NCBI GenBank assembly: GCA_963514005.1
Contig: OY740782.1
Span: 107,260,001-107,324,000 of the forward strand
DNA length: 64,000 nucleotides
Direction of reading: 5' to 3'
From: Raja brachyura
Lineage: Eukaryota
Both the position numbers and the translations under genes were made by a program. Below the pieces are notes generated by a model that saw only the letters and a program-made list of their open reading frames with translations, did no database searches and was not told where the DNA came from. This document shows, piece after piece, positions 1-64,000 of the stretch; positions within the stretch are counted from its first letter, which is position 1; every line of letters starts with the position of its first letter.

Positions 1-365
1 TGATTGAGGTCTTTAAAATGATGAAAGGGATAGACAGAGTTGACGTGGATAAGCTTTTCCCATTGAGGGTAGGAAAGATTCAAACAAGAGGGCATGACAT
101 GAGAATTAAGGGACAGAAGTTTAGGGGTAACATGAGGGGGAACTTCTTTACTTGGAGAGTGGTGGCTGTGTGGAATGATCTTCCTGCAGAAGTGGTGGAG
201 GCAGGATTGATTTTAACATTTAAAAGTAAAGTAGATAGGTATATGGACGGGAAGGGAGGGGTATGGTCTGAATGCAGGTAGATAGGACTAGAGGAAAATA
301 AATGGTCGGCACGGACTGGAAGGGCCGAGAAGGCCTGTTTCCGTGCTGTAATTGTTATATGGTTA
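1..365 (+). mobile_element. CR1-type LINE 3' end (ORF2 C-terminus, 3' UTR, GTTATATG-type tail)
   Basis: ORF 18..281 has the CR1 C-terminal motif TRGH..K...F....R.NFFT.RVV.VWN.LP. It ends in aattgttatatggtt and is nearly identical to the reverse complement of about 17896-18270. Confidence 0.9.
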
Positions 366-815
366 CTCAACATTAATACTGATACATCCAATTTTATCTT
401 TTCCCCCTTAAATGGCAGTTTGAATTTTATCATATTATGGCCACTACCTCCTTGTGGTTCCTTTAATGTTAGCTCCCTAGTCAAATCTAATTTGTTACAC
501 AATACCAAATCCAGAATTGCTTTTTCAATATTAGGTGCGACTACAAGCTCCTCTATGGAACCATCTCGGAGGCACTCTACACTTCTCATGGTATCCAGTC
601 TGAATTGATTTTCTCAGTATACCTGCTTATATTGAAATCTCCCATGAGCACTGTAACATTGCCTTTCTCACATGCCAATTGTATCTCCTGATGTAATTTG
701 TACTTTACTTCCTGGCTACTGTTGGGCAGCCTATATATAATTCCCATCAGGGTCTTTTTACCCTTGCAATTTCTTAGATCTACCCACAAGGATTCTACAT
801 TTTCTGATCCTGTCA
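366..815 (-). mobile_element. CR1 LINE endonuclease-domain fragment
   Basis: ORFs 586..918 (ESLWVDLRNCKGKKTLMGIIYR, MGDFN) and 80..589 (ILDLVL, GSGHNMI) match the APE endonuclease of the CR1 at 14322. Confidence 0.85.
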
Positions 816-819
816 TTCC

Positions 820-1350
820 TTCCCACCTGCCCGTCTTTGCGACTGGGGACTGAGCACCCAGCTTTGAGGTGCTGATGGTTACCCAGGAGGAAATACTATT
901 GCCATTCCAACTGATCATGGTCTGCGATGAGAAAATTGAGGATCCAGTTCCATAGGACTGAGCAAGAGACCTAGTTCCCAGAGTTTATAAAAGGTTTGGA
1001 GGGTTAATAGTGTTGAAAGCCGCGCTGTAGTTGATGAATAGCAGCATGACATATTGTCCAAGTGGTCCAGTGGAGAGCTAGCAACATCTCATGCCCTGTT
1101 TACCTGTTGTGGCAGTAGGTGAATTATAATGGGTCCAGGTCCTTACGAAGGCAAGAATGGAAATATATCATAACCAATCACTTGATCACCATGGATGTTA
1201 GTGCCACTGGTCGGTAATCATTGTAGCATGCCAATTTACTCTTCTTGGGCATCGGTCTTATTGATGGCCTTTTATAGCACCTAGGAACTACTGATCTTAG
1301 TAATGAGAGGTTGACGATGTCTGTAAAAGCTCCAGCCAGTTGGTCCATGG
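820..1350 (-). mobile_element. Degraded Rex1/Babar-like LINE RT fragment
   Basis: The reverse strand resembles the Rex1-like RT segment at 62450-62960. Heavily decayed. Confidence 0.55.
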
Positions 1351-2594
1351 TATCTAGTTATGTATGATTGCAGCAGATGTAATGTGGTGGGAGATAAGAC
1401 TGAAAAAAGTAATCAAGAATATTTAATACAATTTATTCAGTTGATATATGCTGAGTTGAGATTGCAGACTTGATGTGAGGCCAGATGGGATGTGGCCTAC
1501 ATGAAGAAGTTGCACCTTGCAGTCAAGAGATTGGTGGGTGCAAAACTCCTTAATAATTTGCATTTAAAATTGATTGAATTTAAACCATGTGGCATAGTGA
1601 TGCTGCAGGGAGTCATATGTTACACCTCCAGCAAATTTGATTTGATTCTGATCGCTGATATTGTGGGTAGAGACTTTGCAGGTCCTCCCTATAATTCCAT
1701 GGTTTTCCTCCACATGCTCCAGTTTTCTCACAAATCTCAAAGAAGCGTAGGCATTTAGGTTAAACGGGCTACGCTAAATTGGCCATAGTGTTTAGTTAGG
1801 AGAGTCAAGGGGTTGGCTATGAGCATATATGGGAAAATAAAACAGGAAAATTATGCAGAGAGCCAGCATAAATTAATGGTGAAATAGCCACCTCTTATGT
1901 GAAAAAAGGCATGAGAATTATAAATTATAATTTAGATGTACTGGGAAAAATATGTATATGAATGCAATAGTTAACAAGGGCAACTTCCCATATGCAAAGA
2001 AGCTCAACTGAATGCAAAGGTTTAGTTGCTTTTTACGGGTGAAGCGATGGACTTTATTATACCAGATATTGCTTATTAGTTGAGAGTTATGGCTTCCAAT
2101 AAAGGATGATCTGTTTATAGCTTTTCCTCCATCAATACGTTTGCAGCAATATAAAAAAACTAACAGATACTGGCAAATTGCATATCTGCAAATAATACTG
2201 TACTGTCAGCAAAGCATGGGGATGTCAATCTAGACTGAGCACTATTTTGTTCTGTTGTTTATTTAACAGTTCTGGCCATAGATTTCAAGGATCATAAAAT
2301 GTGATTTAGTCAGATTAATCCCAACTAATTCCCGTTGTCCCATCATAATTACTTTTATGTTCTACAAGTTTAACCTGGTTGCTCATCTCTACTTCTACAA
2401 CCAAGTGGTCATTTTCATAATATTGATCATGCTGGGCAGGAAGAAAAAAAATTATTTAAATTTATTAAAAAAACATGTATTAGATTAGGAAATCTTTGTT
2501 ATGGATCAACTGATATGTTGAAATAATAGAGCATTGCACACAGCTGCAATTAATATTTCTCTTTCATTTCTGTCCTTATTTTTAGCAAGATGCT

Positions 2595-3830
2595 GGAAAC
2601 ATAGAAAAACAGACCCATTTGAGCCAGCACCACCATTCAATATGATCCTGGCTGATCATATAAAATCAGTACCCCATTCCTGTGTTCTCCCCATATTCCT
2701 TGATTTCTTTAGCCCTTAGAACTCGTTTCCTGATGTTATCATTTGCAGAATACGCATGTTGTCTTTAACATGTCATCAGCCAGCAAATTCAGCATGTGAA
2801 GAGCACTGTAAATCTGCTGAATTTAATTGTCAATTCTAAAAAAAAAAGCATTTTATCATTTGCTTCAGGGTTCTTTTGTCTTAGTTTGGTAGAACCAGTT
2901 CAGTCTTGCAGTCGGTTGTGCAACTAAATATTAACAATGCAGTAACTGTTTGTAATCAATATAATCTATGGTTTAACATGTGGCTTAACAGGGTGGGATT
3001 GTACGTAGTGAAGATGGTTGTCAAATTTCGCAGCAGGATCTTGGTGAGCTGAGGAATGGCTGATGTAATTTAATACAGATAAATAAAAACATAGAAAATG
3101 GTAAGTGTTGAGTTTAGGTGTTAACATTGCCCATTAAGAACCAAAATCAGGAGAAAGTTATTCACCCAGGGTGCAGTGAACCTGGGGAATTCTCTAGGAC
3201 AGAAAGGAGTGGAGGCATGGAACATTTTTTTTAATTTTGAAGGAACAAGGGATATGGAAGAATATACCAAGATGAATCAACCATGACCATTTTGAATGAT
3301 GAAGCATTGATACAATGGATGTGAAGAGGATAGGCGTGATGTAATAGAGTTATGCAGTGAGGGTCCTGTGGTCCAACACATCCATGCTGACCAAGGTACT
3401 TACCAGCATTAGTTGTATTTGCTGCCTTTGGCCCATATTCCTCCAAACCTATTCTATCCATGCACCTGTCCAAATGTTATTTTTAAACATTGCACTTGCA
3501 CCTGTATGCAGCAGTTCTTCCATATAGTCTATGTGAAAAACAAGTCCCCTTTAAATCGTTCCCCTCTCATCTTAAACTGAAACCTAGTTCTTGATTTCCC
3601 TACGATGAGAAAAGGACTGTGACTATCCACTTTATCTGTGCCCCTCATTATTTGGTAAAACTCCATTGCCCCTCAGCTGCCTTTGTTCCAGGTAAAACAG
3701 CCAGAGCCCATCTATGTTCTTCTAAATCAAGCCCTCCAATTTGGTAACATGCTTATGAATCATTTCTAAACCCTCTCTAGCTTACTCACACCCTTCCTGC
3801 AGTATGATGACCAGAACTGCTCCGGAAGTG
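2595..3830. mobile_element. Cluster of old CR1 3'-end fragments in both orientations
   Basis: CR1 3' UTR-like motifs at about 2600-2720 (-), 3040-3330 (+) and 3340-3830 (-). ORF 3231..3473 includes MDRIGLEEYGP. Confidence 0.6.
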
Positions 3831-4392
3831 AGGTGATGTAGATACAGACCACTTGCAATACAATAACCACTTGTTAGTTATGAGTTCTTGAGATGCGGGG
3901 TAATTTAAATTTGCATCCGAATCAAAAACCCATTTTTCAAATCTAGTTTCCAGTTCCTCTCCCACCCACCTGCAGGTCGCAAATGACACAAAATCTGGTT
4001 CAAGTCAGTGGAATCCTAATCCATTATCCCAGGATCCAAAATCTAAAAGAGATGAATAATTTTCCTTTTTTTTCAGATTGCTGGAGCAGATATTTGCTAT
4101 TCAATTACTTTACAAGCTCACCAATCAGAGAAGGTAACCTCCAACCAATTGCTGACCGCTGGCAAGTGTAGTCTCTCTAGTGTAGTCTCTCTCATTTTTT
4201 TGTCTCTGTCAGCAATTTAAGAAATTGCAGTGTGCTTTTATTTGAACAAACTGAGAACATGAATCAAAAGGGAAATATGTTATTTGCAGTGCAAACTAAA
4301 TTTCAATTGTCAGGTCTGTTGCTACTTATTACATAATTTTCTTTCACATTATCTGCTTTGCTTCTTGTTCATGAGGCATATTTATAAACATT

Positions 4393-4398
4393 TTTATT
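4393..4398 (-). promoter_or_regulatory. Candidate distal poly(A) signal (AATAAA) for SEMA5A
   Basis: TTTATT on the + strand, within unique AT-rich sequence whose minus strand is TGTA/T-rich like a 3' UTR end. A TGTAAATA motif lies at 4435-4442. No transcript evidence. Confidence 0.3.
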
Positions 4399-6504
4399 TT
4401 TGATGGTCACACACGGTTCTGGTTCAAGAAACATTATTTACATTTAGCTAAAATACAAAAATATAATACAATTATTTTACATTGAGATTGTGCTGAAATA
4501 CATTGCATACATATTACTTCATACACAGCAACAATAGACCAATTGGCACTCCACTGGGCAGTATTGAACATTTTCCAGCAAAAGTTCCATCACCCCAAGG
4601 AGCAGTTCTTTAGAAGTTCCAGCAGGTATTTGTACACAGTAAAGTTAATGTTTCTTTTCTCTTAATTTCTCCCTGTAGGATTTGCTAAATCAGGTGTGGA
4701 CTATGGTGTACTGTGTGTTTTTTGCAGGTCTTTTTCCAAAGATTAGGTGCCAGATGGTGCTCAATGCCGGAGCCTTGTGCCGAATTAGCAATTTTGTTTT
4801 CCACGCAAATCATATCAAAAACAAACTACTATTATTGTAGTCGTATCCCAATTAATACTGTTACAGGAAGCTCCAAAACAGTGGCTGCCATAGAAAACTA
4901 TGTGCATGACTAAAATTACGTGTCTTTTTCACAATTGTTTTGTGTTTCCATATACCATCTGGAAAAAAAGTGCAGTGATCTTTTGTATGAATATTTAATA
5001 ATTTTTGCTATTTTTTCCTTTGAACAGATTTAATTTGCAATATCTGTTGATTTTAGTTCTGCCTCTTTAATTGTCTGGGAAGATGAGAGTTAATTTTGCA
5101 TTTGAGGATCAGGCCTATCTGAAGCTGAAGTAGGCACTTACTGACTAAGGAATTGACTGCTTTGAGTTCTGGTCACTTATTGAAATGTGGTTTAAACATA
5201 TTTTCATCGCACAACAGTGAAGTATAAGCTATTTAAAACTCTGAGTGAGCATGCTAGTGATTACTGTGGCTTTTTTTTGGGGGTGGGGCAATTGGAACAA
5301 ATGTACCATTAAGGTATAATTTGAATGTTCATATGAAGTGGTATGTATTTTTAATTTTACTCCAATTGAATGATAAAATCACAAGCGTTAATAACAAAGA
5401 TGGAGGTACAATGGTAAGGGATGAAGTTTGTCATCTAGTAGTGAACTGGCAGATCCATGAAGAGTTACTCAATTATTTGCTCTCTGCTTACCTGATACTG
5501 CAGTCTAGTTCTAAAGACAATGGTAAGAGCCGAGATTCACCTCAGTAAGTCACATGCTGCTTTCCATCAAATTATTTTACGGATGTAAACTAAGCACCGA
5601 AAGCAGTTAGCAAATTATTACTAAGTGTAAAAGTGCCCTAACAATATTTTTTTAAATGCACACATTGGAAACGATATGTAAATGTTGCGCAGCCTAAAAG
5701 GCTGAAACTACCGCCCTTTGTATAAACAATTGGAGTCACAACATTTGATGGATTAAGTTAATAACACAGCTCTTATTCCAAACAGTTTTAGGTAAAGCCA
5801 AGTAGATTAGAAAGATGCATGAAAATTAGTCGGTATATGTGAATTCCCATGCTTCACTTTTAGTAGGCATGCTAGTGGTTTTTGTTTTATTTCGGCTACC
5901 CTGCATAACTGTATCACTAAAGTGCGATCATTTGGTCTGTGGCATGTCTGACATTCAAAGATATGAATCATTATAAATTGCAACTTTTTAAAAGCTGTAT
6001 TCACAGTATAGTGGCTTCTTAGAAACAAGGGGAAATTTGTTGGATTTTTTTTGCACATAGTTTAACATTCACAGATAGAGATCTATGTCTAACTGTTGTC
6101 CTATGCTTTGTCACTAGAGGAGCTGTGTTAGCTGAGGAATTTCCAAATGTATCAGCAAAGAGTACAAGGTGTGGGATCGAGTGTTCAACTTCACTTGGAT
6201 ATAGAAAATAAGTACAGCTGGAAATCCATATTTGCCATAGCTGATTCAAGAGGATTATCAGTCCGTATAAATATCAAATTACATACAAAATAATTTGGCA
6301 ATAGCATATAACACTTGTTCATGTTAGTTATCCCATGGATTCTCACCCAAAATGATGCTTTACTTAACATTCTTCACAAAAAGTCAAGCCACTTTTAACA
6401 ATCAATTATGGTATCACCATTAAATTATCTGTTACATTTACCAATTTTGGTGAAGAGAAACCTTGTTTTACCTCCTAAATAATAATAGTAGTCAAATCAC
6501 AACA

Positions 6505-7870
6505 AAATACAAAGTGCAGTAAGAACTCAATGGGCCTGGCAGCATCTGCAGAGGAAATAGGCAGACAGCATTTTGGGTGGGGACCCTTCAGACTGATAGG
6601 ATTAGTGAGAAAAAGGTGGGGGTAGGGCAAAACCTGGCAATTGAAAGGTGGATAGACACAAAAAGGTGGAGTAACTCAGTGGGACAAGCAGCATCTCTGG
6701 AGAAAAGGAATGGGTGATGTTTTGGGTCGAGACCCTTCTTCAGTGGGTTTCGACACGAAATGTCACCCATTCCTTCTCTCCAGAGGTGCTGCCTGTCCCG
6801 CTGAGTTATTCCAGCTTTTTATGTCTATCTTCAGTTTAAATCAGCATCTGCAGTTCTTTCTTGCACAATTGATAAGTGGATGTGGGTAAGGTGGGTGATT
6901 CGTAGATGGGTGGATAAATGATGAAGGCTGGGGCTGAAGAGGAATCAAAAGCATGTCCAATAGAAAAATGAGGTGTGAAAAGTCAAGCCAGAGGGAGGGG
7001 TCTGCGGTTGAGTGGCGGAGAAAGGAAATATGGGACACGGGGATGGGAGAGGAGCATTCTGAGGAAGGTGACTGAGGCGGTGTGGGGACAGGGAAAGTGA
7101 AAGAGTAGGGGTGGAATTACTAGAAATTGGAGAATGCATTTACATTGGGATGCAAGTTGTTAAAGTGGGCGGGCTAAGGCTAGAGATGAAAAAGAGACAA
7201 AAGTGTGTCCGATAAACGGAATATGAGTGCTTCCAGTTTACCTTTGGCCTCGCTCTGACAAATGTAGGAGGGTCAAGGACGGAAAGATCGTGCCCAACAG
7301 ACCCTGGCAGACAGAATACAAGTATTTGGTAAAAATGTTTGCCCATTCTAAGCTTGTTCCTGCTGAAGAAGGCCACATAGGGAACACAGAATGCAGTAGG
7401 CGTGTGCGCATCGGGGTGAGAGGTTGGGGGAAAATAAGGGGCCCCAATGCGTCCACCTTTCTCCCTTAATCCTGGTAACCCTTTGTGCTCCTCCATAAAC
7501 TTATCTTGCACCCCACACCTTACCCTCCCACCTCCCATTTCACCATGTCTTCCCAATGTCGTTTTTATCGCTATCCCTCACTCTGGATTTATATTTTACT
7601 CCTTTCCTTATCTGACACCTTTTTCATCTCTAACCTTTGTCACTATCTCCACCCATCTGCTAACCCCCCCCCCCCCCCCCACTTGTAACACTTGCCAGGC
7701 TTTGTCCCGCCACCATCTCTCCTTTCCAGCTTTCTCCCCTTCACTAATCTCAAGAAGGGTCTTAACCCAAAATGCAAGTGTCATTTTCATCCACCAATGC
7801 TGCCTGAACTACTGCATTTTTCCAGCACTTTGGTTTTTGCTCAAGATTCCAGTATTTGCAGTTTATTGCC
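6505..7870. mobile_element. Penelope-like element remnant: inverted pair of terminal repeats (minus 6505-7400, plus 7450-7870)
   Basis: Purine-rich and pyrimidine-rich mirror halves, a GIY-YIG C-terminal remnant (RARPKVNWKH, same as at about 29500), and terminal-repeat ends carrying gggtc..accc/gaaa motifs. Confidence 0.7.
6654..6865 (+). mobile_element. Penelope-derived fold-back insertion with 16-bp TSD
   Basis: Inverted arms agacacaaaaaggtggagtaactcag... / ...ctgagttattccagctttttatgtct. Flanks CAATTGAAAGGTGGAT (6638-6653) and CAATTGATAAGTGGAT (6866-6881). Confidence 0.85.
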
Positions 7871-8661
7871 TCCTCTCTAGTGAAAGAACAGGAATGGATT
7901 ACGTTGAAACATGACTACTGAAAATATTATTTTTCTCATAAAGGGAAAATGAGAAAATGTTAAATGAGATTCGTCATTTAATTGAAATTGCTAGAAATAT
8001 TCAGATATTAGCTATTTGATCTAATCCAGTCTATTCAGATGAGATGGGATCTGTGGAAAGAGAAACAAGATTGAGGGTTCAGGTCAGTGAACTTCCATGC
8101 AAATATGTTGTCAGGGGTCTGAAATTTATGTGGGTGCAGACCTTTCTTTGATCTGAAATGTTACACATTGTTTCCCTCTCTTTCTATTCCCCACAGATGC
8201 TGCCTGATCCGATCTTTTACAATATTTTTTCACTTTTATTCCATTACTCTTTTTTAACTTATTGCCTGTCATGTGAAATGATCAAGGTGTGATTATTGTT
8301 TTGGTGGATTGTCAACTACGGGGAGAAAAAGTTATTTTGCAAGGATTTCCACTTTTTTTTCTTGTGCGGTTTCTGTAGTAGTGGCAGAAAAAATTGCACG
8401 GCTAGAAATTCTTCACATTGGGGAAAGATGCAATTGGCCCCTTTAAATTTACAAATAGGGCCCTATTTAATAAATAGCTTGTGCCATTTGTGGGGTTTTT
8501 GTCAAGGCAAATTAATTTTAGGCAGGTTTGACATCAAAATGTGCAAAGCAGCTGATTGACAGCACTGCGCACAAATGCACCCCATCCACATTGATGCCTC
8601 AGGTCAAAATTGTGAGAGTATGCAATGCACATACTAATGACTCATTATGTATAATGTTTTG

Positions 8662-8950
8662 CAGAACCAGGGGCCACAGTTTAAGAATAAGGGGTAAGCC
8701 ATTTAGAACGGAGGTGAGGAAACACCTTTTCACACAGAGAGTTGTGAGTCTGTGGAATTCTCTGCCTCAGAGGCCGGTTCTCTGGATACTTCCAAGAGAG
8801 AGCTAGATAGGTCCCTTAAAGGTAGCGGAGTTGGGGGATATGGGGAGAAGGCAGGAATGGGGTACTGATAGTGGATCAGCCATGATCACATTGAATGACG
8901 GTGTTGGCTCGAAGGGCCGAATGGCCTACTCCTGCACCTATTGTTTTTAT
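8662..8950 (+). mobile_element. CR1 LINE 3' end
   Basis: ORF 8528..8806 contains RTRGHSLRIRGKPFRTEVRKHLFTQRVVSLWNSLP, followed by the 3' UTR ggctcgaagggccgaatggcctactcctgcacct. Confidence 0.9.
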
Positions 8951-9174
8951 ATGAAATGTACTGTGCTTAACAAATTTTGCAACACAAGACAATGTCATTA
9001 TTTCAGCTGCTGACCTGATTTGGAAGCATAGAGTTGATAATTACCAGTTCAATTTTCAATACATTTCTGAGTTTGCTAGCTGGCAACATGCTACTTATGC
9101 TTTCATATACATATTATATGGGAAATATTTTAACAAATTTGTAACAAATTTAACCCAGATATAGGAATGATATA

Positions 9175-9442
9175 AGACAAAAAATGCTGGAGAAATTCAG
9201 CGGGTGAGGCGGCATCTATGGAGAGAAGGAATAGTCGATGTTTCGGGTCGAGATCCTTCTTCAGACTGATGTGGTGGGGTGGGGAAAAAAGAAAGGAAGT
9301 AGGAGGAGACAGTAGGACTGTGGGAAAACTGAGAAGGGGGAGGGGAAGGAGGGAGAAAGCAAGGGATATCTAAAATTAGAGAAGTCAATGTCCATACCAC
9401 TGGGGTGTAGACTACTTCATACCGCTGTGGTGTACACTACTT
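9175..9442 (-). mobile_element. Penelope terminal-repeat fragment
   Basis: Same agacaaaaaatgctggag...cagcgggtgaggcggcatct...gggtcgaga..cttcttcagactg unit as at 27970-28110. A 25-bp tandem duplication (9393-9417, 9418-9442) sits at the truncation point. Confidence 0.8.
9232..9269 (-). ncRNA. Putative minimal hammerhead ribozyme core in a Penelope terminal repeat
   Basis: Minus strand reads TCAGT-CTGAAGA-AGGATCTCGACCC-GAAA-CATC-GACTA (CUGANGA, stem II, GAAA, NUH). Activity unknown. Confidence 0.5.
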
Positions 9443-10631
9443 TGTATTGATATTGCAGATTACACTAAAATAATGCACAATGGCATCTGATGAGAACATT
9501 TAAAACTGAAAAAGTGGAACCCCCCTCTGCTATTATAGGATTTGCAAAATGTCAAGGGTTCAATAGAGAAGTTGCTGTTATCTTGATTCTCTATTAAAAG
9601 CTTATTAAATGATAATTTGTTGACTAAATTAAATTGTCGCACATCTGCTAAAATTTTAGCATAACACTGAATATAATGTAAAACACAAAACTCACATCTG
9701 ATACAGAGCTGCCAGAAGCCCCATAAAACACAACAATCAGGCAGAAAATTACTCTGCAGCTACAGTAATATATCTCATGCAGAAAATACTGACTTGGAAG
9801 CAATCTGAATCTGCAACTATAGGACCCTCTACACAAAACCAGAAACAGGATAATTAGCCTAAATGCAGCTAAGCTGCAAGTATTTACAGCAGGTGGACTG
9901 TACCAAAGTCACTTTTATATTCAGCATTACAGTTATTAATGCAGTCAATAGGTCCACTGACCATGTTGTTACGCTATATGCAGTTAACCATTTGCACTAT
10001 GCATATGTTTGGTCAGTTATTTACAGTTTGAGGTTTAACATGGAAAATCCTTTCATGATTGTCTGCATTCTCATACATTAAAATTAAACTGGTGAGTAAT
10101 GAGCCACATTTAAGATCAGCTTTTTCACTAATTTGGAAAAATTGAAGAAGAATAAACTTCGATCGACAAGTTGCAGCTGGCTGGGCCTTTGGAATGGCAT
10201 GAAGTGGGCAACATTGAACACTCCTAGTATTACAAAGCAGACTGCCACGATCCCATATGAGCACCACAGAAACGTGTTCCATTTGTTACAACTTTCTTCC
10301 AATAACTCAATGAATTAATTCTGGTTCTTGCTGCCACATCATTGGACTCGGTAAAACACATAATTCATCAACTATCAATGTTGTGTTCACAGGCACTGTT
10401 TGCATTGGTTTACTTATTTTATAATACTCATTTTCATCTTCACTTCTACCACTGCAGAACAGAACAGGTTAGTTCCAATTTGGCTGAGAATTCACCATCC
10501 CCTGGATCATTTCTGGTGCTAACATTGCAGATGAGCAAAAGGCAAGAATGGAAATATCGATCTCATCTTCAGTCCAGATTCAAAAAGGGGATCTTATTTG
10601 TAGTCCAGTCTAACATGAGATTTTGTTCGCT

Positions 10632-10751
10632 CTAATAGTCATCATACATATTTAGGTCTGTGAAATAGGTGTTGGAGAAAGACTTTGGATGTATCTGTGG
10701 GTTGAAGTATTTATTTCTTTCTTCAAGGATCAAGTTATTTTTGTTGAAGGC
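10632..10751 (-). CDS. SEMA5A: Semaphorin-5A last coding exon (cytoplasmic tail)
   Basis: ttttctAG|GCC TTC AAC... translates AFNKNNLILEERNKYFNPQIHPKSFSNTYFTDLNMYDDY*, with TAG at 10634-10632. This matches the SEMA5A C-terminus as I recall it. Not in the ORF track. Confidence 0.96.
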   Translation of the reverse strand, partial: AFNKNNLILEERNKYFNPQIHPKSFSNTYFTDLNMYDDY

Positions 10752-11723
10752 CTAGAAAATAAAGATAATGCTTATTACTACTGTCTAGGCAGTATAACTT
10801 GCACTGTACTCACTGTACCACTTTGAAGGGTTTCAAATTTTAAGTCCTATTTTTAAAACCAGAAATGCACTTCCCACCCAGCAGCAACTTTTACTCTTGT
10901 CACAATGCTCATTTCCTGCATTCAATAGTGATTACATTTGATTAGCTTTGGCAATATAGAACATTTGCAACTAATAATACATTATATAACGCAGTGCGTT
11001 CAAAATTCAGCTTAACGTGCACATTCTACATACCTCAATCCCGTAAACCGATTAGATCATTCGCCAATCAAAATTTGAACATGAATCCAACAAATTTAAA
11101 CTTTTTTTCAAAAATTCCTGCCAGTGTTTCTTAAAAAAAAAAGGAATTAACTACCCTTTTTCCTCGAATATACTCATGGGCAATTTTCACCTTAAACAAC
11201 AAAGATAAAAGGGTAAAGTGAACGGATTGGTCTCTTATTTCTATCCTACCACATCAATGTGTATATAAATACTACAAACTACATTGCTCTGCCATTCCAG
11301 CAATGAAATACTGCAATCTAACACTGCTCTCTCCCTATTATTAAAGGACAACGAGGAAATATTTTGATGCTATAAACACCAAATTCTATAACAATTCAGA
11401 AGAATACCAATAAGTTTTCATAATTAGGAAGAGAAATTTACTTGGAGCAAAATGCCCCTTAAGTCTAACATGATAGCTTCAGTTGTGTAATTTCTCTCGT
11501 GCAAATCATTAGTGGTAGAGGAAAGTAAGTTATCTTCACTTTTCAGGTTTCTGTATAAAAATATAAACACAGCAGGGAAACTATTTTTGTTGTCTTACTT
11601 TCACAATAAGCTATCTAGGCCTGGTAACATCAAACCAGAATATTAGTTGCTTGGTTTGATATCCGATGACTATGCCAAACTGCATGTAATAAAAAGACAA
11701 ATTTAAAAGCCGGAATACCTCAC

Positions 11724-11935
11724 CTTAATGGCTTCCACAGAATCGTATTTATCGAGTTTATTGACGTGGTTTGTGATGCTGGTGTTGAGGGGAACTGCAG
11801 AAATTGGATGGATAACAGTGGCATCATGGGACTGCCGTTGATATCGCTGACAGTAAGTATATACGAGTAATGTTAGGAGACAGCCTAAGATGGAACAACT
11901 GAGTCCCACAGCAATCATATGGAACATGTTGAATT
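11724..11935 (-). CDS. SEMA5A: Semaphorin-5A transmembrane exon
   Basis: tttgcAG|AA TTC AAC ATG ... ATT AAG|GTGAG; 212 nt, phase 1 to 0; EFNMFHMIAVGLSCSILGCLLTLLVYTYCQRYQRQSHDATVIHP...SVEAIK. Confidence 0.97.
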
Positions 11936-12016
11936 CTGCAAAGAATTATAAAATAAATTCAGTTGAGTACTCCTTAAACAGGGTCTGAAATTGCTGACCA
12001 GGAATTTAGAACTTAC

Positions 12017-12061
12017 CGCCACATCTTCTCTCTGCTGAACTGGACTTAGCAATGTATACTT
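12017..12061 (-). CDS. SEMA5A: Semaphorin-5A 45-nt juxtamembrane exon
   Basis: cctttAG|AA GTA TAC ... TGT GGC G|GTAAGT; EVYIAKSSSAERRCG; phase 1 to 1, joining its neighbours in frame. Confidence 0.93.
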
Positions 12062-12332
12062 CTAAAGGAATAATTGAAGACAATGTTTTAGAATTATTTA
12101 CATTTAAAAAGTACTGTCATTTTCAAAAGAAACATTTTAAAATCCTGTCAACAATCCTCTCTCAATGGGCCAGTTAATCTATCATTTTAACCTAAGAAAC
12201 TTTTGTCTATCTTGTCTATTGAGCTACCTGATCCAATCTGTCACAATGAAGATTAGTATCAGTGTTGAGTGAAATAGTGAACCTGTTCCTACGTATTTTC
12301 CAATAACTTTGCCCAGAAGGAGCTATTAAGTA

Positions 12333-12690
12333 AAGATAGACACAAAGCAGCTGGAGCAATATCCCTGGGGATAAGAAAGGTGGGTGAAGTTTCGGGTCGG
12401 GACCCTTCATCAGTCTGAAGAAGGGTCCCGACACGAAACCTCAGCCATCCTTTTTTTCCCCAGAGATACTGCCTGACCCGCTAAGGTACATTTTGAAGAT
12501 AGACACAAAATGCTGGAGTAACTCAGCAGGACAGGCAGCATCTCTGGGAAGAATGATGTTGGAAGGAACTGCAGATGCTGGTTTAAAACAAAGATAGACA
12601 CAAAAAGCTGGAGTAACTGGGGACAGTGCCCGCAGCCTGCAGATGCATATTTTTTGTGTGTAAACCAGAATCTGTAGTTCCCTATGTCTC
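12333..12690. mobile_element. Nested cluster of Penelope terminal-repeat / fold-back fragments
   Basis: Three copies of aagatagacacaaa..gctggag and a central palindrome gggtcgggacccttcatcag-t-ctgaagaagggtcccgac. Confidence 0.8.
12383..12446. ncRNA. Back-to-back hammerhead-like cores, one per strand
   Basis: Minus strand: CTGATGA-AGGGTCCCGACCC-GAAA-CTTC (from 12413 downwards). Plus strand: CTGAAGA-AGGGTCCCGACAC-GAAA-CCTC (from 12415). Confidence 0.5.
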
Positions 12691-13004
12691 CAATTGGTGG
12701 AGTAAAGTTTCTCAGAAAATAAAACTGGTCAAATATTGCAAAATCCAGCAAACTGCTTTTCATTCCCGATTTATTTAATAATAAATTTAAAAAGCAAAAT
12801 TACATCCTATTACTAAATATAATAAGGTGTGTTTGTTATCCAAATTACTGCTAAGCAACTGGATAGAATAGACTTGTATTTGTATCACAGTTATCAACAT
12901 ACATTAGAAATATAAAATGTAATTGAAAAAACAACATTCAAAATTGTTGTTTATGATCATGTTGAAATGGCATTTGGAAACCTATGATCAATTGCTGCAT
13001 GCTA

Positions 13005-13910
13005 TCTACTCAGTGAAAAGATTATCCATGATAACAATCAAGCTACCCACAGGATAACATTTAGTGCAAGATAAGGTCTGGTAAAGTCTGATAAAAGATA
13101 GTCCGAGGATTTGAAGTGAGGTAGATGGTAGGTCAGAACCACTCTGTATATGTTGATAGGATGGTTCAGTTGCTTGGTAACGGCTGGGAAACAACTGTCC
13201 TTGACTCTGGAAGATTTTCACACTTCTGTACCTATTGCCTGATGCAAGAGGGGAGAAGAGGAAGTGACCAGGGCGAGACTAGTCCTTGATTATGCTGTGT
13301 AAGAAGGAACTGCTGTTAAAATCGAAGGTAGACACAAAATGCTGGAGTAACTCAGCAGGTGAGTCAGTATCCAAGGAGAGAAGGCATTGGCGGTGTTTTA
13401 ATTCCTTCTCTCCATAGATGCTGCCTCACCTGCTGAGTTACTCCAGCATTTTGTGTCTACCTTGATTATGCTAGCCTTGCTGAGACTGAGTGATGTGTAG
13501 ATGGAGTCAATGGAAGGGAGAGTGGTTTGTGTGATGGTCTGGACTACATCCATAACACTCTGCGATTTCTTGTGGTCTTGGATGGAGGTGTTCCCAAACC
13601 ATACTGTGATGCATCCCGATAAAGTACTTTCTACGGCACATCTGTAGAAGTTGGTGAGAGTAGTTGAGAATCATGCTGAACTTCTTGGGCCTTTTGAGGA
13701 AGTAGAGACGTTGGTGTGCTTTCTAGGCCCTTGCTTCGATATGGGTGGTCCAGAACAAGTTGCTGGTAATATTTACTCCTAAGAACTTGAAACTTTTAAA
13801 TATCTCTACTTTGGCGCTGTCAATATATTCCAGGGTATGTGTATGTGCTTCACTTCTGAAGTCTATCACAACCTCCTTTGTCTTGTTGACATTGAGGGAA
13901 ATGTTGTTGT
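13005..13910 (-). mobile_element. Rex1/Babar-like LINE 3' portion (RT C-terminus)
   Basis: The minus strand resembles NNISLNVNKTKEVVIDFR...FKFLGVNIT, as in ORF 32260..32475. Interrupted by a fold-back insertion. Confidence 0.75.
13297..13459 (-). mobile_element. Penelope-derived fold-back insertion with perfect 13-bp TSD
   Basis: CCTTGATTATGCT at 13284-13296 and 13460-13472. Arms gtagacacaaaatgctggagtaactcagcaggtgag / ctcacctgctgagttactccagcattttgtgtctac. Confidence 0.9.
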
Positions 13911-13929
13911 CTAATGGTTGGATTTGAAT

Positions 13930-16900
13930 CTATAGGGGAAATTTATCAGATTGACCTGAGGAGCTGGTACAGAGGGTAGGGATTTATATTCTTAGACCAC
14001 TGGGATCTGTTTCGGGGTAAGGGTGAATTGTACAAAAGGGACGGGTTGCACCGTAACAGGTGGGGGACCAGCATTCTGGCAGGCAGGTTTTCCACTGCTA
14101 CACGGGTGGGTTTAAACTAAATAGTAGGGGGGGGAGACAAATTGGAAATACAAGGATAGCGTTAAAGGGAAAGAGTATAGGAAAAGCACCAGAATTAACG
14201 GGACGGAAAGCTCACTAAGGGATAGGAGAGTATGGCCAAGTGAAATAAGAATCAAGGTGAAATGTGAGGTGAGTAATGGATTAAAAGTATTATATATGAA
14301 TGCACAAAGTATAAAAGTAAAGTGGATGAGCTTGAGGCTCAGTTAGAGATTGGTAGATATGACATTGTGGCAATTACAGAGACATGGCTGCAGGAGGATC
14401 GGGACTGGGAACTGAATATTCAAGGTTATATGTCCTATAGAAAGGACAGGCGGGTGGGCAGAGGAGGTGGGGTAGTTCTGTTGGTGAGGGATGAAATTCA
14501 GTCCCTTGCGAGGGGTGACATAGGGAATGACGATGTAAAGTCGCTGTGGATAAAATTGAGGAATTGTAAAGGTAAGAAGACACTAATGGGAGTTATCTAC
14601 AGGCCCCCAAACAGTAGCCTGGGTATGGTGTGCAAGTTGCAGCAGGAGTTAAAATTGGCATGTTACAAAGGTAATGCCACTGTGGTTATGGGAGATTTCA
14701 ATATGCAGGTAGACTGGGAAAATCAGGTTGGTTCTGGATGCCAAGAATGGGTTTGTAGAGTGCCTACTAGAGAGAAGACAATTCTGGATTTACTGTTGTC
14801 TAATGAACCAGATTTAATAAGGAAACTCAAGGTAAAGGAACCGCTCGGAGGTAGTGACCATAATATGATTAGTTTTAATCTGCAATTTGAGAGGGAGAAA
14901 GTTAAATCTGAAGTGTCAGTGTTGCAGTTGAAGAAAGGGGACTATGAAGCCATGAGAGAGGAGCTGGCCAAGGTCGACTGGAAAAGGATCCAAGGAGGAA
15001 TGATGGTGGAACAACAATGGCAGGCATTTCTAGGCATAATCCAGAAGATGCAGGATCATTTCATTTCAAAGAGGAATAAAGATTCTAAGAGGCAACCGTG
15101 GCTGACAAGGGAACTTACGAATGGAATAAAACTAAAAGAAAAGGTGTATAACATAGCAAAGAGTAGAAGGGAAGCCAGAGGATTGGGAAACTTTCAAAGG
15201 ACAACAGAAGGTAACAAACAGGGCAAAACGGGGTGAAAAGATGAAGTACAAGGGTAAACTGGCCAAGAATATAAAGAAGGATAGTAAAAGCTTCTTTAGG
15301 TGTTAAGAGAAAAAGATTAGTAAAGATAAATGTGGGTCCCTTGAAGGCAGAAACAGGTGAAATTATTATGGGGAACAAGGAAATGGCAGAAGAGGTGAAC
15401 AGGTACTTTGGTTTTGTCTTCCTTTCTGAAGACAGAACTAATCTCCCAGATGTACTAGAGGACAGAGGAACTGAAAGAAATTTGCATTAGGCGTGAAATA
15501 GTATTGGGTAAACTGACGGGACTGAAAGCTGATATCCCCAGGGCCTGATGGTCTGCATCCCAGGGTACTCAAGGAGGTGATTCTAGAAATTGTGGATGCA
15601 TTGGTGATCATTTTCCAATGTTCTATAGATTCAGGATCAGTTCCTGTGGATTGGAGGGTAGCTAATGTTATCCCACTTTTCAAGAAAGCAGTGAGAGAGA
15701 AAACTGGGAATTATAGACCAGTTAGCCTGATATCAGTGGTGGGGAAGATGCTGGAGTCAATTATTAAAGAAGTAATAATGACGCATTTGGACAGTAGTAA
15801 AAGGATTGGTCCAAGTCAGCATGGATTTATGAAGGGGAAATCCTGCTTGACTAATCTTCTGGAATATTTTGAGGATGCAACAAGTAAAATGGATGAAGGA
15901 GAGCCAGTGGATGTTGTGTATCTGGACTTTCAGAAAGCCTTTGATAAAATCCTGCACGGGAGACCAGTGACTAAAGTTAGAGCACATGGTATTGGGGGGT
16001 AGGGTGTTGATATGCATAGAGAATTGGTTGGCAGACAGGAAACAAAATTAGGAATAAAAGGTCCCTGTCAGAATCGCAGGCAGTGGCGAGTGGAGTACCG
16101 CAAGGCTCGGTGCTGGGGCCGCAACTATTTACAATATATATTAATGATTTAGATGATGGGATTAAAAGTAATACTAACAAATTTGCAGATGACACAAAGC
16201 TGGGTGGCAATGTGAACTGCGAAGAGGATGCTAGGAGGTTGTGAGTTGGCTTGGACAGGTTGAGTGAGTGGGCAGATGCGTGGCAGATACGATATAATGT
16301 TGATAAATGTGAGGTTATCCACTCTGGCGGCAAAAACAAGGAGGCAGATTATTACCCAATGGTGTCGGATTAGGAAAAGGGGAAGTGCAATGAGTCCTGG
16401 GTGTCCTTCTACATCAGTCACTGAAAGTAAACATGCAGATACAGCAGGCAATGAAGAAAGCTAATGGCATGTTGGCCTTCATAACGAGAGGATTTGAGTA
16501 TAGGAGTAAAGAGGTCCTTCTGCAGCATTGTGTCCAGTTTTGGTCTCCTAATTTGAGGAAGGACATCCTTGCTATTGAGGCAGTGCAGCTTAGGTTCACG
16601 AGATTAATCCCCGGGATTGTCATATGAGGAAAGATTGGGCTTGTATTCACTGGAATTTAGAAGGATGACAGGGGAATCTTATAGAAACATATAACATTAT
16701 AAAAGGACTGGACAAGCTAGATGCAGGACAATGTTCCCAATGTTCGGCAAGTCCAGAACCAGGGCCCACAGTCTAAGAATAAAGGGGAGGCCATTTAAGA
16801 CCGAGATGAGAATAAAAATTTCATCCAGAGTTGTGAATTTGCGGAATTCTCTGAAACAGAAGGCAGTAGAGGCCAATTCACTGGATGAATTTAAGAGTTA

Positions 16901-17055
16901 GATAGAGCTCTAGGGGTTAGCGGAATCGAGGGGTATGGGGAGAAGGCAGGCTCGGGTTACTGATTGTGGATGATCAGCCATGATCACAATGAATGGCGAT
17001 GCTGGCTCAAGGGGCCGAATGGCCTCCTCCTGCACCTGTTTTCTATGTTTCCATG
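13930..17055 (+). mobile_element. Near-complete CR1 LINE (ORF1 esterase end, frameshifted ORF2 APE-RT, 3' UTR)
   Basis: ORF1 end GFIFLDHWDLF...LYKRDGLH..N*. ORF 14322..15236 is an APE endonuclease (ITETWL, YRPPN, MGDFN, SDHN). RT motifs NYRPVSL, QHGF, YLDFQKAFD, GVPQGSVLGP, FADDTKL. Ends in a ttctatgtt tail. Confidence 0.95.
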
Positions 17056-17559
17056 ACCAGAGATGTTCCCACAAATAGAAAGTGGAGCATAACTAGGTAT
17101 CTGCTTTAAGATCTAACCATTACTATGTGTTACTGATTTGTGTATGTATTTTTTGTACTCCATTTCAAGTAACTTTGCTGTCTAAATTTCAAATGAAATA
17201 TCAATTAATAACATCTGCATTAGCATGAGAGTGAATGGCTAGTATTGTGCAGATGTAGCATTTTGTTGGAGTAACCTACAGACGTGTTTTGCAAATGGTC
17301 AGTGCAGAACTACTTGTTTCCCATTTGGTTTCTGTACAATGGATCATTGTTGACCAAAAAATTGATTTCAAACATACAACATGGTCCTGCTTGTGGCACA
17401 AAGAAAGACAACTCATAACTCACTCCCCAGGGCTGTAAACTGCTACTTGGAATAGCTTGTGGTTGTTTTTCATACAATCTCCTATGGAGCAATACTTCTC
17501 AACACTGCTCAAATTCTCTCCAGAGCAGCATGGTTTAAATTAGGTATTCAGCAGCATAT

Positions 17560-17891
17560 TAATGTAGTGCCAAGACCAGCTAATGGACCAGTGTCTGTAC
17601 ATAATCCATATACCTCCATTCCCTGCAATATCCATATGCCTATCCAGAAGTTTCTTAAATGCCACGATCATAATTGCCTTCACCATTATCCCCCGCAACT
17701 TGTTCCAGGCACTCACCACCTTCTGTGTGAAATACTTGCCCCATACATCTCTTTTAAACTCTGCCCCTCTCACTTTAAAACAATGCCCTCTAGTGTTTGA
17801 TGTTTCTATCCTACATATGCCACTCAACCTCTGGCCTTCCAGATAAAACAATAGAAATGTATCCAACCTATCCCTGTAGATAATACCCATT
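17560..17891 (-). mobile_element. Older CR1 3' end, split by the younger CR1 (continues at about 20113-20370)
   Basis: ORF 17540..17908 contains TRGHCFKVRG..F..DV.GKYFTQKVVSAWNKL. Confidence 0.8.
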
Positions 17892-20112
17892 AATAACCAT
17901 ATAACCATATAACAATTACAGCACGGAAACAGGCCTTCTCAGCCCTTCCAGTCCATGCCGACCATTTAATTTCCCCTAGTTCCATCTACCTGCACTCAGA
18001 CCATACTCCTCCATTCCCTTCCCATCCATATACCTATCCACTTTACTTTTAAATGTTAAAATCGATCCTGCCTCCACCACTTCTGCAGGAAGATCATTCC
18101 ACACAGCCACCACTCTCTGAGTAAAGACGTTCCCCCTCATGTTACCCCTAAACTTCTGTCCGTTAATTCTCATGTCATGCCCTCTTGTTGGAATCTTCCC
18201 TACCCTCAATGGAAAAGCTTATCCACGTCAACTCTGTCTATCCCTTTCATCATTTTAAAGATCTCAATCAAGTCCCCCCTTAACCTTCTGCGCTCCAAAG
18301 AATAAAGACCTAACTTGTTCAACCTTTCTCTGTAACTTAGTTGCTGGAATCCAGGCAACATTCTAGTAAATCTCCACTGTACTCTCTCTATTTTGTTGAC
18401 ATCCTTCCTAAGTAGGCGACCAAAATTGTACACCATACTCCAGAATTGGTCTCACCAATGCCTTGTACAATTTTAACATTACTTCCCTACTCCTATACTC
18501 AATGCTCTGATTTATAAAGGCCAGCACACCAAAAGCTTTCTTTACCACCCTATCTACATGCGATTCCACCTTCAGGGAACTATGCACAGTTATTCCTAGA
18601 TCCCTCTGTTCCACAGCATTCCTCAATTCCCTACCATTTACCATGTACGTCCTATTTTGATTTGTCCTGCCAAGATGTAGCACCTCACACTTATCAGGAT
18701 TAAACTCCATCTGCCATCTTTCAGCCCACTCTTCCAAATGGCCCAAATCTCTCTGTAGACTTTGAAAATCAACTTCATTATCCATAGCACCACCTATCTT
18801 AGTATCATCTGCATACTTACTTATCCAATTTTCCACCCCATCATCTAGATCATTGATGTACATGACAAACAACAGTGGACCCAACACAGATCCCTGAGGC
18901 ACCCCACTGGTCACCGGCTTCCAACCTGACAAACAGCCATCTACCATGACTCTCTGGCATCACCCATTCAGCCACTGTTGAATCCATCTTGGCCATTAAC
19001 ACCCAAAGATTGAACCTTCTTAACCAACCTTCCATGGGGAACCTTGTCAAAGGCCTTACTGAAATCCATATAGACAACATCCACTGCTTTACCCTCATCA
19101 ATTTCCCTAGAAACCTCTTCAAAAAATTCAAGAAGGTTTGTCAAACATGACCTTCCAGGCACAAATCCATGTTGACTGTTCTTGATCAGACCCTGTTTAT
19201 CCAGATGCTTATATATATTATCTCTAAGTATTTTTTCCATTAATTTGCCCACTACTGACGTCAAACTAACAGGTCTATAATTGCTAGGTTTATTCTTTGA
19301 ACCCTTTTTAAACCATGGAACAACATGCGCAGTACGCCAATCCTCCGGCACTATTCCCGTTTCTAATGACATTTGAAATATTTCTGTCATAGCCCCTGCT
19401 ATTTCTACACTAACTTCCCCCAATGTCCTAGGGAATATCTTGTCAGGACCTGGAGACATCCACTTTTATATTTTTCAAAAGTGTCAGTACTTCCTCCTCT
19501 TTGAATCTCATAGTTTCCCTTACCTCAGAGTTCAATATCCTTCTCCTTGGTGAATACCGAAGAAAATAAATTGTTTAATATCTCCCCCATCTCTTTTTGC
19601 TCTGCAGATAGCTGTCCATTCTGGCTCTCTAATGGTCCAATTTTATCCCTCGTTATCCTTTTGCTGTTAATATAGCTGTAGAAACCCTTTGGATTTACTT
19701 TCACCTTTCTTGCCAAAGCAACCTCATCTTCTTTTAGCTTTTCTTATTTCTTTCTTAAGATTCTTTTTACATTCTTTATAATCATCTAGCACTTCATTTA
19801 CTCCATGCCTCCTATAATTATTGTAGATATCTCTCTTTTTTCGAACCAAGTGTCCAATTTCCCTTGAAAACCATGGCTCTTTCCGATTGTTACTATTTCC
19901 TTTCAACCGAACAGGGACATAAAGATTCTGTACTCTTACAATTTCCCCTTTAAATGTCCTCCATTTCTCTTCTACATCCTTCCCATAAAACAAAATGTCC
20001 CAATTCACTCCTTTTAAATCATTACGCATTCCCTCAAAGTTAGCCTTTCTCCAATCAAAAATCTCAACCCTAGGTCCAGTTCTGACTCTCTCCATAATTA
20101 TATTGAAACTAA
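17892..20112 (-). mobile_element. 5'-truncated, relatively young CR1 LINE
   Basis: Six consecutive minus-strand ORFs (19724 down to 17976) cover the RT (NYRPVSLTS, GVPQGSVLGPLLF, YADDTKI) and C-terminus. Tail reads ataaccatataaccatataac on the + strand. Confidence 0.95.
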
Positions 20113-21397
20113 TTGTATGCAGGCATCATTCTGGTAAACCACCTTTACACCCTTTTTAAAACCTCCACAATTTTCCTATAATTGGGTGGCCAGAACTGCA
20201 TGAAATACTCCGCCTGATCAAAATATTATAAAACTGCATCATGACTTCCTGACTCTAATATACAATTAATGCAAGCTTACCATATGTCTTTTCTAGTGTC
20301 TACTTATGTTGCCACTTTCAGGGAATCATGAAAGCCAAAAATCCCTTTATTCATCAATGCTGTGAGACATTTGCTAAAATGTCTGGTGAACAAATTAGTC
20401 TGGACTTCTACTCCCTGTGCGTAATATCGCTTTCAATAATACAATGTCAAAGTATACAGCGGAGTTATATGGTATGCTTGCTTTCATAGGTCGGGGCATT
20501 GAGTATCAGAGTCGGGAAGTTATAATGAAACTTTATAGGACTTTGGTTAGGCTGCATTTGGAGCATTGTGTGGAGACAGCGTGACTTTTGTGTGTTTCAC
20601 CCCTCCACCTCCACCTCAAAGACTTGCAGCCCTGCAGCCCAACTGGCCTCTGCAAATTGCCGGCAGAGCCACTGCCCCACAGCGCAAGAGACTCGAGCTC
20701 AACCCGGCCTTGGGGACCTTCTCTGTTGTTATGCTGCACTGTTCTATGTATGTAAGTTTCACAGCACTGTATCAATATTTTGTCTCTTGCAGCTCCAGCA
20801 ATCCCGTTTCAAACCTGACCTTTGGTGCTGTACATGTGGAGATTGCATATTCTCTCTGTGACTGACTGGCATTCTTCTGCAAACTCCGGTTTTCTCCCAC
20901 ACCCGAACCCATGTGGTTTGTACAATTTCACCATAGCAATTTTTGAAATTTCAAAACATATAAACTGATTTTGTGCTAAAACCAAGAAGACATTAAACAA
21001 TTTTAAATAGCCTGATTGTGATGGAATTTGTTTTAAAAAAAGTTAAAATAGGAATGAGCTGCATTTAATGTTTTGTTGAAAGAAATTAATAGTGACTTCA
21101 ATAATAATGATTTTTGTGGAAATCCAGGTGAAGACATGAAAACGACCATTTCCTCTGGATTGTCAGGGATCTTCCAGCAAAGATGCAGTGGGAAATTGAG
21201 TAAACAACCCTTATGGAAATTATATTTCTGTGTGTTCCTCTAATTCACTAAGTCATTCATATATTTTTGATTTTCTTGTTACTTTAAATAATATTTAATG
21301 GTTCCACTGTGACACAAAATTCAGGTTCTGACCTCAATGTTCCTCTATTGCCTAGAAATGTAGTTGCATATTTTTTTTAACCCTAATACTATGTAAA

Positions 21398-21464
21398 GAG
21401 TATTCCTTCTCTCCAGAGATGCTGCCTGTCCCGCTGAGTTACTCCAAAAATTTGTGTCTACCTT
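21398..21464 (+). mobile_element. Short Penelope terminal-repeat fragment with 9-bp flanking direct repeat
   Basis: attccttctctccagagatgctgcctgtcccgctgagttactcca, flanked by CTATGTAAA at 21389-21397 and 21465-21473. Confidence 0.7.
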
Positions 21465-22199
21465 CTATGTAAATACGTCTCTTTTGTTCTGATTTCAGAA
21501 AGCCATTTTGGATTGGGTCATGTAACTGTTTAGATCTGATGTGACGTTTCCTGCAACACTGACAGGATTATACATAAAGAATCAGATGGGGTGACATAAT
21601 TCCCTGTCCAATGCTCCTTTTAGAAATTGCAAGTAAACTTGCATCACATTGCTTTCAGGATACATGTCAATGGGAACTCCAGAAGCTTTGGTCTTACCAG
21701 CACTACACCAAACTGGGATATCCACCATGCAGGTGTATTATTGACTTTATCTTTTCCTCCTCTTGCACATGCTTGTTCCCAAGATCTCCAACCCATCTAC
21801 TAAACACTAACAAAAAAATGACAACTCTAGATTGCTCAAGTACTGTGCTCCAATTTCCAATCATCCACCTTCCTCACTACAACTGATCATCTGGTGATCC
21901 CCATTACTTTTTTGCATCACACAGCATATCCCCCAACCATACCAATTCTCAATTTATTTCCTGATTCGCACTTGCCACCCCCTTGCTTTTCCTTTCTTCC
22001 CTCAACTATAGCACAGACCCAATTCAGCTTGTGACTGCCAAATCCAAGCACCAAATGTACCCCATTTCTAATCTACAATCCTCTTACCATAAAGGTCTAT
22101 ATCCCATTTACTTTTCTCACCATTTGCTGCATCAGCCTGCTTTGTCTGATGGAGCCACTTGTCTCCACTGATCTACAATATTTACTCATTTAGATAATA

Positions 22200-22860
22200 C
22201 TGCCTGTTGCTTCCTCCTACTTTCCCACCTCAAACTCCATTGGTCAAGTTTTCATCTTGAATTTCATCCAATTTATTTATATCCTATTGCAGAGTCTAAA
22301 TATCTTAGTTGAAATATGGCCTCTCACCTATTTCTATGTCAATGGTAAACTCAAACCCTCCTACAGGTCATTAATTAAAATGGTAAACAGTTAAGGCCCA
22401 AGATCTATATGATGGAGCTAGTTACATACCCACTCCAAAAGGCCCATATATCACGACTTCTGTGAGAACCAATCTATGATCAATGCTAATGCACATCCCC
22501 CAACATCATGAGCTTCTAACTTGTGTGCTTGCCTTCAATGTGGTGCCTTATCATGAGGGGAATACAGGGTGAATGCACAGAATCTATTACCCAGAATAGG
22601 GGAATCAAGAACCAGAGGACATAGGTTTAAGAGGAACCAGAGGGGCAACTTTTTCACAAAGGTTGCTGAGAATATGGAAAGAGCTGCCAGATGAGGTGGT
22701 TGCGGCAGGCACCATATAAGAGACATTGTGACAGGTACATGGATAGGAAAGGTTTATAGGGATTATGGGCCAAAAGCAAGCAGGTGGGATCAGTGTAGAT
22801 GTGGCATCATGGTCAATGTGGCCAAGTTTGGCCAAAGAGCGTGTTTCTGTGCTGTATGAC
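22200..22860. mobile_element. Decayed CR1 fragments (minus about 22200-22550, plus 3' end about 22550-22860)
   Basis: ggggaatcaagaaccagaggacataggtttaag (SRTRGHRFK) and a CR1 3' UTR ending tttctgtgctgtatgac. Confidence 0.65.
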
Positions 22861-23924
22861 ATTGACATCAATTAATCATTCTGTCAGTAACTGTTCTGGC
22901 CATGAGACTGCTGTTTGTAGGTTCATTAGCAGTTCGGGCTGAAGGCATAGCACACCTCTAAGGCCCAGAGATCTTTTCCTCACCCAGTGGAAGTGCATAA
23001 AGAGAAATGGGCCGATCCAGATTTGGGCCCAGGATTTATGGATAACAAAGGAGTAAATCGGGGGTCAGATGTCTGGTAAGCCCTTGAAATATGGTTGAAG
23101 TTGACTTGGCCTATTACTGCCTTGACATCTACAATGGGGCAAATTAAGACGTGTGGGTTGCGTGTGTGGGTGGGGGGATTATGTATTGGGATCCTGGATT
23201 GACAGGGTAAGCAAGTTGGCAAATGATGAATTGTGGGCCCGATGTCAAAGGAGGAAGTGAGGTGAGGTGTGGCAGCCTGTGGGGGTGCAAGGGAGATGCT
23301 GGAGTGATGATTTGGAGACCAGAGATCAGCAGTCCATGGAATAAGTGGTGAATCAGGCCAGGAAGGAAGTGCAATGGTAAGCTACTGGCCTTTTCAAGCT
23401 GCGCCAATGAAATACAGAATAAACTGCAAGTCCCCAGTGCAAAGTGCTTCAGAACAAGAGTAACTGATTATCCCTGGCATTGTTCTCAATGAGCATTGCA
23501 CAGGGAACGATCTCATTAAGCATGCTTTTGGCAAACAACTGCTGACCTGTACAAACAAGATTCACAACAGGAAGAGAATGGTGAAATTGCATTCCACTTC
23601 AAAAATAAATCAATATTCATTTGCACAATGTTGGAAAATAAATCTTTTTTGGAGGTAGATGATTTGCTGGATCAGTATTGATCTTGAATGTTGTTGTTTC
23701 TTTCTATCATAGTACCACTGCACTTAAATGAGAAATTACGTGTGCACCCAACGAAGAGGCTTGCTTGCATCCATGTCGAATCTAAATATCACCCCCAGAA
23801 ATGTTAACGCGGTGAGATAAATGAATATTTGACTTTATAAATAAAAAATATGGATTGGTTTTCCATTAAGGCTTGGGTAATTCAAAAGTCACTCTTCCTG
23901 CCTGCATTTCGCCAGCATACACAC

Positions 23925-24080
23925 CTGGAATAAAATTGGAATCATCAGCACAGGCTCGGCTCTCACTGCTGTTCTCCGAACACTGGAAACCCACTGGAAA
24001 TAATATTTTACAGTGACGAATACGTCGTTGTGAACCTGGCCCTTCACACTCTGACCATGCTGACCACTCTGACCAGTTAT
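23925..24080 (-). CDS. SEMA5A: Semaphorin-5A last TSP1-repeat exon
   Basis: ttttgcAG|AT AAC TGG ... ATT CCA G|GTGTGT; 156 nt, phase 1 to 1; DNWSEWSAWSECEGPGSQRRIRHCKILFPVGFQCSENSSESRACADDSNFIP. Confidence 0.95.
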
Positions 24081-24896
24081 CTGCAAAAGGAAGAGAAAAT
24101 GATAAATAAACATGCTTGGATTACCGATGGCACCTTAAAACATTAAATAACGGACCATAATTTACCTACTGAAATTCTGAAACATTAAACTGAGAGTTTA
24201 AGTGCTTCATCTCTCTTTACTATGGAACAAAATAACAAGTAATGGAGGCACAATATGATCTAACCATTTTGATTAGGAATGATTAATCTCCCTCCTGGCT
24301 TTGAGCACTTGTAAATATATTGGATTGACTCGTGCAAATACCTGATTATCCTGGTGAATACAAGAGACACCAGTTAAATACTGCCACCAGACAGCTATCC
24401 TATATTTCACTATACATTATAATTCATTATATGATGTTCAAATATAGTTTTTCCTGTGATATACATATATTAGAAATTATATTTCATCACCAATGATTGG
24501 ACTCTAATAGCAACTATAACTAGAGTCAAATATTTTTTAAATATTTTATGTAATAAATGTTTTACTTCATTAGTAAATGTTTTAATACAGACTGGAACTT
24601 TACACAATATAATTTACCACTCTTCCATCCTGCAGGGAAAACAATACAAACACTATTTAACATTCTGCACATTTCCCCAAGTTATAGTCATCATCGTAAC
24701 TGTCACTGTAGGTCATGTTGTTACTTGTGGGCGGAGCACCAAGGTAAATTCCTTGTATGTGAATACTTGGCCAATAAACTTACTTACTTATCATCGCAAG
24801 TTTGCACAGAATTCATTTTTGGAAATAATTTGTCAAATTGCCAAAGGAATCCATAAGAGTATTTAAGAGTCTCCTGAGGTATTCTACATTCCCTAC

Positions 24897-25067
24897 CTGG
24901 ACAAGGATGTGTGTTGCACAATGCTTCTTCTGTGTGCAGACCCAGACAGATGTCTCCGCCATAGGCAGACTCAGGATTGTTGCAGGACCGAGTCCTCATG
25001 TAATGTCCACCTCCACAGGTAACTGAGCACTTGGACCAAGATGCCCAACAGGACCAGCCACCATCCA
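24897..25067 (-). CDS. SEMA5A: Semaphorin-5A TSP1-repeat exon
   Basis: tttttaAG|TG GAT GGT ... CCA G|GTAGGG; 171 nt; VDGGWSCWASWSKCSVTCGGGHYMRTRSCNNPESAYGGDICLGLHTEEALCNTHPCP. Confidence 0.97.
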
Positions 25068-27491
25068 CTTAAAAAAAAACCAACAATAACTATTCCGGTG
25101 AGGTATCTGCGACCTGAAAAATCATAATCCCTCTTCCCATAAATGCGTCCTGACCGACAGAGTATTTCCAGTTTTTTTAAATTTTGGATTTCTTGCATAG
25201 TAGTTTAGAAATATTTCAGTGGGCAAATAATCATACCGAGTTATACTTTTATTGTCTTCAGCTTCAATAAGCCCAATTGTAGGTGATCAGAATGATGCAA
25301 CAATGTACCCAAGGGAACCAAATGTCACTCAAGTTTAAAAGAATGAAAGGAGACCCAAGCAAAACGTAGAAAATTCTTGTAGAGCTTGTCAGGCTATATA
25401 CAGGATGACGTTTCCTGTGAATAAGAAGTCTAATCAGAGGCACTGTTTGAGAACATGGGGTAGGCCATTTGCGGCGGGTATAGGAACATGTTGAACATTT
25501 GCAATTCTCTATCCCAGAGACTTATATGGGATATTGAATGACATTGATTTCATTCAGGGCATTGCTTGATGTTAAGGAAATCAAGGAAAATTGTCATAGT
25601 AGCAGAAGATCAGCCATGATCGATGAATGGCTCAAAGGAATGGATGGCCAACTCATGCTCCTATTTATTACATCCTTTTATTCCATTCAGACACATTTTT
25701 GAAAACAAAATTCAGAAAAAAGGTTATGTAACAACTATAGAAAGCAAATGACATGGAGGATGTTATATTTGTGTCAAATGCACAATTTTAAAGCCTTCCC
25801 CTTAAGGACATTCAGTTAAGATATGGTCTTCCACTGTACCAGTTCAGCCGGAAGAAAATACAACAGTTAACAAACAAGTGAACCTAATGCCTTAAATGTT
25901 TAATGCACATCACAAAAACATACAAGTAGTGTTATTTCTGTTGGTCAGGTTCAAAGCATTTATTTGTAACTTTATACCTTAACTACAAAAAAACACATTT
26001 GCACATTCACATGAAAATGATTTTACTTCTGCCATCACAACATCCAAGGGACAGTCTGCCACCCATGCTCGGAATTTTGTAATGAATGTTTGCAAAACAT
26101 CACCAGCAGCCTTATCACATTGCCAAACAACTCCAATATATCCTTTATAAATACAAGGAGACATTCAGTAGAATGGACAATGCCTCCAATAGAGCAATAA
26201 CAATTCTTAAACTATAAAAAGGGATTTATAAAGACAGATCGGAAATGAAGGGATAAAGGAATTGATAACTCCTATCAAGTGGCAGGAAGATGTGAATTTT
26301 GTCTCTCTGAATTGGACCCATTCTGCTTATATGATGAGGGAATCGTTCAGTTATACAAATTGCTGTTATTCAGAATGCTGCAAATTGGTGTCTAAAGAAA
26401 ATGGGGACTATATTAACGTGCATATGTAAATTAGAAGCACAGTCTTTTCTCAAGCAATGTTTTATGCAATGGCAGGCTATAGACTATAGAAGTCAGTCTG
26501 CAGATTGTGCATTTAATCAGACACTGACTGCAGTGACATTGACGCTCACAGCATAACACCAATTGGGGGCTGCCAAATTCTTTGTAGATATTTTTAATTT
26601 CAGCCACTGATAATTTTTCAATTATTCCTGTGGAGCTGGAAGCTGATTCCTATGTGTATTTTCTTCACAGATTGTGGCAGATGTAGGGTATTGTTTGAAT
26701 CAGAGAACAGATGTGTTAATGTCAACATTTTAAGAATGTGACATCTGGGAATCAGTTTATTTAATATTAGCTTGGGCTGATGAAAAAAATGCATTTCAGA
26801 TGAACACAGGTCCCAGATTCTCTGAAGGTTGATGGCAGAGTTCAGCAGCAATACACGGTCAGAAGGTTGATCCTGGATTAGATTAAATTGTGTTCCATTC
26901 CATTACAACATCTCATCAGAAATAAGCCTTGAATTTTTTTTATCTTCCATCATTGCAACTGGCAACCGTAATACTCTTTTATTTCATGCCAGAATTCGTC
27001 AAAAGATCAAGAACTTGCAAGCGCCTGTTATAAATAGACCAGTGTCTAGGTACAATTCATGCGTTTTAGATAAGCAGCCTGGAATAGCTAGCCAACTATA
27101 GATCATTGTAAGGCATGGGAGAAGCAGCATCTGAAGCAACAATCAGTAGCAACAGGAAGAAGCAGCAGAGAAGAAATACTCATAAATTAAACTAATGATA
27201 GACAAAACTATTTCTGTTTTCAGGCAAATTAAAGAAACCTTTGTCATATAAAGGTAGATTTGATGGGTCAAAATATCATTAAATAAATATTACTATCTAT
27301 GGAATATTCATTATGAGAAATGATCACCTCTAATACACTGACATAAACAGAAGTTCGCTGTCTTCTACATGCTTTAATAGTTCCAAAACTGAAGGGGTTC
27401 CCTGACAGGCAGATTGTTACATGGAATAAGTGATTATTCCAATAATAGGTAATGAAACAATAATACCAATGTAAAAATAATCCTTTGAAGG

Positions 27492-28110
27492 ATATAAAAT
27501 GCTGGATTAACTCAGCGGGTCAGATAGCACCTCTGAAGCTAATGGAGGGAGGGAGACAATGGAGACATCTTCAAGAGGGATGTATAGCTGCAAACTGTGA
27601 AGCTAGTTAATAATCTTTTTATTCTACCTTTGCATACGAACACAAGCAACACCGCAAGTTTGAGGAACAACATCTCATATTCCGCTTGGGGAGTCTGCAT
27701 CCTCTGGGCTTAAACATTGAATTTTCTCAATTCTGTTAACCCAGACTGCTCCTTTCCCCCCACCCCCCCCACCTCTCCCTCAGCCCTCGGGCCCTGACAT
27801 TCCTTCTCCATCTCCCCCCTCCCAAGTCGCACTAGCTTCTCATTTTCACACCAGAAACAGCTTACAATGGCCTGCTTTCCTTATCACCAATACTTTTTTG
27901 CATATCTTTCACTCATTGTTCTTGCTTTATCTCTCCATATCACTGTTTATATCTCTCGTTTCTCTGATCCCTGACCAGTCTGAAGAAGGGTCTCGACCCA
28001 AAACGTCGCCTATCTCCTTCACTCCTTAGATGCTGCTGCACCCGCTGAGTTTCTCCAGCTTTTTGTGTAACCCTCGATTCTCCAGCATCTGCAGTTCCTT
28101 CTTTAACACA
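27492..28110 (+). mobile_element. Penelope 3' end / terminal repeat with short inverted 5' arm
   Basis: KFEEQHLIFRLGSLHPLGLNIEFSQF (GIY-YIG C-terminus) at about 27655-27735, a pyrimidine-rich UTR, and the terminal unit to 28110. Inverted arm at about 27492-27540. Confidence 0.85.
27976..28010 (+). ncRNA. Minimal hammerhead-like core (G12 mutated to A)
   Basis: CAGT-CTGAAGA-AGGGTCTCGACCC-AAAA-CGTC-GCC. Keeps the palindromic ACGT stem III and the GUC triplet, but GAAA has become AAAA. Confidence 0.45.
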
Positions 28111-28156
28111 ACTCATCTGATCATCTGATTGCTCAGGGATTAGAGTATCAACATGG

Positions 28157-28362
28157 GGCTTACACAAAAAGCTGGAGAAACTCAGCGGGTGCAGCAGCAT
28201 CTAAGGAGCGAAGGAGATAGGCGATGTTTCGGGTCGAGAAGGGTCTCGGCCCGAAATGTCGCCTATCTCCTTCGCTCCTTAGAGGCTGCTGCACCCGCTG
28301 AGTTTCTCCAGCTTTTTGTGCAACCCTCGATTCTCCAGCATCTGCAGTTCCTTCTTTAACAC
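28157..28362 (+). mobile_element. Penelope-derived fold-back insertion with 15-bp TSD
   Basis: AGAGTATCAACATGG (28142-28156) and AGAGCATCAACATGG (28363-28377). Near-perfect inverted arms of about 75 bp; the same peptide appears in ORFs on both strands. Confidence 0.9.
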
Positions 28363-28731
28363 AGAGCATCAACATGGTTCACTTAATCCTTCACATGTCT
28401 AAGGTAGACAAAAGAGTGTGATCTTTCAGGGTAGTAGAGGTGGAAATGGTAAAATGTGAAGAGTGTCACACAAATCTTATACACAAATTTTAGATTTCCC
28501 AAGCAATAGAAAGATTAATATCAAGTCACAATAATATTTAGCAATGTCGACATGGGCACATTTTTATTTTTCCTCGCCTCCTAACCCCCCCCCCCCCCCC
28601 CCCCCTCTTAAAGTGGAGTATACAGGCAAAATGATATAATCACAGACTAGAAATATTTGGTTCATTTATAAACAGCAATTTGAATTTGTTGCATTCATAT
28701 CTTTTTATGGCACCAGAGGAGCAAAATGTAC

Positions 28732-28950
28732 CTGGACACGGCATAATATTACACTCCTGGTATTCAATCGATTGTCCTAGACAGGGAAGTCCTCCATTCC
28801 TTGGCTCGGGATTATTGCACATTCGTTTATGGCTTCGAATTCCACGACTGCAGTCTCTGCTACACTGTGTCCATGGCAGCCAGGCAGACCAAGCTCCGTT
28901 AACTGCGTAAGCAGAAAATCTGCCAAACCGTAAGATGCTTCCAGAAAACC
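28732..28950 (-). CDS. SEMA5A: Semaphorin-5A linker + TSP1-repeat exon
   Basis: ttcttaaAG|GG TTT TCT ... TGT CCA G|GTACAT; 219 nt, phase 1 to 1; GFSGSILRFGRFSAYAVNGAWSAWLPWTQCSRDCSRGIRSHKRMCNNPEPRNGGLPCLGQSIEYQECNIMPCP. Confidence 0.96.
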
Positions 28951-29024
28951 CTTTAAGAAACAAGAGAATAAAGTCATGGAACCAAAGTTCCAAATTCAGA
29001 CAACAAAAATAAAAATCAGAAAAA

Positions 29025-30560
29025 ATAAGGAACTGCAGATGCTTGGTTTACAAAAAAAAGACACAAATTACTGGAGTAACTCAGCAGGTAAGGAAGCTTC
29101 TCTGGGGAACATGGTTAGGTGACATTTCCAGTCAGGACCCTTCTTCAGACTGATTATAGTGGGGGGAGGTGTTGGGGGAACAAAAGAAAGCTGGAAGAGA
29201 GGAGGGGCAGGACAAAACCTGGTGAGTGATAGGTGCATACAAGTGAGGGGGTGTTTTTGATAGGCAGATGGTTCGATAAAGGTCAGAGGTTAAAAGAAAA
29301 ATGGGTGTAAGATATGGATAGAAGAGTGTGAATTGTGAAATCAGGGGAAGTAATATAGTTGGAAGGGAAGGGGATAAATGGGAGCACGTCCAGATGGAGC
29401 ACAGGGACAGGGTGGGGGAAATGGAGGTGAGATTATAGATAGTTATCTAAAATTGGAGATATCAATGTTCATACCATTACCTTGTAACCTATTCAATATG
29501 AGGTGCTGTTCCTCCAGTTAGCATGTGGCCTCACTCTGGCAATAGGAAATGAAAACAATGGACCAGACCTGCCTGGGGTAGTCCAGAAGCTAGCCCAGAA
29601 CAGACATGAGTGGAGGATCTTTCTTGCTGCCCTACATGCCAGGAGGCAGAATAGGCAGTAAGTAAGTAAGTCACTCTGGCAATGGAAGATGCCCAGGTCA
29701 GAAAGGTCAGTATAAGAATGGGAAGGGGAGTTAAAATGGTTAGCAACCAAGAGATTCAGTACGCCTTGGCAAACTGAATGCATATGCACGGCAAAATGAC
29801 TGCCAAGTCTTGCTGATTTTAAAGGAGGCCATATTGGGAACACTGGATGCAGTAGATGAGATTAGAGGAGGTGAGCGTGAATCTCTGTCTCACCTGGAAG
29901 GACTGCTGGGGTCCCAGGATGGATGAGGGAGAGGAGGTATAGGGACAGCTGTTACATCTCCTGCGGTTGCAGGGTAAGTACTCAGGGAGGGGGTAGTTTG
30001 GGTGGGAAAGAACGAGCAAACCAAGGAGTTGTAGAGGAAACGGTCTCTGCAGAAAGTGGAGGGGTGGGAATGGAAAGATGTGACTGGCGCTGGTGGGATC
30101 ACGTTGCAGTTGGCGGAGTTGTCAGACAATGATGTGTTGAAGAGGCTAGTGAGGTGAAAGGTGAGGACCAGAGGAACTGTATCATTGTTCCATCTGGGGG
30201 AAGAGTGAGCAAGACCAGAACTACAGGACACAGATAAGACACAGGTGAGGGATCCATCCACCAATGCAACAGGGTAGAAACTAAAGAAAGAGGGCATCTC
30301 GGATGTCATAGAATGGAAAGTTTCATCTTGGGAAAGATGCAATGGCGACAGAGAAATTGAGAGTAGTGGATAGTGTCTTTGCAAGAGGCAGAGTGGGAGG
30401 TGGTGTAGTATAGATAACTGGGAGTCAGTGGGTTTGTAGTAGATATTAATCAATAGTATGTCCCCTCTGAAGGAGATAGAGAGATCAAAAAAGGGGAATG
30501 AGGTGCCAGAGATAATACGTGAATTTAAGGGCAGGGTGGAAATGAATGAAATCAATGAGT
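29025..30560 (-). mobile_element. Penelope-like retroelement, 5'-truncated and decayed (RT thumb, Cys linker, GIY-YIG endonuclease, terminal repeat)
   Basis: PFFDLSIS...IYYKPTDS (ORF 29890..30645) and CNRRRCNSCPY...FQVRQRFTLTSSNLIYCIQC (ORF 29819..30019). Terminal unit at 29025-29155. Confidence 0.9.
29544..29670 (+). mobile_element. RTE-clade LINE 3' end with (TAAG)n tail and perfect 13-bp TSD
   Basis: TCACTCTGGCAAT at 29531-29543 and 29671-29683. Encodes KLAQNRHEWRIFLAALHARRQNRQ* followed by taagtaagtaag. Confidence 0.8.
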
Positions 30561-31496
30561 TCTGCATAGGTGCAGCAGGCAGCCCCGATACAGTAAATTG
30601 CTTACCTATTGATAAAAGAAAATTATGGCAGAGCCAATATTTCACAGGAACAGGTTTTCACAAAACATCCTAAACGTTTAATCATTTTTTAAATATTTTA
30701 ATTTAAAACGGACTGAAATACACACATGCAACAATCAAGTACATACAAGTTAATTGGATTAAGTCAAACAAAAAGGTCTACTTCCCCTGGCTGTTTTTTT
30801 CCCAGTGATTAAATAAAACTGTTGCACTTGTGTCTGGTTTAACCTGGCACAGAATCAGCAGGCTGATTAGTCAGCCTACTGAGAGTTAGAAAATATGGAA
30901 AAGTTGCAGTCCTGTTGGACTTCACAGGTATTCAACCACATAGCACAGGTATCATAGCAGTAGATATCACTGCTGGTTTAAGCTTATTTCAGTGCTGGAC
31001 TAAGAGGACATTATGGAGAAACAGAATAAGTCGCGGCCAAAGTACTGGTGTTCAGTTGTAATATCTACCATTTTAAATCAATGGTGATTAAAACCGATTT
31101 TTTCATCAGGGAGTCAAAGTAAAATATCCTGAAAAAGAATCTTCGAACACAAGACAGTAACCTAAAAATTATTCTGCTTTGGAACACATCATACGCTGTA
31201 AGTAATCACCATAATACAAGTAGCTAGGTTCACTAAATATGTGGAACAAGCAGCATCAAAATTATAAAGTAAAGAAACTCCTACAAGTCGCTGAGGGTGG
31301 TCGTCTGGAGAAAGTTGTAAATCTTAAGGACAGGTATAACAGTCCAAGGCCTGTATATCCATCCTCAGCTGTGGCATCACAAACAAAACCAGCTCTCCTT
31401 TTCAATTTATTATTGCATCAAAGATTCATCACCATTTATGGGAAGAGGTTGGAATACATCTTAACATTAAATGACTGCCCTATACTTGAAATCGTG

Positions 31497-33040
31497 TCAT
31501 GGTATTACAATCTCAGTCACAGAGGCCAACACCAGAAGACCCTTCAGTAGGGTGAACCCTCGAAAAGTGCCTGGACCTGATGGTATACCTGGTTGTGCTC
31601 TTAAATCCTGTACAGGCCAACTGGCTGGAGTTTTTGCAGACATCTTCAACCTCTCACTGAGGTCTGAGATTCTCAGGCACAATAGCTCAGCAGTAGAATT
31701 GCAGCCATACAGCATCATAGGCCCGAGTTCGATCTTGACCATGGATGCTGTCTGTATGGAGTTTGTACATTCTGCCTGTACCCACATGGATTTTCTCTGG
31801 GTACCTCCCACACCCAAAGTTGTACACGTTTGTAGGTAAATTTTAAATTGTCCCTAGTGTGACTAGGCTGGTGCCAGTGTATGGGTGATCATTGGTCAAT
31901 GTGGACCCGGTGGGTTGAAGGGCCTGTTTCCAGAAGAGAATTGAGAAGCAGTATGAGCGAGATAAAACAGAGGCAAAAATTCTGTGTAGACCTCTGGTCA
32001 CTAAAGCACAGGAAAGGTGTGATTGCACTACAGAGGAAATTTAAGTTGCCAGGATTGGAAAATGGTTGCCATCTGGGGAGATTCAAAAATCCTGGGTTAG
32101 AAGAGAGGTGGTTGACGTTACTTGAAGGTCAAGTATGCAAATGACACCATTGGGATAGGCCAAATCATAAACAATTATGAAATAGACTACAGGAAGTAAA
32201 CAGGGTGCTTAGTAACATGGTGTCAGGACAACAACCTCTCGCTAAATGTCAGTAAGACGATGGAGCTAGTTATCAACTTCAGGATGCATGGTGGAGTACA
32301 TGACCCAATCAATGTCAAAGGCGAAGAAGTGGAGATTGTTGACAACTCCAAGTTCTTTGGCATCAATATTACCAATAATTTGTCGCAGACCAACCATATT
32401 GATTCAACAGCCAAGAAGGCACAGCAACGTATCTACTTCCTGCGGAGACTGAGGACATTCAGCATGTACTCATGACTCTTACAAACTTCTAAAGATGCAG
32501 CATAGAAAGCATACTGTTGGGTTGCAATACAACTCAATTTAGGAAGATCTCTGCCCAACACCACAAGAAATTGCCGAGTTGCAGATGTACCCCAGTCTAT
32601 CACACAGACCAGACACCCCACCATTGACTCCATCTACACTTCATACTGCCTCGGAAAAGCAGCCAATATAATCAAAGATGTTCCCATCCCGGTCATTCCT
32701 TTCCCTTTCTCCCTTTGGACAAAAGATACAGAAGCTACTATGAGACTCAGGAACAGTTCTTTTCCCTGTTATCAGGTTTCTGAACAGGTGTTTCCATAAG
32801 CTAGAGTATTGTCAGATTTAGCTCTACTCCATTGCAGACATTCGACTTTGTCTATGGATCAATCGCGCTACAATGCTGAGAACTATATTCTGCACTCTGC
32901 ATCTTCCCCATTGCTCTATCTGTTGTACTTGAATTTAACTTGATTTTATTTATGTATAATATTATCTGATCTAATTGAATAGAATGCAAAACCAAGCCTT
33001 TCACTGCATCTCGATAGATGAGACAATAATAAACCCAAGT
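31497..33040 (+). mobile_element. Rex1/Babar-like LINE fragments (31497-31670 and about 32140-33040) split by a SINE
   Basis: [35 protein letters not shown] and ELVINFR...KFFGINIT...KKAQQRIYFLRRL. 3' end ...acaataataaac. Confidence 0.85.
31675..31932 (+). mobile_element. HE1/V-SINE-like tRNA-derived SINE
   Basis: ggcacaatagctcagcagtag (A box), gagttcgatc (B box), V-domain tgtatggagtttgtacattct, CR1-like tail gaagggcctgtttcc. Confidence 0.8.
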
Positions 33041-34857
33041 GCGTAAAATGACAAAGGTCATCGACGAATGTGAAAAAATTATTTCCCTTTGATGAGAAGT
33101 CAAAAACCAGCAGACATATTTAAAGGAGGATGAGAAAGGAGATAAGGGTGACAGGATCGCAGTGCCTGAAAGAGTGATGGTTGCAGAAACCGTAATCACA
33201 CAAAAAAGTTTCAACCTGCTTTTCAAAAACTGTGGCAGGCAAATGACAGACTAGTGCTGCAATATGATAGATTATGCCAATAGCTTTTACTCAACTGGCA
33301 TAAACTTGATGGGCCAAATAGTCTTCTGCTTCTTAATATTTTGTTATAATTAGTCCTCTTAATTAAAATATGCAATAAAAATACAAAATATCTTTGAAAT
33401 GAAAAATGCCAACCATGCTTGAATGAATGAGGTTGTGCTGAGTATGCCAGGTGTGACTGTGGAAAGCTAACAGATCACATATAAAGTGTGCCTGGTGCTC
33501 GGCTCAGTAATTTACACCACACTTTTGGATTGATGGTGAGTCCAAGAGCAGAATAAAAAGGTGGATGCATGCGTCAGATCTCCAGCTGCTTCCCAATTCC
33601 TGTGCTGCTCTATGCTATAAGTTCAGAACATGCTACCAGCCAGCTATTCTCCATAGAACTGTTAGCTAGTCAGCAGCACAAACCTACATTTTGGAAATAA
33701 GGACAGATGGAGTGAATTTTGTAATGAAATAATTGTGATATTAATCTCATCTAATTGTCAATTTTGGAAAATAGTTTTACAATCTATTGCTGATGTGATC
33801 TACTGAAGTTTTTTGTTTCACCGCCCATAGTGCAAATCAATTATCCGATAACCTCTTAATATTTCCTCCTGCTAGCTGTTCTATTTTGTATCTAATTCAG
33901 CACATCAATGGTTTCTGATATCCAATGCAAATATACGGTCAAGGCAATAAGAGTTTGCGTAGTTGATTTTGTGCAGAGCATACTTGTAGATGCCAATCTA
34001 ATTTCAGGCTCAGTCACAAGCCTGTGATGATTTAGCCAAGATCAGCCAGGTCGTTGGTGTAGTGTTACAATTCTCAGCAGCTCATGTTTTCTGGGTTAAA
34101 AAGGAAAACCAGAGAGATTTCCATTCTTAATTTCTATCAATTTGTTTCTGCTGGATATAAACTAGGCTAAGGCCATGAGGGTGATGGTGATTCTCCCTGG
34201 GTTGTACTTTAGTTGTTTGGTTTCTGCATTCACTTATACAAAATAGCCAATTAGTTGGACAGGAGAGGTGAAAAACTCTTCAGTTCCCCGATTAGTAAGT
34301 TAATAATTCATCATTCTCTAAAAGGAATGAACTGCATTTGTTCTTGTGTCCCTCGTGCATAAAATGCTCAAACTGCTTTCTGTTGATCATGAAACAGAGG
34401 ACTGCAACTGGAAGGATTTGCAATTACAAAGACTGCCTTATTTTTTGGCAAATGCCCTCATATCAATTTTATTGTAACTATCAAGATTTTAGTTAACAAG
34501 TGCCCAAAAATAATTGGAGTGTATTAGCAATACATTATTGTCATGTTTTTGCATAATACACCTGTCCACACTTTAACAGAGGTATTAATTCATAGATAAG
34601 CTCATTTTAAAATAAAAACCAGTGAAACATTATGAGCATATTAAGTGACAGCATTGATAATGCACATTGTTCGTGAAGAACTCTGGTGTCTGCTACTTTA
34701 TCCTACCATATACTTGGGTTGTTCACAGATTCATATAATTTGTTAGAAGATCATTTCCTGTTATTTTAGATACACTCAATCAATGAATGTTCCCAATTAT
34801 TTCACAATTTAGGGAGGTCAAATAACTTTAAAACCAAAAATTAATTTGCCGACTCAC

Positions 34858-35083
34858 CCCCTGCCGAGCAGCCTGTTGATCCATCGCTGGAACAGTAGCG
34901 CATCTCTATCCTTTGACGGCCAACATCTAACAAGTTTGGGTCAGCCAAGCGTGCCTTGCACGTGTACCTAAACCTCTGCTCATAATGACCTCCATTGTCT
35001 GAGATGTTAACAGGTGTCCAGGGGGTCCAAGGCGTAGTCTTCTTCAGTTCTGGACATAGGTTAGTATTACAAACTTGATATTC
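34858..35083 (-). CDS. SEMA5A: Semaphorin-5A TSP1-repeat exon
   Basis: cacatAG|GAA TAT CAA ... GCA GGG G|GTGAGT; 226 nt, phase 0 to 1; EYQVCNTNLCPELKKTTPWTPWTPVNISDNGGHYEQRFRYTCKARLADPNLLDVGRQRIEMRYCSSDGSTGCSAG. Not in the ORF track. Confidence 0.96.
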
Positions 35084-36245
35084 CTATGTGATTATAAAAA
35101 CAAAATACGAATCACAATTTTTTCATGATAAAAGTTAAGGCAACAGTGGGCTAGTTTTGCACAGTTGAAGTTGGCATTTATATTTTCAGAGGGCACAACA
35201 AGAGAATATCGACACAGTGAAAGTCAATCACTTTTAATGTAAAGATGTAAAGAATGTGCAACACATTTGGTTGAACATATCCTACCAAGAGAATGGAATT
35301 CATTCCCATTCTCAAACAGAAGGAAATGGATTCCTTGAGTGATATTACAATATTTTAAGCAAATAATTTAAAATATAAAAAAGGCAATGATTCTAACAGT
35401 ATTTTTTTTTTGTTACTGTGTTTTGTCTCACATACACTTTGTGGTCATGGTCCCAGCAACAGGTTGTTTATACCCACCTCAAGCAAGTACAAATTAGAAG
35501 CTAAAGTCTGGAAGACGAGTTCAAGAACAATTTGTTTGGGGGTGGTGGGATCTGAAACAATAATTCTTATACGTGACATTTGGTTTTTCTAGAGAAATAT
35601 TCATTTGAAAATTTAGCATATCAAACTGAACAATCCACTTTTATTTTTTTGTGTCAGATAATAAAAAAGTTTATTCAAGAAATCCCAAAATTCTAGGTCC
35701 AAACACCAAAATTGAACTTACATAATTATAAACTGTATTAATAAAAATAATTTTAAAAAGGTGTGGAGGTTGTTAACATCCGCATAACCAATCCTGACAA
35801 TTCCACTTGGATTCGTTTTTGGAATGCTTATAGGCCTGTCCCACTTAGGCAATTTTTTCGCCGACTGTCACAGTCGTAGCAGGTCGCCGAAAAAGCGGCG
35901 AATGGACCCCCCCCCACGACAATGTCTATAACAATATACCACCTAGTCGAAGTCAAGCTACGGCAAGCTACAGACAACCGACGACCCGATCGTCACGACT
36001 TGGGACATCCATCTACGACCACACCTACAGTGGCTTGCAAAAGTTTTAATACCCCATGAACTTTTCCACATTTTGTCACGTTACAACCACAAACGTAAAT
36101 GTATATTATTGGGATTTTATGTGATAGACCAACACAAAGTGGTGCATAATTGTGAAGTGGAAGGCAAATGATACATGGTTTCCAAATTTTATTACAAATA
36201 AAAAACTGAATAGTGTGGCGTGCAAAAGTATTCAGCCCCCCTGTG

Positions 36246-37258
36246 TCAATACTTTGTAGAACCACCTTTCGCTGCATTTACAGCTGCAAGTCTTTTGGGG
36301 TATGTCTCTACCAGCTTTGCACATCTAGAGACTGAAATTTTGCAAAAGCTTAGCAAAATAGCTCAAGCTCAGTCAGATTGGATGGAGAGCATCTGTGAAC
36401 AGCAATTTTCAAGTCTTGCCAGAGATTCTCAATTGGATTTAGGTCTGGACTGACTGGGCCATTCTAACACATGAATATGCTTTGACCTAAACCATTCCAT
36501 TGTAGCTCTGGCTGTATGTTTAGGGTTGTTATCCTGCTGGAAGGTGAACCTCCACCCCAGTCTCAAGTCTTTTGCAAACTCTAACAAGTTTTCTTCCAAG
36601 ATTGCCCTGTATTTGGCTCCATCCATCTTCCCATCAACTCTGACCAGCTTCCCTGACCCTGCTGAAGAAAAGCATCCCCACAGCATGATGCTGCCGCCAC
36701 CATGTTTCACAGTGGGGATGGTGTGTTCAGGGTGATGTGCAGTGTTAGTTTTCCGCCACACATAGCGTCTTGCATTTAGGCCAAAAACATCAATTTTGGT
36801 CTCATCAGACCAGAACACCTTCCTCCACATGCTTGCTGTGTCCCCCACATGGCTTGTGGCAAACTGCAAACGGGACTTCTTACGGCTTTGTTTCAACAAT
36901 GGCTTTCTTCTTGCCACTCTTCCATAAAGGCCCGATTTGTAGAGTGCACGACTAATAGTTGTCCTGTGGACAGATTCTCCCACCTGAGCTGTGGATCTCT
37001 GCAGCTCCTCCAGAGTTACCATGGGCCTCTTGGCTGCTTCTCTGATCAATGCTCTCCTTGCCCGACCTGTCAGTTTAGGTGGACGGCCATGTCTTGGTAG
37101 GTTTGCAATTGTGCCATACTTTTTTCATTTTCGGATGATGGATTGAACAGTGCTCCGTGAGATGTTCAAAACTTGGGATTTTTTTTATAACCTAACCCTG
37201 CTTCAAACTTCTCCACAACTTTATCCCTGACCTGTCTGGTGTGTTCCTTGGGCTTTAT
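36246..37258 (-). pseudogene. Tc1 DDE transposase pseudogene
   Basis: ORF 36429..37049 has [21 protein letters not shown] and FQQDNNPKH. Frameshift at [12 protein letters not shown]; start codon mutated to ATA; ends GGSTKY*. Confidence 0.92.
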
Positions 37259-37527
37259 GATGCTGTTTGTTCACTAATGTTCTCTAACAAACCTCTGAGG
37301 CCTTCGCAGAACAGCTGTATTTACACTGAGATTAGATTACACACAAGTGGACTCTATTTACTAATCAGGTGACTTCTGAAGGCAATTGGTTGCACTTGAT
37401 TTTATTTAGGGGTATCAGAGTAAAGGGAGCTAAATACTTTTGCACGCCACACATTTCAGTTATTTATTTGTAAAAAAATTTGAAAACCATGTATCATTTT
37501 CCTTCCACTTCACAATTATGCGCCACT

Positions 37528-38860
37528 ATAAGATTCGTCAGACATGATTTACCTTTCATAAATTCATGCTGACCTTGTCCAATGGTTCCACCACTTTCCA
37601 AATGTGCTGCTATCCCATCTTTAATAACTGACTGTAGCAGTTTTCCCACTACCGATGTTAAACTAACTGGTCTGTAATTCCCCGTTTTCTCTCTCCCTCC
37701 CTTTTTAAAAAGTGGGGTTACATTAGCTACCCTCCAATCCTCAGGAACTACTCCAGAATCTAAAGAGTTTTGAAAAATTATCATTAATGCATCCACTATT
37801 TCTGGGGCTACTTCCTTATGCACTCTGGGATGCAGCCTATCTGGCCCTGGGGATTTATCGGCCTTTAATCCATTCAATTTACCTAACACCCGACTAACCT
37901 GGATTTCACTTAGTTCATCCATCTCATTTGACCCCCGGTCCCCTGCTATTTCCAGCAGATTATTTATGTCTTCCTTAGTGAAGACAGAACCAAAGTAGTT
38001 ATTCAATTGGTCTGCCATGTCTTTGTTTCCCATGATCAATTCACCTGTTTCTGACTGCAAGCGACCTACATTTGTTTTAACTAATCTTTTTCTCTTCACA
38101 TATCTATAAAAGCTTTTGCAGTCATTTTTTTATGTTCCCTGCCGGTTTTCTTTCATAATCTGTTTTCCCTTTCCTAATTAAACCCTTTGTCCACCTCTGC
38201 TGGACTCTGAATTTCTCACAGTCCTTCAGGAAGCTAAGTACCAGTTCTCCTAGTTCCCTCTGTTCCACAACAGTTCCTAGGCCCCTATCAATCACTATGA
38301 ACATCCTGTCCTAGTTTTACTTCCAAAAATGCAACGTCTCACATTTATCAGCATTAACCATCCTCACTATCCACGACACCACCCATTTTAGTGTCATCTG
38401 CAAACTTACTAATCATGACTTGTGCACTCTCATCCAAATTGGCAATGGTCCCGGCACCGATTCCTGAGGCACACCACTCTTCACAGCCCTCCAGTCTGAA
38501 AACATCCTTCTACCATCACCCTCTGCTTCCTTCCATGGTCGGCTGAGGTTCTAGTGTTTGTGCTGTATGGCCAAGGCAATGAGGATATCATTGCTAATTT
38601 ATCAATGTTATAAAGATAGTTCCGAAACTAAGTTGTGATGAGGATGTAAGTGGGCATCATCGTAAGGAATACAGACAGATTAAGTGAGTGGTCAAAGATC
38701 TGACAAATGGAGTGTAGTATGAGAAAAAATAAAGATGTCAATTGGGATGAAAAGTAAAAAAAGATACACACTATGTAAGTGCGAGAGTTTGCAGAGCTCA
38801 GAGAGGCAGAGGGATCTGAATGTCCTTCTGCATGATTCACCAAAGGCCAGTGTACATGTA
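37528..38860. mobile_element. Mosaic of CR1 fragments enclosed inside the Tc1
   Basis: Minus-strand CR1 ORF2 pieces (ORFs 37494..38099 and 38122..38304), a further minus RT piece at about 38230-38540, and a decayed plus-strand CR1 piece at about 38600-38860. Confidence 0.85.
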
Positions 38861-40299
38861 CAGGTTTGCAGTTGTGCCATACTCTTTCCATTTTTAGATG
38901 ATGGATTGAACAGTGCTCCGTGAGATGTTCAAAGCTTGGGATTTTTTTTATAACCTAACCCTGCTTCAAACTTCTCCACAACTTTATCCCTGACCTGTCT
39001 GGTATGTTCCTTGGGCTTCATGATGCTGTTTGTTCACTAATGTTCTCTCACAAACCTCTGAGGCCTTCACAGAACAGCTGTATTTATACTGAGATTAGAT
39101 TACACACAAGTGGACTCTATTTACTAATTAGGTGACTTCTGAAGGCAATTGGTTGCACTGGATTTTATTTAGGGATATCAGAGTAAAGGGGGATGAATAC
39201 TTTTGCACGCCACATTTTTCAGTTTTTTAATTGTAAAAAAATTTGAAAACCATGTATAATTTTCCTTCCACTTCACAATGATGTGCCACTTTGTGTTGGT
39301 CTATCACATAAAATCCGTATAAAATACATTTACGTTTGTAGTTGTAACGTGACAAAATGTGGAAAAGTTCAAAGGGTATGAAAACTTTAGCAAGCCACTG
39401 TACAAAAACCTACAACCACACAGGCAACAACCTACGACAACCAAAGTCAACCTACATCCACCTGCGACAAGCTATGACAAACAACGATCCTGTTGGAGAC
39501 AACTGAAGGCAATTCAGTCGCTGGTATCTGTTGCTGGTTGACGTAGGTAGTCGCCAATGGAATTCACCGATGTCAGCACCCAACGTCAACCAACGTCACC
39601 TGGCGACAACCGGAGAAAACAAGCTACGTCAAGCACACAGTTGCCGAAAAATGTTGAACATTTCAAAATCCAGCAGTGACCCGAAAAATGTTACGACTCT
39701 TTAGACGACTTCAGGAGACTGCTCACGACCAACGGACGTCACCCCGCGACCATATGGCGACAGCATAATCACCTGTAGTCGCCGAATAAATCGCCTAAGC
39801 GGGACAGAGGCATTACCCTTTTTCAGTCTCTGCACTATATGATTTCTTTGTTTTACATTAGGAAACATTCTGTCGAATAGCATTTCATTTTAGAAGCAGA
39901 AGTCCCTTTTATCCAGATGATGATGTTTTCTGCCAACTATTTTGTTTCTTCTTTATATTGAGTCGTTTGTGGCTAGACCTTTGCTGGTGTTAAATTTTAA
40001 AATTCTCAAGTTCTATATTTCTCCACATCTACAGTAACATCTGTTCTAATTTCAGCTTGTGCAATCCATACATATAATGTAATAATATTTTGGAACTAGG
40101 CTGGGAGACTGTTAGACTTTCAGGAATGCCACCTTAGCCTTGACAGGAACTCAATGGAAAATTGGATTAAAGGTCATATAATGCTTACATCAGTTGGGTG
40201 AATGAGGAAGGGGGATTGGAGATAGAGATCTTACACAGCTGTGTTTATCTATCCTATATGTACTTACTTCATGTAAGGTTCCAAGTGCATTGCACTGGA

Positions 40300-40840
40300 T
40301 CCACGTACAATGATCCTCAATTGATAAGGTTAATACTTGGGATGATTGTTCTATCATGAGCAGCTAAAGAAAATAGATCTATATTTTGTAAGAATGAAAG
40401 GTGATATTAATGAAACATATAAAGTCAATGGATATTTCTAAGGAAGAGAAAGATAGATTATTGATTAGTACAAGTGTCAGGGGTTATGGGGAGAAGGCAA
40501 GGGAATAGGGTTAAGACGGAAAGATAGATCAGCCATGATTGAAAGGCAGAGTAGACTTGATGGGCCAATGGCCTAATTCTGATTCTATCACTTACGAACT
40601 TATGGGGACAGTGGTCACTGGTCCCTAAAGGTTTATCCATAAACACTTATCCACTTGGCCATCCAAATTTCCTAAGGCTTGATCAAGCATTGCCCTATCC
40701 CTTGTTGGGCACTCTACATATTGCCTGAGGATTCTTTCCTGCACACATTTGACAAATTCTGTCCCATCTAAACATTTTACACTATGACATTCCAAATCAA
40801 TATTCGGAAAGTTAAAATCCCCTACGAATGCAACTGTCAC
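40300..40840. mobile_element. CR1 fragments (plus 3' end about 40300-40600; minus endonuclease 40600-40840)
   Basis: CR1 3' UTR gatcagccatgattgaa...gggccaatggcct, and ORF 40625..40840 VGDFNFPNID...PTRDRAMLD. Confidence 0.7.
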
Positions 40841-42469
40841 TGAAGAGAACTAGTTATTCTCCGTCATTTATCTAAAATATTGGGTTTAAGTTTTGCCCTT
40901 GGAAATATACATGATCCCTAATAGAAACTGCACCCACTAACCTTATAACTTTTACAAGTACGCAGTAAATTCCTTCAAAAAAGAAAGCAGTGAAATTTAA
41001 GTCCATCATTATAGGCATACAAATCACTCATCTTGGAATACACTTGCCTTACTGCTTGCATTTTACTTCAGATTCCGTGAAGAGGACCCGTCAGATACAT
41101 GGCACAGCGACAGGCTGGATAGCGCAGCTCCACCAGCGGTAAGTTAAAAACTTGCAGGTAAGTTTTTAAACTACACTACGAACGATCCCAGAGTTCTGTA
41201 AGACTGGTTTCAGGAGCCAGTGTGAACATGGATAAACCAGTTAAAGGGAGGTCGAGGCGTGCCGCCGAGTAAGTCAGTGAACTTGACCACGGGAGTGCAG
41301 TCAGTGGGCTTACGCCGCCTCCAGAACTGCCGGCAGATCAACTAGCGGCAGCTACTCCAGTGCCACAGAGTACCATGGCCACTCCAGTCGGGAGGAAGGC
41401 TAAAATAAAATTGGCAAGAGCTGTGGACTCTGATGAGTCAGGCCAAGAGGACTCTCCTCCCACCATGAAAGATGTCTGGGGACGTCTAGACAAAATGGAG
41501 CACCTTATGGAAAGGATACTCCATCATGAGGTGTTACAACCAGAGTGCTATACTCCTGGGTTACCCCAGCAGCCTGCAGCAGCAACCTCCAGCAGAGGTC
41601 TATACAAGGAAGACCTGTACCAACAGGAGGAACCATATGTCCGCGGGTCTGCATGGGGGCCCATACCAGCAGTGCCATGCTGCAGGATACCTCCCTCATG
41701 CATGAGCAGGGAGAGCCAGGGCAGTATGATACTGATCCTGAAGTTGGTGGTATAGCAGAGGAGCATACCCCAAAGCACAAGAGCTTAGCTCCAGGTGTGC
41801 CGGATGTGGCATGCAAATTTTCCAAACTGGCAGGAACTGGTGAGGCAATAGAGGAAAATCTGGCCAGAAACATTAATGACATGACCTCTCACCAGCTCCA
41901 AGAATCAACAATGGATGAAACATCCAAACGATATGAAACACCTGTAAATTGTGCATCACTCAGAGTGCCCACTGTGAACCAGGCCATCTGGTAGCAAATG
42001 GGTGCAACCATGCGATCGCATGAACTAAGGCTGTAGACAGTCTTTAAAGCTAATCAAAGCAGGCATAATGGCATTTGGGCGGTCAGTCGAAGGGGCACCA
42101 CTATCAAGACACACAGCAGGATATGCTAACCCTGCTGTGTAACGCCCACTTTGAGATCAACTGCCTGAGGAAAAACGCCATCAAGCCAACTTTAAATCCA
42201 AATTTTGCAGTACTGTGCAGATCATCTAACATACAGCCATCAAACTTATTGTTTGGTGAAGATCTGGCAATGCAAGTCAAGGACTTAGATGACGAGGCGA
42301 AGACGGTTAGCCTTATCAAAGCACATACGACAAGCAGGATGCCGCCTCATCGACCATACCCCTTCAGGCGGGTCACAGACGCTGGTGCGGGGCAAGGACC
42401 AAGCCGGGCTTTCCCATCACTGCGCCATTGGCATGCACCAGTGCACATTTCCAGCAAAATTAGGAGGCA

Positions 42470-44403
42470 AAATAATCCAGCAACCATGGAGGTACGAGCA
42501 GCTGGACTTGTCCAGGACATATCCTCTAGAGACCAGTCACCAGTAGGGGGAAGATTGCAATTGTTCTACAATGAACAGTGCTGCATAACATCAGATCTGT
42601 TTATAATGGACAGTATCCAGGGGTTTCGAAATGAGTTTATTTTTGAATTACATCCACCTACACAACATACACCAAGTTGGGAATTGGTGTTTTCAAAACC
42701 AGAAACTTTACAGGTAAATGATGAAATTGAAATATTATTCAAAAAAGGGGTAATTGAAAGGACGGCTCATCAGCCTCAGCAGTTTGTGTCTAATATATAC
42801 CCTAAGCAAATGAAGGATGGTGAATGTTGAGTCATTTTAGACCTAACCTGACTGAACTATGTCCAGTATAAACATTTTAAAATGGAGACTTTCAGTACTG
42901 CTAAGCAATTGGTTTCCAAAGGATGTTATATGGCAAGGATAGATCTGAAAGATGCATATTATTCAGTACCAATTCATTACAAATACCGTAGATACTTGAA
43001 ATTTAGTTGGATGAGACAGCTGTGGCAGTTTAAAACGTTGCCTAATGGGTTAACCTCAGCCTCTAGGTTATTTACAAAATTGTTGAAACCAGTATTGGGA
43101 CTACTCCGGGCTCAGAATCACATTGTGATGGCATACTTGGATGATGTTCTGATCATAGGCAACACTCAGGACGCAGCTGAATTTTTTGTTATAGTTACCA
43201 AACATATGTTCGAGAGGTTGGGGTTCCTCATCCATCCAACTAAATCCAAATTGATGCCATCTAGAATCATTGACTATTTGGGGTTCACCATTGATTCAAC
43301 TAACATGTCAGTGACTCTGCCTATGGCCAAACATTTAGAAAGTATGGAGGCTTGCAGCAATCTGGTAGATGAACAGCAACCCTCCATCCGATGAGTGGCT
43401 AGTGTTATTGGCAAATTAGTGGCGGCCTTCCCTGGAGTGCAATTTGGGCCTCTACATTATCAGAATGTGCAATGAGCTAAGGAGCAGGCACTCAAAAAAC
43501 GTAGATCATTTCGATAGACTGATGTAGTTGCCAGTTGAAGCTACCACCGAGTTGCAATGGTGGATAACAAATGTTTCACGTTGTTCTAGTAACATTCTGA
43601 GTAAACAACTTTCAGTTGTCTTGCAAACTGATGTGATTGCTTCGGGATGGGGAGCCACTGATATCAATTCTAGCTGCGGCGGTAGATGGAATATGCAAGA
43701 GGCATTAATCCTACAGATGCATGGGATAAGCTATTTAGAATTGTTGGGGGCATTCTATGGCCTAAAAGCGTACTGTTCAACAATGCATGATTTACATGTT
43801 CAGCTCCAGATTGGCAATACCACAACAGTTGCATATGTTAATCACATGGGTGGAATTAAGTCATTATCATGTGATAATCTGGCTAACCTCATCTAGCACT
43901 GGTGTATTACTAGGAACATCTGGGTCTCAGCAATCTACCTACCAGGTAGAGATAACGTGGTGGCAGACACCAGGTCACATAAGTTTAATGACACACAGAA
44001 TGGATGCTGAATCCAAAAGTTTTTTTAAAGATTGTCACCCAGTATGGATTGCCAGACATAGATCTGTTTGCATCCAGGTTAAGTCACCAGTTACCTAACT
44101 ACGTCTCATGGGAACTGGATCCAGCGGCAGTAGTGGAGGATGCATTCTCACTACATGTTCTTTTGCGCTTTTCCCCCATTCTGCCTCATCAGTCAATGTC
44201 TCACCAACATTAACCAGGACTCCGCTTCAGGCGTCTTGGTGGTCCCCGACTGGCCCACACAGCCACGGTTCCCACTGGTTCTGGGACTGATGACACAGCC
44301 ATTCATGGTTATCCTCAAATGCAGCAACTTGTTGGTTCACCCTGTGGCAGGAGAGATTCACCCTTTACATGATCGTATTAATCTGTTGATTTGCAGATTC
44401 TGA
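42470..44403 (+). pseudogene. DIRS pol: RT, RNase H and adenine-methyltransferase-like domain (stops and frameshifts)
   Basis: ORFs 42882..43394 (RT), 43528..43896 (LQTD..ASGWG, ISYLEL, NTTTVAYVNHMGG), 44004..44213 (IDLFAS, DAF) and 44140..44403 (FPPF, VVPDWPTQP). Confidence 0.9.
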
Positions 44404-44441
44404 CGAGACCGTTCTAGGGGCTCGGACTATCAAGTCGGACC

Positions 44442-45350
44442 GTGGATGTGATTACTGCGTCCTGGAGGGATAGTACTAAAAAACAATACATATCTCATAT
44501 TAAAAAATGGGAGATGTTCTGCTTACAGTCAAATATATCTCATCATACTGCAGGCATACCTGATGTATTGGAGTTCCTTGCTACATTACACTTTGACAAG
44601 CAATTGAGTTATAGTGCCATTAATAGTGCTAGGAGTGCATTGTCCTGCTATTTATGGCAGGGGTCGGGACAACATTCTGTCGGATCTCATCCACTGGTGT
44701 ACCGATTCATGAAAGGTATTTTTAACAAGAACCCTCCTAGACCTAGATATATGGAAATCTGGGATGTGAGCCTAGTTCTCACACTGCTTCGTCAAAGGGT
44801 TCCAATTACATCCAAAAACTAACACTTAAAGTGTCATGCTCATGGCGCTCGTTTCAGCGCAACGGGTCCAGATATTGTAAAAGCTACAACTGGACAGCAT
44901 GCATTCTTCTGTAAATAATATTACGTTTTATGTATATGATCTAATCAAACAAAGCAGGCCAGGAACGTCCGGGACCAAAATGAGCTTTAGAGCATACTCT
45001 ATTGACCTGCGACTATGTGTAGTTACGCACCTACGTCAATATATTGAGGCCACCAAGAGTTTCAGACGCTCCGAAAAACGATGCTCATCAGTCACAAAAA
45101 AACTCATAGAAAGGTGTCGGTGCAGACCATTTCTAGGTGGCCGAAACTGGTTTTAGATTGTGCTGGAGTAGACACTGATGTGTTTAAATCTCACTCCATC
45201 AACATCCGCAGTGAGGGCACTGGACATCCTTTTAGACCAAATCCTCGGGGCCGCAGGATGGTCCAGTGAAAGGACTTTTCAACGGTTCTATAACAGACCT
45301 ATCTTCACAACGGAAGGATTTGGGCATGCTATTTTGGGTTCTGTTTTGTA
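44442..45350 (+). pseudogene. DIRS tyrosine recombinase (decayed)
   Basis: SWRDSTKKQY..., LSYSAINSARSALS, RFMKGIFNKNPP.PRY..IWDV, SAQR, LCVV..LRQYI, TISRW, FKSHS, AAGWSSERTFQRFY. Confidence 0.88.
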
Positions 45351-45546
45351 ATTTCCCCCTGAGAGACAGGGGTCATTATTGTTCCTTTTGTTATTAAAAC
45401 ATTAATTTGTATAATTCAAACTATGTTCAATACCTTATTTGTTTATCCTGTGTCAACCGAAGCAGTGTGTCGTATGGACCTGGATCTATGGCATGAAATC
45501 ACAGAGCTTTGAAATCTTCACGGAATCACTCATGTGACTCGGAAGT

Positions 45547-45853
45547 AAAATAGTAAGATTAAACGAGAACTTACCAGTTTAAAGTTTGATCTTTATTTTA
45601 TGAGGAATTAAGGTGAGCGATTACGTGCCCTCCGCTCCCAGCCCTCATAATCGCAAAGATCATCTGGTAGCTCTAGTCTTATGAGTCTTACTATATTACT
45701 TCGACTGTAGTTACTGTGATTTCACGCTGCTGCTTTGAAGATTGACACGCATGCGCACTGGCAGGTCTTCTTCACGTAATCGCTCACCGTAACTCCTCAT
45801 AAAATGAAGATCAAACTTCAAACTGGTAAGTTCTCATTTAATCTTACTATTTT
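45547..45853. repeat. 81-bp inverted repeat: DIRS internal complementary region versus right terminal extension
   Basis: 45547-45627 (aaaatagtaagattaaacgagaacttaccagttt...ttacgtg) is the reverse complement of 45773-45853 with a few mismatches. Confidence 0.95.
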
Positions 45854-45944
45854 CAATACAGTCAATAACAGTTCCATGGGTCACAGAGTACAAATCTTTT
45901 GTGTGTGCACTTGGATTTCCCTTGACAGTCAGAGTGGATGTGAG

Positions 45945-46483
45945 ATAGAAACATACAAAAATAGGTGCAGGAGTAGGCCATTCGGCCCTTCGAACCTGCA
46001 CCGCCATTCAATGTGATCATGGCTGATCATCCAACTCAGTATCCCGTACCTGCCTTCTCTCCTTACCCCCTGATCCCTTTAACCACAAGTGCCACATCTA
46101 ACGCCCTCTTAAATATAGCCAATGAACTGGCCTCAACTACCTTCTGTGGCAGAGAATTCCAGAGACTCACCACTCTCTGTGTAAAGAATGTTTTCCTCAT
46201 CTCGGTCCTAAAGGAATTCCCCCTTATCCTTAGACTGTGACCCCTTGTTCTGGACTCCCCCAACATTGGGAACAATCTTCCAGCATCTAGCTTGTCCAAC
46301 CCCTTAAGAATTTTGTAAGTTTCTATAAGATCCCCCCTCAATCTTCTAAATTCCAGCGAGTACAAGCCGAGTCTATCCAATCTTTCCTCATATGAAAGTC
46401 CTGACATCCCAGGAATCAGTCTGGTGAATCTTCTCTGTACCCCCTCTATGGCAAGGATGTCGTTCCTCAGATTTGGAGACCAT
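45945..46483 (-). mobile_element. Well-preserved CR1 LINE 3' end
   Basis: ORF 46063..46407 LSYEERLDRLGLYSLEFRRLRGDLIE...TRGHSLRI, with the 3' UTR and tail atagaaacata on the + strand. Confidence 0.93.
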
Positions 46484-48059
46484 TTGTCTCAATGGAGATA
46501 TCCCATTGAGACAAAAAAAGGCCCATCAAAATTGTCCTTCTGGAAATCTGGCAGCAAATGTTCTCTGTGACAATTTAATTGAAGGCTCCAGGCAGTAAGA
46601 TTTAAATATATTGTACCGTGATACAGATACAAGGGATGCCCCCAATACATTACCATCTCCACAATAAACAGGGAAGACATCTTCGCTACTTAAACATAAA
46701 AGTTATGTTTGCTGTTCAATTATCTTTTGAATACCAGGTCCCTGAGATAAAGAATCCCCAGATGCTTCACAGCATCAATGTGTTGAGTTTGATTCTGACC
46801 TCTGACATAGTCTGTACAGAGTCTGAACATTCTCTCTGCCAAGATGTGGGATTTCCCCAAGTACTCCAGCTCCATTAAAATGCTCTTGTTGTATAATTGA
46901 CTATTGCAAACGATGAGAGAGAATAAATAACAGCGGTAAAGGGAAATAGTAAGAAGAATTGGACTAATGGGAGCCAGAGTGGGCTTAATGAGCCATACAG
47001 TTTCTTATATATCACCCTAAGTACAGCATTAAAACTGTCCTTTTTAGCCAGAGACATTTCATCCTCATTCATCCTGCCACTCTCATCCCTAGTTGTTCCT
47101 GCTCATTGATTTTGGAACCTCACTCTATGATAGACTGTCTCATTCTCTTTATTAGAGAGTGTGGGGAGAAGGGGGGGGGGGGCTGGGGTTGTGAAGGAAA
47201 ATGGAGAAAACAAAATAGCTCCACCCCATCCTGCTGAAAGTCCCCCACAGGGACCTGTGACATTATTGTCAAGTATTTTCCCTTTTGACTAGATAAAGAC
47301 GATCCAAAGCTTCAACTCCTGCTGCATTCAATGTCAAGAGGATGTCAAGAATATTGTCAATATTTAAAGGTTTCAAGGTCAGTTAATTGTCACACGTACC
47401 AGTTAAGGTACAGTGAAACTTGAGTTATTGGTCCGTTAGATAATACATTGAACTAACACCAGAAAACCGCCCCAAAAAAATTAGTTGAGGGTCTTTCAGC
47501 CACACAGGCCAATTACAGGGTGCCCCCCACTTCAAATTAGGATGATTTGTATCCCTGTCCTACATTAGCAATTTAGCCCCAAGATGTCTAAAATAACTGC
47601 CCTTTAGTTAATTTCCATATCCCTGAACCATCAACGGCCAGGTTTAGACAGATGTTTCCCAGCTGCCTTTCCAAGAAGAACTCAATATATTTTTTTTAAT
47701 GACACGTTTAAGCTGATGTTTTTAAATCGCTGAACAAGTGTAGAAGCATTCTTTTTTTTTTCTTATTCTAGGAGTTTAGGAAGATATTTTCATTTGATGA
47801 AAGGAGCCTTGTAAAAACTTTTCTTATGTTAGTTTAGGAACCAATGTTCAGCTCTAAATATGTCTTGAATGATTTCACTGGTGGATTTCACTGTTCCAGA
47901 ACAGGGGCCAGATTGTGTGTAAAGTCAACTTCAGAGCAAAACAACTCCCTTTTTGGCTAATCCACCCCCTCAGCCAATTCTGATCTCAAAGATACAGTAA
48001 ATTCATAGTTGCCCACTGAGCTAGAAGGAAAATGGCTGTCTTGCCAACACATGCTCTAA

Positions 48060-48264
48060 AGGGCCTGTCCCACTTTCACAACCTAATTCACTACCTTTTT
48101 TACTCGTGGACATTTTTCATCATGCTAGAAAAAACGGCACAACCTACTTGATGCCACGAGTACCTACAACTAGAATTACAGCCTGCTACGATCTACCTAT
48201 GACCATGCTGTGAGTATGAGTCAAGGGCAAACTTGGCTGAGGTCGTGAAAGTGGGACAGGCGCT
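48060..48264. mobile_element. PIF/Harbinger-like MITE (about 205 bp)
   Basis: AGGGCCTGTCCCACTTTCACAACCT ... AGGTCGTGAAAGTGGGACAGGCGCT, flanked by TAA and TTA. Confidence 0.85.
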
Positions 48265-49769
48265 TTACACATCTTGCCAGATCTTCTCTGATATCAAACC
48301 CCAAATCATTTTAGTGAAATTAGAATTAAAGCTGTTGTTGATAATGTTATTGTAGGATTTTCTTTAAGCGCATTTAAAGTCATTAGGTACATAGAAAGTG
48401 AATGTATTACTAATGCATTCAGTATCTATATCATGGTTCAACCATCCACAATTTCTGCACTGATTTTTGCAGTCATGAAGCTTCTGAGGAGTACTTAAAG
48501 AAATGGCAATGGATAAGTGAGACTAAGTCTGCACCAGTCCTGGATTTCTGGGGATCTTCTTGAGAAATGAATGTTATTGTAGAAGATCAGAGCTGCAGAA
48601 ATTAAAAAATTAAGGTTAAAAGGATTTTGTTTTGCTCCTGTGGCTAATTTTCCCATTTATCCATGGTGGGGTGAGTGGTTTACAGAAGAACGTAGCCTGA
48701 AGCCCTGCACTTGGTGCCTTTGCAGCCAGAAAATAATAGAGGAGGTGGAGGTTGCAATCATAAAAGATATATACTGCAAAAAATTACCAAGGGATCATCT
48801 GATGGTATTTTGATAACAATGACAGATTGCAATAATCTCCCATGCTTAGATTGGAAATTTGGTTCACTGTGCTTTAATTGCAAGATAATCTGATACAAAA
48901 GAAGGGGTGGGAGGTTTTGGCCAAAATGTGGGTATGTGTTGCTTTTTGTGGCAGCACATAGTGGGATGAAGGGAAGGAGGGAAACAGATGACTAGACTCA
49001 AGTGAACCTAATATTTGGGATGAATTGTAGAGCTGAAGAACACAAAGACGAAGCAAGGTATTGAGGGATTCATACAAAAACGCAAGAAAGGGAAAATGGA
49101 AGTGCAGAAGGATCGAAGATGTTGCAGGCAAGAAATAAAACACAGAAGCAGAACCTTGTGTCTGATAAGGTACAGATGCAGATCTCATTATAATCGCCCA
49201 AAGGGCGTTTGGTGTTACTAATTGCCACGATAACAGAGTAAGGAATTATCATTGTATAAGTAGCAAAAAACAACTGTAGTTGCTGTACAATACACAAAAG
49301 GACATAAAGTGCTAGAGTAACTCAGCAGTTCAGGCAGCATCTCTGGAGAACATGGATAGGTGACCTTTGGGTCGAGATCTTTCTTCAGATTCTCGGTCCA
49401 GAACTAGGACTGGAATCCAGGTGAGTTGATGGCCCTGGCCAGCTGGTCACCAGGGGAAAGTCGAGGGTTGACGGAGTCAATGGCCGCAGCCCGTGGGCGG
49501 TCATAGTGCAGGTAAAGATCAGGTGGTGACAGGCATGGCCTGGAAGTGGCACGAGACGGTGGCAGCATGGAGCCAGCCAACGCTGCAAGAGGTCAGGGAG
49601 ACTGCGCAAGCCTGGGATGGCACAGGCAGCCACCACTGTAAGAGGTAGGTAAGGTGGTGCAAGCAGAGTTTATTGTAGTTCACATACCTATAAATTGGGC
49701 TCTATCCCCAAAACCAAACTGGTTATAGTTATTATATTATTGAGGCAGTAGCCTCGTGATGTGAGAGAT

Positions 49770-50330
49770 AGAGCTATACAGCACAAAAACAAGCCCTTTG
49801 GCACAACTCATCCTTGCCAACCATGATACCTATTTACTTTAATCCTATATTTCAGTATTCGGCCTGGATTTCTACTCTTCTCCTATTCAAATACCCGACC
49901 AAATGCCTTTTTAAACATTGTAACCATCTCTGCATACCTCCTCCTCCTCAGACAGCTTGTTCCATATAACCATCAACCTGCATGTGACCTTTTGACGTGT
50001 ATAAGATCATGAGGGCTAAATTGAACGTTCACGGTCTTTTCCCTCCCATAGTGGAGTATTCTGAAACTAGAAGGCACAGGCTTAAGGTGAGAGGGGAAAG
50101 ATTTAAGAGGGAACTCAGGGGCAATATTTTCACTCAGAGAGTAGTCTGTATTTGGAATGAACTGCCAATCGAAGCTATAGAAGTGGATACAATTATAACT
50201 TTTAAAATATATGGATAGAAAAGTTTAGAGGGGTCATGGGCTAAATGAGGCAAGTACAGTATGCTAATGATGGCATTGGCAAGGCAAGCCTATGAGCCTG
50301 TTTCCGTTCTACAGCTTTATGAATCTATTA
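49770..50330. mobile_element. Two CR1 3' ends in opposite orientation
   Basis: ORF 49997..50218 TRRHRLKVRGERFKRELRGNIFTQRVVCIWNELP, with an inverted 3' UTR copy at about 49770-49985. Confidence 0.75.
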
Positions 50331-50581
50331 CCAACTCTGATATTTAAAAGTCAGTGCAAGGTGACTCTTTGAATCTGCAGAAACAGCAGCTTTATTATGA
50401 ACCACTGCAGTTGAGATTACGATTGCCACCTCACTATTTAAGAAATTACCATAGATATCAATGCAAAATTCAACATCTTTTAATCCACTCAAACCATTTT
50501 TGTCTAACACTGTGTGTGCCTGTGACTCTCGGTGAAACCATCCTTATTATACCTGCAGTGCATCACTACAACTCACAAGAT

Positions 50582-50792
50582 AGACAAAAAAAGCTGGTGT
50601 AACTCAGCGGGATAGGCAGCATTTCTGGAGAGAAGGAATGGGTGATGTTTTGGGTCGAGTCCCTTCTTCAGAAGTCTCGACCCAAAACATCACCCATTAC
50701 TTCTCTCCAGAGATGCTGCCTATCCCGCTGAGTTACTCCAGCTTTTTGTGTCTTCGGTTTAAAACGGTACCTGCAGTTCCTTCCTACATGAA
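50582..50792 (+). mobile_element. Penelope-derived fold-back insertion with 12-bp TSD
   Basis: AACTCACAAGAT at 50570-50581 and 50793-50804. Inverted arms of about 78 bp. Confidence 0.9.
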
Positions 50793-51300
50793 AACTCACA
50801 AGATGAATCACCATCCACAAACAGGGCTGAGTTGTTCAAAGTTCATTCAGGCATCCAATCATTCTGTCACTGACTGCGACATCAAGCAAGAAAATAAATG
50901 AAACTTAATTTATGAATTTCAATGCATGTTGCTACTTCAAAAGAATAGGGGAAAAAAGGTCACTGTTAAACAAAATGGAAATTCATCTAATCGCTATGTA
51001 ATTTTTATTTGGTTGAAATTAGTTCAGCTGACATCTCAATTTTTCACACTGTGGCATATTCTGTACACTAGGTGATACTGAAAAGATTTTGCTCTATTGG
51101 CGATTTTCACCGAGTAAAATTAACTGTGCACTCAATTTGCTGCACGCTATTTGTTTAAATTAAGATCATATTCCATCCAAATCAGAGAGTGTTGGCATTT
51201 GAAAGAATAATTATAACGTGGAAAATGGTCAATTATGTCTGTCATGGAATGCTATTGAAGAGGATGCAAATATCCTTTGATGTTCTAATGGTAAGCTTAC

Positions 51301-51448
51301 CATGTTGCAACCCGGACAGTCGTCACCATTCTGACACGTTCTTCTCCGAGCCTGAACCCCTCCTCCACATTGTGCAGTGCAACGTTCCCATGGACCCCAA
51401 GGTGTCCAGAATGTGTATGGAGGACACTGCAAATGCTCATTGCAATAC
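51301..51448 (-). CDS. SEMA5A: Semaphorin-5A TSP1-repeat exon (most 5' exon in the window)
   Basis: ctttccAG|G TAT TGC ... AAC ATG|GTAAG; 148 nt, phase 2 to 0; RYCNEHLQCPPYTFWTPWGPWERCTAQCGGGVQARRRTCQNGDDCPGCNM. Confidence 0.96.
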
Positions 51449-51579
51449 CTGGAAAGGAAACACGCAAAATTACACACTCATAGAGTAGAGTGATCATCAT
51501 ATAAAATAAAGAGTGAATCATTATAGCCTCACTTCCTTTTTGATATAACTCGCACTCTCTGTTGATTTGGTAAAAGTAA

Positions 51580-51855
51580 GGCAGCAAGGTGGTGCTTACA
51601 GTGTCAGAGACCCGGGTTCGATCCTGACTACGGGTGCTTGCCCGTACGGAGTTTGTACGTTCTCCCCGTGACCTGCATGGGTGTTCTCTGAGATTTATGG
51701 TTTCCTCCCACACTCCAAAGATGTACAGATTTGTAGGTTAATGTCTCTAGTGTGTGCGTGTAGGATAGTGTTCGTGTGCGGAGATCGCTGGTCGGTGTGG
51801 ACTCGGTGGGCCAAAGGGCCTCTTTCGGGCTGTCTCTAAACTAAACATTAAAACT
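51580..51855 (+). mobile_element. HE1/V-SINE-like SINE
   Basis: cccgggttcgatcc B box, V-domain ggagtttgtacgttctccccgtgacctgc...tttcctcccacactccaaag, and a CR1-like tail with (ctaaa)n. Confidence 0.88.
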
Positions 51856-52363
51856 AAGGCAGTAACTTCTTAAAATAAGATAATGTAAGGAACTCAAAGG
51901 ACATTGTCAGTATTGTACAAATTGGAAGAAAACTTTGCAATGCAGGCATAAATGTGACCCTATAATGAAAATAAAGTAACTTTAAAATTATATTACATGG
52001 GAATTAAACACAACAATAAAACTGTCTAACCACGGATGATTAATGTTTCCAACATCAGTAAAAGAGGCTGCCTTCATTCTCTCCCTCAGGACTTGGAATG
52101 TAATGAACAGCTCATTGGATTCAGGCTTTTGCTGAGCATGATGCAGCTTTGGTTCACAATAGCCGATTAAATACAATGGTAGCATGATAATCAAATGATT
52201 CACAAAGGAAGTTTTGCTAAATCTGGCAACATTCTTATGAAAAGCTTTCTCAGAGACATTTATTTATCATACCTAATTGTGAATGCTATTGAATGATGAG
52301 ATGCTAGATTGGCAAATCACTGGTATACGATGAGCACGTGACCATACTTCTGCCAACATTTTA

Positions 52364-53747
52364 AACCCCTGTCTCACGGTGCGAGTTGGCCCACGAGTGA
52401 CCCCGAGTTTTCACTCGTGGTGATCACGTACAGCCAACGTAGCGGGAACGTCGGAACTCGCGCGATCAACTTGTCCACTCGTGGCGCTAACGGCAGGTAC
52501 CCGTGAAACTTGTGAACTCGTGAAAAAAGTCAAACATGTTTGACTTTTTCCACGAGTCAAATTTCGTGGTCAAGTTTAAAATTGAAACATTTAAACTCGT
52601 TGCATTATCGTAGTGGCCCGTACGTTAAGTTTAGTGATCCGTGCGTCTACCGTGGGAACTCTTTAATAGACACAAAATGCTGGAGTATCTCAGCGGACCA
52701 GGCAGCATCTCTGGAGAGAAGGAATGGAGTCGAGACCCTTCTTCAGACTTACCCAAAACGCCACCCATTCCTTCTCTCCAGAGATGCTGCCAGTCCCACT
52801 GAGTTACTCCAGCATTTTGTGTCTATCTATACTTTAGTTTCGGATATGATCAAGTGTAAGAAACGGAAACCAGACTACTTTCACATCAGAGAATCCTAAT
52901 GTTCCTAATTTGGCCGAGGCACTTCACTGTCCGTGTGTAGGAAGGAACTGCAGATGCTGGTTTACACCGACGATAGACACAAACATGCTGGAGTAACTCA
53001 GCGGGACAGGCATCGCCTCTGGAGAGAAGGAATGGGTGATGTTTCGGGTCGGGACCCTTCTTCAGACTCCCCGCTCATTCTTCCCTCGTCGATGTGAACT
53101 TGTGGGGGTGCGAGGAATCGGGCGTCGCTGGGTAAGGGGAAGAAAGGTTTTACTGCTGAATTATGCGCAACAGAAGCATGAAGTGGGGGTAAGGTCCGTT
53201 TAAACTATCTTGTCGTCGTCCGCCCCCCCCCCCCCCCCCCCACAATGTTGGGAGAGAGAGGGGAGAGAGTTGTGCAAACAAACCACGGGAGACTGCATCT
53301 TTGGAGGGAAATCATAAAATGTATAGGGATGTTTCGGGCCGGGACCCTAAAGATTGACTACCCGTTTCGCAGATGCTGTTCCTAGCCCCCCTCTCACAAC
53401 TCCCCACCCATAGTCTTTGCCTTCTCCCAATTCCACCATCCCTTGCCCCCCCCCCCCCCTCCCCCAACCTGTCCTTGCCTGAACTGCTGAAGATAACCGA
53501 GTGCTTTAAATGCGAATCCCGGACTGCGGCAACAACACACGCCCTGAGCGGGAGAGGAACTTGGTAACTCAAGAGCAAACGGGAGAGGAACTTGGTAACT
53601 CTGGAGACGATCTCGGAACATCGCAGATTACCATACCCGTGGGAACTCGCCACAAACACTTGCACATCAACTTGGAATATCGTACACAACCACGAGTCTG
53701 TCACTCTGGGTCACTCGTGTGTCAACTCGCACCGTGAGACAGGGCCT
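52364..53747. mobile_element. PIF/Harbinger-like non-autonomous element (about 1.4 kb) containing Penelope terminal-repeat insertions
   Basis: TIRs CCTGTCTCACGGTGCGAGTTGGCCCACGAGTGACCC / GGGTCACTCGTGTGTCAACTCGCACCGTGAGACAGG; TAA/TTA flanks; internal ACTCGTG repeats; inserts at about 52667-52830 and 52935-53068. Confidence 0.85.
53034..53068 (-). ncRNA. Putative minimal hammerhead core, sense to the SEMA5A pre-mRNA
   Basis: Minus strand: AGT-CTGAAGA-AGGGTCCCGACCC-GAAA-CATC-ACCC. Confidence 0.5.
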
Positions 53748-54204
53748 TTAGTGCGGATAAAACTTAGGTATTCTGAGTTATTGGTAATGTTTTTCTTTGC
53801 TTTTATCTTGTCTATCCTTCCAGGCCAAGCTACCATGATGAATTATACCTCTCAGCAATGAAGTCTAATAAGAGACAGGTATTTTGAAATCATGAAGAGT
53901 TTGGATATATTAAGTAGGAAGATGCAATCTGCACTATGGTTGGCAATCAAACACAAAATAAAGAATATAATCTTAAAGTAACAGCTTAACCGCTTCTACA
54001 TGACCTGCCTGCCTGCCTGCACTTGGCAAGAAAAGATTCTATTGTGTTTAATCGGACAGATTCTATCGCAGACAATCCTCCCCAGCATCTATACATTGCA
54101 GAAATAATCAAAGATCAGGTGGCAGGTTATGTAGGAAGAATGTCTGCTGACAGAACACCAAAGGAGCAATTTATGGAGAGCTGACTGAGGGACAAAGGTC
54201 ACAT

Positions 54205-54620
54205 GGTTTGGTTTGGTTTAGTTAAGTTGATTTCGGTTAGTTTATTGTCACATGTACCAAGGTGCAGAGAAAAGTTTTTCGTTGTTGCGTGCTATCCAGT
54301 CAGTGGAAATGATACAATGATCACAATCAAGCCATCCACATCTGTAGAATTTGGTGATAGGTGTTGAGGAGATGCCAAACTTCCTAGTTGCTTGGTAAAA
54401 ATACTCCTAAGAACATGAAGCTTTCAACCATTTTTACTTCTGCGCCATCAATGGATGTGTACTGCTTTGTTTCCTGAAGTCAATCACAATCCCCATGTCT
54501 TGCTGACAATGAGGAAAAGGTTGTCTTGTCATCAGGTTGTGGGGTTCTCAATCTCCTTCTTGTACTCCACCTCATCATTATTTGATATCTGCCCCACTAC
54601 AGTGATGTCGCCTACAAATT
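54205..54620 (-). mobile_element. Rex1/Babar-like LINE 3' fragment with internal deletions
   Basis: KFVGDITVVGQISNNDEVEYKKEIEN (ORF 54532..54717), and a 3' end tttattgtcacatgtacc with a (ggttt)n tail on the + strand. Confidence 0.7.
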
Positions 54621-55436
54621 TTTTTTTCAAGATGGTGCCTGTCTGTGGTGACATGCTGCTAGCAGCACAGCAGAAAATCATCAATGCATTGGCGCCATTG
54701 CGATCTACCGGCAGCAACGGAGCTGTCGACTGTAAGGGAATTCCTGATTGCAGGGGAATCCCCGACCTGGTGGAGGATCGCAGGAACAGTAAGTACTGTA
54801 CCTGGAAACATCAAGGAGGCCTCCATGGTGTCCGGAAACGTGGCCGGCGGGCAGGACAACAAGTCAGACTGAAACGCACGAGACCACACCCCCTCTCCTT
54901 ACCATCCTATTAGCCAATGTACTGTCACTGGAATATAAAGTGCAGGACTTAAGGTCAACACTGCTATATCAAAGGGGGCTGAGGCAATGCTGTGTGTTCT
55001 GTTTCACAGAGACAAGGCTCACCCCCAGCTCTCCAGACTCAGCCGTCCAGCCTGAAGGTTTGTCCATCCATCGTAGGGACTGAATGCAGGCATCTGGGAA
55101 AGAAGAGGTGGAGGCGTCTGCCTCATGGTCAACTCTTCGTGGTGCTCAGACATGGCAGTCCTGTCCAACTCTTGCTCTCCACACCTGGAACATCTGGCAG
55201 TGAAGTGCCGCCCCTTCCACCTACTGAGCGAATTCACCTCCATCATCCTGACCGCAGTCTACATCCCACCCCAGGCAGATGTCCATCTAGCATTAGGGGT
55301 GCTGCACGCCATGGTCAACAAGCACCAGTCAGTGTACCCCGAAGCCATTACCATCATAGCTGGGGACCTCAACAAAGCCAACCTGAAAAAATGACTCCCA
55401 AACTACCACCAACATGTCGACTGCAACACCAGAGGA

Positions 55437-56280
55437 TTAAAGACAAGGCAAGGCAAATTTATTAATATAGCACCATTCGTACAAGCTGCAATTCATAGTG
55501 CTTTACAAAAGAAACACAAGAATAACATAGTTTAAAAGCATTGCAGAACCACAATACACCACAGGACAACAAAATAGCCAATAATTAAAAATTACATAAC
55601 AAGTAATAAGACAAATGCATGAATAGTAAAACAAAATCACTAAAACAATAAAACGATTTTAAAAGCACATAAAAGGGTTAAGATTAGAAGGTTAAGATTA
55701 CCTGTATGTTGGGTTATGGAAAAGCTACAGTAAACAACAGTGTTTTTAGGCCTGATTTAAATGAGCTTACCTGTGCACACCTCAGGTGTTCAGGGAGCTT
55801 GTTCCACAGGTGTGGAGCATAAAAACTGAACGCTGCTTCAGCCTTTTTAGTTCTGACCCTGGCAACACAGAGTAAACCTGTCCCTGAAGACCTGAGGAGT
55901 CTAGGTGCCTCATATACAACAAGAAGGTCAGAGATGTGTTTTGGACCCAGACCATTCAGTGCCTTGTAGGCCAGTAACATAATTTTAAAATCTATCCTTT
56001 TACACACAGGGAGCCAGTGCAAAGATTTAAGGACAGGTGTAATGTGGTCCATTTTCTTGGTGTTGGTCAAGACTCTGGCAGCGGCATTCTGGATAAGCTG
56101 CAGTTGTTTAATTGATTTTTTACTAAGACCTGTAAAGATGCCATTATAATAATCTAACCTACTGAAGATATATGCATGAACAAGTTTTTCAGTGTCTTCT
56201 TTGGACAGAAATCCCTTGATTCTTGCAATGTTTTTTAGATGGTAGTAGGCAGATTTGGTAATGGTCTTTATATGGCTGTT
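55437..56280 (-). mobile_element. L2-clade LINE 3' part with (CCTTG)n-type tail
   Basis: AYYHLKNIA...SRLDYYN...LQLIQNAAAR...DHITPVLKSLHWLP...AFSFYAPHLWNKLP. Tail reads acaaggcaaggcaaatttatt on the + strand. Confidence 0.92.
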
Positions 56281-56281
56281 A

Positions 56282-56587
56282 AAATAGTAAGATTAAATGA
56301 GAACTTACCAGTTTGAAGTTTGATCTTTATTTTATGAGGAGTTGCGATGAGGGATTTCGTGAAGACCCCGCCAGGCACGCATGTGCGACATTCTTCAAAG
56401 CAGCGGTGTGGAATCACAGAACCAACAACAGAAATTACTTTTTATAGTAAGATTGAAGAGACTCTATATACCAGTTGACCTTATGGTAGAGGGTTGGGAG
56501 CGGAGGGCACGAAATCCCTCATCGCAACTCCTCATAAAATAAAGATCAAACTTCAAACTGTTAAGTTCTCATTTAATCTTACTATTT
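56282..56587. repeat. 80-bp inverted repeat (DIRS terminal extension / ICR)
   Basis: 56282-56361 is an almost perfect reverse complement of 56508-56587. Confidence 0.95.
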
Positions 56588-59500
56588 CATTTCGGAGTCG
56601 CGTGAGTGACTTCGTGAAGATTTCAAAGCTCTGTGATTACATGCCCTGGACCACGTCCATGCTCACACACTGCCGTAATACTGATGGAGGAAGTATGTTA
56701 ACATATTTCAGACTTGAACAAGCTGAAAAATAATAACATTATTGTGAATACAACAATAAACCCCTAAACTCGGGGACAAACTTTTAGGGACAGCACTTAA
56801 ACGTGACTCCACTGGTTAGTTATGTAACCGCTGAAATGTAGTTTCACTGGCCAGTCCGCTATCGCGAGGACATGCTCCATGAACACCTCCATGGTCCTCG
56901 TCGCTGATGTGGATGCAGCCTTGGTAGAATGACATTTCAAAATGTTTAGTGTCTTACCTGCTGCACCAAATACCACCTTGAGCCATCTGGAGATAGTCTG
57001 CACCGTCACCCTGTGACGGGGTTTCCATGGCTGACAACAGATCCGCCTCCATATTCCTGATGGCCATTTCCAGACCTGTAGTCGCAGGTCTGTATAGTTT
57101 AAGTAACTCTTTAATAAAGAAGTTACTTTATTATGGGTTGATCATTCTATCCAGGTTTAATTCCTGTAGAGTCTGGACCCGTTGTGCTGTATTCAGTGCT
57201 ATTGCCATCACCACTTTAAAGGTGAGTAAGTCCAGTGGTAACTCCGTCATAAGCGACCAGATCCTGAGTAGGGTCAACACCACCCTTATCTCTCAGGTAT
57301 TATATCGTGGTCGGGGAGGGATGGATAGAATATGTCCCTCGTAGTTTGGATACCAGCTGGTGAGATCCCCCTCCAATGTTGAGATAGGATGACAGCGCAC
57401 TCCTGGCACTGTAACTGAGGGACTCATCATAATGAAGACCCGTGAGGATGCCAGCACATTGGAGATTGTAGCAGATATGTAGGTGATCTTGGTCCGACTA
57501 CAGAAAACCTCCCATATCCTATGTAGGTGAGGTACTGCTTCCCAGTGGACTTTCTCTGCATGATCTGTATGACGTCCATGGTCCTATATGTTCCAGAAAC
57601 TGGGTACGTTTTCTGCAACACCTGTCTGATGAGGCAGAATGGAGAAAGCATAGAAATCCATTTCCCCCAATGTAGCGAGAACTCGTCCATCGCCACTCCC
57701 GCAGGATCTGGTTCTCAAGAGACACATATATGTATCTAATGGTTCACCTGGACGCAAGGAGGTCGATATCTGGTGTTCCATATTATGCTATAATTTTAGC
57801 AAATATTTGGAGGTTCAACATCCACTTGGTGTCGTTATTAGATACTTGTGACCTGGTATCCGCCACTGTATAGAGCTAACCAGAAGATAAATAGCTGATA
57901 TCCAAATATTTATTTTAATGCACCAGAGCCAATTAATTTTTCCAATTCATCACAAGATATTGACTTGATACCACCCATAAGGTTTGAATATGCCACTTCA
58001 GTGGTATTCTATGGAGATGGACATACGTATGCTGCAGATTAGTGCATTAAGCCCACAGCCCGTGACATGCTCCAAGCATATCTGAGCAGTCCCAGCCGTT
58101 GGTGCTTGCACCGGTTTGTAACATGGCTAATGGGTTTTATGTAAGGATGGGATTTAACAATCACAAACATTGCTAATCCACCATTGTAGTTCAATTTATG
58201 CCTTGATTGGCGGCTGCATAGGCCCGTAAATGTCCAGCATTCGCTATTAATGCCAAGATTTTGCTCTTTGCAAGCTTTGATAGTGTAACGGCCCAATTAT
58301 GTAGCTAGAATGTAGCTACAAGTAACCAATACCTTAGCAGCATGTCTAATAGTCGGTTTCCTGGTGCAAGCAAGGCTGTTATATGCTTCTATGATGTCTG
58401 TTGCTTAGTTCACTGGGATGGTGACAATCAGACCCATGTATCCCATAATGTATGTAACCTCTCTCTTCTTGTGAGGTTATATATGCAGCACTCTCTGGAG
58501 AACCTGACCCCTTGCCTCCATGGTTACCGGCGGGTCTGACGTTCTGGATCCTGGTGTTCCATTGGATTGTGTTGAGGTGCTGCTGACGTGTAGGTCCTTA
58601 CTGGTCTTTCAGGTAGCCCAAGGTCTTGCGTATGATGTTTTGCCTGCGTACTGCCACCCTGCTGGAGGGAGGTGGGTTATCAACCTGACTGCCTCCGTCT
58701 CCTAATCCAGGTCCTTGACCTGTATGGGCAGGTCCTCACCGAACAGCTGTCTCGGTGGTGGCGTCGCAGATGCCTTGTACAACCCCGCAAATATGGGGTT
58801 TAGGAGTCGGTTAAATGGCGATATTCCGGGAAGCGTTAACTTCATGACTAATATCGCAAGAGCATCCTCCTGCTCTGCTGTCATTTCCGTACCGTCAAGC
58901 GACCTGGCAAAGGCAGTAATCCCCGACCTCAGCAATTTCAGTATCTTTGTAATCTCAGCTCCTGTGCCCTATCCCGGGACTGTTGTTGCCGTAGAAGGGC
59001 GTCATTGACTGTACATATAATGATGTTGTTTGGGTCTAGTATTTGTTGACCGTCTTGGTAAGGACCTGTTCCTGCAGCTGGTGTGTAGTGAGGTAGTCCG
59101 CTAGCCCTATAATTGGGCTGCAACATGCTGACCTGTGCTTAGGCTGTGCAAACTTGAAGACCACATTCAGCAGTTCCTCCTAGGTTGTCTTAGGTACTAT
59201 AGGTTCCCTACTTACATGTCAGCCAGCTGCTGATTCGTAGTTTCCCCACAAATGACGGGAACATACTGGGTGGCCCAGCCTCATGTCTCCAGGACTGGAG
59301 GACAGCTAGTCCAGCTGCAGATTGTGCTCTAGGATACGCTCCATCATGCGCTCCATCCAAGCCATGCGACTGTTGCCGCATCTACAGACGACAAGTCGAC
59401 TTCCTCAGGTTCTGGAGAATCTCCGAGGCTTCTGTCATCACCCTGCACCTCGTCGAGGTGATAACAAGGGTGCCTAGACAGGATGTCGCTGCCTGCCGCT

Positions 59501-60554
59501 TCAGCATGGCTAAGCGACTCCCGCACGGACCTGCCGCTAGTCCGTCATTCTCCGGACGGAGGCAGCCAGCTAGACTGATAAGACATGAGCTGTGATGAGT
59601 CGGTCCCGGCCGCCGAAGAGTGGTACCCCGACGTCCGCGTGGGCTTGCCGCCTGTCCTCCTTAGAGACAAAGGTGACGTGTCACGTCCTGCCACTACAAG
59701 GGGGGTGTGGTGACCGAGGTGAGACTGCGCCGACCTGCAATCAGGCAGGCTCCCTCAGTGCTGATTCTGTGTCCTCCTTTGGGACAAAGGCGTCGTTCGG
59801 TCGCGTCCTACCGCTAAAGGGGGGTGCGGTGACCAACACAATCTGGCAGGCTCCCCCGGTGGTAAGTCTATGCCGGCCGTACATGTGGCCCTACAGGCCC
59901 AGGCCTCAATCCTTCACCGGTCCACGATCTGGTGGCCTGCTCCGGTGGAAAGTCGACCCCAGCTCGTATGGCGGGGTTTACCGACTGCTGTGCGATTCTT
60001 CCCCTGGCCCTCCCTCTGGTGACCTGCATATTTGGGAAGAGAGAACGTGCCAAGAATATAACACGTTTACGCACCTTTGCTCCACTGTCGCTATGCTTAA
60101 GTGACAGAGGTAGGGAGTCAGGGTCTTGCCTACCCTACCACTTTACGGCACCATGGTCAGTCGTGGTGGAGAATCGGGTCCTGGCTGCGCAGGGCTCCCC
60201 TGGTTTCCGCGTTTTTATCCCGGCCCGCAGAGCGAGTGCTGCCGGCGTTACGGGCAGCTCCAGGAATAGTGGGCGCTGACTCACATCCGAAGTCCCATGG
60301 CCCTGGAAGGCATACTTCGATGCCTTCATTCTGGTCTCCCATCCATTGTTTCTGTAAGCAAAGTCTAGTACAGAAGCTAAACAACTCAAGGTTAGTATCT
60401 TACCTGAGGGTCTTTATGAGCTTCCGGTGGAGGAGCGCACTCTCTTCCCCTAGCTCCAAAGGTGACCAGAGTCTCATGCGGGACATAGACGGCCGCTAAC
60501 GGTAAGGCCCCCGCCTATGTGCGAGACCCCGGCTCTACTACCTCTATAGGGTAG

Positions 60555-61162
60555 CATAGCCGTTCGGCCGCGGTAAACCTGCGGCCTGTGGTGTTGTGTC
60601 GGAGCTCCTGCTCTGCCTCCGCTGCCCGCGAATGGCGGTCTCCGGGCCCGGATCCTGTCCACGGGCTAGTCCAATTTCCGGGTATGTAAACCGTCAGCCC
60701 ACAGAAACCTTGCGGGCTGCGGTGCAGATTTGTGCTGCCGCTCTGCCGTCGCTGCGCGAACGGTGAGTGTGAGCCCGGACCCCACCGGGTCAACAAGCTG
60801 CCCCATTGTAAAAAATAAAGTCGGGCTTTTAACAGCATGAATAAATTCCCGCAACTCCATTCCCTCTTAAATACAGCACTGGGATATTGCAGGCTGTGTA
60901 GACTTGAGTTGGGGCTAGCCCCTACTCCTATGTTAAAGCCGACAGCCTGCAGTATCCTGTGGGCTGCGGTGTAAGTCGGGCTGCTGCTCTGCCGTCGCTA
61001 TCCACGAACGGCGAGCCTGCGAGCCCCCACTTCTATATTAATGCCGTCAGCCCGCAGTATCCTTGCGGGCTGCGGTGTAAGTCGGGCTGCTGCTCTGCCG
61101 TCGCTCACTGCACACGGCGAGCCTGCAAGCCCCACTCACTTATTAATGCCGCCAGCCCGCGG
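60555..61162. repeat. GC-rich tandem repeat of about 105 bp, two hairpins per unit
   Basis: Two close copies at about 60938-61042 and 61043-61147, the start of a third, and diverged copies at about 60690-60780 and 60558-60650. Confidence 0.85.
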
Positions 61163-61750
61163 TGAGTGTAGGGAATTACGGTCATGTGGTGACACTGCGA
61201 TATAAAGTTTTGTGTCATCGGCATAAGTATGGTAGGATATGTTAAAATACTCTATGGTCTGAGCTAGGGGGAGCATGTAAATATTGAACAAAATGGGTCC
61301 AAGAATGGAGCCCTGGGGAACCCCACATGTGAGTTTTGTATGTTCTGATTCATAATTACCAAGGGAGACAAAATAATCCCGATCTTTCAAGTAGGATTTG
61401 AACCAGTCCAGCACAGAACTAGAGAGTCCTACCCACTTCACCAGTCTGTCAAGCAGTATGTTATGGTCCACCGTATCAAAAGCAGCACTGAGATCTAGAA
61501 GTACCAAAACTGAAGCTTTTGATGCATCACTGTTTAGATGTATGTCGTTTAGGACCTTAGTAAGTGCAGTCTCAGTGCTGTGATGTAGCCGAAATCCCGA
61601 CTGAAAAACATTAAAAATATTGTTTTGGATCATAAAGCTGTAAATTTGTTGATAAACTACCCTTTCAATGATCTTTGCCAGAAATGCTAAATTAGATATG
61701 CTCGTAGCTGAGGCATCCAGATTAGGCTTCTTCAATAAGGGCTTGGTTCT
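61163..61750 (-). mobile_element. L2-clade LINE RT core (5' part of the element ending at 55437)
   Basis: ORF 61136..61735: FQSGFRLHHSTETALTKV, LLDLSAAFDTVDH, GVPQGSILGPILF, YADDTKLY. Confidence 0.93.
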
Positions 61751-62974
61751 TCAACACCCTTGACCACTGCTATACGATCCTCAAGGATGCCTATCGCTCT
61801 ATCCCTCGGCCTCACTTCTGGAAATGCAACCATTCAACAGTGCTGCTTCTTCCTCTATACAGGCAGCAACTGAAGAGCGCACCCCCAGAGGTGAGGACAG
61901 CACAGAGCTGGTCTGGGGAGGCAGAGGAACAACTACGGGACTGTTAGGGGTCAGTAGACTGGGCAATGTTCAAGGACTCTGCAACAGATCTGAATGAATT
62001 TGCCACAGTCATTACAGACTTCATAAGGAAATGTGTGAAGGACTGCATCCCAACAAAAACCTTCCGAGTGTTTCCTAACCAGAAGCCTTGGATGAACCAG
62101 AAGATCCACATTCTTCTGAAGATCAGATCCCAGGCATTCAGGTCTGGTGATGCAGAGATCTATAAGAAGTCCAGATATGACCAAAAGGGACTTCCGCTCA
62201 AAGCTGGAGGATGAGGCGGATGTTCGGCAACTGTGGCAGGGCTTGAATGCCAATGCCTCATACAAGGCGAAATCAGGAGGCAGCTCAAGCGACAGTGAAA
62301 CATCACTCCCTGACGAGCTCAATGCGTTCTATGCACGCTTTGATAGGAAGAACACTCATGTGTCTTCCCGAGCCCGCATACGCCCTGATGGTATTACAGT
62401 CAGAGTCACAGAGGCCGACGTCAGAAGATCCTTCATGGGGGGAAAACCCTTGGGAAGTGCCTGGACCTGATGGTATACCCGGTCGAGTTGTCAAAACCTG
62501 TGCAGACCAACTGGCTGAAGTTTTTACGGATGTTTTCAATATCTCATTATTGAGGTCTGAGGTTCCCACCTGCTTTAAGAGGGCATCAATAGTAATGGTG
62601 CACAAGAAGAGTAAGGTGACGTGCCTCAACGACTATTGACCAGGGCACTAACATCTGTTTTGATGAAGTGCTTTGAGTGGTTGATTATGATGCATATCAA
62701 CTCCTACCTCAACAAGAAACTCAAACCATTACAGTTTGCCTACAGTCACAACAGGTCAATGGAGGATGCAATCTCACTGGCTCTCCACTCCGCAATGGAC
62801 CACTTGTACAATAAAAACACTTACGTCAGGCTGTTGTTTACAGACTACAGCTCAGCGTTCAATACCATCATCCTCTCCAAGCTGATTACCAAGCTCACGG
62901 AACTGGGTCTCTGTGCATCCCTCTGCAATATGATCCTCGACTACCTCATCCACAGACCAATCTGTTCAAATTAG

Positions 62975-63555
62975 ATAGAACATAGATCATAGAAATTAGG
63001 TGCAGGAGTAGGCCATTCGGCCCTTCGAGCCTGCACCGCCATTCAATATGATCATGGCTGATCGTCCAATTGGCAGAAATACTTCTTCCTCAATACGGGA
63101 GCACCTCAAGGCTACGTGCTCAGCCCCCTGCTCTACTCACTCTATACTTATGATTGTGTAGCCGGACACAGTGCGAACTCCATCTTCAAGTTCGCCGACA
63201 ACACCACCTAGACAATAGGTGCAGGAGTAGGCCATTCAGCCCTTCGAGCCAGCACTGCCATTCAATGTGATCATGGCTGATCATCACCAATCAGTACCCT
63301 AATCCTGCCTTCTCCCCATTTCCCCTGACTGCGCTATCTTTAAGAGCCCTATCAAGCTCTCTCTTGTAAGTATCCAGAGAACCGGCCTCCACCGCCTCCT
63401 GAGGCAGAGAATTCCACAGACTCACAACTCTCCGTGTGAAAAAGTGTTTCCTTATCTCTGTTCTAAATGGCTTACCCCTCATTCTTAAACTGTGGCCCCT
63501 GGTCTGGACTCCCCCAACATCGGGAACATGATTCCTGCCTCTAGCGTGTCCAAAC
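62975..63555 (-). mobile_element. Two CR1 3'-end insertions in the Rex1-like element (about 62975-63065 and 63210-63555)
   Basis: aggtgcaggagtaggccattcggcccttcgagc occurs twice. ORF 63291..63674 contains TRGHSLRMRGKPFRTEIRKHFFTRRVVSLWNSLP. Confidence 0.88.
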
Positions 63556-63685
63556 GATAGAAGTGAGATCGACCGATTGACCAAATGGTGCCAGCATAAC
63601 AACCTGGCTCTCAATATCAGTAAAACCAATGAACTAATTGTGGACTTTAGAAGAGGAAAGATGAGGACCCACAATCCTGTTTATT

Positions 63686-64000
63686 TCTTTTTTTTTTGTT
63701 TTTTTTAATATAAATATTTATTAGAGGCATATGCATATCATAGTCCAAACCACTACAAACTTTGTTTAACGATTAAATATTAAGTATCCAGGATTCCAGG
63801 GACCCCGCTACCAAAGTAGCTGGGATCCTCATTTATCGGTTACATATTAACATTGCCTCTAATTATTTATTTATATTTATAGATAGAAAAAAATAAAGAG
63901 AGGAAAAAAAATGAAATTAGAAAAATAGAATAAACTATCAATAATACAACTTAGGAGATAGGTCCGTAGGTCAGAGAACACAACTATTCATCTAGTCCTG
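63686..64000 (-). mobile_element. Poly(A)-tailed retroelement 3' end (probably L1/Tx1-like), running off the window
   Basis: T-tract at about 63683-63706 with TTTATT about 11 nt further on (AATAAA plus poly(A) on the minus strand). It truncates the Rex1-like RT. No coding part is visible. Confidence 0.5.

Follow-up and report, generated by a model that had tools for sequence, protein, structure and literature searches.

Short head-to-head hairpin insertions as minimal footprints of Penelope-like elements

The hairpin insertions of 160–210 bp described here are the shortest form of the known footprint of Penelope-like elements (PLEs), namely two head-to-head copies of a ribozyme-bearing end. 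The repeated unit is the pseudo-LTR (pLTR) of PLEs, probably of the Neptune type, and has the sequence and helices of a minimal hammerhead ribozyme. On balance, we think it likely that several such elements gave rise to the hairpins as minimal products of integration, with two target-primed cDNAs joined head-to-head. The overall architecture is already known and is not new.

RESULTS

Hairpin insertions and their target-site duplications

The hairpins are genuine insertions, in agreement with what had been observed in the window (the whole 64,000-nucleotide stretch of Raja brachyura DNA analysed). Inverted arms were present at all five of the places named earlier, and a sixth hairpin, unlisted there, was recovered, with inverted arms at 12356–12472. 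There are thus six head-to-head pairs in 64 kb, with 1–37 nt between the arms. They are given below with their target-site duplications (TSDs) and the identity between the inverted arms.

Hairpin 1, 6638–6881: tail-less arm 6651–6743 (−), tailed arm 6745–6867 (+); TSD 6638–6653/6866–6881 (16 bp, 2 mismatches, score 10); 86% identity over 6651–6735/6745–6829
Hairpin 2, 13284–13472: tailed arm 13297–13398 (−), tail-less arm 13401–13463 (+); TSD 13284–13296/13460–13472 (13 bp, exact, score 13); 92% identity over 13325–13388/13400–13463
Hairpin 3, 28142–28377: tail-less arm 28157–28239 (−), tailed arm 28237–28362 (+); TSD 28142–28156/28363–28377 (15 bp, 1 mismatch, score 12); 93% identity over 28157–28239/28244–28326
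Hairpin 4, 50570–50804: tail-less arm 50577–50672 (−), tailed arm 50674–50792 (+); TSD 50570–50581/50793–50804 (12 bp, exact, score 12); 95% identity over 50582–50659/50676–50753
Hairpin 5, 52666–52830: two tail-less arms, 52666–52749 (−) and 52751–52830 (+); no TSD found; 92% identity over 52666–52727/52765–52826
Hairpin 6, 12337–12690: arms 12337–12413 (−) and 12410–12490 (+), interrupted by two more arms, 12495–12556 (−) and 12557–12618 (−), with a possible tail remnant at ∼12650–12690; no TSD found

Solo arms and one older, longer pair were also found.

21389–21473 (+): solo tail-less arm (21402–21465) with a 9-bp TSD, 21389–21397/21465–21473
52934–53068 (−): solo tailed arm ending at the hammerhead 5′ edge; no TSD found
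49265–49389 (−): older solo tailed arm ending at the hammerhead 5′ edge; no TSD found
27488–27546 (−): older solo tail-less arm fragment
6504–7870: two Penelope 3′ fragments, ∼6504–7400 (−) and ∼7620–7870 (+), that form an old and long head-to-head pair hosting hairpin 1

The original prediction of direct repeats of 12–16 bp was borne out exactly at the ends of all four main hairpins. Among 1500 random site pairs only two reached a score of 10, and all 20 cross-pairings of the flanks scored 4 or less. The TSD of the solo arm at 21402 scored 9, a value reached by 3 of the 1500 null sites. TSD length is variable (16, 13, 15 and 12 bp for hairpins 1–4 and 9 bp for the solo arm), and the AT content of the four hairpin TSDs, 0.60–0.67 against 0.58, shows no strong bias.

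No TSD was found at the other two hairpins or at any of the seven other arms searched. For the seven, which are solo or long arms, the search extended to 2.5 kb and gave best scores of 6–8, within the null range (5–20 of 40 sites). At hairpin 5, which had been listed as a probable further copy, the inverted arms are real, but both are short and the best TSD score, 4, amounts to none. A 12-bp repeat at 52650 and 53637 was considered as the bounds of a larger insert and was not counted, because it lies within a DNA-transposon-like element with internal repeats.

Insert-free paralogous repeats in the window span the reconstructed empty sites of hairpins 1 and 2; for the other four of the six sites, no such paralogue was found in the window. 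Hairpin 1 lies within an older Penelope copy, in its 3′ UTR, and hairpin 2 in a LINE-like repeat whose paralogue at 32416–32734 spans the empty site.

The terminal unit and its coding copies

Three copies in the window carry the terminal unit after endonuclease coding sequence and a 3′ UTR. In these copies it follows the ORF on the 3′ side and shares its orientation, which is the arrangement of a pseudo-LTR. The unit is contiguous with PLE endonuclease coding sequence. The earlier proposal that the hairpins are of retro origin and derive from a Penelope terminal unit is supported.

29025–30592 (−): longest of the Penelope copies, with frames interrupted by frameshifts and stop codons; its subfamily differs from those of the hairpin arms
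27641–28110 (+): 5′-truncated Penelope copy with endonuclease C-terminus (27647–27733), 3′ UTR and tailed terminal unit
9175–9421 (−): 5′-truncated Penelope copy with endonuclease C-terminus (9342–9413) and tail-less end
27977–28010 (+): example of the minimal type-I hammerhead motif, within the terminal unit

The longest copy comprises, in order, the end portion only of a reverse transcriptase (RT) with its thumb, a CX4CxxC linker, a GIY-YIG endonuclease with CCHH-type cysteines, the 3′ UTR and a tailed terminal unit. Pfam searches of three decayed Penelope frames gave no family, and a word-indexed protein search with 29822–30121 gave 61 candidates, none at an E-value of 0.001. A phmmer search with 29890–30582 returned 25 proteins (best E-value 5e-13); seven of these were scanned against Pfam, with GIY-YIG found in four and RVT_1 in three. 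When relatives were compared back to the window by tblastn, they matched 29670–30592 with an E-value of 2e-41, the closest relative of the copy being a stingray protein. The CX4CxxC and CxxC motifs were read in 29822–30121 and recur in the relatives. These features point to an endonuclease-bearing PLE with predicted RT and endonuclease activities. In the available text of PMC8557442, a CX2–5CxxC linker with a C-terminal CCHH endonuclease characterizes Neptune and also Nematis, and is absent from Poseidon. Neptune is the preferred clade, because only Neptune and Poseidon have been reported in vertebrates.

The original prediction had treated the hairpins as a single family and as a non-autonomous partner of the Penelope copy at 29025–30560. 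Neither claim survived. The twelve hairpin arms are only 62–76% identical to the terminal unit of that copy. By sequence they fall into three or more subfamilies, and two of these are linked to copies that encode endonuclease: the copy at 27641–28110, 47 bp from hairpin 3, is 95% identical to both arms of that hairpin, and the short arm of hairpin 2 shares 91% identity with the copy at 9175–9421. Hairpins 2 and 3, which belong to distinct subfamilies, each have the same subfamily type in both arms. In a tree of 19 arms, those of hairpin 3 group with the 27641–28110 copy (support 100/99); 2 of the 16 inner branches are well supported, and this subfamily is the only one resolved. In the commonest subfamily (hairpins 1, 4 and 5), sister arms are often not mutual best matches, and no ORF-linked copy was found within the window. 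An exact 26-nt pattern had no match in bacterial and archaeal genomes.

The hammerhead, which the original prediction did not mention, is illustrated by the motif at 27977–28010: a CUGAAGA core, a bulged A, a 5-bp helix II, GAAA, a CG palindrome, a UC cleavage triplet and a helix I of 2–3 bp. In an alignment of 17 arms, the conserved positions were C3 and U4 (12/12 each), G5 (10/11), A6 (11/11), G8 and A9 (13/13 each), A13 and A14 (15/15 each), U16.1 (12/15) and C17 (14/15). G12 was present in 7 of 14 arms, the rest having A, a CpG-type decay. Helix II was 87% paired, and the alignment gave no covariation above shuffles. Sequence and helices together thus indicate a type-I minimal hammerhead in the pLTR, with self-cleavage predicted. 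An Rfam scan of the window gave no hammerhead match; its 11 matches were all below the gathering score and were mostly microRNA models falling on the hairpins. A strict hammerhead descriptor found only two intact motifs, against 0–2 in shuffles. Folding of five terminal-unit sequences gave z-scores of −1.7 to +1.4, and there is therefore no unusually stable structure in the unit.

Arm ends, microhomology and apexes

The arms are head-to-head, so that the 3′ end of each abuts target DNA. These 3′ ends are bimodal, falling at two sites 35–41 nt apart: 11 of 23 tabulated arms end at the short site and nine at the long site, one is cut by a nested insertion and two are too decayed for the aligner. 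In all four TSD-bounded hairpins, one arm is the shorter by 35–41 nt. The fixed short end-point claimed earlier is therefore real, but the missing piece is not the 30–35 nt proposed; in hairpin 2, a 7-nt deletion makes the arm appear shorter. An inverted pLTR, a 30–40 nt tail and a TSD make up the published Penelope insertion signature (PMC3846280; PMC8557442), and the asymmetry between arms is this tail. For an 8-bp helix between tail and body, 60 of the 69 alignment cells are paired, and a double change occurs once. By eye, the old pair at 6504–7870 is tail-less on the left and tailed on the right, which is the hairpin layout at ∼1.4 kb.

Overlap with the target at the short end, scored by eye, was 3, 4, 0–1 and 5 nt in hairpins 1–4, with four more nucleotides beyond a 1-nt bulge in hairpin 2. 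For these four hairpins, P = 2.1e-4 in a fixed register and 1.4e-3 when seven registers are allowed. The short target homology that had been proposed was thus seen at three sites but hardly at hairpin 3. The short end had also been taken as the site of second priming. It is a fixed end-point, but it is used alone or twice and so is not only a second-priming site, because the solo arm at 21402 has its own TSD and hairpin 5 has two short arms.

The six hairpins have six different apexes. That the apex differs between copies therefore holds by nucleotide, but its position is not free: counted from the base that opens the hammerhead core, the inner-most point falls between about −4 and +5 in five of six hairpins, and all 12 arms stay within ∼4 nt upstream of the core. 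Inverted complementarity at the apex is clear in only two of six; the arms of hairpin 3 overlap by 3 nt, and those of hairpin 6 meet at a near-palindrome overlapping the start of the core. The earlier view that hairpins are built anew at each integration is supported. A reading of the inner ends as the ribozyme cleavage site was dropped, because most arms run through that site and only three start near it (+33 to +35, compared with +29).

DISCUSSION

How the hairpins may have formed

In the mechanism that we favour, each hairpin would be made singly at integration and not copied as a unit. A staggered cut would leave two 3′ overhangs of 12–16 nt, each priming its own antisense cDNA, usually one from an outer start site and the other from an inner site where 3–5 bp of target–RNA pairing would help. 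Because both cDNAs copy the same 60–100 nt, two RNAs, or displacement on one, would be needed. Both cDNAs would stop after 60–135 nt, at or in the hammerhead, at an RNA 5′ end, a splice junction or a structural stop; their 3′ ends would be joined via 0–4 nt of inverted complementarity, and repair would then fill in. A separate non-autonomous element would be unnecessary. In vitro, the Poseidon RT-endonuclease, a predicted dimer, cuts and extends both target strands, and two adjacent internal start sites on the RNA, not homologous to the cut DNA, delimit the tail (PMC11167929). Both sites being internal, these data differ from the original proposal of priming at the RNA 3′ end. Only four hairpins are TSD-bounded, and the overlaps of 0–1 nt at hairpin 3 and 1 nt at the solo arm count against this mechanism, as do the non-homologous starts of Poseidon, the clear apex complementarity in no more than two of six hairpins, and the two hairpins and seven other arms at which no TSD was found.

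More tentatively, the hairpins may be run-off products of an ordinary PLE transcript, initiated at its 5′-proximal start sites. In this reading, both overhangs would serve as primers for a Neptune RT-endonuclease acting as a dimer, with the inner site paired to 3–5 nt of target, unlike Poseidon in vitro. Synthesis would continue as far as the hammerhead 5′ edge, where the RNA has its 5′ end or a splice junction, and the cDNAs would then be joined. If so, double target priming would be the normal PLE route to the second strand and inverted repeats. Ray and shark genomes would be expected to contain many such tiny copies, from which the stagger of the cut, the start sites and the 5′ end of the RNA could be read to the single base.

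We regard it as unlikely that priming occurred once and that the single cDNA, or else an antisense template of the kind suggested for rotifer PLEs, folded at a palindrome in the hammerhead region, was copied outward and was joined to the second target end by microhomology 35–41 nt short of the start. Such snap-back would suit the near-palindrome of hairpin 6, the 3-nt inverted match of hairpin 3 and the subfamily type common to sister arms; microhomology is the expected trace of end joining, and palindromes at inverted junctions are read as self-priming in PMC3846280. The tailed arm reaches further into the apex in hairpins 2 and 3, but not in hairpins 1 (+9 versus +1) and 4 (+11 versus 0), which argues against simple fold-back of one cDNA, where the tailed arm must reach further. 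In hairpins 1 and 4 the tail-less arm has inner sequence that is missing from the tailed arm and that copy-back from a tailed cDNA cannot supply. Later deletion at the apex could blur this argument. Solo copies (21402 and 9175) have the short end as well, which therefore behaves as a start site, and two start sites have been shown biochemically (PMC11167929). Rather improbable, too, is a dedicated non-coding RNA whose ∼135 nt begin at the hammerhead; it would be a non-autonomous derivative of PLEs, similar to solo retrozymes, and would use the same integration chemistry. This is the ‘partner’ idea of the original prediction and is compatible with double priming. It would explain why none of the 12 arms goes more than ∼4 nt upstream of the core, where two solo arms stop as well, and why the window holds no ORF-linked member of the commonest subfamily. 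Vertebrates, one cartilaginous fish among them, are reported to have non-autonomous retrozymes derived from pLTRs (10.64898/2026.07.22.740005). Against it, two hairpin-making subfamilies have ORF-linked copies at 91–95% identity, the arms match the copy at 29025–30592 at no more than 76%, and no head-to-tail array of the unit was found among 26 profile matches in the window.

That longer head-to-head PLE insertions later lost their centres by deletion and left the hairpins behind seems very unlikely. Long inverted repeats are prone to deletion and the 1.4-kb pair at 6504–7870 has the same asymmetry, but spacers are only 1–37 nt, a 3′ UTR remnant is present in none of the six hairpins, and the inner ends are concentrated at the ribozyme and not scattered. 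Scarcely credible is the reading of the hairpins as a DNA MITE, bounded by terminal inverted repeats and mobilized by a cut-and-paste transposase; only the palindromic look and small size speak for it. It is already contradicted by termini that do not match, differing by 35–41 nt, by long and variable TSDs (9–16 bp) where short, constant ones are expected, by differing apexes and at least three subfamilies with no common internal structure, and by contiguity with PLE endonuclease coding sequence.

Comparison with known systems

The general scheme of the inverted PLE pLTR is given in PMC8557442, and the 34-bp repeat of Drosophila virilis Penelope in PMC2377424. Like the endonuclease-bearing Adineta elements Pen2 and Pen2a (PMC3846280), the hairpins have head-to-head inverted pLTRs at the insert ends, a one-sided tail (30–40 nt), TSDs of variable length (8–10 bp in the rotifer, 12–16 bp here) and palindromes at some inversion junctions. 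Unlike in those PLEs, nothing lies between the two pLTR pieces, and hence the whole insert is 160–210 bp. Target overlap at the tail-less end is undescribed in the available text of PMC3846280, PMC8557442 and PMC2377424. In the literature searched, we found no account of such microhomology nor of apexes stopping at the ribozyme 5′ edge.

In Poseidon of Anolis carolinensis, both target strands are cut and extended, the two start sites lie next to each other inside the RNA, ∼100 nt downstream from the hammerhead, and the template is uncleaved RNA (PMC11167929). The hairpins would agree with this in their two start sites and in their template, most arms here passing the predicted cleavage site. 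Poseidon lacks the CX2–5CxxC linker, placing the elements here in a different clade, and its starts have no homology to the cut DNA, whereas three of four hairpins show 3–5 nt. The available text of PMC11167929 holds no model for inverted arms.

The motifs resemble the minimal hammerheads of metazoan PLEs (PMC4209133) in the core, the bulged base before helix II, the G10.1–C11.1 pair and the palindromic 15.2/16.2, and differ in having a helix II of 5 bp and a helix I of 2–3 bp. Pairs of hammerhead motifs on opposite strands, 100–700 bp apart, were already noted there in Schistosoma, but were not treated as TSD-bounded insertions. Non-LTR retrozymes (10.64898/2026.07.22.740005) are likewise short, non-coding and pLTR-derived with a type-I hammerhead, but form head-to-tail arrays, where the hairpins are head-to-head pairs with tail asymmetry and TSDs. 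None of the 26 profile matches in the window formed two or more head-to-tail units with complete hammerheads; the only same-strand neighbours (12495–12618) are partial units without the ribozyme.

Integration would work like twin priming but is not that of L1. In L1 twin priming, too, both overhangs prime, the second inside the RNA, leaving an inversion between TSDs; the first primer sits on the poly(A) tail and the second at a variable upstream site (PMC9148063). Unlike in L1, the second site here lies at a fixed place, 35–41 nt away from the first, and one and the same stretch is copied in both arms. To our knowledge, the arms of L1 twin-priming products do not overlap. No poly(A) was found in the hairpin insertions, which sets them apart from L1-type twin priming.

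The formation of PLE inverted repeats and of the second strand is still called undefined in PMC8557442, and PMC11167929 leaves the later integration steps unvalidated. The hairpins are useful mainly as small natural records of PLE insertion. An insert of 160–210 bp carries its two target junctions and the point of inversion within the length of one short read, and there are six such inserts in these 64 kb. Tabulating them across the genome could therefore distinguish double priming from snap-back and could also test target–RNA pairing by Neptune enzymes. Repeat annotators would label such hairpins as MITEs or microRNA hairpins.

Identity of the repeated unit and its putative ribozyme

The long copy at 29025–30592 on the reverse strand is a decayed Penelope-like element (PLE). 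A Pfam search of its raw reading frames returned no families, and a phmmer search with the same copy returned 25 proteins, several bearing RVT_1 and GIY-YIG domains. The top protein, from the stingray Hypanus sabinus, aligned back to the window at an E value of 2e-41, and the closest relatives among those listed were from rays and sharks, which makes an elasmobranch the probable host. The CX4CxxC linker ahead of the endonuclease rules out Poseidon and is consistent with Neptune or Nematis.

The repeated unit is the pseudo-LTR of PLEs. It carries a putative minimal type-I hammerhead matching the description in PMC4209133, with a bulged A, a 5-bp helix II and a CG palindrome replacing helix III. 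The core bases are 50–100% conserved, the sole weak position showing CpG-type decay. An Rfam scan for the hammerhead gave no match and a covariation test gave it no support.

The endonuclease region of the long copy holds an insertion of ∼130 bp at 29532–29683 with an exact 12-bp target site duplication (TSD; 29532–29543 / 29672–29683) and a short tetranucleotide-repeat end. We liken it to the 3′ terminus of RTE-type LINEs.

Hairpins and target site duplications

A profile built from the arms picked out 26 unit fragments across the window, of which 23 were tabulated (weak pieces at 8184–8212, 25110–25177 and 53286–53348 were omitted). The original prediction had proposed five hairpins, each formed by two head-to-head arms of the unit; all five were confirmed at their coordinates, and a sixth, absent from that prediction, was found at 12337–12490.

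Hairpins, with TSDs and the inner ends of the two arms (+1 is the C of the hammerhead core)
6654 (hairpin 1): TSD 16 bp, 2 mismatches, score 10; inner ends +1/+9
13297 (hairpin 2): TSD 13 bp, 0 mismatches, score 13; inner ends +22/+33
28157 (hairpin 3): TSD 15 bp, 1 mismatch, score 12; inner ends +12/+5
50582 (hairpin 4): TSD 12 bp, 0 mismatches, score 12; inner ends 0/+11
52667 (hairpin 5): no TSD by the same search; inner ends −2/+17
12337–12490 (hairpin 6): no TSD by the same search; inner ends about +1/−4

The predicted flanking direct repeats proved real, exactly bounding all four main hairpins (1–4) and rarely being matched in the null. With the same search freedom, a score of 10 was reached by 2 of 1500 random site pairs, and none of the 20 control cross-pairings of flanks exceeded 4. 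For two of the six sites tested, the window also contains a paralogous repeat that runs across the reconstructed empty site and lacks the insert:

32416–32734: LINE-like repeat, paralogue of the hairpin 2 site
7623–7715 and 29204–29251: Penelope 3′ UTRs, paralogues of the hairpin 1 site

Given these scores and paralogues, the flanking repeats are duplicated target. The proposed fifth hairpin was recovered as an inverted pair, but its two arms are both short and it is without a TSD.

The host sequence of hairpin 1 is an older Penelope 3′ UTR, and partial arms are nested inside hairpin 6 (cluster at 12495–12690); PLEs have repeatedly landed in their own sequence here. A DNA-transposon-like element at 52362–53750, with terminal inverted repeats of ∼45 bp (52367–52408 / 53703–53744), encloses hairpin 5, a solo arm at 52934 and the decayed arm at 53286–53348. 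A similar terminal inverted repeat motif bounds 48057–48267.

Two 3′ ends of the arms

Of the 23 arms, 11 stop at a short site and 9 between +120 and +132. A nested insertion truncates one more at +73, and two old arms had decayed beyond what the aligner could handle. No arm ends between the two sites. Nine of the 11 short ends were placed automatically at +91 to +97, while the arms at 21402 and 27488 were placed at +105 and +84 and their short ends then set by eye. With these hand-set values, clustering as tight arose in 0 of 400000 uniform draws. The fixed short end-point of the original prediction therefore stood, but its gap of 30–35 nt and its restriction to the inverted arm did not: the gap is 35–41 nt, and the short end is also used by both arms of hairpin 5, by the ORF-linked copy at 9175 and by the solo arm at 21402, which has a 9-bp TSD (a score reached by 3 of 1500 null sites).

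Within the terminal unit (e.g. 28036–28098, forward strand), tail and body carry complementary 8-nt stretches, with 60 of 69 cells paired across the 9 tailed arms. Such a helix would surround the inner start site; covariation gave it no support.

Microhomology at the short end

Overlaps were read by eye, comparing each junction with the empty site and a tailed arm. The target overlap at the short end is 3 nt at 6654, 4 nt at 13297 (with four further matching nucleotides past a one-base bulge) and 5 nt at 50582, in agreement with the predicted sharing of about 3–5 nt; at 28157, already flagged as less clear, it is 0–1 nt. Against a null mean of 0.64 nt, the summed overlap of 12 has P = 2.1e-4, or 1.4e-3 when a free choice among seven registers is allowed. 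Across these four hairpins (n = 4) the signal is genuine; the 28157 copy lacks it. Overlap is 1 nt at the short end of the solo arm and, by eye, 0–2 nt at tailed ends.

Apex and inner ends

As predicted, the apex varies, the inner ends differing among hairpins 1–6. Hairpins 3 and 6 show clear inverted complementarity at the apex, of 3 and 4 nt respectively; in the remaining four it is ambiguous. All 12 hairpin arms reach at most about 4 bases upstream past the core, and two solo arms halt there too; five ORF- or UTR-linked arms extend 150–1450 nt beyond this limit. Something limits synthesis at the 5′ edge of the ribozyme, the candidates being the RNA 5′ end, a splice acceptor or a structural stop. 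As for the splice acceptor, an AG lies before the hammerhead core in the long copies, and in D. virilis an intron terminates at helix I (PMC4209133).

Subfamilies and source elements

The single family of the original prediction, partnered with the Penelope at 29025–30560, was not borne out: the 12 hairpin arms are of at least three types and share only 62–76% identity with the terminal unit of that copy. Both arms of hairpin 3 match the copy at 27641–28110 (forward) at 95% identity and form a well-supported clade with it, and the short arm of hairpin 2 shares 91% identity with the copy at 9175–9421 (reverse); these two copies include the endonuclease C-terminus. For the third type (hairpins 1, 4 and 5) no ORF-linked copy was found in the window, and its sister arms are no nearer each other than arms from other loci. 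Since several subfamilies make hairpins, the hairpin is a recurring PLE product. An old head-to-head pair at 6504–7870 has the layout of the hairpins at 1.4 kb.

One subfamily is represented by just three arms, 93–95% identical and within 47 bp of each other, all in the region 27641–28377: an ORF-linked tailed copy comes first, then hairpin 3. This grouping could reflect a single complex event or local re-targeting. No TSD was detected for the ORF-linked copy.

Origin of the hairpins

That the hairpins are PLE integration products is nearly certain. Target DNA abuts the 3′ end of each arm, as expected if each arm is a target-primed cDNA, and we consider double priming the probable route. A staggered cut would leave overhangs of 12–16 nt, two cDNAs would be made, and these would be joined head-to-head. 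A Poseidon protein cuts and extends both strands, from two adjacent internal start sites that delimit the tail, and a dimer is predicted (PMC11167929).

The main rival, self-priming or snap-back, was proposed in PMC3846280. Copy-back requires the tailed arm to reach deeper inward, as it does in hairpins 2 and 3; in hairpins 1 and 4 it does not, barring later apex deletions, and we think this route unlikely. The third type, lacking an ORF-linked copy in the window, favours a dedicated short RNA as the source, which we nevertheless judge less likely still. Collapse of longer head-to-head pairs seems improbable, and a DNA MITE scarcely credible. The nearest known mechanism is L1 twin priming (PMC9148063).

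Relation to known elements

The hairpin skeleton is a known Penelope signature, and its two-start-site logic was published in 2024. Rotifer PLEs have inverted pseudo-LTRs, a 31-bp tail and 8–10 bp TSDs (PMC3846280); the general PLE scheme has an inverted truncated copy and a 30–40 bp tail at one end only (PMC8557442, PMC8969392); and Penelope has a 34-bp repeat (PMC2377424). Hammerhead pairs on opposite strands, 100–700 bp apart, were noted in 2014 (PMC4209133). Retrozymes, as described in bioRxiv 10.64898/2026.07.22.740005, are head-to-tail, whereas the hairpins here are head-to-head. A search of literature listings that covered few subscription journals, and neither Repbase, Dfam nor the older Penelope structure papers, found no description of minimal two-arm PLE hairpins bounded by TSDs, of microhomology at the tail-less end or of the apex limit at the ribozyme; this is weak evidence that they are undescribed. 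What the hairpins add to the known signature is a minimal form, apparently common, from a Neptune-type element, with two details that the search did not find, the microhomology and the apex limit.

Other features of the window

An exon for a thrombospondin type-1 repeat (Pfam TSP_1, E 1e-10) presumably resembles a semaphorin-5-type gene. The long Penelope copy has the same sense as this exon, and its end lies ∼100 nt upstream. Two related elements of ∼306 bp form a true MITE-like family; their terminal inverted repeats, each 80 bp long and 94% or 99% complementary, enclose 145–146 nt. The DIRS-type-like, Tc1-like and CR1/L2-like assignments were made by eye, the last from endonuclease and RT stretches.

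28730–28905 (−): TSP_1 exon
45547–45853 and 56282–56587: MITE-like pair
42069–44822 (+): decayed DIRS-type-like ORFs with RT/RNase H and tyrosine-recombinase-like stretches
36429–37124 (−): 231-aa Tc1-like transposase fragment
14277–16002, 18408–20125, 37494–38129, 55714–56292 and 61136–61750: among many CR1/L2-like LINE fragments
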